This document shows, in pieces, positions 1-64,000 of a stretch of DNA of 64,000 bases. Numbering within the stretch: position 1 is the stretch's first letter; every line of letters begins with the position of its first letter. A program made the translations under genes and the position numbers. The notes beneath the pieces are model-generated. The model worked only from the letters and a program-made list of their open reading frames with translations. It made no database searches and was not told the DNA's origin. Source of the DNA: Haplodiscus bocki (taxonomy: Eukaryota); the NCBI GenBank assembly GCA_965655095.1, contig OZ296657.1, positions 63,736,001 to 63,800,000 of the forward strand, read 5' to 3'.

Positions 1-195
1 CGAGTTAACATAACAAATGCTACCGTTGAAGAGATGAGTGACCTGCGAGAGCCCAGAGCGTTGGATGGAGTTCCATCGTTTGTTATGAGCTGGAGTTTTC
101 TTTTGATTGTGGCTATTTGCTTTAGTTGTTTCAATTATATTGATTGCTGTTGCAGAATTTATGTTAATTCTCGAAACTTTACTTGTTTTTGTTAA
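1..195 (+). pseudogene. 5'-truncated open frame within the inverted monomer; possible C-terminus of a membrane glycoprotein, probably decayed
   Basis: Frame 1 reads RVNITNATVEEMSDLREPRALDGVPSFVMSWSFLLIVAICFSCFNYIDCCCRIYVNSRNFTCFC*, with N-x-T sequons, an 18-aa hydrophobic run and a CCC cluster. T-rich composition alone could produce this. Confidence 0.25.
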
Positions 196-1305
196 TTTCC
201 TTTGATGACTGTGACTAAGAGGTAAAACTTCATCAACAACTAATCTGTAAGCTACTACTCCTTTAAGCAGTGAGCCGCAACCTTTCTCAGTAAATTGCAG
301 AATTTGACTCTACCGCAAAGCATAGGTTCACAACCTCTTCAGCTTCCACTCTCTATAACCATTTTGAAACATAGAACAGTTTGGCTCTATGCCTTATCAT
401 AATACATTACGCCATCATAAATGAGACAGGAAAACCAAACCAATTATATCTGTTCAATGCGAACCCTAGAATCTCTGGTAAAACATTTCCGCATACCAAT
501 CCTTTTTCAAGTATAGTGATAAACAGACTCGTATCAGATTGCCTGTCTCAGAATGTCCTAAAACGTTAATCACCGTTGGGAGACTCGATAGCTATCCCAA
601 TACAATACCTCGTCCGACCGAACCCACACCAGACTATAACACATTGTCGAAATTTACTCTGCTTTCAAAAATCGATGGAAGTTTTCCAAAATGCAGAGAA
701 GTAGACTCAAATTTTGGCAAGTTGACAAATTAGCAACTCAAAATCTGCCGCGTCGGTAAAGTTCTATTCCAAACATTGTTGAACACTGTAAATTTCTTAA
801 TTCAAAATCTGACTTTTTGAAAAGTTTCTAATTGAAAATATCGCACAATGTATTTTTTTTCAAAGTCTGATTTCCCATGAGAATTTCTTTGGAAATCGTG
901 GTTTCTAACAAAGAACTCGAAAAGTTTGTCTTTTGTTGGGACTAAATTAAGTTAAAATTTTCGTATCTATATTCAAATTTTTCTACGGAGACTGACTTTT
1001 CAAAAGATATTTACACAAAAGCTTAGGGAAAAACTATTCTTCAGAATGTGATGCGTTGTAAATTTTCGAAATCAAATTCTGAGACGGTTCAAAACTTTTT
1101 CTCACAATTCTTATTTTTGGATGGCTTTTGAGATCCGGTACTGAGTGAATGATCCTTTCTACAGTCAAAGTTAATACCATTTTGCTGTAGAGTGTAGAAG
1201 AAAACGACTATGTCTGTTATGAATTTAGTCTCGAAATGTGCAAGCAAAAACTTCCGAACGTCAATTTGGCCACCAATCTGGGAATATTAGAATTATAACA
1301 ACAAA
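1..1305 (-). repeat. Diverged monomer of the same family in inverted orientation, truncated by the window start
   Basis: 1125-1302 (AGATCCGGTACTGAG...GTCAAAGTTAATACC...AAACGACTATGTCTGTTATG...CACCAATCTGGGAA...TATAACAACA) is the reverse complement of 3961-4135. 1-90 matches the reverse complement of ~3855-3940, and 560-640 matches that of ~3310-3390. Identity is visibly lower than within the array. Confidence 0.95.
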
Positions 1306-1892
1306 GAATTACATCAGAGAGCCTGTGGACAGAATTCTGTGGAGCAAAAAATGTAAAGACCAACATTGTTTTACCAACAACACAACTGAAAACAGAGAAA
1401 AGTAACGCACTCGGTTTGAAACTTCATTCCTTTTCCTCATTCCTTTCGTGTGAGCAACAAGGAAAAGAAAAACGATGGATAAAGTCGAGCGCTTACAGAA
1501 AATTTACCCAAGATTGAGTGCAAAAATTTAGCTACCACAGTTTTGACACCAAGCAAAATGATCGGAAGTCGCTTTTCCAGAAATTTATGACTCAAAACAT
1601 AGCTGAGGCAACCCAGAAACTCTCGACTCAATTACAGCACAATTGAAAAATACCTCAAGACGTAGGTTCACGACCTTTTCAGCTTCAAGGCACTTTTAAA
1701 GTTTTTTAACGTCTGCACGAACCGGCTCTACTTGCCATCGGCCATCGTACATCCTTGTTGAGCAGATGCGGCTCGATTTGCACAGCCTGAAACATTGACG
1801 GACTCATGCACTCAGTAATTTTTGTCAAAAATCTAACCTTATCTCAAGTTAATTAGTTGAGCACACGAATCCATACCAAGTTTTTTGACATT

Positions 1893-1987
1893 TCTGGCTT
1901 TTCAGATCCGGTGCTGACTGAATGATCCTTTCTACAGTCAAAGTTAATTTCAAAATGCTGTACAACGTAGAAGTAAACGACTATGTT
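1893..1987 (-). repeat. Short inverted monomer fragment
   Basis: GGCTTTTCAGATCCGGTGCTGACTGAATGATCCTTTCTACAGTCAAAGTTAAT...AAACGACTATGT is a direct repeat of ~1123-1213 and the reverse complement of the monomer landmark region. Confidence 0.92.
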
Positions 1988-2011
1988 TCACTGCATTTGT
2001 GGGGAGAATAC

Positions 2012-2340
2012 GCCCCAACCTCATTACATTGCTAAGCTATTCCCAAGTTTAACACATTGCTGAGGTAGACTCCGTCTTACTACATGGCTTAGCTATTCAA
2101 AAGCTGAAAACTTTGCTGAGCTAGTTCCAATCCTATTGCATTGTTGAGGTAAACCCTGTCTTCATACATCGCTGAGCTATCCCCAATCCTGATAAATTGC
2201 TGAAGTATACCTCTTTCTTGTACAATGCTGAGTTCTACCTAATCTTAGTATATTGCGGAGGTATAACCTGTCTTATTACATTGCTGAGCTGTACCCTATT
2301 TCATTACATTGTCGAACTATAGTCTATCTTCACACATTGC
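2012..2340. repeat. 28-bp minisatellite, ~12 diverged copies, consensus approx. TACATTGCTGAGSTATACCCAATCTTAT
   Basis: ACATTGC-like cores start at 2026, 2054, 2082, 2110, 2138, 2166, 2194, 2222, 2250, 2278, 2306 and 2334, an exact 28-bp spacing. Confidence 0.95.
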
Positions 2341-2347
2341 AGTCGGA

Positions 2348-2377
2348 TTTCGCGAAACATTTTCGGCAGCCAATCAG
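2348..2377 (+). promoter_or_regulatory. Palindrome TTTCGCGAAA (E2F-like) and NF-Y-type CCAAT box CAGCCAATCAG
   Basis: Direct motif matches at 2348-2357 and 2367-2377. Motif match only, with no functional evidence. Confidence 0.3.
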
Positions 2378-2507
2378 AATCGAGTATTAGATCATGCAAA
2401 GCATCACGATTCAGTCAGTTTGGGAACTCAAAACGTTTCAAAAAAGAGATTTTTAAGGAAAATCTTTGAACCGTGTCACAAATTGATTTGAAAAAAACTA
2501 CAACGCA

Positions 2508-3210
2508 TCAGATTTTGAAGAACACATTTTCCCAAAAAACTCAGATTTTGAGTAAATCTCTTTTAAAAAGTCAGTTTTCAAAGAAAAGATTATATCCAAA
2601 CATGAACGTTTTGACTCAATTTATTCCGTAAAAACGACAAATTTGCAATTTCAATGCTTTGTTAAACAGCATGAATTTCACAGAAGTTTTCTTGAATTTT
2701 CAGATTTTTTAAAAAATGAACAATTACCTTGTATCATATTTTGATTGAACTTTTTTTCAACATGTCAGATTTTGAATTTAGGATCTTACAGTGTTTCAGC
2801 GTTTGAAATAGAAATTCCTTGACAAGGCGGATTTTGAATTGCATATTTGTCAACGCGGCAGATTTTTAAAGAGAAAATTTTCCCCAAAAATCAGATTTCT
2901 AGTAAAAATTTTTTAAAAAGTCACTTTTTGAAAAAAATTTTCTTTCTAAACACAAACGTTTCGACTCGGTTTATTCCGCAAGAAACGAAAATTTTGCTAT
3001 TTCCGTGGTTTATTACAAGGCTTGACTTTCAAAACAACTTTCGGAAAATCTCATATTTTAAAAAAAATTAACATTGTGTCCTTGATTTAATTGAAAATTT
3101 TTCAAAGTGTCAGATTTTGAATTAAGAAATTTACAATGTTTAAGCTTTTGGAATAGAATTTCAACGACGCGGCAGTTTCTGAATTGGAAAAAAGTAAACG
3201 CGGCAGATGT
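2508..3210 (+). repeat. Old ~350-bp tandem duplication of the AT-rich monomer half at the array edge
   Basis: After GTCAACGCGGCAGATT (~2849-2864) the sequence jumps back and repeats the 2508-2858 order: TTTTCCC..AAAA.TCAGATTT, AAAAAGTCA.TTTT, AACGTTT.GACTC, TTTATTCCG, GTCAGATTTTGAATT, AACGCGGCAGAT. Confidence 0.85.
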
Positions 3211-5209
3211 TGATTGGGAAATTTTTCAACGTGACAGACCTCGAGTCTACTTCTGCAATTTGCCAAACTTTCATCCGTTTTTCAAATTATGATAGGTTTC
3301 GACAACGTTTTTATAGTATGCTGTGGGTTCGATTGGACGAGGTAATGTGTTCGGATGGTTTTCGTTTCTTCCAGCGGTGAATAACGTATTAGGACATTCT
3401 AAAACAGGCCAACTGATACCAGTGTGCTCACTAAAATTAGATATGGACTGGTGTGGGCAAATGTTTTACCAAAGACTATAGGGTTCGCATTGCACAGAGA
3501 TAATTTTCTCATTTCTTTGACTCGTTTTTGATAGCGTCATGTATTGTGATAAGCCATAGAGCCAAGCCGTTCAAGGTTCGGAGTTGGTTATAGAGAATGG
3601 AGGCTTAGGATTGTGTGCACTTATGTTTTACGGTAGAGTGAATTCCTGTAATTTACTGAGACAGGTTGCGGCTTCAGCTGTTTGCAGGTGGAGTACCTTA
3701 CAGAGTACAAGTTGATGAAGTTTTACTTCTTACTCGAAACCATCAAACAAATGTAACAAGTATGAGTAAGTTTCAAAAAAATACAATGCTATTGCCCGAG
3801 CAATCAATAGAAGTGAAGCAACTAAAACGAATAGCTACAATTGAAAAAACTGCTGCTCATCACAAACGATGGAACTCCATCCGTCACTCTCGCAACCAAA
3901 AGTCACTTAACTCTTCAACCGTAGCATTTGTTTCGCTCACTACTTTCTTGTAATAATGTTTGTTGTTATAGTGCTATTTTTCCCAGACTGGTGGGCAAAC
4001 TGACGTTTGACAGGTTTCGCTTGCACATCTGGCGACTAAATCCATAACAGACATAGTCGTTTATTTCTCCACTTTACAGCATTTTGGTATTAACTTTGAC
4101 CGTAGCAAAGATCACTCAGTCAGTACCGGATCTAAAAAACCTTTTAAAAGACAGACTTGTCGGAACAAATTTCGAACCGTGTCGGAATTTGATATTAAAA
4201 ATTTACAACACGTCATTTTTGAACAAGAAATTTTCCTCAAAAAGTCAGATTTTGAGTAAATCTCTCTTATAAAGTCACTTTTCGAAGAAAAATTCAAATC
4301 TAATAACGATCGTTTTGACTCAATTCACTCCGTAAAAACGACAACTTTGCAAATTCCGTGCTTTGTTACAAGGCATGATTTCCAATGAAATTTTCACGAA
4401 AAATCAGATTCAAAAAATTTACATTGTTTCACAAAATTGAATGAGAATTTTTCATCGTGTAAGACTTTGAATTAGAAATTTTCCAGTGTTTAAGCTTTTC
4501 GTACAGAATTTAATCGACGCGGCCGATTCTGAACTGCAAAAATGTCATCGCCGCAGATGTTGATTCGGAACTTTTTCAACGTGCCAGAATTTGAGTCTAC
4601 TTCTTCTGCAGTTTGCCAAACTTTCATGCGTTTTACAAATTAGGTTAGGTTTCAACAACGTTTTTATAGTATGCTGTGGGTTCGATTGGACGAGGTGTTG
4701 TGTTCGGATAGTTTCCGACTCTCCCAACGGTGTTTGGCGTGTTAGGACAATCTAAGACAGGCCTTTTGATACGAGTGTGTTCACTATAAATAGATATGGA
4801 TTGCTATGCGCAAATGTTTTACCAGAGAATACAGGGTTCGCAATGCACAGAGATAATCAGCCTCGTTTTTTGACTTGTTTATGAAAGCGTCGTGTTTTAT
4901 GATAAGCCAGAGAGCCAAACTGTTCAAGGTTTGAAGTTGGTTGTAGAGAATGGAGGCTTAGGTGGTTGTGCACTTATGTTTTAAGGTAGAGTGAATTCCT
5001 GTAATTTACTCAGACAGGTTGCGGCCTCAGCTGCTTATGGGATGAGTGTCCTACAGAGTAGAAGTTTATGAAGTTTTACTTCTTGCTGAAAATCAACAAA
5101 CAAAAGTACCAAAATTAAGTAAGTTTCAAAAGAGTACATAACGGTTGCCCCGGCAATCAATAGAAGCGAAACAACTGAAACAAATAGCTACATTGAAAAA
5201 AACTGCAGC

Positions 5210-5434
5210 TCAACACAATTGATATAACTCCTCCATCACTCTGGGCAAACGAAGGTCATTCCACTGTTCAACTGTAGCAATTGTTTCGTTCACTCGTTTG
5301 TTTTTAAAAAGTTTGATGTTAAAATGCTTTTCTTCCCAGATTGGTGGGCAAATTGACGTTTGGCAGTTTTCGCTGGTACATCGGTCGACTAAGTCATAAC
5401 AGACATAGTCGTTTATTTCTCCGCTGTACAGCAT
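5210..5434 (-). pseudogene. 74-aa Cys-rich ORF in about half of the monomers; possible coding remnant, no recognised homologue
   Basis: MLYSGEINDYVCYDLVDRCTSENCQTSICPPIWEEK... It is open in one set of monomers but frameshifted or stopped in others. It is the same frame as 1-195. Confidence 0.2.
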
Positions 5435-5494
5435 TTTGGTATTAACTTTGAACGTAGAAAAGATCTTTCAATCAGTACCGGATCTGAAAAACCC

Positions 5495-5950
5495 TTCAAA
5501 AATCAGATTTGTAAGAAAAATTTTTGAACCGTGTCAGATTTTGATTCGAAAATTTTACAACAAATCAGTTTTTGAACAAGAAATTTTTCTCAAAAAAATA
5601 GATTTTTAGTAAAAATCTGTTGAGAAGTTAGCTTTTGAAGAAAAGTTTATATCTAAAAACGATCATTTTGACTCAATTTACTCCGTAAAAACGACCCTTT
5701 TGCACTTTCCGTGCTTTGTTACAAGGCATGATTTCCAATGAAATTTTCACGAAAAATCAGATTCAAAAAATTTACATTGTTTCACAAAATTGAATGAGAA
5801 TTTTTCATCGTGTAAGACTTTGAATTAGAAATTTTCCAGTGTTTAAGCTTTTCGTACAGAATTTAATCGACGCGGCCGATTCTGAACTGCAAAAATGTCA
5901 TCGCCGCAGATGTTGATTCGGAACTTTTTCAACGTGCCAGAATTTGAGTC
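5495..5950 (+). repeat. Decayed ~31-bp internal sub-repeat (core CAGATTTTGA); example in one monomer, present in all
   Basis: AGATTT-like cores at 5505, 5536, 5567, 5600, 5630, 5759, 5815, 5846, 5877, 5908 and 5939. Confidence 0.85.
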
Positions 5951-8900
5951 TACTTCTTCTGCAGTTTGCCAAACTTTCATGCGTTTTACAAATTAGGATA
6001 GGTTTCAACAACGTTTTTATAGTATGCTGTGGGTTCGATTGGACGAGGTATTGTGTTCGGATAGTTTCCGACTCTCCCAACGGTGTTTAACGTGTTAGAA
6101 CAATCTAAAACAGGCCTTTTGATACGAGTGTGTTCACTCTAAATAGATATGGATCGCTATGCGCAAATGTTTTACCAGAGACTATAGGTTTCGCATTGCA
6201 CAGAGATAATTAGTCTCATTTCTTTGACTCGTTTTTCATAGCGTCATGTATTGTGATAAGCCATGGAGCCAAACCGTTCAAGGTTTGAAGATGGTTGTAC
6301 AGAATGGAGGCTTAGGTGGTTGTGCACTTTTGTTTCCGGTAGAGTGAAACGCAATATACTCAGACAGGTTGCGGCTTCATCTGCTCATGGGATGAGTGCC
6401 CTACAGAGTAGAAGTTTATGAAGTTTTACTTCTTGCTGAAAATCAAGAAACAAAAGTACCAAAATTAAGTAAGTTTCAAAAGAGTACATAACGGTTGCCC
6501 CGGCAATCAATAGAAGCGAAACAACTGAAACAAATAGCTACATTGAAAAAAAAATACAGCTCAACACAATTGATGGAACTCCTCCATCACTCTGGGCAAA
6601 CAAAGTTCATTCAACTTTTCAACTGTAGCATTTGTTTCGTTCACTCGTTTGTTTTTAAAAAGTTTGTTGTTATAATGCTTTTCTTCACAGATTGGTGGTT
6701 GGTGGGCAAATTGACGTTTGGCAGTTTTCGCTGGTACATCGGTCGACTACATCATAACAGACATAGTCGTTTATTTCTCCACTGTACAGCATTTTGGTAT
6801 TAACTTTGACCGTAGCAAAGATCACTCAGTCAGTACCGGATCTAAAAAACCTTTTAAAAGACAGACTTGTCGGAACAAATTTCGAACCGTGTCGGAATTT
6901 GATATTAAAAATTTACAACACGTCATTTTTGAACAAGAAATTTTCCTCAAAAAGTCAGATTTTGAGTAAATCTCTCTTATAAAGTCACTTTTCGAAGAAA
7001 AATTCAAATCTAATAACGATCGTTTTGACTCAATTCACTCCGTAAAAACGACAACTTTGCAAATTCCGTGCTTTGTTACAAGGCATGATTTCCAATGAAA
7101 TTTTCACGAAAAATCAGATTCAAAAAATTTACATTGTTTCACAAAATTGAATGAGAATTTTTCATCGTGTAAGACTTTGAATTAGAAATTTTCCAGTGTT
7201 TAAGCTTTTCGTACAGAATTTAATCGACGCGGCCGATTCTGAACTGCAAAAATGTCATCGCCGCAGATAATGATTCGGAACTTTTTCAACGTGCCAGAAT
7301 TTGAGTCTACTTCTTCTGCAGTTTGCCAAACTTTCATGCGTTTTACAAATTAGGATAGGTTTCAACAACGTTTTTATAGTATGCTGTGGGTTCGATTGGA
7401 CGAGGTATTGTGTTCGGATAGTTTCCGACTCTCCCAACGGTGTTTAACGTGTTAGGACAATCTAAAACAGGCCTTTTGATACGAGTGTGTTCACTCTAAA
7501 TAGATATGGATTGCTATGCGCAAATGTTTTACCAGAGAATACAGGGTTCGCAATGCACAGAGATAATCAGCCTCGTTTTTTGACTTGTTTATGAAAGCGT
7601 CGTGTTTTATGATAAGCCAGAGAGCCAAACTGTTCAAGGTTTGAAGTTGGTTGTAGAGAATGGAGGCTTAGGTGGTTGTGCACTTATGTTTTAAGGTAGA
7701 GTGAATTCCTGTAATTTACTCAGACAGGTTGCGGCCTCAGCTGCTTATGGGATGAGTGTCCTACAGAGTAGAAGTTTATGAAGTTTTACTTCTTGCTGAA
7801 AATCAACAAACAAAAGTACCAAAATTAAGTAAGTTTCAAAAGAGTACATAACGGTTGCCCCGGCAATCAATAGAAGCGAAACAACTGAAACAAATAGCTA
7901 CATTGAAAAAAACTGCAGCTCAACACAATTGATATAACTCCTCCATCACTCTGGGCAAACGAAGGTCATTCCACTGTTCAACTGTAGCAATTGTTTCGTT
8001 CACTCGTTTGTTTTTAAAAAGTTTGATGTTAAAATGCTTTTCTTCCCAGATTGGTGGGCAAATTGACGTTTGGCAGTTTTCGCTGGTACATCGGTCGACT
8101 AAGTCATAACAGACATAGTCGTTTATTTCTCCGCTGTACAGCATTTTGGTATTAACTTTGAACGTAGAAAAGATCTTTCAATCAGTACCGGATCTGAAAA
8201 ACCCTTCAAAAATCAGATTTGTAAGAAAAATTTTTGAACCGTGTCAGATTTTGATTCGAAAATTTTACAACAAATCAGTTTTTGAACAAGAAATTTTTCT
8301 CAAAAAAATAGATTTTTAGTAAAAATCTGTTGAGAAGTTAGCTTTTGAAGAAAAGTTTATATCTAAAAACGATCATTTTGACTCAATTTACTCCGTAAAA
8401 ACGACCCTTTTGCACTTTCCGTGCTTTGTTACAAGGCATGATTTCCAATGAAATTTTCACGAAAAATCAGATTCAAAAAATTTACATTGTTTCACAAAAT
8501 TGAATGAGAATTTTTCATCGTGTAAGACTTTGAATTAGAAATTTTCCAGTGTTTAAGCTTTTCGTACAGAATTTAATCGACGCGGCCGATTCTGAACTGC
8601 AAAAATGTCATCGCCGCAGATGTTGATTCGGAACTTTTTCAACGTGCCAGAATTTGAGTCTACTTCTTCTGCAGTTTGCCAAACTTTCATGAGTTTTACA
8701 AATTAGGATAGGTTTCAACAACGTTTTGATAGTATGCTGTGGGTTCGATTGGACGAGGTATTGTGTTCGGATAGTTTCCGACTCTCCCAACGGTGTTTAA
8801 CGTGTTAGGACAATCTAAAACAGGCCTTTTGATACGAGTGTGTTCACTCTAAATAGATATGGATCGCTATGCGCAAATGTTTTACCAGAGACTATAGGTT

Positions 8901-11900
8901 TCGCATTGCACAGAGATAATTAGTCTCATTTCTTTGACTCGTTTTTCATAGCGTCATGTATTGTGATAAGCCATGGAGCCAAACCGTTCAAGGTTTGAAG
9001 ATGGTTGTACAGAATGGAGGCTTAGGTGGTTGTGCACTTTTGTTTCCGGTAGAGTGAAACGCAATATACTCAGACAGGTTGCGGCTTCATCTGCTCATGG
9101 GATGAGTGCCCTACAGAGTAGAAGTTTATGAAGTTTTACTTCTTGCTGAAAATCAAGAAACAAAAGTACCAAAATTAAGTAAGTTTCAAAAGAGTACATA
9201 ACGGTTGCCCCGGCAATCAATAGAAGCGAAACAACTGAAACAAATAGCTACATTGAAAAAAAAACTACAGCTCAACACAATTGATGGAACTCCTCCATCA
9301 CTCTGGGCAAACAAAGTTCATTCAACTTTTCAACTGTAGCATTTGTTTCGTTCACTCGTTTGTTTTTAAAAAGTTTGTTGTTATAATGCTTTTCTTCACA
9401 GATTGGTGGTTGGTGGGCAAATTGACGTTTGGCAGTTTTCGCTGGTACATCGGTTGACTACATCATAACAGACATAGTCGTTTACTTCTCCGCTGTACAG
9501 CATTTTGCTATTAACTTTGAACGTAGAAAACATCTTTCAGTCAGTACCGGATCTGAAAAGCCCTCCAACAATCAGATTTCTAAGAAAAAATTTTGAACCG
9601 TGTCAGATTTTGATTCGAAAATTTTACAACAAATCAGTTTTTGAACAAGAAATTTTTCTCAAAAAAATTAGATTTTTAGTAGAAATCTTTTGAGAAGTTA
9701 GCTTTTGAAGAAAAGTTTATATCTAAATACGATCATTTTGACTCAATTTACTCCGTAAAAACGACCCTTTTGCACTTTCCGTGCTTTGTTACAAGGCATG
9801 ATTTCCAATGAAATTTTCACGAAAAATCAGATTCAAAAAATTTACATTGTTTCACAAAAATGAATGAGAATTTTTCATCGTGTAAGACTTTGAATTAGAA
9901 ATTTTCCAGTGTTTAAGCTTTTCGTACAGAATTTAATCGACGCGGCCGATTCTGAACTGCAAAAATGTCATCGCCGCAGATGTTGATTCGGAACTTTTTC
10001 AACGTGCCAGAATTTGAGTCTACTTCTTCTGCAGTTTGCCAAACTTTCATGCGTTTTACAAATTAGGATAGGTTTCAACAACGTTTTGATAGTATGCTGT
10101 GGGTTCGATTGGACGAGGTATTGTGTTCGGATAGTTTCCGACTCTCCCAACGGTGTTTAACGTGTTAGGACAATCTAAAACAGGCCTTTTGATACGAGTG
10201 TGTTCACTCTAAATAGATATGGATCGCTATGCGCAAATGTTTTACCAGAGACTATAGGTTTCGCATTGCACAGAGATAATTAGTCTCATTTCTTTGACTC
10301 GTTTTTCATAGCGTCATGTATTGTGATAAGCCATGGAGCCAAACCGTTCAAGGTTTGAAGATGGTTGTACAGAATGGAGGCTTAGGTGGTTGTGCACTTT
10401 TGTTTCCGGTAGAGTGAAACGCAATATACTCAGACAGGTTGCGGCTTCAGCTGCTCATGGGATGAGAGCCCTACAGAGTAGAAGTCTATGAAGTTTTACT
10501 TCTTGCTGAAAATCAAGAAACAAAAGTACCAAAATTAAGTAAGTTTCAAAAGAGTACATAACGGTTGCCCCGGCAATCAATAGAAGCGAAACAGCTGAAA
10601 CAAATAGCTACATTGAAAAAAAACTACAGCTCAACACAATTGATGGAACTCCTCCATCACTCTGGGCAAACAAAGGTCATTCAACTTTTCAACTGTAGCA
10701 TTTGTTTCGTTCACTTGTTTGTTTTTAAAAAGTTTGTTGTTATAATGCTTTTCTTCAGAGACTGGTGGTTGGTGGGCAAATTGACGTTTGGCAGTTTTCG
10801 CTGGTACATCGGTCGACTACATCATAACAGACATAGTCGTTTAATTCTCCGCTGTACAGCATTTTGGTATTAACTTTGAACGTAGAAAACATCTTTCAGT
10901 CATTACCGGATCTGAAAAACCCTCCAAAAATCAGATTTGTAAGAAAAAATTTTGAACCGTGTCAGATTTTGATTCGAAAATTTTACAACAAATCAGTTTT
11001 TGAACAAGAAATTTTTCTCAAAAAAAAATAGATTTTTAGTAGAAATCTTTTGAGAAGTTAGCTTTTGAAGAAAAGTTTATATCTAAATACGATCATTTTG
11101 ACTCAATTTACTCCGTAAAATTGACCCTTTTGCACTTTCCGTGCTTTGTTACAAGGCATGATTTCCAATGAAATTTTCACTAAAAATTAGATTCAAAAAA
11201 ATTACATTGTTTCATAAATTTGAATGAGAATTTTTCATCGTGTAAGACTTTGAATTAGAATTTTTCCAGTGTTTAAGCTTTTCGAACAGAATTTAATCGA
11301 CGCGGCAGATTCTGAATTGCAAAAATGTCATCGCGGCAGATGTTAATTCGGAACTTTTTCAACGTGCCAAAAATTGAGTTTACTTCTTCTGCAGTTTGCC
11401 AAACTTTCATCCGTTTTTCAAATTAGGATAGGCTTCAACAACGTTTTTATAGTATGCTGTGGGTTCGATTGGACGAGGTATTGTGTTCGGATAGTTTTTG
11501 TTTCTCCCAACGGTGTTTAACGTGTTAGGACAATCTAAGACAGGCCATCTGATACGAGTGTGTTCACTATATTTGGATATGGATTGGTCTGCGCAAGTGT
11601 CCTACCACAGGCTACAGTGTTCGCAATGCACAGACTTGAATAGTGTCTTTTTTTACGAATCGTTTATGATAGCGTCATTTATTATGATAAGCATAGAGCC
11701 AAACTGTTCAAGGTTTGAAGTTGGTTATAGAGAATGGAGGCTTAGGATGTTGCGCACTTTTAATTTACGGTGAAGTGAACTCCTGCATATTACTCAGACA
11801 GCTTGCGGCCTCAGCTGCTTATGGGAGGAGTACCCTACAGAGTAGAAGTTTATGAAGTTTTACTTCTTGCTGAAAATCAACAAACAAAAGTACCAAAAAT

Positions 11901-14900
11901 AAGTAAGTTTCAAAAGAGTACATAACGGTTGCCCCGGCAATCAATAGAAGCAATATAACGGAACCAATTAGCTACAATGAAAAAAACTACAGCTCAACAC
12001 AATTGATGGAACTCCTCCAACACTCTGGGCAAACGAAGGTCATTCCACTGTTCAACTGTAGCAATTGTTTCGTTCACTCGTTTGTTTTTAAAAAGTTTGT
12101 TGTTATAATGCTTTTCTTCCCAGATTGGTGGGCAAATTGACGTTTGGCAGTTTTCGCTGGTACATCTGTCGACTAAGTTATAACAGACATAGTCGTTTAT
12201 TTCTCCACTGTACAGCATTTTGGTATTAACTTTGACCGTAGAAAAGATCACTCAGCCAGTACCGGATCTAGAAAACCCTTTAAACGACAGATATGTTGGA
12301 ACAAGTTTTGAACCGTGTCGGAATTTGATATTAAAAATTTACAACTTATCAATTTTGAACAAGAGATTTTTCTCAAAAAATCAAATTTTGAGTAAATCGT
12401 TTTATAAATCACTTTTCGAAGAAAAGTTCAAATCTAATAACGATCGTTTTGACTCAATTCACTCCGTAAAAACGACAACTTTGCAAATTCCGTGCTTTGT
12501 TACAAGGCATGATTTCCAATGAAATTTTCACGAAAAATCAGATTCAAAAAATTTACATTGTTTCACAAAATTGAATGAGAATTTTTCATCGTGTAAGACT
12601 TTGAATTAGAAATTTTCCAGTGTTTAAGCTTTTCGTACAGAATTTAATCGACGCGGCCGATTCTGAACTGCAAAAATGTCATCGCCGCAGATGTTGATTC
12701 GGAACTTTTTCAACATGCCAGAATTTGAGTCTACTTCTTCTGCAGTTTGCCAAACTTTCATCAGTTTTTCAAATTAGGATAGGTTTCAACAACGTTTTTA
12801 TAGTATGCTGTGGGTTCGATTGGACGAGGTATTGTGTTCGGATAGTTTCCGACTCTCCCAATGGTGTTTGGCGTGTTAGGACAATCTAAGACAGGCCTTT
12901 TGATACGAGTGTGTTCACTATAAATAGATATGGATTGCTATGCGCAAATGTTTTACCAGAGAATACAGGGTTCGCAATGCACAGAGATAATCAGCCTCGT
13001 TTTTTGACTTGTTTATGAAAGCGTCGTGTTTTATGATAAGCCAGAGAGCCAAACTGTTCAAGGTTTGAAGTTGGTTGTAGAGAATGGAGGCTTAGGTGGT
13101 TGTGCACTTATGTTTTAAGGTAGAGTGAATTCCTGTAATTTACTCAGACAGGTTGCGGCCTCAGCTGCTTATGGGATGAGTGTCCTACAGAGTAGAAGTT
13201 TATGAAGTTTTACTTCTTGCTGAAAATCAACAAACAAAAGTACCAAAATTAAGTAAGTTTCAAAAGAGTACATAACGGTTGCCCCGGCAATCAATAGAAG
13301 CGAAACAACTGAAACAAATAGCTACATTGAAAAAAACTGCAGCTCAACACAATTGATATAACTCCTCCATCACTCTGGGCAAACGAAGGTCATTCCACTG
13401 TTCAACTGTAGCAATTGTTTCGTTCACTCGTTTGTTTTTAAAAAGTTTGATGTTAAAATGCTTTTCTTCCCAGATTGGTGGGCAAATTGACGTTTGGCAG
13501 TTTTCGCTGGTACATCGGTCGACTAAGTCATAACAGACATAGTCGTTTATTTCTCCGCTGTACAGCATTTTGGTATTAACTTTGAACGTAGAAAAGATCT
13601 TTCAATCAGTACCGGATCTGAAAAACCCTTCAAAAATCAGATTTGTAAGAAAAATTTTTGAACCGTGTCAGATTTTGATTCGAAAATTTTACAACAAATC
13701 AGTTTTTGAACAAGAAATTTTTCTCAAAAAAATAGATTTTTAGTAAAAATCTGTTGAGAAGTTAGCTTTTGAAGAAAAGTTTATATCTAAAAACGATCAT
13801 TTTGACTCAATTTACTCCGTAAAAACGACCCTTTTGCACTTTCCGTGCATTGTTACAAGGCATGATTTCCAATGAAATTTTCACGAAAAATCAGATTCAA
13901 AAAATTTACATTGTTTCACAAAATTGAATGAGAATTTTTCATCGTGTAAGACTTTGAATTAGAAATTTTCCAGTGTTTAAGCTTTTCGTACAGAATTTAA
14001 TCGACGCGGCCGATTCTGAACTGCAAAAATGTCATCGCCGCAGATGTTGATTCGGAACTTTTTCAACATGCCAGAATTTGAGTCTACTTCTTCTGCAGTT
14101 TGCCAAACTTTCATCAGTTTTTCAAATTAGGATAGGTTTCAACAACGTTTTTATAGTATGCTGTGGGTTCGATTGGACGAAGTATTGTGTTCGGATAGTT
14201 TCCGACTCTCCCAACGGTGTTTGGCGTGTTAGGACAATCTAAGACAGGCCTTTTGATACGAGTGTGTTCACTATAAATAGATATGGATTGCTATGCGCAA
14301 ATGTTTTACCAGAGAATACAGGGTTCGCAATGCACAGAGATAATCAGCCTCGTTTTTTGACTTGTTTATGAAAGCGTCGTGTTTTATGATAAGCCAGAGA
14401 GCCAAACTGTTCAAGGTTTGAAGTTGGTTGTAGAGAATGGAGGCTTAGGTGGTTGTGCACTTATGTTTTAAGGTAGAGTGAATTCCTGTAATTTACTCAG
14501 ACAGGTTGCGGCCTCAGCTGCTTATGGGATGAATGTCCTACAGAGTAGAAGTTTATGAAGTTTTACTTCTTGCTGAAAATCAACAAACAAAAGTACCAAA
14601 ATTAAGTAAGTTTCAAAAGAGTACATAACGGTTGCCCCGGCAATCAATAGAAGCGAAACAACTGAAACAAATAGCTACATTGAAAAAAACTGCAGCTCAA
14701 CACAATTGATATAACTCCTCCATCACTCTGGGCAAACGAAGGTCATTCCACTGTTCAACTGTAGCAATTGTTTCGTTCACTCGTTTGTTTTTAAAAAGTT
14801 TGATGTTAAAATGCTTTTCTTCCCAGATTGGTGGGCAAATTGACGTTTGGCAGTTTTCGCTGGTACATCGGTCGACTAAGTCATAACAGACATAGTCGTT

Positions 14901-17900
14901 TATTTCTCCGCTGTACAGCATTTTGGTATTAACTTTGAACGTAGAAAAGATCTTTCAATCAGTACCGGATCTGAAAAACCCTTCAAAAATCAGATTTGTA
15001 GGAAAAATTTTTGAACCGTGTCAGATTTTGATTCGAAAATTTTACAACAAATCAGTTTTGAACAAGAAATTTTTCTCAAAAAAATAGATTTTTAGTAAAA
15101 ATCTGTTGAGAAGTTAGCTTTTGAAGAAAAGTTTATATCTAAAAACGATCATTTTGACTCAATTTACTCCGTAAAAACGACCCTTTTGCACTTTCCGTGC
15201 TTTGTTACAAGGCATGATTTCCAATGAAATTTTCACGAAAAATCAGATTCAAAAAATTTACATTGTTTCACAAAATTGAATGAGAATTTTTCATCGTGTA
15301 AGACTTTGAATTAGAAATTTTCCAGTGTTTAAGCTTTTCGTACAGAATTTAATCGACGCGGCCGATTCTGAACTGCAAAAATGTCATCGCCGCAGATGTT
15401 GATTCGGAACTTTTTCAACATGCCAGAATTTGAGTCTACTTCTTCTGCAGTTTGCCAAACTTTCATCAGTTTTTCAAATTAGGATAGGTTTCAACAACGT
15501 TTTTATAGTATGCTGTGGGTTCGATTGGACGAGGTATTGTGTTCGGATAGTTTCCGACTCTCCCAACGGTGTTTGGCGTGTTATGACAATCTAAGACAGG
15601 CCTTTTGATACGAGTGTGTTCACTATAAATAGATATGGATTGCTATGCGCAAATGTTTTACCAGAGAATACAGGGTTCGCAATGCACAGAGATAATCAGC
15701 CTCGTTTTTTGACTTGTTTATGAAAGCGTCATGTATAGTGATAAGCCATGGAGCCAAACCGTTCAAGGTTTGAAGATGGTTGTACAGAATGGAGGCTTAG
15801 GTGGTTGTGCACTTTTGTTTCCGGTAGAGTGAAATGCAATTTACTCAGACAGGTTGCGGCCTCAGCTGCTTATGGGATGAGTACCCTACAGAGTACAATT
15901 TTATGTAGTTTTACTTCTTGCTGAAAAGCAACAAACAAAAGTACCAAAATTAAGTAAGTTTCAAAAGAGTACATAACGGTTGACCCGGCAATCAAAAGAA
16001 GCGAAAAAACTGAAACAAATAGCTACATTGAAAAAAAAAACTACAGCTCAACACAATTGATGGAACTCCACCATCACTCTGGCAACCAATAGTCACTTAA
16101 CTCTTCAACCGTAGCATTTGTTTCGCTCCCTCCTTTCTTGTAATAATGTTTGTTGTTATAGTGCTATTTTTCCCAGACTGGTGGGCAAACTGACGTTTGA
16201 CAGGTTTCGCTTGCACATCTGGCGACTAAATCCATAACAGACATAGTCGTTTATTTCTCCACTGTACAGCATTTTGGTATTAACTTTGATCGTAGCAAAG
16301 ATCACTCAGTCAGTACCGGATCTAAAAAACCTTTTAAAAGACAGACTTGTCGGAACAAATTTCGAACCGTGTCGGAATTTGATATTAAAAATTTACAACA
16401 CGTCATTTTTGAACAAGAAATTTTCCTCAAAAAGTCAGATTTTGAGTAAATCTCTCTTATAAAGTCACTTTTCGAAGAAAAATTCAAATCTAATAACGAT
16501 CGTTTTGACTCAATTCACTCCGTAAAAACGACAACTTTGCAAATTCCGTGCTTTGTTACAAGGCATGATTTCCAATGAAATTTTCACGAAAAATCAGATT
16601 CAAAAAATTTACATTGTTTCACAAAATTGAATGAGAATTTTTCATCGTGTAAGACTTTGAATTAGAAATTTTCCAGTGTTTAAGCTTTTCGTACAGAATT
16701 TAATCGACGCGGCCGATTCTGAACTGCAAAAATGTCATCGCCGCAGATGTTGATTCGGAACTTTTTCAACATGCCAGAATTTGAGTCTACTTCTTCTGCA
16801 GTTTGCCAAACTTTCATCAGTTTTTCAAATTAGGATAGGTTTCAACAACGTTTTTATAGTATGCTGTGGGTTCGATTGGACGAGGTATTGTGTTCGGATA
16901 GTTTCCGACTCTCCCAACGGTGTTTGGCGTGTTAGGACAATCTAAGACAGGCCTTTTGATACGAGTGTGTTCACTATAAATAGATATGGATTGCTATGCG
17001 CAAATGTTTTACCAGAGAATACAGGGTTCGCAATGCACAGAGATAATCAGCCTCGTTTTTTGACTTGTTTATGAAAGCGTCATGTATAGTGATAAGCCAT
17101 GGAGCCAAACCGTTCAAGGTTTGAAGATGGTTGTACACAATGGAGGCTTAGGTGGTTGTGCACTTTTGTTTCCGGTAGAGTGAAATGCAATTTACTCAGA
17201 CAGGTTGCGGCCTCAGCTGCTTATGGGATGAGTACCCTACAGAGTAGAATTTTATGTAGTTTTAATTCTTGCTGAAAAGCAACAAACAAAAGTACCAAAA
17301 TTAAGTAAGTTTCAAAAGAGTACATAACGGTTGACCCGGCAATCAATAGAAGCGAAAAAACTGAAACAAATAGCTACATTGAAAAAAAAACTACAGCTCA
17401 ACACAATTGATGGAACTCCACCATCACTCTGGCAACCAATAGTCACTTAACTCTTCAACCGTAGCATTTGTTTCGCTCCCTCCTTTCTTGTAATAATGTT
17501 TGTTGTTATAGTGCTATTTTTCCCAGACTGGTGGGCAAACTGACGTTTGACAGGTTTCGCTTGCACATCTGGCGACTAAATCCATAACAGACATAGTCGT
17601 TTATTTCTCCACTGTACAGCATTTTGGTATTAACTTTGACCGTAGCAAAGATCACTCAGTCAGTACCGGATCTAAAAAACCTTTTAAAAGACAGACTTGT
17701 CGGAACAAATTTCGAACCGTGTCGGAATTTGATATTAAAAATTTACAACACGTCATTTTTGAACAAGAAATTTTCCTCAAAAAGTCAGATTTTGAGTAAA
17801 TCTCTCTTATAAAGTCACTTTTCGAAGAAAAATTCAAATCTAATAACGATCGTTTTGACTCAATTCACTCCGTAAAAACGACAACTTTGCAAATTCCGTG

Positions 17901-20900
17901 CTTTGTTACAAGGCATGATTTCCAATGAAATTTTCACGAAAAATCAGATTCAAAAAATTTACATTGTTTCACAAAATTGAATGAGAATTTTTCATCGTGT
18001 AAGACTTTGAATTAGAAATTTTCCAGTGTTTAAGCTTTTCGTACAGAATTTAATCGACGCGGCCGATTCTGAACTGCAAAAATGTCATCGCCGCAGATGT
18101 TGATTCGGAACTTTTTCAACATGCCAGAATTTGAGTCTACTTCTTCTGCAGTTTGCCAAACTTTCATCAGTTTTTCAAATTAGGATAGGTTTCAACAACG
18201 TTTTTATAGTATGCTGTGGGTTCGATTGGACGAGGTATTGTGTTCGGATAGTTTCCGAATCTCCCAACGGTGTTTGGCGTGTTAGGACAATCTAAGACAG
18301 GCCTTTTGATACGAGTGTGTTCACTATAAATAGATATGGATTGCTATGCGCAAATGTTTTACCAGAGAATACAGGGTTCGCAATGCACAGAGATAATCAG
18401 CCTCGTTTTTTGACTTGTTTATGAAAGCGTCATGTATAGTGATAAGCCATGGAGCCAAACCGTTCAAGGTTTGAAGATGGTTGTACAGAATGGAGGCTTA
18501 GGTGGTTGTGCACTTTTGTTTCCGGTAGAGTGAAATGCAATTTACTCAGACAGGTTGCGGCCTCAGCTGCTTATGGGATGAGTACCCTACAGAGTAGAAT
18601 TTTATGTAGTTTTACTTCTTGCTGAAAAGCAACAAACAAAAGTACCAAAATTAAGTAAGTTTCAAAAGAGTACATAACGGTTGACCCGGCAATCAATAGA
18701 AGCGAAAAAACTGAAACAAATAGCTACATTGAAAAAAAAACTACAGCTCAACACAATTGATGGAACTCCACCATCACTCTGGCAACCAATAGTCACTTAA
18801 CTCTTCAACCGTAGCATTTGTTTCGCTCCCTCCTTTCTTGTAATAATGTTTGTTGTTATAGTGCTATTTTTCCCAGACTGGTGGGCAAACTGACGTTTGA
18901 CAGGTTTCGCTTGCACATCTGGCGACTAAATCCATAACAGACATAGTCGTTTATTTCTCCACTGTACAGCATTTTGGTATTAACTTTGACCGTAGCAAAG
19001 ATCACTCAGTCAGTACCGGATCTAAAAAACCTTTTAAAAGACAGACTTGTCGGAACAAATTTCGAACCGTGTCGGAATTTGATATTAAAAATTTACAACA
19101 CGTCATTTTTGAACAAGAAATTTTCCTCAAAAAGTCAGATTTTGAGTAAATCTCTCTTATAAAGTCACTTTTCGAAGAAAAATTCAAATCTAATAACGAT
19201 CGTTTTGACTCAATTCACTCCGTAAAAACGACAACTTTGCAAATTCCGTGCTTTGTTACAAGGCATGATTTCCAATGAAATTTTCACGAAAAATCAGATT
19301 CAAAAAATTTACATTGTTTCACAAAATTGAATGAGAATTTTTCATCGTGTAAGACTTTGAATTAGAAATTTTCCAGTGTTTAAGCTTTTCGTACAGAATT
19401 TAATCGACGCGGCCGATTCTGAACTGCAAAAATGTCATCGCCGCAGATGTTGATTCGGAACTTTTTCAACATGCCAGAATTTGAGTCTACTTCTTCTGCA
19501 GTTTGCCAAACTTTCATCAGTTTTTCAAATTAGGATAGGTTTCAACAACGTTTTTATAGTATGCTGTGGGTTCGATTGGACGAGGTATTGTGTTCGGATA
19601 GTTTCCGACTCTCCCAACGGTGTTTGGCGTGTTAGGACAATCTAAGACAGGCCTTTTGATACGAGTGTGTTCACTATAAATAGATATGGATTGCTATGCG
19701 CAAATGTTTTACCAGAGAATACAGGGTTCGCAATGCACAGAGATAATCAGCCTCGTTTTTTGACTTGTTTATGAAAGCGTCATGTATAGTGATAAGCCAT
19801 GGAGCCAAACCGTTCAAGGTTTGAAGATGGTTGTACAGAATGGAGGCTTAGGTGGTTGTGCACTTTTGTTTCCGGTAGAGTGAAATGCAATTTACTCAGA
19901 CAGGTTGCGGCCTCAGCTGCTTATGGGATGAATGTCCTACAGAGTAGAAGTTTATGAAGTTTTACTTCTTGCTGAAAATCAACAAACAAAAGTACCAAAA
20001 TTAAGTAAGTTTCAAAAGAGTACATAACGGTTGCCCCGGCAATCAATAGAAGCGAAACAACTGAAACAAATAGCTACATTGAAAAAAACTGCAGCTCAAC
20101 ACAATTGATATAACTCCTCCATCACTCTGGGCAAACGAAGGTCATTCCACTGTTCAACTGTAGCAATTGTTTCGTTCACTCGTTTGTTTTTAAAAAGTTT
20201 GATGTTAAAATGCTTTTCTTCCCAGATTGGTGGGCAAATTGACGTTTGGCAGTTTTCGCTGGTACATCGGTCGACTAAGTCATAACAGACATAGTCGTTT
20301 ATTTCTCCGCTGTACAGCATTTTGGTATTAACTTTGAACGTAGAAAAGATCTTTCAATCAGTACCGGATCTGAAAAACCCTTCAAAAATCAGATTTGTAA
20401 GAAAAATTTTTGAACCGTGTCAGATTTGGATTCGAAAATTTTACAACAAATCAGTTTTGAACAAGAAATTTTTCTCAAAAAAATAGATTTTTAGTAAAAA
20501 TCTGTTGAGAAGTTAGCTTTTGAAGAAAAGTTTATATCTAAAAACGATCATTTTGACTCAATTTACTCCGTAAAAACGACCCTTTTGCACTTTCCGTGCT
20601 TTGTTACAAGGCATGATTTCCAATGAAATTTTCACGAAAAATCAGATTCAAAAAATTTACATTGTTTCACAAAATTGAATGAGAATTTTTCATCGTGTAA
20701 GACTTTGAATTAGAAATTTTCCAGTGTTTAAGCTTTTCGTACAGAATTTAATCGACGCGGCCGATTCTGAACTGCAAAAATGTCATCGCCGCAGATGTTG
20801 ATTCGGAACTTTTTCAACATGCCAGAATTTGAGTCTACTTCTTCTGCAGTTTGCCAAACTTTCATCAGTTTTTCAAATTAGGATAGGTTTCAACAACGTT

Positions 20901-23900
20901 TTTATAGTATGCTGTGGGTTCGATTGGACGAAGTATTGTGTTCGGATAGTTTCCGACTCTCCCAACGGTGTTTGGCGTGTTAGGACAATCTAAGACAGGC
21001 CTTTTGATACGAGTGTGTTCACTATAAATAGATATGGATTGCTATGCGCAAATGTTTTACCAGAGAATACAGGGTTCGCAATGCACAGAGATAATCAGCC
21101 TCGTTTTTTGACTTGTTTATGAAAGCGTCATGTATAGTGATAAGCCATGGAGCCAAACCGTTCAAGGTTTGAAGATGGTTGTACACAATGGAGGCTTAGG
21201 TGGTTGTGCACTTTTGTTTCCGGTAGAGTGAAATGCAATTTACTCAGACAGGTTGCGGCCTCAGCTGCTTATGGGATGAGTACCCTACAGAGTAGAATTT
21301 TATGTAGTTTTACTTCTTGCTGAAAAGCAACAAACAAAAGTACCAAAATTAAGTAAGTTTCAAAAGAGTACATAACGGTTGACCCGGCAATCAATAGAAG
21401 CGAAAAAACTGAAACAAATAGCTACATTGAAAAAAAAACTACAGCTCAACACAATTGATGGAACTCCACCATCACTCTGGCAACCAATAGTCACTTAACT
21501 CTTCAACCGTAGCATTTGTTTCGCTCCCTCCTTTCTTGTAATAATGTTTGTTGTTATAGTGCTATTTTTCCCAGACTGGTGGGCAAACTGACGTTTGACA
21601 GGTTTCGCTTGCACATCTGGCGACTAAATCCATAACAGACATAGTCGTTTATTTCTCCACTGTACAGCATTTTGGTATTAACTTTGACCGTAGCAAAGAT
21701 CACTCAGTCAGTACCGGATCTAAAAAACCTTTTAAAAGACAGACTTGTCGGAACAAATTTCGAACCGTGTCGGAATTTGATATTAAAAATTTACAACACG
21801 TCATTTTTGAACAAGAAATTTTCCTCAAAAAGTCAGATTTTGAGTAAATCTCTCTTATAAAGTCACTTTTCGAAGAAAAATTCAAATCTAATAACGATCG
21901 TTTTGACTCAATTCACTCCGTAAAAACGACAACTTTGCAAATTCCGTGCTTTGTTACAAGGCATGATTTCCAATGAAATTTTCACGAAAAATCAGATTCA
22001 AAAAATTTACATTGTTTCACAAAATTGAATGAGAATTTTTCATCGTGTAAGACTTTGAATTAGAAATTTTCCAGTGTTTAAGCTTTTCGTACAGAATTTA
22101 ATCGACGCGGCCGATTCTGAACTGCAAAAATGTCATCGCCGCAGATGTTGATTCGGAACTTTTTCAACATGCCAGAATTTGAGTCTACTTCTTCTGCAGT
22201 TTGCCAAACTTTCATCAGTTTTTCAAACTAGGATAGGTTTCAACAACGTTTTTATAGTATGCTGTGGGTTCGATTGGACGAGGTATTGTGTTCGGATAGT
22301 TTCCGACTCTCCCAACGGTGTTTGGCGTGTTAGGACAATCTAAGACAGGCCTTTTGATACGAGTGTGTTCACTATAAATAGATATGGATTGCTATGCGCA
22401 AATGTTTTACCAGAGAATACAGGGTTCGCAATGCACAGAGATAATCAGCCTCGTTTTTTGACTTGTTTATGAAAGCGTCGTGTTTTATGATAAGCCAGAG
22501 AGCCAAACTGTTCAAGGTTTGAAGTTGGTTGTAGAGAATGGAGGCTTAGGTGGTTGTGCACTTATGTTTTAAGGTAGAGTGAATTCCTGTAATTTACTCA
22601 GACAGGTTGCGGCCTCAGCTGCTTATGGGATGAATGTCCTACAGAGTAGAAGTTTATGAAGTTTTACTTCTTGCTGAAAATCAACAAACAAAAGTACCAA
22701 AATTAAGTAAGTTTCAAAAGAGTACATAACGGTTGCCCCGGCAATCAATAGAAGCGAAACAACTGAAACAAATAGCTACATTGAAAAAAACTGCAGCTCA
22801 ACACAATTGATATAACTCCTCCATCACTCTGGGCAAACGAAGGTCATTCCACTGTTCAACTGTAGCAATTGTTTCGTTCACTCGTTTGTTTTTAAAAAGT
22901 TTGATGTTAAAATGCTTTTCTTCCCAGATTGGTGGGCAAATTGACGTTTGGCAGTTTTCGCTGGTACATCGGTCGACTAAGTCATAACAGACATAGTCGT
23001 TTATTTCTCCGCTGTACAGCATTTTGGTATTAACTTTGAACGTAGAAAAGATCTTTCAATCAGTACCGGATCTGAAAAACCCTTCAAAAATCAGATTTGT
23101 AAGAAAAATTTTTGAACCGTGTCAGATTTTGATTCGAAAATTTTACAACAAATCAGTTTTTGAACAAGAAATTTTTCTCAAAAAAATAGATTTTTAGTAA
23201 AAATCTGTTGAGAAGTTAGCTTTTGAAGAAAAGTTTATATCTAAAAACGATCATTTTGACTCAATTTACTCCGTAAAAACGACCCTTTTGCACTTTCCGT
23301 GCTTTGTTACAAGGCATGATTTCCAATGAAATTTTCACGAAAAATCAGATTCAAAAAATTTACATTGTTTCACAAAATTGAATGAGAATTTTTCATCGTG
23401 TAAGACTTTGAATTAGAAATTTTCCAGTGTTTAAGCTTTTCGTACAGAATTTAATCGACGCGGCCGATTCTGAACTGCAAAAATGTCATCGCCGCAGATG
23501 TTGATTCGGAACTTTTTCAACGTGCCAGAATTTGAGTCTACTTCTTCTGCAGTTTGCCAAACTTTCATGCGTTTTACAAATTAGGATAGGTTTCAACAAC
23601 GTTTTTATAGTATGCTGTGGGTTCGATTGGACGAGGTATTGTGTTCGGATAGTTTCCGACTCTCCCAACGGTGTTTAACGTGTTAGGACAATCTAAAACA
23701 GGCCTTTTGATACGAGTGTGTTCACTCTAAATAGATATGGATCGCTATGCGCAAATGTTTTACCAGAGACTATAGGTTTCGCATTGCACAGAGATAATTA
23801 GTCTCATTTCTTTGACTCGTTTTTCATAGCGTCATGTATTGTGATAAGCCATGGAGCCAAACCGTTCAAGGTTTGAAGATGGTTGTACAGAATGGAGGCT

Positions 23901-25304
23901 TAGGTGGTTGTGCACTTTTGTTTCCGGTAGAGTGAAACGCAATATACTCAGACAGGTTGCGGCTTCATCTGCTCATGGGATGAGTGCCCTACAGAGTAGA
24001 AGTTTATGAAGTTTTACTTCTTGCTGAAAATCAAGAAACAAAAGTACCAAAATTAAGTAAGTTTCAAAAGAGTACATAACGGTTGCCCCGGCAATCAATA
24101 GAAGCGAAACAACTGAAACAAATAGCTACATTGAAAAAAAAACTACAGCTCAACACAATTGATGGAACTCCTCCATCACTCTGGGCAAACAAAGTTCATT
24201 CAACTTTTCAACTGTAGCATTTGTTTCGTTCACTCGTTTGTTTTTAAAAAGTTTGTTGTTATAATGCTTTTCTTCACAGATTGGTGGTTGGTGGGCAAAT
24301 TGACGTTTGGCAGTTTTCGCTGGTACATCGGTCGACTACATCATAACAGACATAGTCGTTTATTTCTCCACTGTACAGCATTTTGGTATTAACTTTGACC
24401 GTAGCAAAGATCACTCAGTCAGTACCGGATCTAAAAAACCTTTTAAAAGACAGACTTGTCGGAACAAATTTCGAACCGTGTCGGAATTTGATATTAAAAA
24501 TTTACAACACGTCATTTTTGAACAAGAAATTTTCCTCAAAAAGTCAGATTTTGAGTAAATCTCTCTTATAAAGTCACTTTTCGAAGAAAAATTCAAATCT
24601 AATAACGATCGTTTTGACTCAATTCACTCCGTAAAAACGACAACTTTGCAAATTCCGTGCTTTGTTACAAGGCATGATTTCCAATGAAATTTTCACGAAA
24701 AATCAGATTCAAAAAATTTACATTGTTTCACAAAATTGAATGAGAATTTTTCATCGTGTAAGACTTTGAATTAGAAATTTTCCAGTGTTTAAGCTTTTCG
24801 TACAGAATTTAATCGACGCGGCCGATTCTGAACTGCAAAAATGTCATCGCCGCAGATAATGATTCGGAACTTTTTCAACGTGCCAGAATTTGAGTCTACT
24901 TCTTCTGCAGTTTGCCAAACTTTCATGCGTTTTACAAATTAGGATAGGTTTCAACAACGTTTTTATAGTATGCTGTGGGTTCGATTGGACGAGGTATTGT
25001 GTTCGGATAGTTTCCGACTCTCCCAACGGTGTTTGGCGTGTTAGGACAATCTAAGACAGGCCTTTTGATACGAGTGTGTTCACTATAAATAGATATGGAT
25101 TGCTATGCGCAAATGTTTTACCAGAGAATACAGGGTTCGCAATGCACAGAGATAATCAGCCTCGTTTTTTGACTTGTTTATGAAAGCGTCATGTATAGTG
25201 ATAAGCCATGGAGCCAAACCGTTCAAGGTTTGAAGATGGTTGTACACAATGGAGGCTTAGGTGGTTGTGCACTTTTGTTTCCGGTAGAGTGAAATGCAAT
25301 TTAC

Positions 25305-28300
25305 TCAGACAGGTTGCGGCCTCAGCTGCTTATGGGATGAGTGTCCTACAGAGTAGAAGTTTATGAAGTTTTACTTCTTGCTGAAAATCAACAAACAAAA
25401 GTACCAAAATTAAGTAAGTTTCAAAAGAGTACATAACGGTTGCCCCGGCAATCAATAGAAGCGAAACAACTGAAACAAATAGCTACATTGAAAAAAACTG
25501 CAGCTCAACACAATTGATATAACTCCTCCATCACTCTGGGCAAACGAAGGTCATTCCACTGTTCAACTGTAGCAATTGTTTCGTTCACTCGTTTGTTTTT
25601 AAAAAGTTTGATGTTAAAATGCTTTTCTTCCCAGATTGGTGGGCAAATTGACGTTTGGCAGTTTTCGCTGGTACATCGGTCGACTAAGTCATAACAGACA
25701 TAGTCGTTTATTTCTCCGCTGTACAGCATTTTGGTATTAACTTTGAACGTAGAAAAGATCTTTCAATCAGTACCGGATCTGAAAAACCCTTCAAAAATCA
25801 GATTTGTAAGAAAAATTTTTGAACCGTGTCAGATTTTGATTCGAAAATTTTACAACAAATCAGTTTTTGAACAAGAAATTTTTCTCAAAAAAATAGATTT
25901 TTAGTAAAAATCTGTTGAGAAGTTAGCTTTTGAAGAAAAGTTTATATCTAAAAACGATCATTTTGACTCAATTTACTCCGTAAAAACGACCCTTTTGCAC
26001 TTTCCGTGCTTTGTTACAAGGCATGATTTCCAATGAAATTTTCACGAAAAATCAGATTCAAAAAATTTACATTGTTTCACAAAATTGAATGAGAATTTTT
26101 CATCGTGTAAGACTTTGAATTAGAAATTTTCCAGTGTTTAAGCTTTTCGTACAGAATTTAATCGACGCGGCCGATTCTGAACTGCAAAAATGTCATCGCC
26201 GCAGATGTTGATTCGGAACTTTTTCAACGTGCCAGAATTTGAGTCTACTTCTTCTGCAGTTTGCCAAACTTTCATGCGTTTTACAAATTAGGATAGGTTT
26301 CAACAACGTTTTGATAGTATGCTGTGGGTTCGATTGGACGAGGTATTGTGTTCGGATAGTTTCCGACTCTCCCAACGGTGTTTAACGTGTTAGGACAATC
26401 TAAAACAGGCCTTTTGATACGAGTGTGTTCACTCTAAATAGATATGGATCGCTATGCGCAAATGTTTTACCAGAGACTATAGGTTTCGCATTGCACAGAG
26501 ATAATTAGTCTCATTTCTTTGACTCGTTTTTCATAGCGTCATGTATTGTGATAAGCCATGGAGCCAAACCGTTCAAGGTTTGAAGATGGTTGTACAGAAT
26601 GGAGGCTTAGGTGGTTGTGCACTTTTGTTTCCGGTAGAGTGAAACGCAATATACTCAGACAGGTTGCGGCTTCATCTGCTCATGGGATGAGTGCCCTACA
26701 GAGTAGAAGTTTATGAAGTTTTACTTCTTGCTGAAAATCAAGAAACAAAAGTACCAAAATTAAGTAAGTTTCAAAAGAGTACATAACGGTTGCCCCGGCA
26801 ATCAATAGAAGCGAAACAACTGAAACAAATAGCTACATTGAAAAAAAAACTACAGCTCAACACAATTGATGGAACTCCTCCATCACTCTGGGCAAACAAA
26901 GTTCATTCAACTTTTCAACTGTAGCATTTGTTTCGTTCACTCGTTTGTTTTTAAAAAGTTTGTTGTTATAATGCTTTTCTTCACAGATTGGTGGTTGGTG
27001 GGCAAATTGACGTTTGGCAGTTTTCGCTGGTACATCGGTTGACTACATCATAACAGACATAGTCGTTTATTTCTCCACTGTACAGCATTTTGGTATTAAC
27101 TTTGACCGTAGCAAAGATCACTCAGTCAGTACCGGATCTAAAAAACCTTTTAAAAGACAGACTTGTCGGAACAAATTTCGAACCGTGTCGGAATTTGATA
27201 TTAAAAATTTACAACACGTCATTTTTGAACAAGAAATTTTCCTCAAAAAGTCAGATTTTGAGTAAAACTCTCTTATAAAGTCACTTTTCGAAGAAAAATT
27301 CAAATCTAATAACGATCGTTTTGACTCAATTCACTCCGTAAAAACGACAACTTTGCAAATTCCGTGCTTTGTTACAAGGCATGATTTCCAATGAAATTTT
27401 CACGAAAAATCAGATTCAAAAAATTTACATTGTTTCACAAAATTGAATGAGAATTTTTCATCGTGTAAGACTTTGAATTAGAAATTTTCCAGTGTTTAAG
27501 CTTTTCGTACAGAATTTAATCGACGCGGCCGATTCTGAACTGCAAAAATGTCATCGCCGCAGATAATGATTCGGAACTTTTTCAACGTGCCAGAATTTGA
27601 GTCTACTTCTTCTGCAGTTTGCCAAACTTTCATGCGTTTTACAAATTAGGATAGGTTTCAACAACGTTTTTATAGTATGCTGTGGGTTCGATTGGACGAG
27701 GTATTGTGTTCGGATAGTTTCCGACTCTCCCAACGGTGTTTAACGTGTTAGGACAATCTAAAACAGGCCTTTTGATACGAGTGTGTTCACTCTAAATAGA
27801 TATGGATTGCTATGCGCAAATGTTTTACCAGAGAATACAGGGTTCGCAATGCACAGAGATAATCAGCCTCGTTTTTTGACTTGTTTATGAAAGCGTCGTG
27901 TTTTATGATAAGCCAGAGAGCCAAACTGTTCAAGGTTTGAAGTTGGTTGTAGAGAATGGAGGCTTAGGTGGTTGTGCACTTATGTTTTAAGGTAGAGTGA
28001 ATTCCTGTAATTTACTCAGACAGGTTGCGGCCTCAGCTGCTTATGGGATGAGTGTCCTACAGAGTAGAAGTTTATGAAGTTTTACTTCTTGCTGAAAATC
28101 AACAAACAAAAGTACCAAAATTAAGTAAGTTTCAAAAGAGTACATAACGGTTGCCCCGGCAATCAATAGAAGCGAAACAACTGAAACAAATAGCTACATT
28201 GAAAAAAACTGCAGCTCAACACAATTGATATAACTCCTCCATCACTCTGGGCAAACGAAGGTCATTCCACTGTTCAACTGTAGCAATTGTTTCGTTCACT

Positions 28301-31300
28301 CGTTTGTTTTTAAAAAGTTTGATGTTAAAATGCTTTTCTTCCCAGATTGGTGGGCAAATTGACGTTTGGCAGTTTTCGCTGGTACATCGGTCGACTAAGT
28401 CATAACAGACATAGTCGTTTATTTCTCCGCTGTACAGCATTTTGGTATTAACTTTGAACGTAGAAAAGATCTTTCAATCAGTACCGGATCTGAAAAACCC
28501 TTCAAAAATCAGATTTGTAAGAAAAATTTTTGAACCGTGTCAGATTTTGATTCGAAAATTTTACAACAAATCAGTTTTTGAACAAGAAATTTTTCTCAAA
28601 AAAATAGATTTTTAGTAAAAATCTGTTGAGAAGTTAGCTTTTGAAGAAAAGTTTATATCTAAAAACGATCATTTTGACTCAATTTACTCCGTAAAAACGA
28701 CCCTTTTGCACTTTCCGTGCTTTGTTACAAGGCATGATTTCCAATGAAATTTTCACGAAAAATCAGATTCAAAAAATTTACATTGTTTCACAAAATTGAA
28801 TGAGAATTTTTCATCGTGTAAGACTTTGAATTAGAAATTTTCCAGTGTTTAAGCTTTTCGTACAGAATTTAATCGACGCGGCCGATTCTGAACTGCAAAA
28901 ATGTCATCGCCGCAGATGTTGATTCGGAACTTTTTCAACGTGCCAGAATTTGAGTCTACTTCTTCTGCAGTTTGCCAAACTTTCATGCGTTTTACAAATT
29001 AGGATAGGTTTCAACAACGTTTTGATAGTATGCTGTGGGTTCGATTGGACGAGGTATTGTGTTCGGATAGTTTCCGACTCTCCCAACGGTGTTTAACGTG
29101 TTAGGACAATCTAAAACAGGCCTTTTGATACGAGTGTGTTCACTCTAAATAGATATGGATCGCTATGCGCAAATGTTTTACCAGAGACTATAGGTTTCGC
29201 ATTGCACAGAGATGATTAGTCTCATTTCTTTGACTCGTTTTTCATAGCGTCATGTATTGTGATAAGCCATGGAGCCAAACCGTTCAAGGTTTGAAGATGG
29301 TTGTACAGAATGGAGGCTTAGGTGGTTGTGCACTTTTGTTTCCGGTAGAGTGAAACGCAATATACTCAGACAGGTTGCGGCTTCATCTGCTCATGGGATG
29401 AGTGCCCTACAGAGTAGAAGTTTATGAAGTTTTACTTCTTGCTGAAAATCAAGAAACAAAAGTACCAAAATTAAGTAAGTTTCAAAAGAGTACATAACGG
29501 TTGCCCCGGCAATCAATAGAAGCGAAACAACTGAAACAAATAGCTACATTGAAAAAAAAACTACAGCTCAACACAATTGATGGAACTCCTCCATCACTCT
29601 GGGCAAACAAAGTTCATTCAACTTTTCAACTGTAGCATTTGTTTCGTTCACTCGTTTGTTTTTAAAAAGTTTGTTGTTATAATGCTTTTCTTCACAGATT
29701 GGTGGTTGGTGGGCAAATTGACGTTTGGCAGTTTTCGCTGGTACATCGGTTGACTACATCATAACAGACATAGTCGTTTACTTCTCCGCTGTACAGCATT
29801 TTGCTATTAACTTTGAACGTAGAAAACATCTTTCAGTCAGTACCGGATCTGAAAAGCCCTCCAACAATCAGATTTCTAAGAAAAAATTTTGAACCGTGTC
29901 AGATTTTGATTCGAAAATTTTACAACAAATCAGTTTTTGAACAAGAAATTTTTCTCAAAAAAATTAGATTTTTAGTAGAAATCTTTTGAGAAGTTAGCTT
30001 TTGAAGAAAAGTTTATATCTAAATACGATCATTTTGACTCAATTTACTCCGTAAAAACGACCCTTTTGCACTTTCCGTGCTTTGTTACAAGGCATGATTT
30101 CCAATGAAATTTTCACGAAAAATCAGATTCAAAAAATTTACATTGTTTCACAAAAATGAATGAGAATTTTTCATCGTGTAAGACTTTGAATTAGAAATTT
30201 TCCAGTGTTTAAGCTTTTCGTACAGAATTTAATCGACGCGGCCGATTCTGAACTGCAAAAATGTCATCGCCGCAGATGTTGATTCGGAACTTTTTCAACG
30301 TGCCAGAATTTGAGTCTACTTCTTCTGCAGTTTGCCAAACTTTCATGCGTTTTACAAATTAGGATAGGTTTCAACAACGTTTTGATAGTATGCTGTGGGT
30401 TCGATTGGACGAGGTATTGTGTTCGGATAGTTTCCGACTCTCCCAACGGTGTTTAACGTGTTAGGACAATCTAAAACAGGCCTTTTGATACGAGTGTGTT
30501 CACTCTAAATAGATATGGATCGCTATGCGCAAATGTTTTACCAGAGACTATAGGTTTCGCATTGCACAGAGATAATTAGTCTCATTTCTTTGACTCGTTT
30601 TTCATAGCGTCATGTATTGTGATAAGCCATGGAGCCAAACCGTTCAAGGTTTGAAGATGGTTGTACAGAATGGAGGCTTAGGTGGTTGTGCACTTTTGTT
30701 TCCGGTAGAGTGAAACGCAATATACTCAGACAGGTTGCGGCTTCAGCTGCTCATGGGATGAGAGCCCTACAGAGTAGAAGTCTATGAAGTTTTACTTCTT
30801 GCTGAAAATCAAGAAACAAAAGTACCAAAATTAAGTAAGTTTCAAAAGAGTACAAAACGGTTGCCCCGGCAATCAATAGAAGCGAAACAGCTGAAACAAA
30901 TAGCTACATTGAAAAAAAACTACAGCTCAACACAATTGATGGAACTCCTCCATCACTCTGGGCAAACAAAGGTCATTCAACTTTTCAACTGTAGCATTTG
31001 TTTCGTTCACTTGTTTGTTTTTAAAAAGTTTGTTGTTATAATGCTTTTCTTCAGAGACTGGTGGTTGGTGGGCAAATTGACGTTTGGCAGTTTTCGCTGG
31101 TACATCGGTCGACTACATCATAACAGACATAGTCGTTTAATTCTCCGCTGTACAGCATTTTGGTATTAACTTTGAACGTAGAAAACATCCTTCAGTCATT
31201 ACCGGATCTGAAAAACCCTCCAAAAATCAGATTTGTAAGAAAAAATTTTGAACCGTGTCAGATTTTGATTCGAAAATTTTACAACAAATCAGTTTTTGAA

Positions 31301-34300
31301 CAAGAAATTTTTCTCAAAAAAAAATAGATTTTTAGTAGAAATCTTTTGAGAAGTTAGCTTTTGAAGAAAAGTTTATATCTAAATACGATCATTTTGACTC
31401 AATTTACTCCGTAAAATTGACCCTTTTGCACTTTCCGTGCTTTGTTACAAGGCATGATTTCCAATGAAATTTTCACTAAAAATTAGATTCAAAAAAATTA
31501 CATTGTTTCATAAATTTGAATGAGAATTTTTCATCGTGTAAGACTTTGAATTAGAATTTTTCCAGTGTTTAAGCTTTTCGAACAGAATTTAATCGACGCG
31601 GCAGATTCTGAATTGCAAAAATGTCATCGCGGCAGATGTTAATTCGGAACTTTTTCAACGTGCCAAAAATTGAGTTTACTTCTTCTGCAGTTTGCCAAAC
31701 TTTCATCCGTTTTTCAAATTAGGATAGGCTTCAACAACGTTTTTATAGTATGCTGTGGGTTCGATTGGACGAGGTATTGTGTTCGGATAGTTTTTGTTTC
31801 TCCCAACGGTGTTTAACGTGTTAGGACAATCTAAGACAGGCCATCTGATACGAGTGTGTTCACTATATTTGGATATGGATTGGTCTGCGCAAGTGTCCTA
31901 CCACAGGCTACAGTGTTCGCAATGCACAGACTTGAATAGTGTCTTTTTTTACGAATCGTTTATGATAGCGTCATTTATTATGATAAGCATAGAGCCAAAC
32001 TGTTCAAGGTTTGAAGTTGGTTATAGAGAATGGAGGCTTAGGATGTTGCGCACTTTTAATTTACGGTGAAGTGAACTCCTGCATATTACTCAGACAGCTT
32101 GCGGCCTCAGCTGCTTATGGGAGGAGTACCCTACAGAGTAGAAGTTTATGAAGTTTTACTTCTTGCTGAAAATCAACAAACAAAAGTACCAAAAATAAGT
32201 AAGTTTCAAAAGAGTACATAACGGTTGCCCCGGCAATCAATAGAAGCAATATAACGGAACCAATTAGCTACAATGAAAAAAACTACAGCTCAACACAATT
32301 GATGGAACTCCTCCAACACTCTGGGCAAACGAAGGTCATTCCACTGTTCAACTGTAGCAATTGTTTCGTTCACTCGTTTGTTTTTAAAAAGTTTGTTGTT
32401 ATAATGCTTTTCTTCCCAGATTGGTGGGCAAATTGACGTTTGGCAGTTTTCGCTGGTACATCTGTCGACTAAGTTATAACAGACATAGTCGTTTATTTCT
32501 CCACTGTACAGCATTTTGGTATTAACTTTGACCGTAGAAAAGATCACTCAGCCAGTACCGGATCTAAAAAACCCTTTAAACGACAGATATGTTGGAACAA
32601 GTTTTGAACCGTGTCGGAATTTGATATTAAAAATTTACAACTTATCAAATTTGAACAAGAGATTTTTCTCAAAAAATCAAATTTTGAGTAAATCGTTTTA
32701 TAAATCACTTTTCGAAGAAAAGTTCAAATCCAATAACGATCGTTTTGACTCAATTCACTCCGTAAAAACGACAACTTTGCAAATTCCGTGCTTTGTTACA
32801 AGGCATGATTTCCAATGAAATTTTCACGAAAAATCAGATTCAAAAAATTTACATTGTTTCACAAAATTGAATGAGAATTTTTCATCGTGTAAGACTTTGA
32901 ATTAGAAATTTTCCAGTGTTTAAGCTTTTCGTACAGAATTTAATCGACGCGGCCGATTCTGAACTGCAAAAATGTCATCGCCGCAGATGTTGATTCGGAA
33001 CTTTTTCAACATGCCAGAATTTGAGTCTACTTCTTCTGCAGTTTGCCAAACTTTCATCAGTTTTTCAAATTAGGATAGGTTTCAACAACGTTTTTATAGT
33101 ATGCTGTGGGTTCGATTGGACGAGGTATTGTGTTCGGATAGTTTCCGACTCTCCCAACGGTGTTTGGCGTGTTAGGACAATCTAAGACAGGCCTTTTGAT
33201 ACGAGTGTGTTCACTATAAATAGATATGGATTGCTATGCGCAAATGTTTTACCAGAGAATACAGGGTTCGCAATGCACAGAGATAATCAGCCTCGTTTTT
33301 TGACTTGTTTATGAAAGCGTCGTGTTTTATGATAAGCCAGAGAGCCAAACTGTTCAAGGTTTGAAGTTGGTTGTAGAGAATGGAGGCTTAGGTGGTTGTG
33401 CACTTATGTTTTAAGGTAGAGTGAATTCCTGTAATTTACTCAGACAGGTTGCGGCCTCAGCTGCTTATGGGATGAGTGTCCTACAGAGTAGAAGTTTATG
33501 AAGTTTTACTTCTTGCTGAAAATCAACAAACAAAAGTACCAAAATTAAGTAAGTTTCAAAAGAGTACATAACGGTTGCCCCGGCAATCAATAGAAGCGAA
33601 ACAACTGAAACAAATAGCTACATTGAAAAAAACTGCAGCTCAACACAATTGATATAACTCCTCCATCACTCTGGGCAAACGAAGGTCATTCCACTGTTCA
33701 ACTGTAGCAATTGTTTCGTTCACTCGTTTGTTTTTAAAAAGTTTGATGTTAAAATGCTTTTCTTCCCAGATTGGTGGGCAAATTGACGTTTGGCAGTTTT
33801 CGCTGGTACATCGGTCGACTAAGTCATAACAGACATAGTCGTTTATTTCTCCGCTGTACAGCATTTTGGTATTAACTTTGAACGTAGAAAAGATCTTTCA
33901 ATCAGTACCGGATCTGAAAAACCCTTCAAAAATCAGATTTGTAAGAAAAATTTTTGAACCGTGTCAGATTTTGATTCGAAAATTTTACAACAAATCAGTT
34001 TTTGAACAAGAAATTTTTCTCAAAAAAATAGATTTTTAGTAAAAATCTGTTGAGAAGTTAGCTTTTGAAGAAAAGTTTATATCTAAAAACGATCATTTTG
34101 ACTCAATTTACTCCGTAAAAACGACCCTTTTGCACTTTCCGTGCATTGTTACAAGGCATGATTTCCAATGAAATTTTCACGAAAAATCAGATTCAAAAAA
34201 TTTACATTGTTTCACAAAATTGAATGAGAATTTTTCATCGTGTAAGACTTTGAATTAGAAATTTTCCAGTGTTTAAGCTTTTCGTACAGAATTTAATCGA

Positions 34301-37300
34301 CGCGGCCGATTCTGAACTGCAAAAATGTCATCGCCGCAGATGTTGATTCGGAACTTTTTCAACATGCCAGAATTTGAGTCTACTTCTTCTGCAGTTTGCC
34401 AAACTTTCATCAGTTTTTCAAATTAGGATAGGTTTCAACAACGTTTTTATAGTATGCTGTGAGTTCGATTGGACGAGGTATTGTGTTCGGATAGTTTCCG
34501 ACTCTCCCAACGGTGTTTGGCGTGTTAGGACAATCTAAGACAGGCCTTTTGATACGAGTGTGTTCACTATAAATAGATATGGATTGCTATGCGCAAATGT
34601 TTTACCAGAGAATACAGGGTTCGCAATGCACAGAGATAATCAGCCTCGTTTTTTGACTTGTTTATGAAAGCGTCGTGTTTTATGATAAGCCAGAGAGCCA
34701 AACTGTTCAAGGTTTGAAGTTGGTTGTAGAGAATGGAGGCTTAGGTGGTTGTGCACTTATGTTTTAAGGTAGAGTGAATTCCTGTAATTTACTCAGACAG
34801 GTTGCGGCCTCAGCTGCTTATGGGATGAGTGTCCTACAGAGTAGAAGTTTATGAAGTTTTACTTCTTGCTGAAAATCAACAAACAAAAGTACCAAAATTA
34901 AGTAAGTTTCAAAAGAGTACATAACGGTTGCCCCGGCAATCAATAGAAGCGAAACAACTGAAACAAATAGCTACATTGAAAAAAACTGCAGCTCAACACA
35001 ATTGATATAACTCCTCCATCACTCTGGGCAAACGAAGGTCATTCCACTGTTCAACTGTAGCAATTGTTTCGTTCACTCGTTTGTTTTTAAAAAGTTTGAT
35101 GTTAAAATGCTTTTCTTCCCAGATTGGTGGGCAAATTGACGTTTGGCAGTTTTCGCTGGTACATCGGTCGACTAAGTCATAACAGACATAGTCGTTTATT
35201 TCTCCGCTGTACAGCATTTTGGTATTAACTTTGAACGTAGAAAAGATCTTTCAATCAGTACCGGATCTGAAAAACCCTTCAAAAATCAGATTTGTAAGAA
35301 AAATTTTTGAACCGTGTCAGATTTTGATTCGAAAATTTTACAACAAATCAGTTTTTGAACAAGAAATTTTTCTCAAAAAAATAGATTTTTAGTAAAAATC
35401 TGTTGAGAAGTTAGCTTTTGAAGAAAAGTTTATATCTAAAAACGATCATTTTGACTCAATTTACTCCGTAAAAACGACCCTTTTGCACTTTCCGTGCTTT
35501 GTTACAAGGCATGATTTCCAATGAAATTTTCACGAAAAATCAGATTCAAAAAATTTACATTGTTTCACAAAATTGAATGAGAATTTTTCATCGTGTAAGA
35601 CTTTGAATTAGAAATTTTCCAGTGTTTAAGCTTTTCGTACAGAATTTAATCGACGCGGCCGATTCTGAACTGCAAAAATGTCATCGCCGCAGATGTTGAT
35701 TCGGAACTTTTTCAACATGCCAGAATTTGAGTCTACTTCTTCTGCAGTTTGCCAAACTTTCATCAGTTTTTCAAATTAGGATAGGTTTCAACAACGTTTT
35801 TATAGTATGCTGTGGGTTCGATTGGACGAGGTATTGTGTTCGGATAGTTTCCGACTCTCCCAACGGTGTTTGGCGTGTTATGACAATCTAAGACAGGCCT
35901 TTTGATACGAGTGTGTTCACTATAAATAGATATGGATTGCTATGCGGAAATGTTTTACCAGAGAATACAGGGTTCGCAATGCACAGAGATAATCAGCCTC
36001 GTTTTTTGACTTGTTTATGAAAGCGTCATGTATAGTGATAAGCCATGGAGCCAAACCGTTCAAGGTTTGAAGATGGTTGTACAGAATGGAGGCTTAGGTG
36101 GTTGTGCACTTTTGTTTCCGGTAGAGTGAAATGCAATTTACTCAGACAGGTTGCGGCCTCAGCTGCTTATGGGATGAGTACCCTACAGAGTACAATTTTA
36201 TGTAGTTTTACTTCTTGCTGAAAAGCAACAAACAAAAGTACCAAAATTAAGTAAGTTTCAAAAGAGTACATAACGGTTGACCCGGCAATCAATAGAAGCG
36301 AAAAAACTGAAACAAATAGCTACATTGAAAAAAAAAACTACAGCTCAACACAATTGATGGAACTCCACCATCACTCTGGCAACCAATAGTCACTTAACTC
36401 TTCAACCGTAGCATTTGTTTCGCTCCCTCCTTTCTTGTAATAATGTTTGTTGTTATAGTGCTATTTTTCCCAGACTGGTGGGCAAACTGACGTTTGACAG
36501 GTTCCGCTTGCACATCTGGCGACTAAATCCATAACAGACATAGTCGTTTATTTCTCCACTGTACAGCATTTTGGTATTAACTTTGACCGTAGCAAAGATC
36601 ACTCAGTCAGTACCGGATCTAAAAAACCTTTTAAAAGACAGACTTGTCGGAACAAATTTCGAACCGTGTCGGAATTTGATATTAAAAATTTACAACACGT
36701 CATTTTTGAACAAGAAATTTTCCTCAAAAAGTCAGATTTTGAGTAAATCTCTCTTATAAAGTCACTTTTCGAAGAAAAATTCAAATCTAATAACGATCGT
36801 TTTGACTCAATTCACTCCGTAAAAACGACAACTTTGCAAATTCCGTGCTTTGTTACAAGGCATGATTTCCAATGAAATTTTCACGAAAAATCAGATTCAA
36901 AAAATTTACATTGTTTCACAAAATTGAATGAGAATTTTTCATCGTGTAAGACTTTGAATTAGAAATTTTCCAGTGTTTAAGCTTTTCGTACAGAATTTAA
37001 TCGACGCGGCCGATTCTGAACTGCAAAAATGTCATCGCCGCAGATGTTGATTCGGAACTTTTTCAACATGCCAGAATTTGAGTCTACTTCTTCTGCAGTT
37101 TGCCAAACTTTCATCAGTTTTTCAAATTAGGATAGGTTTCAACAACGTTTTTATAGTATGCTGTGGGTTCGATTGGACGAGGTATTGTGTTCGGATAGTT
37201 TCCGACTCTCCCAACGGTGTTTGGCGTGTTAGGACAATCTAAGACAGGCCTTTTGATACGAGTGTGTTCACTATAAATAGATATGGATTGCTATGCGCAA

Positions 37301-40300
37301 ATGTTTTACCAGAGAATACAGGGTTCGCAATGCACAGAGATAATCAGCCTCGTTTTTTGACTTGTTTATGAAAGCGTCATGTATAGTGATAAGCCATGGA
37401 GCCAAACCGTTCAAGGTTTGAAGATGGTTGTACAGAATGGAGGCTTAGGTGGTTGTGCACTTTTGTTTCCGGTAGAGTGAAATGCAATTTACTCAGACAG
37501 GTTGCGGCCTCAGCTGCTTATGGGATGAGTACCCTACAGAGTAGAATTTTATGTAGTTTTACTTCTTGCTGAAAAGCAACAAACAAAAGTACCAAAATTA
37601 AGTAAGTTTCAAAAGAGTACATAACGGTTGACCCGGCAATCAATAGAAGCGAAAAAACTGAAACAAATAGCTACATTGAAAAAAAAACTACAGCTCAACA
37701 CAATTGATGGAACTCCACCATCACTCTGGCAACCAATAGTCACTTAACTCTTCAACCGTAGCATTTGTTTCGCTCCCTCCTTTCTTGTAATAATGTTTGT
37801 TGTTATAGTGCTATTTTTCCCAGACTGGTGGGCAAACTGACGATTGACAGGTTTCGCTTGCACATCTGGCGACTAAATCCATAACAGACATAGTCGTTTA
37901 TTTCTCCACTGTACAGCATTTTGGTATTAACTTTGACCGTAGCAAAGATCACTCAGTCAGTACCGGATCTAAAAAACCTTTTAAAAGACAGACTTGTCGG
38001 AACAAATTTCGAACCGTGTCGGAATTTGATATTAAAAATTTACAACACGTCATTTTTGAACAAGAAATTTTCCTCAAAAAGTCAGATTTTGAGTAAATCT
38101 CTCTTATAAAGTCACTTTTCGAAGAAAAATTCAAATCTAATAACGATCGTTTTGACTCAATTCACTCCGTAAAAACGACAACTTTGCAAATTCCGTGCTT
38201 TGTTACAAGGCATGATTTCCAATGAAATTTTCACGAAAAATCAGATTCAAAAAATTTACATTGTTTCACAAAATTGAATGAGAATTTTTCATCGTGTAAG
38301 ACTTTGAATTAGAAATTTTCCAGTGTTTAAGCTTTTCGTACAGAATTTAATCGACGCGGCCGATTCTGAACTGCAAAAATGTCATCGCCGCAGATGTTGA
38401 TTCGGAACTTTTTCAACATGCCAGAATTTGAGTCTACTTCTTCTGCAGTTTGCCAAACTTTCATCAGTTTTTCAAATTAGGATAGGTTTCAACAACGTTT
38501 TTATAGTATGCTGTGGGTTCGATTGGACGAGGTATTGTGTTCGGATAGTTTCCGACTCTCCCAACGGTGTTTGGCGTGTTAGGACAATCTAAGACAGGCC
38601 TTTTGATACGAGTGTGTTCACTATAAATAGATATGGATTGCTATGCGCAAATGTTTTACCAGAGAATACAGGGTTCGCAATGCACAGAGATAATCAGCCT
38701 CGTTTTTTGACTTGTTTATGAAAGCGTCATGTATAGTGATAAGCCATGGAGCCAAACCGTTCAAGGTTTGAAGATGGTTGTACAGAATGGAGGCTTAGGT
38801 GGTTGTGCACTTTTGTTTCCGGTAGAGTGAAATGCAATTTACTCAGACAGGTTGCGGCCTCAGCTGCTTATGGGATGAGTACCCTACAGAGTAGAATTTT
38901 ATGTAGTTTTACTTCTTGCTGAAAAGCAACAAACAAAAGTACCAAAATTAAGTAAGTTTCAAAAGAGTACATAACGGTTGACCCGGCAATCAATAGAAGC
39001 GAAAAAACTGAAACAAATAGCTACATTGAAAAAAAAACTACAGCTCAACACAATTGATGGAACTCCACCATCACTCTGGCAACCAATAGTCACTTAACTC
39101 TTCAACCGTAGCATTTGTTTCGCTCCCTCCTTTCTTGTAATAATGTTTGTTGTTATAGTGCTATTTTTCCCAGACTGGTGGGCAAACTGACGTTTGACAG
39201 GTTTCGCTTGCACATCTGGCGACTAAATCCATAACAGACATAGTCGTTTATTTCTCCACTGTACAGCATTTTGGTATTAACTTTGACCGTAGCAAAGATC
39301 ACTCAGTCAGTACCGGATCTAAAAAACCTTTTAAAAGACAGACTTGTCGGAACAAATTTCGAACCGTGTCGGAATTTGATATTAAAAATTTACAACACGT
39401 CATTTTTGAACAAGAAATTTTCCTCAAAAAGTCAGATTTTGAGTAAATCTCTCTTATAAAGTCACTTTTCGAAGAAAAATTCAAATCTAATAACGATCGT
39501 TTTGACTCAATTCACTCCGTAAAAACGACAACTTTGCAAATTCCGTGCTTTGTTACAAGGCATGATTTCCAATGAAATTTTCACGAAAAATCAGATTCAA
39601 AAAATTTACATTGTTTCACAAAATTGAATGAGAATTTTTCATCGTGTAAGACTTTGAATTAAAAATTTTCCAGTGTTTAAGCTTTTCGTACAGAATTTAA
39701 TCGACGCGGCCGATTCTGAACTGCAAAAATGTCATCGCCGCAGATGTTGATTCGGAACTTTTTCAACATGCCAGAATTTGAGTCTACTTCTTCTGCAGTT
39801 TGCCAAACTTTCATCAGTTTTTCAAATTAGGATAGGTTTCAACAACGTTTTTATAGTATGCTGTGGGTTCGATTGGACGAGGTATTGTGTTCGGATAGTT
39901 TCCGACTCTCCCAATGGTGTTTGGCGTGTTAGGACAATCTAAGACAGGCCTTTTGATACGAGTGTGTTCACTATAAATAGATATGGATTGCTATGCGCAA
40001 ATGTTTTACCAGAGAATACAGGGTTCGCAATGCACAGAGATAATCAGCCTCGTTTTTTGACTTGTTTATGAAAGCGTCGTGTTTTATGATAAGCCAGAGA
40101 GCCAAACTGTTCAAGGTTTGAAGTTGGTTGTAGAGAATGGAGGCTTAGGTGGTTGTGCACTTATGTTTTAAGGTAGAGTGAATTCCTGTAATTTACTCAG
40201 ACAGGTTGCGGCCTCAGCTGCTTATGGGATGAATGTCCTACAGAGTAGAAGTTTATGAAGTTTTACTTCTTGCTGAAAATCAACAAACAAAAGTACCAAA

Positions 40301-43300
40301 ATTAAGTAAGTTTCAAAAGAGTACATAACGGTTGCCCCGGCAATCAATAGAAGCGAAACAACTGAAACAAATAGCTACATTGAAAAAAACTGCAGCTCAA
40401 CACAATTGATATAACTCCTCCATCACTCTGGGCAAACGAAGGTCATTCCACTGTTCAACTGTAGCAATTGTTTCGTTCACTCGTTTGTTTTTAAAAAGTT
40501 TGATGTTAAAATGCTTTTCTTCCCAGATTGGTGGGCAAATTGACGTTTGGCAGTTTTCGCTGGTACATCGGTCGACTAAGTCATAACAGACATAGTCGTT
40601 TATTTCTCCGCTGTACAGCATTTTGGTATTAACTTTGAACGTAGAAAAGATCTTTCAATCAGTACCGGATCTGAAAAACCCTTCAAAAATCAGATTTGTA
40701 AGAAAAATTTTTGAACCGTGTCAGATTTTGATTCGAAAATTTTACAACAAATCAGTTTTGAACAAGAAATTTTTCTCAAAAAAATAGATTTTTAGTAAAA
40801 ATCTGTTGAGAAGTTAGCTTTTGAAGAAAAGTTTATATCTAAAAACGATCATTTTGACTCAATTTACTCCGTAAAAACGACCCTTTTGCACTTTCCGTGC
40901 TTTGTTACAAGGCATGATTTCCAATGAAATTTTCACGAAAAATCAGATTCAAAAAATTTACATTGTTTCACAAAATTGAATGAGAATTTTTCATCGTGTA
41001 AGACTTTGAATTAGAAATTTTCCAGTGTTTAAGCTTTTCGTACAGAATTTAATCGACGCGGCCGATTCTGAACTGCAAAAATGTCATCGCCGCAGATGTT
41101 GATTCGGAACTTTTTCAACATGCCAGAATTTGAGTCTACTTCTTCTGCAGTTTGCCAAACTTTCATCAGATTTTCAAATTAGGATAGGTTTCAACAACGT
41201 TTTTATAGTATGCTGTGGGTTCGATTGGACGAGGTATTGTGTTCGGATAGTTTCCGACTCTCCCAACGGTGTTTGGCGTGTTAGGACAATCTAAGACAGG
41301 CCTTTTGATACGAGTGTGTTCACTATAAATAGATATGGATTGCTATGCGCAAATGTTTTACCAGAGAATACAGGGTTCGCAATGCACAGAGATAATCAGC
41401 CTCGTTTTTTGACTTGTTTATGAAAGCGTCATGTATAGTGATAAGCCATGGAGCCAAACCGTTCAAGGTTTGAAGATGGTTGTACAGAATGGAGGCTTAG
41501 GTGGTTGTGCACTTTTGTTTCCGGTAGAGTGAAATGCAATTTACTCAGACAGGTTGCGGCCTCAGCTGCTTATGGGATGAGTACCCTACAGAGTAGAATT
41601 TTATGTAGTTTTACTTCTTGCTGAAAAGCAACAAACAAAAGTACCAAAATTAAGTAAGTTTCAAAAGAGTACATAACGGTTGACCCGGCAATCAATAGAA
41701 GCGAAAAAACTGAAACAAATAGCTACATTGAAAAAAAAACTACAGCTCAACGCAATTGATGGAACTCCACCATCACTCTGGCAACCAATAGTCACTTAAC
41801 TCTTCAACCGTAGCATTTGTTTCGCTCCCTCCTTTCTTGTAATAATGTTTGTTGTTATAGTGCTATTTTTCCCAGACTGGTGGGCAAACTGACGTTTGAC
41901 AGGTTTCGCTTGCACATCTGGCGACTAAATCCATAACAGACATAGTCGTTTATTTCTCCACTGTACAGCATTTTGGTATTAACTTTGACCGTAGCAAAGA
42001 TCACTCAGTCAGTACCGCATCTAAAAAACCTTTTAAAAGACAGACTTGTCGGAACAAATTTCGAACCGTGTCGGAATTTGATATTAAAAATTTACAACAC
42101 GTCATTTTTGAACAAGAAATTTTCCTCAAAAAGTCAGATTTTGAGTAAATCTCTCTTATAAAGTCACTTTTCGAAGAAAAATTCAAATCTAATAACGATC
42201 GTTTTGACTCAATTCACTCCGTAAAAACGACAACTTTGCAAATTCCGTGCTTTGTTACAAGGCATGATTTCCAATGAAATTTTCACGAAAAATCAGATTC
42301 AAAAAATTTACATTGTTTCACAAAATTGAATGAGAATTTTTCATCGTGTAAGACTTTGAATTAGAAATTTTCCAGTGTTTAAGCTTTTCGTACAGAATTT
42401 AATCGACGCGGCCGATTCTGAACTGCAAAAATGTCATCGCCGCAGATGTTGATTCGGAACTTTTTCAACATGCCAGAATTTGAGTCTACTTCTTCTGCAG
42501 TTTGCCAAACTTTCATCAGTTTTTCAAACTAGGATGGGTTTCAACAACGTTTTTATAGTATGCTGTGGGTTCGATTGGACGAGGTATTGTGTTCGGATAG
42601 TTTCCGACTCTCCCAACGGTGTTTGGCGTGTTAGGACAATCTAAGACAGGCCTTTTGATACGAGTGTGTTCACTATAAATAGATATGGATTGCTATGCGC
42701 AAATGTTTTACCAGAGAATACAGGGTTCGCAATGCACAGAGATAATCAGCCTCGTTTTTTGACTTGTTTATGAAAGCGTCGTGTTTTATGATAAGCCAGA
42801 GAGCCAAACTGTTCAAGGTTTGAAGTTGGTTGTAGAGAATGGAGGCTTAGGTGGTTGTGCACTTATGTTTTAAGGTAGAGTGAATTCCTGTAATTTACTC
42901 AGACAGGTTGCGGCCTCAGCTGCTTATGGGATGAATGTCCTACAGAGTAGAAGTTTATGAAGTTTTACTTCTTGCTGAAAATCAACAAACAAAAGAACCA
43001 AAATTAAGTAAGTTTCAAAAGAGTACATAACGGTTGCCCCGGCAATCAATAGAAGCGAAACAACTGAAACAAATAGCTACATTGAAAAAAACTGCAGCTC
43101 AACACAATTGATATAACTCCTCCATCACTCTGGGCAAACGAAGGTCATTCCACTGTTCAACTGTAGCAATTGTTTCGTTCACTCGTTTGTTTTTAAAAAG
43201 TTTGATGTTAAAATGCTTTTCTTCCCAGATTGGTGGGCAAATTGACGTTTGGCAGTTTTCGCTGGTACATCGGTCGACTAAGTCATAACAGACATAGTCG

Positions 43301-43820
43301 TTTATTTCTCCGCTGTACAGCATTTTGGTATTAACTTTGAACGTAGAAAAGATCTTTCAATCAGTACCGGATCTGAAAAACCCTTCAAAAATCAGATTTG
43401 TAAGAAAAATTTTTGAACCGTGTCAGATTTTGATTCGAAAATTTTACAACAAATCAGTTTTTGAACAAGAAATTTTTCTCAAAAAAATAGATTTTTAGTA
43501 AAAATCTGTTGAGAAGTTAGCTTTTGAAGAAAAGTTTATATCTAAAAACGATCATTTTGACTCAATTTACTCCGTAAAAACGACCCTTTTGCACTTTCCG
43601 TGCTTTGTTACAAGGCATGATTTCCAATGAAATTTTCACGAAAAATCAGATTCAAAAAATTTACATTGTTTCACAAAATTGAATGAGAATTTTTCATCGT
43701 GTAAGACTTTGAATTAGAAATTTTCCAGTGTTTAAGCTTTTCGTACAGAATTTAATCGACGCGGCCGATTCTGAACTGCAAAAATGTCATCGCCGCAGAT
43801 GTTGATTCGGAACTTTTTCA
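25305..43820 (+). repeat. HOR copy 2 (collinear with 5010-23520)
   Basis: Same order of monomer variants as copy 1. Private SNPs GTGCATTG (~13845/34141), TTATGACAA (~15581/35878) and GTACAATTT (~15893/36190) are shared. Confidence 0.93.
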
Positions 43821-46520
43821 ACATGCCAGAATTTGAGTCTACTTCTTCTGCAGTTTGCCAAACTTTCATCAGATTTTCAAATTAGGATAGGTTTCAACAA
43901 CGTTTTTATAGTATGCTGTGGGTTCGATTGGACGAGGTATTGTGTTCGGATAGTTTCCGACTCTCCCAACGGTGTTTGGCGTGTTAGGACAATCTAAGAC
44001 AGGCCTTTTGATACGAGTGTGTTCACTATAAATAGATATGGATTGCTATGCGCAAATGTTTTACCAGAGAATACAGGGTTCGCAATGCACAGAGATAATC
44101 AGCCTCGTTTTTTGACTTGTTTATGAAAGCGTCATGTATAGTGATAAGCCATGGAGCCAAACCGTTCAAGGTTTGAAGATGGTTGTACAGAATGGAGGCT
44201 TAGGTGGTTGTGCACTTTTGTTTCCGGTAGAGTGAAATGCAATTTACTCAGACAGGTTGCGGCCTCAGCTGCTTATGGGATGAGTACCCTACAGAGTAGA
44301 ATTTTATGTAGTTTTACTTCTTGCTGAAAAGCAACAAACAAAAGTACCAAAATTAAGTAAGTTTCAAAAGAGTACATAACGGTTGACCCGGCAATCAATA
44401 GAAGCGAAAAAACTGAAACAAATAGCTACATTGAAAAAAAAACTACAGCTCAACGCAATTGATGGAACTCCACCATCACTCTGGCAACCAATAGTCACTT
44501 AACTCTTCAACCGTAGCATTTGTTTCGCTCCCTCCTTTCTTGTAATAATGTTTGTTGTTATAGTGCTATTTTTCCCAGACTGGTGGGCAAACTGACGTTT
44601 GACAGGTTTCGCTTGCACATCTGGCGACTAAATCCATAACAGACATAGTCGTTTATTTCTCCACTGTACAGCATTTTGGTATTAACTTTGACCGTAGCAA
44701 AGATCACTCAGTCAGTACCGCATCTAAAAAACCTTTTAAAAGACAGACTTGTCGGAACAAATTTCGAACCGTGTCGGAATTTGATATTAAAAATTTACAA
44801 CACGTCATTTTTGAACAAGAAATTTTCCTCAAAAAGTCAGATTTTGAGTAAATCTCTCTTATAAAGTCACTTTTCGAAGAAAAATTCAAATCTAATAACG
44901 ATCGTTTTGACTCAATTCACTCCGTAAAAACGACAACTTTGCAAATTCCGTGCTTTGTTACAAGGCATGATTTCCAATGAAATTTTCACGAAAAATCAGA
45001 TTCAAAAAATTTACATTGTTTCACAAAATTGAATGAGAATTTTTCATCGTGTAAGACTTTGAATTAGAAATTTTCCAGTGTTTAAGCTTTTCGTACAGAA
45101 TTTAATCGACGCGGCCGATTCTGAACTGCAAAAATGTCATCGCCGCAGATGTTGATTCGGAACTTTTTCAACATGCCAGAATTTGAGTCTACTTCTTCTG
45201 CAGTTTGCCAAACTTTCATCAGTTTTTCAAACTAGGATGGGTTTCAACAACGTTTTTATAGTATGCTGTGGGTTCGATTGGACGAGGTATTGTGTTCGGA
45301 TAGTTTCCGACTCTCCCAACGGTGTTTGGCGTGTTAGGACAATCTAAGACAGGCCTTTTGATACGAGTGTGTTCACTATAAATAGATATGGATTGCTATG
45401 CGCAAATGTTTTACCAGAGAATACAGGGTTCGCAATGCACAGAGATAATCAGCCTCGTTTTTTGACTTGTTTATGAAAGCGTCGTGTTTTATGATAAGCC
45501 AGAGAGCCAAACTGTTCAAGGTTTGAAGTTGGTTGTAGAGAATGGAGGCTTAGGTGGTTGTGCACTTATGTTTTAAGGTAGAGTGAATTCCTGTAATTTA
45601 CTCAGACAGGTTGCGGCCTCAGCTGCTTATGGGATGAATGTCCTACAGAGTAGAAGTTTATGAAGTTTTACTTCTTGCTGAAAATCAACAAACAAAAGAA
45701 CCAAAATTAAGTAAGTTTCAAAAGAGTACATAACGGTTGCCCCGGCAATCAATAGAAGCGAAACAACTGAAACAAATAGCTACATTGAAAAAAACTGCAG
45801 CTCAACACAATTGATATAACTCCTCCATCACTCTGGGCAAACGAAGGTCATTCCACTGTTCAACTGTAGCAATTGTTTCGTTCACTCGTTTGTTTTTAAA
45901 AAGTTTGATGTTAAAATGCTTTTCTTCCCAGATTGGTGGGCAAATTGACGTTTGGCAGTTTTCGCTGGTACATCGGTCGACTAAGTCATAACAGACATAG
46001 TCGTTTATTTCTCCGCTGTACAGCATTTTGGTATTAACTTTGAACGTAGAAAAGATCTTTCAATCAGTACCGGATCTGAAAAACCCTTCAAAAATCAGAT
46101 TTGTAAGAAAAATTTTTGAACCGTGTCAGATTTTGATTCGAAAATTTTACAACAAATCAGTTTTTGAACAAGAAATTTTTCTCAAAAAAATAGATTTTTA
46201 GTAAAAATCTGTTGAGAAGTTAGCTTTTGAAGAAAAGTTTATATCTAAAAACGATCATTTTGACTCAATTTACTCCGTAAAAACGACCCTTTTGCACTTT
46301 CCGTGCTTTGTTACAAGGCATGATTTCCAATGAAATTTTCACGAAAAATCAGATTCAAAAAATTTACATTGTTTCACAAAATTGAATGAGAATTTTTCAT
46401 CGTGTAAGACTTTGAATTAGAAATTTTCCAGTGTTTAAGCTTTTCGTACAGAATTTAATCGACGCGGCCGATTCTGAACTGCAAAAATGTCATCGCCGCA
46501 GATGTTGATTCGGAACTTTT
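40760..46520 (+). repeat. Recent 2703-bp dimer duplication
   Basis: Private SNPs CAGATTTTCAA, CAACGCAATT, TACCGCATCT, AGGATGGGTT and AAAAGAACCA each occur twice, 2703 bp apart. ORF pair 41973/44676. Confidence 0.93.
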
Positions 46521-46524
46521 TCAA

Positions 46525-49500
46525 CGTGCCAGAATTTGAGTCTACTTCTTCTGCAGTTTGCCAAACTTTCATGCGTTTTACAAATTAGGATAGGTTTCAA
46601 CAACGTTTTTATAGTATGCTGTGGGTTCGATTGGACGAGGTATTGTGTTCGGATAGTTTCCGACTCTCCCAACGGTGTTTAACGTGTTAGGACAATCTAA
46701 AACAGGCCTTTTGATACGAGTGTGTTCACTCTAAATAGATATGGATCGCTATGCGCAAATGTTTTACCAGAGACTATAGGTTTCGCATTGCACAGAGATA
46801 ATTAGTCTCATTTCTTTGACTCGTTTTTCATAGCGTCATGTATTGTGATAAGCCATGGAGCCAAACCGTTCAAGGTTTGAAGATGGTTGTACAGAATGGA
46901 GGCTTAGGTGGTTGTGCACTTTTGTTTCCGGTAGAGTGAAACGCAATATACTCAGACAGGTTGCGGCTTCATCTGCTCATGGGATGAGTGCCCTACAGAG
47001 TAGAAGTTTATGAAGTTTTACTTCTTGCTGAAACTCAAGAAACAAAAGTACCAAAATTAAGTAAGTTTCAAAAGAGTACGTAACGGTTGCCCCGGCAATC
47101 AATAGAATGAAACAACTGAAACAAACAGCTACATTGAAAAAAAACTACAGCTCAACACAATTGATGGAACTCCTCCATCACTCTGGGCAAACAAAGTTCA
47201 TTCAACTTTTCAACTGTAGCATTTGTTTCGTTCACTCGTTTGTTTTTAAAAAGTTTGTTGTTATAATGCTTTTCTTCACAGATTGGTGGTTGGTGGGCAA
47301 ATTGACGTTTGGCAGTTTTCGCTGGTACATCGGTTGACTACATCATAACAGACATAGTCGTTTACTTCTCCGCTGTACAGCATTTTGCTATTAACTTTGA
47401 ACGTAGAAAACATCTTTCAGTCAGTACCGGATCTGAAAAGCCCTCCAACAATCAGATTTCTAAGAAAAAATTTTGAACCGTGTCAGATTTTGATTCGAAA
47501 ATTTTACAACAAATCAGTTTTTGAACAAGAAATTTTTCTCAAAAAAATTAGATTTTTAGTAGAAATCTTTTGAGAAGTTAGCTTTTGAAGAAAAGTTTAT
47601 ATCTAAATACGATCATTTTGACTCAATTTACTCCGTAAAAACGACCCTTTTGCACTTTCCGTGCTTTGTTACAAGGCATGATTTCCAATGAAATTTTCAC
47701 GAAAAATCAGATTCAAAAAATTTACATTGTTTCACAAAAATGAATGAGAATTTTTCATCGTGTAAGACTTTGAATTAGAAATTTTCCAGTGTTTAAGCTT
47801 TTCGTACAGAATTTAATCGACGCGGCCGATTCTGAACTGCAAAAATGTCATCGCCGCAGATGTTGATTCGGAACTTTTTCAACGTGCCAGAATTTGAGTC
47901 TACTTCTTCTGCAGTTTGCCAAACTTTCATGCGTTTTACAAATTAGGATAGGTTTCAACAACGTTTTTATAGTATGCTGTGGGTTCGATTGGACGAGGTA
48001 TTGTGTTCGGATAGTTTCCGACTCTCCCAACGGTGTTTAACGTGTTAGGACAATCTAAAACAGGCCTTTTGATACGAGTGTGTTCACTCTAAATAGATAT
48101 GGATCGCTATGCGCAAATGTTTTACCAGAGACTATAGGTTTCGCATTGCACAGAGATAATTAGTCTCATTTCTTTGACTCGTTTTTCATAGCGTCATGTA
48201 TTGTGATAAGCCATGGAGACAAACCGTTCAAGGTTTGAAGATGGTTGTACAGAATGGAGGCTTAGGTGGTTGTGCACTTTTGTTTCCGGTAGAGTGAAAC
48301 GCAATATACTCAGACAGGTTGCGGCTTCATCTGCTCATGGGATGAGTGCTCTACAGAGTAGAAGTTTATGAAGTTTTACTTCTTGCTGAAAATCAAGAAA
48401 CAAAAGTACCAAAATTAAGTAAGTTTCAAAAGAGTACATAACGGTTGCCCCGGCAATCAATAGAAGCGAAACAGCTGAAACAAATAGCTACATTGAAAAA
48501 AAAACTACAGCTCAACACAATTGATGGAACTCCTCCATCACTCTGGGCAAACAAAGGTCATTCAACTTTTCAACTGTAGCATTTGTTTCGTTCACTTGTT
48601 TGATTTTAAAAAGTTTGTTGTTATAATGCTTTTCTTCACAGACTGGTGGCTGGTGGGCAAATTGACGTTTGGCAGTTTTCGCTGGTACATCGGTCGACTA
48701 CATCATAACAGACATAGTCGTTTAATTCTCCGCTGTACAGCATTTTGGTATTAACTTTGAACGTAGAAAACATCTTTCAGTCATTACCGGATCTGAAAAA
48801 CCCTCCAAAAATCAGATTTGTAAGAAAAAATTTTGAACCCTGTCAGATTTTGACTCGAAAATTTTACAACAAATCAGTTTTTGAACAAGAAATTTTTCTC
48901 AAAAAAAATAGATTTTTAGTAGAAATCTTTTGAGAAGTTAGCTTTTGAAGAAAAGTTTATATCTAAATACGATCATTTTGACTCAATTTACTCCGTAAAA
49001 TTGACCCTTTTGCACTTTCCGTGCTTTGTTACAAGGCATGATTTCCAATGAAATTTTCACTAAAAATTAGATTCAAAAAAATTACATTGTTTCATAAATT
49101 TGAATGAGAATTTTTCATCGTGTAAGACTTTGAATTAGAATTTTTCCAGTGTTTAAGCTTTTCGAACAGAATTCAATCGACGCGGCAGATTCTGAATTGC
49201 AAAAATGTCATCGCGGCAGATGTTAATTCGGAACATTTTCAACGTGCCAAAAATTGAGTTTACTTCTTCTGCAGTTTGCCAAACTTTCATCCGTTTTTCA
49301 AATTAAGATAGGCTTCAACAACGTTTTTATAGTATGCTGTGGGTTCGATTGGACGAGGTATTGTGTTCGGATAGTTTTTGTTTCTCCCAACGGTGTTTAA
49401 CGTGTTAGGACAATCTAAGACAGGCCATCTGATACGAGTGTGTTCACTATATTTGGATATGGATTGGTCTGCGCAAGTGTCCTACCACAGGCTACAGTGT

Positions 49501-50330
49501 TCGCAATGCACAGACTTGAATAGTGTCTTTTTTTACGAATCGTTTATGATAGCGTCATTTATTATGATAAGCATAGAGCCAAACTGTTCAAGGTTTGAAG
49601 TTGGTTATAGAGAATGAAGGCTTAGGATGTTGCGCACTTTTAATTTACGGTGAAGTGAACTCCTGCATATTACTCAGACAGCTTGCGGCCTCAGCTGCTT
49701 ATGGGAGGAGTACCCTACAGAGTAGAAGTTTATGAAGTTTTACTTCTTGCTGAAAATCAACAAACAAAAGTACCAAAAATAAGTAAGTTTCAAAAGAGTA
49801 CATAACGGTTGCCCCGGCAATCAATAGAAGCAATATAACGGAACCAATTAGCTACAATGAAAAAAACTACAGCTCAACACAATTGATGGAACTCCTCCAA
49901 CACTCTGGGCAAACGAAGGTCATTCCACTGTTCAACTGTAGCAATTGTTTCGTTCACTCGTTTGTTTTTAAAAAGTTTGTTGTTATAATGCTTTTCTTCC
50001 CAGATTGGTGGGCAAATTGACGTTTGGCAGTTTTCGCTGGTACATCTGTCGACTAAGTTATAACAGACACAGTCGTTTATTTCTCCACTGTACAGCATTT
50101 TGGTATTAACTTTGACCGTAGAAAAGATCACTCAGCCAGTACCGGATCTAAAAAACCCTTTAAACGACAGATATGTTGGAACAAGTTTTGAACCGTGTCG
50201 GAATTTGATATTAAAAATTTACAACTTATCAATTTTGAACAAGAGATTTTTCTCAAAAAATCAAATTTTGAGTAAATCGTTTTATAAAGTCACTTTTCGA
50301 AGAAAAGTTCAAATCTAATAACGATCGTTT
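46525..50330 (+). repeat. Third, more diverged copy of the rare-variant block also found at ~8640-12460 and ~28940-32760
   Basis: ORFs 47385, 49378, 49874 and 50100 correspond to 29801, 31794, 32290 and 32516 at offset 17584 (13 monomers). Confidence 0.9.
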
Positions 50331-52055
50331 TGACTCAATATACTCCGTAAAAACGAGAACTTTGCAAATTCCGTGCTTTGTGACAAGGCATGATTTTCAA
50401 GGAAACTTTCAAGAAAACTCAGATTTCAAAAAAAAACATTGTGTCCTTGATTTAATTGATATTTTTTCAAAGTGTCAGATTTTGAATTAGAAAATTTACA
50501 GTGTTTAAGCTTTTGGAATAGAATTTCAACGACGCGTCAGTTTCTGAATTGCAAAAATGTCAACGCGGCAGATGTTGATTGGGAAACTCTTCAACGTGAC
50601 AGACCTCGAGTCTACTTCTGCAATTGCCAAACCTTCATCCGTTTTTCAAATTATGATAGGTTTCGACAACGTTTTTATAGTATGCTGTGGGTTCGATTGG
50701 ACGAGGTATTGTGTTCGGATAGTTTTTGTTTCTCCCAACGGTGTTTAACGTGTTAGGACAATCTAAGACAGGCCATCTGATACGAGTGTGTTCACTATAT
50801 TTGGATATGGATTGGTCTGCGCAAGTGTCCTACCACAGGCTACAGTGTTCGCAATGCACAGACTTGAATAGTGTCTTTTTTTACGAATCGTTTATGATAG
50901 CGTCATTTATTATGATAAGCATAGAGCCAAACTGTTCAAGGTTTGAAGTTGGTTATAGAGAATGAAGGCTTAGGATGTTGCGCACTTTTAATTTACGGTG
51001 AAGTGAACTCCTGCATATTACTCAGACAGCTTGCGGCCTCAGCTGCTTATGGGAGGAGTACCCTACAGAGTAGAAGTTTATGAAGTTTTACTTCTTGCTG
51101 AAAATCAACAAACAAAAGTACCAAAAATAAGTAAGTTTCAAAAGAGTACATAACGGTTGCCCCGGCAATCAATAGAAGCAATATAACGGAACCAATTAGC
51201 TACAATGAAAAAAACTACAGCTCAACACAATTGATGGAACTCCTCCAACACTCTGGGCAAACGAAGGTCATTCCACTGTTCAACTGTAGCAATTGTTTCG
51301 TTCACTCGTTTGTTTTTAAAAAGTTTGTTGTTATAATGCTTTTCTTCCCAGATTGGTGGGCAAATTGACGTTTGGCAGTTTTCGCTGGTACATCTGTCGA
51401 CTAAGTTATAACAGACACAGTCGTTTATTTCTCCACTGTACAGCATTTTGGTATTAACTTTGACCGTAGAAAAGATCACTCAGCCAGTACCGGATCTAAA
51501 AAACCCTTTAAACGACAGATATGTTGGAACAAGTTTTGAACCGTGTCGGAATTTGATATTAAAAATTTACAACTTATCAATTTTGAACAAGAGATTTTTC
51601 TCAAAAAATCAAATTTTGAGTAAATCGTTTTATAAAGTCACTTTTCGAAGAAAAGTTCAAATCTAATAACGATCGTTTTGACTCAATATACTCCGTAAAA
51701 ACGAGAACTTTGCAAATTCCGTGCTTTGTGACAAGGCATGATTTTCAAGGAAACTTTCAAGAAAACTCAGATTTCAAAAAAAAACATTGTGTCCTTGATT
51801 TAATTGATATTTTTTCAAAGTGTCAGATTTTGAATTAGAAAATTTACAGTGTTTAAGCTTTTGGAATAGAATTTCAACGACGCGTCAGTTTCTGAATTGC
51901 AAAAATGTCAACGCGGCAGATGTTGATTGGGAAACTCTTCAACGTGACAGACCTCGAGTCTACTTCTGCAATTGCCAAACCTTCATCCGTTTTTCAAATT
52001 ATGATAGGTTTCGACAACGTTTTTATAGTATGCTGTGGGTTCGATTGGACGAGGT
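49325..52055 (+). repeat. Recent 1348-bp single-monomer duplication
   Basis: ORF pairs 49378/50726, 49874/51222, 50100/51448 and 50472/51820 are all offset by 1348. Confidence 0.92.
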
Positions 52056-54999
52056 AATGTGTTCGGATGGTTTTCGTTTCTTCCAGCGGTGAATAACGTA
52101 TTAGGACATTCTAAGACAGGCCAACTGATACCAGTGTGCTCACTAAAATTAGATATGGACTGGTGTGGGCAAATGTTTTACCAAAGACTATAGGGTTCGC
52201 ATTGCACAGAGATAATTAATCTCATTTCTTTGACTCGTTTTTGATAGCGTCATGTATAGTGATAAGCCATGGAGCCAAACCGTTCAAGGTTTGAAGATGG
52301 TTGTACAGAATGGAGGCTTAGGTGGTTGTGCACTTTTGTTTCCGGTAGAGTGAAATGCAATTTACTCAGACAGGTTGCGGCCTCAGCTGCTTATGGGATG
52401 AGTACCCTACAGAGTAGAATTTTATGTAGTTTTACTTCTTGCTGAAAAGCAACAAACAAAAGTACCAAAATTAAGTAAGTTTCAAAAGAGTACATAACGG
52501 TTGCCCCGGCAATCAATAGAAGCAAAACAACTGAAACAAATAGCTACATTGAAAAAAACTACAGCTCAAAACAATTGATCGAACTCCTCCATCACTATGG
52601 GCAAACGAAGGTCATTCCACTGTTCAACTGTAGCAATTGTTTCGTTCACTCGTTTGTTTTTGAAAAGTTTGTTGTTAAAATGCTTTTCTTCCCAGATTGG
52701 TGGGCAAATTGACGTTTGGCAGTTTTCGCTGGTACATCGGTCGACTAAGTCATAACAGACATAGTCGTTTATTTCTCCACTGTACAGCATTTTTTGTATT
52801 AACTTTGACCGTAGCAAAGATCACTCAGTCAGTACCGGATCTGAAACGCCCTTCAAAAATCAGATTTGTAAGAAAAAAATTTGAACTGTGTCAGATTTTG
52901 ATTCCAAAAATTTTACAACATATCAGTTTTTGAACAAGAAATTTTCTCAAAAAATTAGGTTTTTAGTAAATCTCTTTTATAAAGTCACTTTTCGAAGAAA
53001 CGTTCAAATCCAATAACGATCGTTTTGACTCAATTTACTCCGTAAAAACGACAACTTTGCAAATTCCGTGCTTTTTTACAAGGCATGATTTCCAATGAAA
53101 CTTTCAAGAAAAATCAGATTCAAAAAATTTACATTGTTTAACAAAATTGAATGAGAATTTTTCATTGTGTAAGACTTTGAAGTAGAAAATTTCCAGTGTT
53201 CAAGCTTTTCGAAAAAAATTTAATCGCCGCGGCAGATTCTGAATTGCAAAATTGTCATTGCGGCAGATGCTGATTCGGAACTTTTTCAACGTGCCAGAAT
53301 TTGAGTCTACTTCTTCTGCAGTTTGCCAAACTTTCATCCGTTTTTCAAATTAGGATAGGTTTCAACAACGTTTTTATAGTATGCTGTGGGTTCGATTGGA
53401 CGAGGTACTGTGTTTGGATAGTTTGCGTTTCTCCCAACGGTGTTTAACTTGTTAGGAAAATCTAAGACAGGCCTTTTGATAAGAGTGTGTTCACTATAAA
53501 TAGACATGGATTGCTATGCGCAAATGTTTTACCAGAGACTGTAGGGTTCGCAATGCACAGAGATTTTCAGCCTCGTTTTTTGACTCGTTTATGATAGCGT
53601 CATGTTTTATGACAAGCCACAGAGCCAAACTGTTCAAGGTTTGAAGTTGGTTGTAGAGAATGGAGGCTTAGGTGGTTGTGCACTTATGTTTTACGGTAGA
53701 GTGAAATGCATTTTACTCAGACAGGTTGCGGCCTCGGCTGCTTATGGGAGGAGTACCCTACAGAGTAGAAGTTTATGAAGTTTTACTTCTTGCTGAAAAT
53801 CAACAAACAAAAGTACCAAAATTAAGTAAGTTTCAAAAGAGTACATAACGGTTGCCCCGGCAATCAATAGAAGCGAAACAACTGAAACAAATAGCTACAT
53901 TGAAAAAAACTACAGCTCAACACAATTGATGGAACTCCTCCATCACTCTGGGCAAACGAAAGTCCATCCACTGTTCAACTGTAGCAATTGTTTCGTTCAC
54001 TCGTTTGTTTTTAAAAAGTTTGTTGTTATAATGCTTTTCTTCCCAGATTGGTGGGCAAATTGACGTTTGGCAGTTTTCGCTGGTACATCTGTCGACTAAG
54101 TTATAACAGACATAGTCGTTTATTTCTCCGCTGTACAGAATTTTGGTAATAACTTTGAACGTAGAAAAGATCTTTCAGTCACTACCGGATCTGAAAAGCC
54201 CTTCAAAAATCAGATTTGTAAGAAAAATTTTGAACTGTGTCAGATTTTGGTTCCAAAAATTTTACAACATATCAGTTTTTGAACAAGAAAATTTTCTCAA
54301 AAATTAGGTTTTTAGTAAATATCTTTTGAGATGTCAGCTTTTGAAGAAAAGTTTATATCTAAATACGATCAATTTGACTCAATTTACTCCGTAAAAACGA
54401 CCCTTTTGCACTTTCCGTGCTTTGTTACAAGGCATGATTTCCAATGAAACTTTCAGGAAAAATCAGATTAAAAAATATTACATTGTTTCATAATTTTGAA
54501 TGAGAATTTTTCATCGTGTAAGATTTTGAATTAGAAAATTTCCAGTGTTCAAGCTTTTCGAAAAGAATTTAATCGACGCGGCCGATTCTGAACTGCAAAA
54601 ATGTCATCGCCGCAGATGTTGATTCGGAACTTTTTCAACGTGCCAGAATTTGAGTCTACTTCTTCTGCAGTTTGCCAAACGTTCATCCGTTTTTCAAATT
54701 AGGATAGGTTTCAACAACGTTTTTATAGTATGCTGTGGGTTCGATTGGACGAGGTATTGTGTTCGGATAGCTTTCGTTTCTCCCAACGGTGTTTAACTTA
54801 TTAGGAAAATCTCAGACAGGCCGTTTGATAAGAGTGTGTTCACTATAAAAAGATATGGATTGCTATGCGCAAATGTTTTACCAGAGACTATAGGGTTCGC
54901 AATGCACAGAGATTTTCAGTCTCGTTTTTTGACTCGTTTATGATAGCGTCATGTTTTATGACAAGCCACAGAGCCCAACTGTTCAAGGTTTGAAGTTGG

Positions 55000-57900
55000 T
55001 TGTAGAGAATGCAGGCTTAGGTGGTTGTGCACTTATGTTTTACGGTAGAGTGAAATGCAATTTACTCAGACAGGTTGCGGCCTCAGCTGCTTATGGGAGG
55101 AGTAACCTACAGAGTAGAAGTTTATGAAGTTTTACTTCTTGCTGAAAATCAACAAACAAAAGTACCAAAATTAAGTAAGTTTCAAAAGAGTACATAACGG
55201 TTGCCCCGGCAATCAATAGAAGCGAAACAAATGAAACAAATAGCTACATTGAAAAAAACTAAAGCTCAGCACAATTGATGGAACTCCTCCATCACTCTGG
55301 GCAAACGAAGGTCCATCCACTGTTCAACAGTAGCAATTGTTTCGTTCACTCGTTTGTTTTTAAAAAGTTTGTTGTTATAATGCTTTTCTTCCCAGATTGG
55401 TGGGCAAATTGACGTTTGGCAGTTTTCGCTGGTACATCTGTCGACTAAGTTATAACAGACATAGTCGTTTATTTCTCCGCTGTACAGCATTTTAGTAATA
55501 ACTTTGAACGTAGAAAAGATCTTTCAGTCAGTACCGGATCTGAAAAGCCCTTCAAAAATCAGATTTGTAAGAAAAAATTTTGAACTGTGTCAGATTTTGG
55601 TTCCAAAAATTTTACAACATATCAGTTTTTGAACAAGAAATTTTTCTCAAAAAATTAGGTTTCTAGTAAATGTCTTTTGAGATATCAGCTTTCGAAGAAA
55701 ATTTTATATCTAAATACGATCATTTTGACTCAATTTACTCCGTAAAAACGACCCTTTTGCACTTTCCGTGCTTTGTTACAACGCATGATTTCCAGAGAAA
55801 ATTTCAAGAAAAATCAGATTTAAAAAAAAATACATTGTTTCATAGTTTTGAATGAGAATTTTTCAACGTGTAAGACTTTGAATTAGAAAATTTCCAGTGT
55901 TTAAGCTTTTCGAACAGAATTTAATTGACGCGGCAGATTCTGAATTGCAAAATTGTCATCGCGGCAGATGCTGACTCGGAACTTTTTCAAAGTGCCAGAA
56001 TTTGAGTCCACTTCTTCTGCAGTTTGCCAAACTTTCATCCATTTTTCAAATTAGGATAGGTTTCAACAACGTTTTTATAGTATGCTGTGGGTTCGAATGG
56101 ACGAAGTATTGTGTTCGGATAGTTTCCGACTCTCCCAACGGTGTTTAACGTGTTAGGACAATCTAAGACAGGCATTTTGATACGAGTGTGTTCACTAAAA
56201 ATAGATAAGGATTGCTATGCGCAAATGTATTACCAGAGACTATAGGGTTCGGAATGTACAGAGATTTTCAGCCTCGTTTTTTGACTCGTTTATGATAGCG
56301 TCATGTTTTATGACAAGCCACAGAGCCAAACTGTTCAAGGTTTGAAGTTGGTTTTAGAGAATGGAGGCCTAGGTGGTTGTGCACTTATGTTTTACGGTAG
56401 AGTGAAATGCAATTTACTCAGACAGGTTGCGGCCTCAGCTGCTTATGGGAGGAGTAACCTACAGAGTAGAAGTTTATGAAGTTTTACTTCTTGCTGAAAA
56501 TCAACAAACAAAAGTACCAAAATTAAGTAAGTTTCAAAAGAGTACATAACGGTTGCCCCGGCAATCAATAGAAGCGAAACAAATGAAACAAATAGCTACA
56601 TTGAAAAAAACTAAAGCTCAGCACAATTGATGGAACTCCTCCATCACTCTGGGCAAACGAAGGTCCATCCACTGTTCAACAGTAGCAATTGTTTCGTTCA
56701 CTCGTTTGTTTTTAAAAAGTTTGTTGTTATAATGCTTTTCTTCCCAGATTGGTGGGCAAATTGACGTTTGGCAGTTTTCGCTGGTACATCTGTCGACTAA
56801 GTTATAACAGACATAGTCGTTTATTTCTCCGCTGTACAGCATTTTAGTAATAACTTTGAACGTAGAAAAGATCTTTCAGTCAGTACCGGATCTGAAAAGC
56901 CCTTCAAAAATCAGATTTGTAAGAAAAAATTTTGAACTGTGTCAGATTTTGGTTCCAAAAATTTTACAACATATCAGTTTTTGAACAAGAAATTTTTCTC
57001 AAAAAATTAGGTTTCTAGTAAATGTCTTTTGAGATGTCAGCTTTCGAAGAAAATTTTATATCTAAATACGATCATTTTGACTCAATTTACTCCGTAAAAA
57101 CGACCCTTTTGCACTTTCCGTGCTTTGTTACAACGCATGATTTCCAGAGAAAATTTCAAGAAAAATCAGATTTAAAAAAAAATACATTGTTTCATAGTTT
57201 TGAATGAGAATTTTTCAACGTGTAAGACTTTGAATTAGAAAATTTCCAGTGTTTAAGCTTTTCGAACAGAATTTAATTGACGCGGCAGATTCTGAATTGC
57301 AAAATTGTCATCGCGGCAGATGCTGACTCGGAACTTTTTCAAAGTGCCAGAATTTGAGTCCACTTCTTCTGCAGTTTGCCAAACTTTCATCCATTTTTCA
57401 AATTAGGATAGGTTTCAACAACGTTTTTATAGTATGCTGTGGGTTCGAATGGACGAAGTATTGTGTTCGGATAGTTTCCGACTCTCCCAACGGTGTTTAA
57501 CGTGTTAGGACAATCTAAGACAGGCATTTTGATACGAGTGTGTTCACTAAAAATAGATAAGGATTGCTATGCGCAAATGTATTACCAGAGACTATAGGGT
57601 TCGGAATGTACAGAGATTTTCAGCCTCGTTTTTTGACTCGTTTATGATAGCGTCATGTTTTATGACAAGCCACAGAGCCAAACTGTTCAAGGTTTGAAGT
57701 TGGTTTTAGAGAATGGAGGCCTAGGTGGTTGTGCACTTATGTTTTACGGTAGAGTGAAATGCAATTTACTCAGACAGGTTGCGGCCTCAGCTGCTTATGG
57801 GAGGAGTAACCTACAGAGTAGAAGTTTATGATGTTTTACTTCTTGCTGAAAATCAACAAACAAAAGTACCAAAATTAAGTAGGTTTCAAAATAGTACATA

Positions 57901-60900
57901 ACGGTTGCCCCGGCAATCAATAGAAGCGAAACAACTGAAACAAATAGCTACATTGAAAAAAACTACAGCTCAACACAATTGATGGAACTCCTCCATCACT
58001 CTGGGCAAACGAAGGTCCATCCACTGTTCAACTGTAGCAATTGTTTCGTTCACTCATTTGTTTTTAAAAAGTTTGTTGTTATAATGCTTTTCTTCCCAGA
58101 TTGGTGGGCAAATTGACGTTTGGCAGTTTTCGCTGGTACATCTGTCGACTAAGTTATAACAGACATAGTCGTTTATTTCTCCGCTGTACAGCATTTTGGT
58201 AATAACTTTGAACGTAGAAAAGATCTTTCAGTCAGTACCGTATCTGAAAAGCCCTTCAAAAATCAGATTTCTAAGAAAAAATTTTGAACTGTGTCAGCTT
58301 TTGATACCAAAAATTTTACAACATATCGGTTTTTGAACATGAAATTTTTCTCAAAAAATTAGGTTTTTGGTAAAAATCTTTTAAGATGTCAGCTTTTGAA
58401 GAAAAGTTTATATCTAAATACGATCAATTTGACTCAATTTACTCCGTAAAAACGACCCTTTTGCACTTTCCGTGCTTTGTTACAACGCATGATTTCCAGA
58501 GAAAATTTCAAGAAAAATCAGATTTAAAAAAATTACATTGTTTCATAGTTTTGAATGAGAATTTTTCAACGTGTAAGACTTTGAATTAGAAAATTTCCAG
58601 TGTTTAAGCTTTTCGAACAGAATTTAATTGACGCGGCAGATTCTGAATTGCAAAATTGTCATCGCGGCAGATGCTGACTCGGAACTTTTTCAAAGTGCCA
58701 GAATTTGAGTCCACTTCTTCTGCAGTTTGCCAAACTTTCATCCATTTTTCAAATTAGGATAGGTTTCAACAACGTTTTTATAGTATGCTGTGGGTTCGAA
58801 TGGACGAAGTATTGTGTTCGGATAGTTTCCGACTCTCCCAACGGTGTTTAACGTGTTAGGACAATCTAAGACAGGCATTTTGATACGAGTGTGTTCACTA
58901 AAAATAGATAAGGATTGCTATGCGCAAATGTATTACCAGAGACTATAGGGTTCGGAATGTACAGAGATTTTCAGCCTCGTTTTTTGACTCGTTTATGATA
59001 GCGTCATGTTTTATGACAAGCCACAGAGCCAAACTGTTCAAGGTTTGAAGTTGGTTTTAGAGAATGGAGGCCTAGGTGGTTGTGCACTTATGTTTTACGG
59101 TAGAGTGAAATGCAATTTACTCAGACAGGTTGCGGCCTCAGCTGCTTATGGGAGGAGTAACCTACAGAGTAGAAGTTTATGATGTTTTACTTCTTGCTGA
59201 AAATCAACAAACAAAAGTACCAAAATTAAGTAGGTTTCAAAATAGTACATAACGGTTGCCCCGGCAATCAATAGAAGCGAAACAACTGAAACAAATAGCT
59301 ACATTGAAAAAAACTACAGCTCAACACAATTGATGGAACTCCTCCATCACTCTGGGCAAACGAAAATCCATCCACTGTTCAACTGTAGCAATTGTTTCGT
59401 TCACTCATTTGTTTTTAAAAAGTTTGTTGTTATAATGCTTTTCTTCCCAAATTGGTGGGCAAATTGACGTTTGGCAGTTTTCGCTGGTACATCTGTCGAC
59501 TAAGTTATAACAGACATAGTCGTTTATTTCTCCGCTGTACAGCATTTTGGTAATAACTTTGAACGTAGAAAAGATCTTTCAGTCAGTACCGTATCTGAAA
59601 AGCCCTTCAAAAATCAGATTTCTAAGAAAAAATTTTGAACTGTGTCAGCTTTTGATACCAAAAATTTTACAACATATCGGTTTTTGAACATGAAATTTTT
59701 CTCAAAAAATTAGGTTTTTGGTAAATATCTTTTAAGATGTCAGCTTTTGAAGAAAAGTTTATATCTAAATACGATCAATTTGACTCAATTTACTCCGTAA
59801 AAACGACCCTTTTGCACTTTCCGTGCTTTGTTACAACGCATGATTTCCAGAGAAAATTTCAAGAAAAATCAGATTTAAAAAAATTACATTGTTTCATAGT
59901 TTTGAATGAGAATTTTTCAACGTATAAGACTTTGAATTAGAAAATTTCCAGTGTTTAAGCTTTTCGAACAGAATTTAATTGACGCGGCAGATTCTGAATT
60001 GCAAAATTGTCATCGCGGCAGATGCTGACTCGGAACTTTTTCAAAGTGCCAGAATTTGAGTCCACTTCTTCTGCAGTTTGCCAAACTTTCATCCATTTTT
60101 CAAATTAGGATAGGTTTCAACAACGTTTTTATAGTATGCTGTGGGTTCGAATGGACGAAGTATTGTGTTCGGATAGTTTCCGACTCTCCCAACGGTGTTT
60201 AACGTGTTAGGACAATCTAAGACAGGCATTTTGATACGAGTGTGTTCACTAAAAATAGATAAGGATTGCTATGCGCAAATGTATTACCAGAGACTATAGG
60301 GTTCGGAATGTACAGAGATTTTCAGCCTCGTTTTTTGACTCGTTTATGATAGCGTCATGTTTTATGACAAGCCACAGAGCCAAACTGTTCAAGGTTTGAA
60401 GTTGGTTTTAGAGAATGGAGGCCTAGGTGGTTGTGCACTTATGTTTTACGGTAGAGTGAAATGCAATTTACTCAGACAGGTTGCGGCCTCAGCTGCTTAT
60501 GGGAGGAGTAACCTACAGAGTAGAAGTTTATGATGTTTTACTTCTTGCTGAAAATCAACAAACAAAAGTACCAAAATTAAGTAGGTTTCAAAATAGTACA
60601 TAACGGTTGCCCCGGCAATCAATAGAAGCGAAACAACTGAAACAAATAGCTACATTGAAAAAAACTACAGCTCAACACAATTGATGGAACTCCTCCATCA
60701 CTCTGGGCAAACGAAGGTCCATCCACTGTTCAACTGTAGCAATTGTTTCGTTCACTCATTTGTTTTTAAAAAGTTTGTTGTTATAATGCTTTTCTTCCCA
60801 AATTGGTGGGCAAATTGACGTTTGGCAGTTTTCGCTGGTACATCTGTCGACTAAGTTATAACAGACATAGTCGTTTATTTCTCCGCTGTACAGCATTTTG

Positions 60901-63900
60901 GTAATAACTTTGAACGTAGAAAAGATCTTTCAGTCAGTACCGTATCTGAAAAGCCCTTCAAAAATCAGATTTCTAAGAAAAAATTTTGAACTGTGTCAGC
61001 TTTTGATACCAAAATTTTTACAACATATCGGTTTTTCAACATGAAATTTTTCTCAAAAAATTAGGTTTTTGGTAAATATCTTTTAAGATGTCAGCTTTTG
61101 AAGAAAAGTTTATATCTAAATACGATCAATTTGACTCAATTTACTCCGTAAAAACGAACCTTTTGCACTTTCCGTGCTTTGTTACAACGCATGATTTCCA
61201 GAGAAAATTTCAAGAAAAATCAGATTTAAAAAAATTACATTGTTTCATAGTTTTGAATGAGAATTTTTCAACGTGTAAGACTTTGAATTAGAAAATTTCC
61301 ATTTTTAAGCTTTTCGAACAGAATTTAATTGACGCGGCAGATTCTGAATTGCAAAATTGTCATCGCGGCAGATGCTGACTCGGAACTTTTTCAAAGTGCC
61401 AGAATTTGAGTCCACTTCTTCTGCAGTTTGCCAAACTTTCATCCATTTTTCAAATTAGGATAGGTTTCAACAACGTTTTTATAGTATGCTGTGGGTTCGA
61501 ATGGACGAAGTATTGTGTTCGGATAGCTTTCGTTTCTCCCAACGGTGTTTAACTTATTAGGAAAATCTCAGACAGGCCGTTTGATAAGAGTGTGTTCACT
61601 ATAAATAGATATGGATTGCTATGCGCAAATGTTTTACCAGAGACTATAGGGTTCGCAATGCACAGAGATTTTCAGTCTCGTTTTTTGACTCGTTTATGAT
61701 AGCGTCATGTTTTATGACAAGCCACAGAGCCCAACTGTTCAAGGTTTGAAGTTGGTTGTAGAGAATGCAGGCTTAGGTGGTTGTGCACTTATGTTTTACG
61801 GTAGAGTGAAATGCAATTTACTCAGACAGGTTGCGGCCTCAGCTGCTTATGGGAGGAGTAACCTACAGAGTAGAAGTTTATGAAGTTTTACTTCTTGCTG
61901 AAAATCAACAAACAAAAGTACCAAAATTAAGTAAGTTTCAAAAGAGTACATAACGGTTGCCCCGGCAATCAATAGAAGCGAAACAAATGAAACAAATAGC
62001 TACATTGAAAAAAACTAAAGCTCAGCACAATTGATGGAACTCCTCCATCACTCTGGGCAAACGAAGGTCCATCCACTGTTCAACAGTAGCAATTGTTTCG
62101 TTCACTCGTTTGTTTTTAAAAAGTTTGTTGTTATAATGCTTTTCTTCCCAGATTGGTGGGCAAATTGACGTTTGGCAGTTTTCGCTGGTACATCTGTCGA
62201 CTAAGTTATAACAGACATAGTCGTTTATTTCTCCGCTGTACAGCATTTTAGTAATAACTTTGAACGTAGAAAAGATCTTTCAGTCAGTACCGGATCTGAA
62301 AAGCCCTTCAAAAGTCAGATTTGTAAGAAAAAATTTTGAATTGTGTCAGATTTTGGTTCCAAAAATTTTACAACATATCAGTTTTTGAACAAGAAATTTT
62401 TCTCAAAAAATTAGGTTTCTAGTAAATGTCTTTTGAGATGTCAGCTTTCGAAGAAAATTTTATATCTAAATACGATCATTTTGACTCAATTTACTCCGTA
62501 AAAACGACCCTTTTGCACTTTCCGTGCTTTGTTACAACGCATGATTTCCAGAGAAAATTTCAAGAAAAATCAGATTTAAAAAAATTACATTGTTTCATAG
62601 TTTTGAATGAGAATTTTTCAACGTGTAAGACTTTGAATTAGAAAATTTCCATTTTTAAGCTTTTCGAACAGAATTTAATTGACGCGGCAGATTCTGAATT
62701 GCAAAATTGTCATCGCGGCAGATGCTGACTCGGAACTTTTTCAAAGTGCCAGAATTTGAGTCCACTTCTTCTGCAGTTTGCCAAACTTTCATCCATTTTT
62801 CAAATTAGGATAGGTTTCAACAACGTTTTTATAGTATGCTGTGGGTTCGAATGGACGAAGTATTGTGTTCGGATAGCTTTCGTTTCTCCCAACGGTGTTT
62901 AACTTATTAGGAAAATCTCAGACAGGCCGTTTGATAAGAGTGTGTTCACTATAAATAGATATGGATTGCTATGCGCAAATGTTTTACCAGAGACTATAGG
63001 GTTCGCAATGCACAGAGATTTTCAGTCTCGTTTTTTGACTCGTTTATGATAGCGTCATGTTTTATGACAAGCCACAGAGCCCAACTGTTCAAGGTTTGAA
63101 GTTGGTTGTAGAGAATGCAGGCTTAGGTGGTTGTGCACTTATGTTTTACGGTAGAGTGAAATGCAATTTACTCAGACAGGTTGCGGCCTCAGCTGCTTAT
63201 GGGAGGAGTAACCTACAGAGTAGAAGTTTATGAAGTTTTACTTCTTGCTGAAAATCAACAAACAAAAGTACCAAAATTAAGTAAGTTTCAAAAGAGTACA
63301 TAACGGTTGCCCCGGCAATCAATAGAAGCGAAACAAATGAAACAAATAGCTACATTGAAAAAAACTAAAGCTCAGCACAATTGATGGAACTCCTCCATCA
63401 CTCTGGGCAAACGAAGGTCCATCCACTGTTCAACAGTAGCAATTGTTTCGTTCACTCGTTTGTTTTTAAAAAGTTTGTTGTTATAATGCTTTTCTTCCCA
63501 GATTGGTGGGCAAATTGACGTTTGGCAGTTTTCGCTGGTACATCTGTCGACTAAGTTATAACAGACATAGTCGTTTATTTCTCCGCTGTACAGCATTTTA
63601 GTAATAACTTTGAACGTAGAAAAGATCTTTCAGTCAGTACCGGATCTGAAAAGCCCTTCAAAAGTCAGATTTGTAAGAAAAAATTTTGAATTGTGTCAGA
63701 TTTTGGTTCCAAAAATTTTACAACATATCAGTTTTTGAACAAGAAATTTTTCTCAAAAAATTAGGTTTCTAGTAAATGTCTTTTGAGATGTCAGCTTTCG
63801 AAGAAAATTTTATATCTAAATACGATCATTTTGACTCAATTTACTCCGTAAAAACGACCCTTTTGCACTTTCCGTGCTTTGTTACAACGCATGATTTCCA

Positions 63901-64000
63901 GAGAAAATTTCAAGAAAAATCAGATTTAAAAAAAAATACATTGTTTCATAGTTTTGAATGAGAATTTTTCAACGTGTAAGACTTTGAATTAGAAAATTTC
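55000..64000 (+). repeat. Second monomer subfamily domain
   Basis: Diagnostic variants GGAGTAACCT, TCCATCCAC, GTAATAACTTTG, ACGCATGATTTCCAGAG and TTCGAATGGACGAAG are shared by monomers here and absent from 4-50 kb. Confidence 0.9.

What the first reader, a model, noticed from the sequence alone, without database searches (positions are those of the whole stretch)
2410..64000. >61-kb array of a 1.35-kb complex monomer: candidate centromeric or heterochromatic macrosatellite
Seen: ~45 head-to-tail monomers with no insertion of foreign DNA, a homogeneous interior and a degraded edge. Established: kb-scale tandem arrays usually carry 5S, SL RNA, snRNA, tRNA or histone genes, but I find none of these. 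A homogeneous core with HORs and older diverged flanks is the architecture of alpha-satellite centromeres. Inference: this may be a structural or silenced array with an unusually long monomer.
Basis: partly seen in the sequence, partly recalled or inferred. Interest (0 to 1): 0.7.

Follow-up and report, generated by a model that had tools for sequence, protein, structure and literature searches.

The report
Satellite array born inside a transposon
The 1.35-kb tandem array is real and carries no genes, but it is a single-locus amplification (about 70 copies) of an inner piece of one giant mirror-image transposon, a known way for satellite DNA to arise, and very probably not a centromere.

Summary
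From window 2396 to 64000 there are 44.5 full units of 1344-1364 bp plus one degraded first unit. The array continues about 34 kb past the window, for roughly 98 kb and 70 units at C10:63.738-63.834 Mb.

No Rfam family, tRNA, ORF of 105 aa or more, or Pfam domain was found.

The unit is not a free-standing satellite. It is an internal 1.34-kb segment of a dispersed, non-coding, palindromic (foldback) element of 14-21 kb with thousands of copies. That element's ends carry the Maverick/Polinton end motif 5'-(AGT)2...(ACT)2-3', and one of two tested pairs has a 6-bp target duplication.

The array lies inside one copy of this element. The left flank is the unamplified arm in inverted orientation, and the last unit runs into the rest of the right arm.

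The tandem-specific junction occurs 39 times in the 1.5-Gb genome, all at this locus. A centromere role is therefore unsupported but not excluded, and the 'silenced' reading is untested.

The array has a young core (a 20.3-kb block present twice at 99.2% identity), a second homogeneous domain, and an old right third.

The scan noted transposon-born single-locus satellites and a giant foldback family on other windows of this genome. This is a new member of a known kind.

The parts
1..1313 (-). The single, unamplified counterpart of the satellite unit in arm A of the foldback element. The arm continues leftward about 4.9 kb beyond the window to the family terminus at about C10:63,731,061.
   Evidence: BLAST to the unit dimer: 198-1520 on window 1305-12, 73.5%. 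Global identity to array units is 75-77%, and 80% to the last unit.
1314..1878 (-). Centre-proximal part of arm A. This is parent-element sequence that is missing from arm B.
   Evidence: L001 940-3694 aligns to the inverted left flank, 68% over 2.8 kb. The conserved upstream flank is shared with 8 dispersed copies.
1896..1986 (-). A 91-bp fragment 87% identical to unit positions 289-379. It is closer to the array core than arm A's own unit is. Unexplained.
1990..2390 (.). 56/28-bp sub-repeats that form the centre of the palindromic parent element.
   Evidence: TRF finds period 56 at 2113-2296 and period 28 at 2237-2330. The same repeats lie at the centre of L001, in both orientations around position ~575, and upstream in the other dispersed copies.
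2396..3761 (+). First, degraded unit of arm B's array. It starts at unit position ~341 and carries an internal duplication (341-799 followed by 419-1348). Arm B's own centre-proximal ~1.2 kb is deleted.
   Evidence: 73.6% and 79-80% identity
3762..5114 (+). Edge unit m01, about 92% identical to the core.
5115..25409 (+). Young core, first copy of the 15-unit (20.3-kb) block. It is built from about 10 unit subtypes that differ by 3-13%.
   Evidence: 99.2% identity to 25410-45706 over 20,307 columns. The first 13 unit pairs are 98.8-100% identical (12 of them 99.6-100%).
25410..45706 (+). Young core, second copy of the 20.3-kb block.
   Evidence: 16-mer spacing peak at 20,296
45707..52470 (+). 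End of the core (m32-m34) and two divergent units (m35-m36, about 87% to the core).
52471..64000 (+). m37 plus the second homogeneous domain (m38-m47, mean 96.9% among themselves, 91% to the core). The domain continues to window-equivalent ~67,333. The old domain (m48-m67, mean 84%) follows, outside the window.
20175..20201 (+). Example of the tandem-specific junction, where the end of the parent segment is joined to its start.
   Evidence: The 27-mer with <=2 mismatches gives 39 hits in the genome, all at C10:63,741,289-63,810,660 on the + strand. The reversed control gives 0.

Best explanation
This is a transposon-born, single-locus macrosatellite. One copy of a giant, gene-less, mirror-image (foldback) element inserted here. 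The family is normally 14-21 kb long, with two arms of about 7.3 kb around a centre of 56-bp repeats, and its outer ends have the Maverick/Polinton end motif. In the right arm, a non-repetitive 1.34-kb inner segment starting about 1.1 kb from the palindrome's centre was duplicated head to tail by an illegitimate join. Unequal exchange between sister chromatids or homologues then expanded it to about 70 units and stretched the element to 108 kb. Repeated local exchange produced the layers seen: an old diverged third, a homogeneous 10-unit domain, and a young core whose 20.3-kb block was duplicated last. Shown: the homology, the in-situ position, the single-locus status and the age layers. Inferred: the exchange mechanism, and the idea that breakage near the centre of the long palindrome started it (arm B has lost its centre-proximal 1.2 kb exactly where the array begins). 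The array most likely has no function of its own.
For: The unit matches thousands of dispersed candidates on all 12 large contigs. There are 2397 candidates with the array unit (65-75% identity in the scored matches) and 6508 with a family unit (81-94%). All ten dispersed loci examined match the part of the unit that ends at position ~183. In the nine that also hold its 5' part, the match begins at ~192-217. In the eight copies whose boundaries were inspected, the flanking sequence on both sides is conserved between copies, so the unit is an inner segment of a larger element. The last unit continues into the parent's downstream sequence: L001 1496-3706 aligns across the array's right end. The left flank is the same element inverted. 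Flanks A and B are 84% alike over 2.8 kb, 91% over 4.2 kb and 95-97% at the outer end. The family terminus is sharp in 8 dispersed copies. At least 10 terminus pairs lie in (-)...(+) order 14-21 kb apart, and none lie in the reverse order. Arms L033/L039 are 84% alike for 1.7 kb. The ends read AGTAGT...ACTACT, with a 6-bp duplication GATATT in that pair. This is the end motif and duplication length reported for Mavericks (PMC8097293). The neighbouring coding Maverick-like element M2 has AGTAGT ends and the 6-bp duplication CGTGTT. The junction 27-mer is confined to this locus. Array units are equidistant from arm A's unit (75-77%, last unit 80%) and further from a copy on another chromosome (67-68%), so they form one local lineage. 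Contigs from two further runs of the same study (possibly the assembly's own sample, so not independent) show both the tandem joint and, more often, the parent's downstream continuation. No RNA family, tRNA, long ORF or Pfam domain was found. Other family copies show smaller internal tandem duplications, so the arms are prone to it. The literature lists tandem amplification of central segments of DNA transposons as a known route, and a foldback element (Tetris) as a satellite source (PMC12628747; PMC4079207).
Against: The exchange mechanism itself leaves no unique signature, and rolling-circle amplification of an excised circle would give the same end state. No clear microhomology could be read at the founding junction because the copies are too diverged. 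Arms A and B share 735 bp beyond the family's normal terminus, and both lack the last heptamer. The locus may therefore be a local inverted duplication rather than a plain insertion. Arm-to-arm identity falls from 97% at the outer end to 76-80% in the unit, which a simple 'identical arms at insertion' model does not explain. The second terminus pair tested (L036/L038) shows no clean target duplication. The arm shares nothing but the end motif with the neighbouring Mavericks. Absence of function is assumed, not shown: no chromatin or RNA data were available.
Confidence: 0.8

Rival explanations
1. Same origin in the foldback arm, but the array was made in one or a few bursts. A 1.34-kb circle excised from the arm was copied by rolling-circle replication and re-integrated by homology at its source, rather than growing by stepwise unequal exchange.
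For: The unit is a clean, circularly closed segment with a single junction type, in two sequence variants, throughout the array. Long palindromes and inverted repeats favour hairpin and loop excision (review PMC12628747).
Against: The array has at least three age layers, with identities ranging from 79% to 100% and nested local duplications (dimers, and a 20.3-kb block). These need repeated later exchange in any case. Two 1.7-kb units and the first unit carry their own internal duplications.
Confidence: 0.12
2. The array is, or is part of, a chromosome-specific centromere or neocentromere of contig C10.
For: Tandem array with higher-order structure and age layering. It is non-genic. From general knowledge, not checked here: chromosome-specific centromeric satellites with kb-size, transposon-derived units are reported in potato.
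Against: The junction occurs at a single locus only. The array is about 98 kb on a 92.3-Mb contig, at 69% of its length. It is embedded in one transposon copy with both arms preserved. No other satellite was found in 20 sampled 10-kb stretches from -40 kb to +574 kb. Two structurally complete 18-kb Maverick-like elements lie 0.6 and 22 kb away. Earlier notes on this genome describe several similar small transposon-born arrays elsewhere, so the type is common here and not tied to one per chromosome.
Confidence: 0.04
3. The locus is a functional source of small RNAs. Read-through across the inverted arm A and the roughly 70 units of arm B gives hairpin or antisense RNA that feeds silencing of the thousands of foldback copies. 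The array would then be kept because it boosts that output.
For: The head-to-head arms give the geometry for double-stranded RNA. The unit is homologous to thousands of dispersed copies.
Against: Arm A's unit is only 75-80% identical to the array units, and the array is 65-75% identical to most dispersed copies. That is too diverged for efficient targeting. No RNA run holds the sequence in the index searched. No constraint is visible: units drift to <87% identity in the old part.
Confidence: 0.03
4. The array length or the 20.3-kb repeat block is an assembly artefact.
For: Two 20.3-kb blocks at 99.2% identity are the kind of structure assemblers can duplicate or collapse.
Against: The blocks differ at 136 positions and 12 gaps, and their last two units differ by 2-4%. 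They are therefore distinct sequences. Short-read contigs from two runs carry the tandem joint. Unit variants change smoothly along the array.
Confidence: 0.01

Closest known systems
Tetris foldback transposon and its TIR-220 satellite in Drosophila virilis (PMC4079207)
   Same: A non-autonomous foldback element is the source of the repeat. Long arrays originate inside element copies, and arrays coexist with dispersed element copies.
   Different: In Tetris the amplified piece is a pre-existing ~220-bp tandem repeat within the terminal inverted repeats, and arrays occur at many sites. Here a non-repetitive 1.34-kb inner segment of a 7.3-kb arm was amplified at one locus only. The element's own 56-bp sub-repeats stayed short.
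Satellites formed by tandem amplification of a transposon segment (review: PMC12628747)
   Same: The unit equals a sub-segment from the central part of a DNA transposon. Expansion is attributed to unequal exchange, and inverted repeats or palindromes are proposed as triggers.
   Different: Most described cases are found as free arrays whose parent is inferred by similarity. Here the parent copy is still intact around the array, with the unamplified mirror arm as an internal control.
Maverick/Polinton virus-like elements (PMC8097293)
   Same: The end motif 5'-(AGT)2...(ACT)2-3', a 6-bp target duplication (one pair) and an overall length of 14-21 kb. Coding Maverick-like elements with the same end hexamer and a 6-bp duplication lie next door.
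   Different: The foldback family has no polymerase, integrase or capsid gene and no long ORF in the arms. It is a full-length palindrome rather than a coding core between 0.1-1-kb inverted repeats. It has 37% GC against 24-29%, and no internal similarity to the neighbouring Mavericks.
Alpha-satellite-type centromeric arrays
   Same: Head-to-tail units, higher-order blocks, and a younger homogeneous part next to older diverged units.
   Different: The unit is 1.35 kb, not ~170 bp. There is one 98-kb locus in the genome, inside a transposon copy. The layering is asymmetric. No centromere-protein data exist.
Helitron/Helentron-carried satellites (e.g. Pacific oyster, PMC7492417; also noted on other windows of this genome)
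   Same: Satellite-like arrays that are linked to a mobile element and scattered as small loci.
   Different: Those units are ~170-bp internal repeats carried and spread by rolling-circle elements. This unit has no internal periodicity, and its parent has inverted arms and Maverick-type ends.

Membership tests
Gene-bearing kb-scale tandem arrays (5S, SL RNA, snRNA, tRNA, histone) | Each unit holds a recognisable RNA or protein gene | tested here: not met
   Rfam gave no match at E<=1 on 1-12000 and none at gathering score on 1-64000. ARAGORN found 0 genes. There is no ORF >=105 aa. Pfam found nothing above cutoff for the longest ORFs.
Transposon-derived satellite DNA | Unit homologous to a defined part of an interspersed element | tested here: met
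   2397-6508 dispersed candidates. All ten copies examined match the 3' part of the unit up to position ~183, nine also match its 5' part from ~192-217, and the flanks are conserved in the eight copies inspected.
Transposon-derived satellite DNA | Head-to-tail array far beyond the copy number found in the element | tested here: met
   About 70 units here, against 1 per arm in dispersed copies and in arm A.
Transposon-derived satellite DNA | Array edges continuous with the parent element (in-situ origin) | tested here: met
   The right edge runs into the parent's downstream sequence. The left edge abuts the palindrome centre and arm A.
Foldback-type transposon (parent element) | Long inverted arms making up most or all of the element | tested here: met
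   At least 10 (-)...(+) terminus pairs 14-21 kb apart. Arm pairs are 84-97% alike. L001's two arm units are 94% alike, 2.3 kb apart.
Foldback-type transposon (parent element) | Sub-repeats within the arms and no coding capacity | tested here: met
   56/28-bp repeats lie at the centre. No ORF above 129 aa was found in the stretches holding the arms, and there are no Pfam hits.
Foldback-type transposon (parent element) | Target-site duplication showing transposition | tested here: inconclusive
   6-bp GATATT in pair L033/L039, and none in pair L036/L038. No further pairs could be fetched.
Maverick/Polinton-mobilised non-autonomous element (parent element) | End motif 5'-(AGT)2 ... (ACT)2-3' | tested here: met
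   The terminus ...CTCTCTTACTACT is seen intact in most of the 8 dispersed copies aligned (worn in two). The motif is as described in PMC8097293. The coding neighbour M2 has AGTAGT ends.
Maverick/Polinton-mobilised non-autonomous element (parent element) | 6-bp target-site duplication | tested here: inconclusive
   One of two pairs. M2 itself has the perfect 6-bp CGTGTT.
Maverick/Polinton-mobilised non-autonomous element (parent element) | Terminal repeat sequence shared with an autonomous partner beyond the end motif | tested here: not met
   No blastn or tblastx similarity between the arm and M1, M2 or two further Maverick-like stretches. Other Maverick lineages of the genome were not searched.
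Centromeric satellite | Occupies the centromere and binds CENP-A/CenH3 | not testable with these tools
   No chromatin data. No RNA or ChIP runs were indexed for this sequence.
Centromeric satellite | Family present at the centromeres of many chromosomes, or a dominant Mb-scale chromosome-specific array | tested here: not met
   The junction 27-mer is found only at C10:63.741-63.811 Mb. The array is about 98 kb in total.
Macrosatellite (descriptive class: unit >1 kb, one or few loci) | Unit above 1 kb, tandem, confined to one or few loci | tested here: met
   Units are 1344-1364 bp at a single locus. Copy-number polymorphism was not testable.

The most novel reading that the evidence does not exclude
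The amplified arm is not inert. Together with the inverted, unamplified arm it forms a hairpin-RNA or small-RNA source that the host uses against the thousands of Maverick-ended foldback copies. Alternatively, the array has been adopted as the chromosome-specific centromere core of C10. In either case the locus would be a freshly born functional satellite with its transposon parent still visible around it.
Probability: 0.06. Interest if true: 0.65.

Novelty: new member of a known kind. Interest (0 to 1): 0.3.

Why it matters
It turns a 'mystery macrosatellite' into a clean, datable example of how satellite DNA is born. The parent transposon copy is still intact on both sides, the mirror arm serves as an unamplified control, and the array shows successive layers of expansion. 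It also links satellite birth to a little-known class of giant, gene-less foldback elements with Maverick/Polinton ends. For genome annotation, such arrays in this species should be masked as transposon-derived repeats and should not be used as centromere markers without chromatin evidence.

Tried and rejected
- TRF on the whole window found nothing, because its period limit is 500 bp. I replaced it with a k-mer spacing histogram and BLAST tiling.
- I first read the unit as a complete small element tandemly joined, as in Helitron-like rolling-circle concatemers. I rejected this when the flanks of dispersed copies proved conserved on both sides.
- Helitron/Helentron parentage, suggested by earlier notes on other arrays of this genome, was rejected for this array. 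The parent has inverted arms and AGTAGT...ACTACT ends, and the unit has no ~170-bp periodicity.
- The 735-bp extension beyond the arm terminus was tested as the terminal repeat of the neighbouring Maverick-like elements. No match was found.
- Arm and unit were compared with M1/M2 by blastn and tblastx. No similarity was found.
- Splice-like signals at the unit's borders and a short conserved minus-strand ORF were considered as exon evidence. Pfam found nothing, so I dropped this.
- Read laying gave only short contigs from one study and six fragments from a second organism. That is not enough to judge copy number, expression or conservation.
- No consensus of the parent or of the Maverick-like elements was built.

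Full report
**1. The observation**

The window is C10:63,736,001-63,800,000 of a 1.5-Gb eukaryotic assembly with 12 large contigs. C10 is 92.3 Mb.

TRF cannot see periods above 500 bp and returned nothing. A 16-mer spacing histogram peaks at 1350-1360 bp, with secondary peaks at about 2.7, 5.4, 17.6 and 20.3 kb. From position 4001 onward, 95-100% of positions lie in repeated 16-mers.

BLAST of one unit (window 20001-21352) tiles the + strand without gaps from 3762 to 64000 as 44.5 units at 86-100% identity. Degraded copies lie at 2410-2866 and 2830-3759.

The array does not end with the window. Adjacent stretches are fully covered by units for another 34 kb, and the array ends near C10:63,833,900. 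Stretches further out on either side have no unit at all. In total there are 67 full units of 1344-1364 bp, two 1.7-kb units with an internal duplication of about 340 bp, a degraded first unit and a partial last one. That is about 98 kb.

**2. No gene in the unit**

- Rfam gives no match at E<=1 on 12 kb and none at gathering score on the whole window.
- ARAGORN finds no tRNA.
- There is no ORF of 105 aa or more in 64 kb.
- The ten longest ORFs of the units and arms have no Pfam match above cutoff.
- The unit has no internal tandem periodicity.

**3. The unit is an inner segment of an interspersed element**

A search of the genome with the unit gave 2397 candidates on all large contigs. The scored matches are 65-75% identical. 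With a typical family copy as query there were 6508 candidates, and the scored matches are 81-94% identical.

All ten dispersed loci match the part of the unit that ends at position ~183. In the nine that also hold its 5' part, the match begins at ~192-217. In the eight copies whose boundaries I inspected, the DNA on both sides of that segment is conserved between copies. Similarity between copies runs for at least 3.5 kb. So the unit is not a whole element.

**4. The parent is a giant foldback element with Maverick-type ends**

- The family has a sharp terminus...CCACCTGATCAGCTCACTCTCTTACTACT, followed by unique DNA in eight dispersed copies.
- Among the scored terminus hits, at least ten fall into (-)...(+) pairs 14-21 kb apart, and none fall in the opposite order.
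- One pair (L033/L039) is reverse-complementary for 1.7 kb at 84%.
- The centre of the palindrome consists of 56/28-bp sub-repeats, at window 2113-2330 and around L001 ~575.
- One arm measures 7,330 bp from centre to terminus, and the unit lies at arm positions 1078-2390.
- Read inward, the ends are AGTAGTAAGAGAG.... This is the 5'-(AGT)2...(ACT)2-3' motif described for Mavericks, which also make 6-bp target duplications (PMC8097293).
- Pair L033/L039 has the 6-bp duplication GATATT. Pair L036/L038 has none.

The arms hold no long ORF and no Pfam domain. They share nothing with the neighbouring coding Maverick-like elements except the end hexamer. I therefore call the parent a non-autonomous foldback element with Maverick-type ends, probably moved by a Maverick integrase. 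The last step is inference.

I could not show by sequence that it is the same family.

**5. The array sits inside one copy**

- Window 1-2390 plus the DNA to its left is arm A, on the minus strand. It has a single unit (window 1-1313), the centre-proximal segment (1314-1878) and the central sub-repeats (1990-2390).
- The array starts at 2396, at unit position ~341. Arm B has therefore lost its own centre-proximal 1.2 kb.
- At the far end, the last unit runs straight into the parent's downstream sequence.
- The two flanks are inverted copies of each other: 84% over 2.8 kb, 91% over 4.2 kb, and 95-97% at the outer 1.2-2.7 kb.
- The family termini lie at about C10:63,731,061 and 63,839,039. This copy is therefore 108 kb instead of 14-21 kb, and the excess equals the extra units.

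**6. Single locus**

The 27-base junction that exists only in the tandem arrangement occurs 39 times in the genome with up to two mismatches. All hits lie between C10:63,741,289 and 63,810,660 on the + strand, and the reversed control gave none.

Contigs of two other runs from the same study show the tandem joint. More often they show the parent's downstream sequence following unit position 183, as expected if dispersed copies outnumber arrayed ones. These runs may come from the same sample as the assembly, so they are not independent.

No 1.35-kb-spaced hits were seen at any other locus among the scored matches. The family does show other internal duplications:
- units 4.3 kb apart on C3 and C9;
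- units 6.4 kb apart on C1;
- partial-unit duplications on C3, C6 and C3349.

**7. Age structure**

The identity matrix of the 67 full units shows these layers:
- m02-m34 is the young core. It has about ten subtypes that differ by 3-13%. The block 5115-25409 recurs at 25410-45706 with 99.2% identity over 20.3 kb.
- m35-m36 are divergent.
- m38-m47 form a homogeneous domain (mean 96.9%).
- m48-m67 are old (mean 84%), with local dimer duplications.

All units are equally distant from arm A's unit (75-77%), and the last one is closest (80%). A copy on another chromosome is 67-68% identical to all of them. The units therefore descend from one local founder.

**8. Mechanism**

Shown: origin in place from one arm. 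Inferred: a first illegitimate head-to-tail join of the 1.34-kb segment, then repeated unequal exchange, with the 20.3-kb block duplication last.

The array begins next to the palindrome's centre, exactly where arm B has a deletion. This suggests that breakage of the long palindrome started the process, but it remains a suggestion.

No microhomology could be read at the junction, because the copies are too diverged. A rolling-circle burst is a rival for the first step.

**9. Centromere and silencing**

Nothing supports a centromere:
- one 98-kb locus;
- an array inside a transposon copy;
- no further satellite in the sampled neighbourhood;
- two structurally complete 18-kb Maverick-like elements within 0.6-46 kb.

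A centromere role cannot be excluded without CenH3 data. CpG observed/expected is 0.92-1.02 in the array, against 0.75-0.80 in the arms and 0.73-1.18 in the flanks. There is therefore no footprint of long-term cytosine methylation. No RNA run holds the sequence in the index searched, which does not show that it is silent.

**10. Comparison and novelty**

Tandem amplification of central segments of DNA transposons is a listed route to satellites (PMC12628747). A foldback element, Tetris, is a documented satellite source (PMC4079207).

This case differs in three ways:
- the amplified piece is a non-repetitive kb-size segment rather than a pre-existing short tandem repeat;
- the parent is a Maverick-ended giant foldback;
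- the parent copy is preserved around the array.

I rate it a new member of a known kind.

**11. Open points**

- Arms A and B share 735 bp beyond the family terminus. Both lack the last heptamer and are followed, after about 9 bp, by a segment that begins with the family's end heptamer in the opposite orientation.
- Arm-to-arm identity falls steeply toward the array.
- A 91-bp fragment at 1896-1986 is closer to the array core than arm A's own unit is.

**12. Limits**

Only two terminus pairs could therefore be read.
- Organism names are coded.
- I built no consensus of the foldback or Maverick-like elements and proposed no repair of any of their genes.

Noticed in passing
L019-L022 = C10:63,840,001-63,880,000 (outside the window, 40-80 kb right of its end): There are two AT-rich (24-29% GC) Maverick/Polinton-like elements of about 18 kb. 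M1 is at 63,840,352-63,858,398, with 485-bp terminal repeats at 97%. M2 is at 63,862,202-63,880,293, with 926-bp terminal repeats at 97.5%, AGTAGT ends and the 6-bp target duplication CGTGTT. They are 70-86% alike and densely packed with open frames. Pfam finds a double-jelly-roll capsid domain (L019:7174-8421, minus strand) and an Endonuclease VII domain (L021:5508-6863, minus strand).
   Followed up: partly
L028 = C10:64,000,001-64,010,000 and L030 = C10:64,300,001-64,310,000: More AT-rich (26-28% GC) stretches. L028 holds an 817-aa open frame, running off the locus end, with a protein-primed family-B DNA polymerase domain (E 3e-17) and an Endonuclease VII domain. This suggests further Maverick-like copies in this region of C10.
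   Followed up: partly
L031/L032: C10:~63,730,325-63,731,060 and ~63,839,042-63,839,779: Both arms of the array-bearing foldback copy are followed by the same 735-bp segment at 96-97% identity, beyond the family's normal terminus. It starts with a CT microsatellite, a ~9-bp spacer, AGTAGTA and a GT microsatellite. Its outer ends show no target duplication.
   Followed up: partly
G000 C3:125,265,412-125,278,835; C9:2,428,209-2,433,905; C1:135,080,734-135,108,681: Other copies of the foldback family carry same-strand repeats of the unit-bearing segment, spaced 4.3 kb apart (C3 and C9) or 6.4 kb apart (C1). Larger pieces of the arm have therefore been tandemly duplicated elsewhere.
   Followed up: no
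window 1896-1986 (minus strand): A 91-bp fragment 87% identical to unit positions 289-379 sits between arm A's proximal segment and the central sub-repeats. It is closer to the array core than arm A's own unit (73%).
   Followed up: no
L012 (C10:63,706,001-63,716,000): A 200-base run of N, which is an assembly gap or masked stretch, lies about 20-30 kb left of the window.
   Followed up: no
run X5 (organism B), laid on window 20001-22706: One 151-base contig of a different, coded organism matches window 21252-21402 without a single difference. Its other five fragments are diverged. This could be a close relative, a shared transposon or cross-contamination.
   Followed up: no
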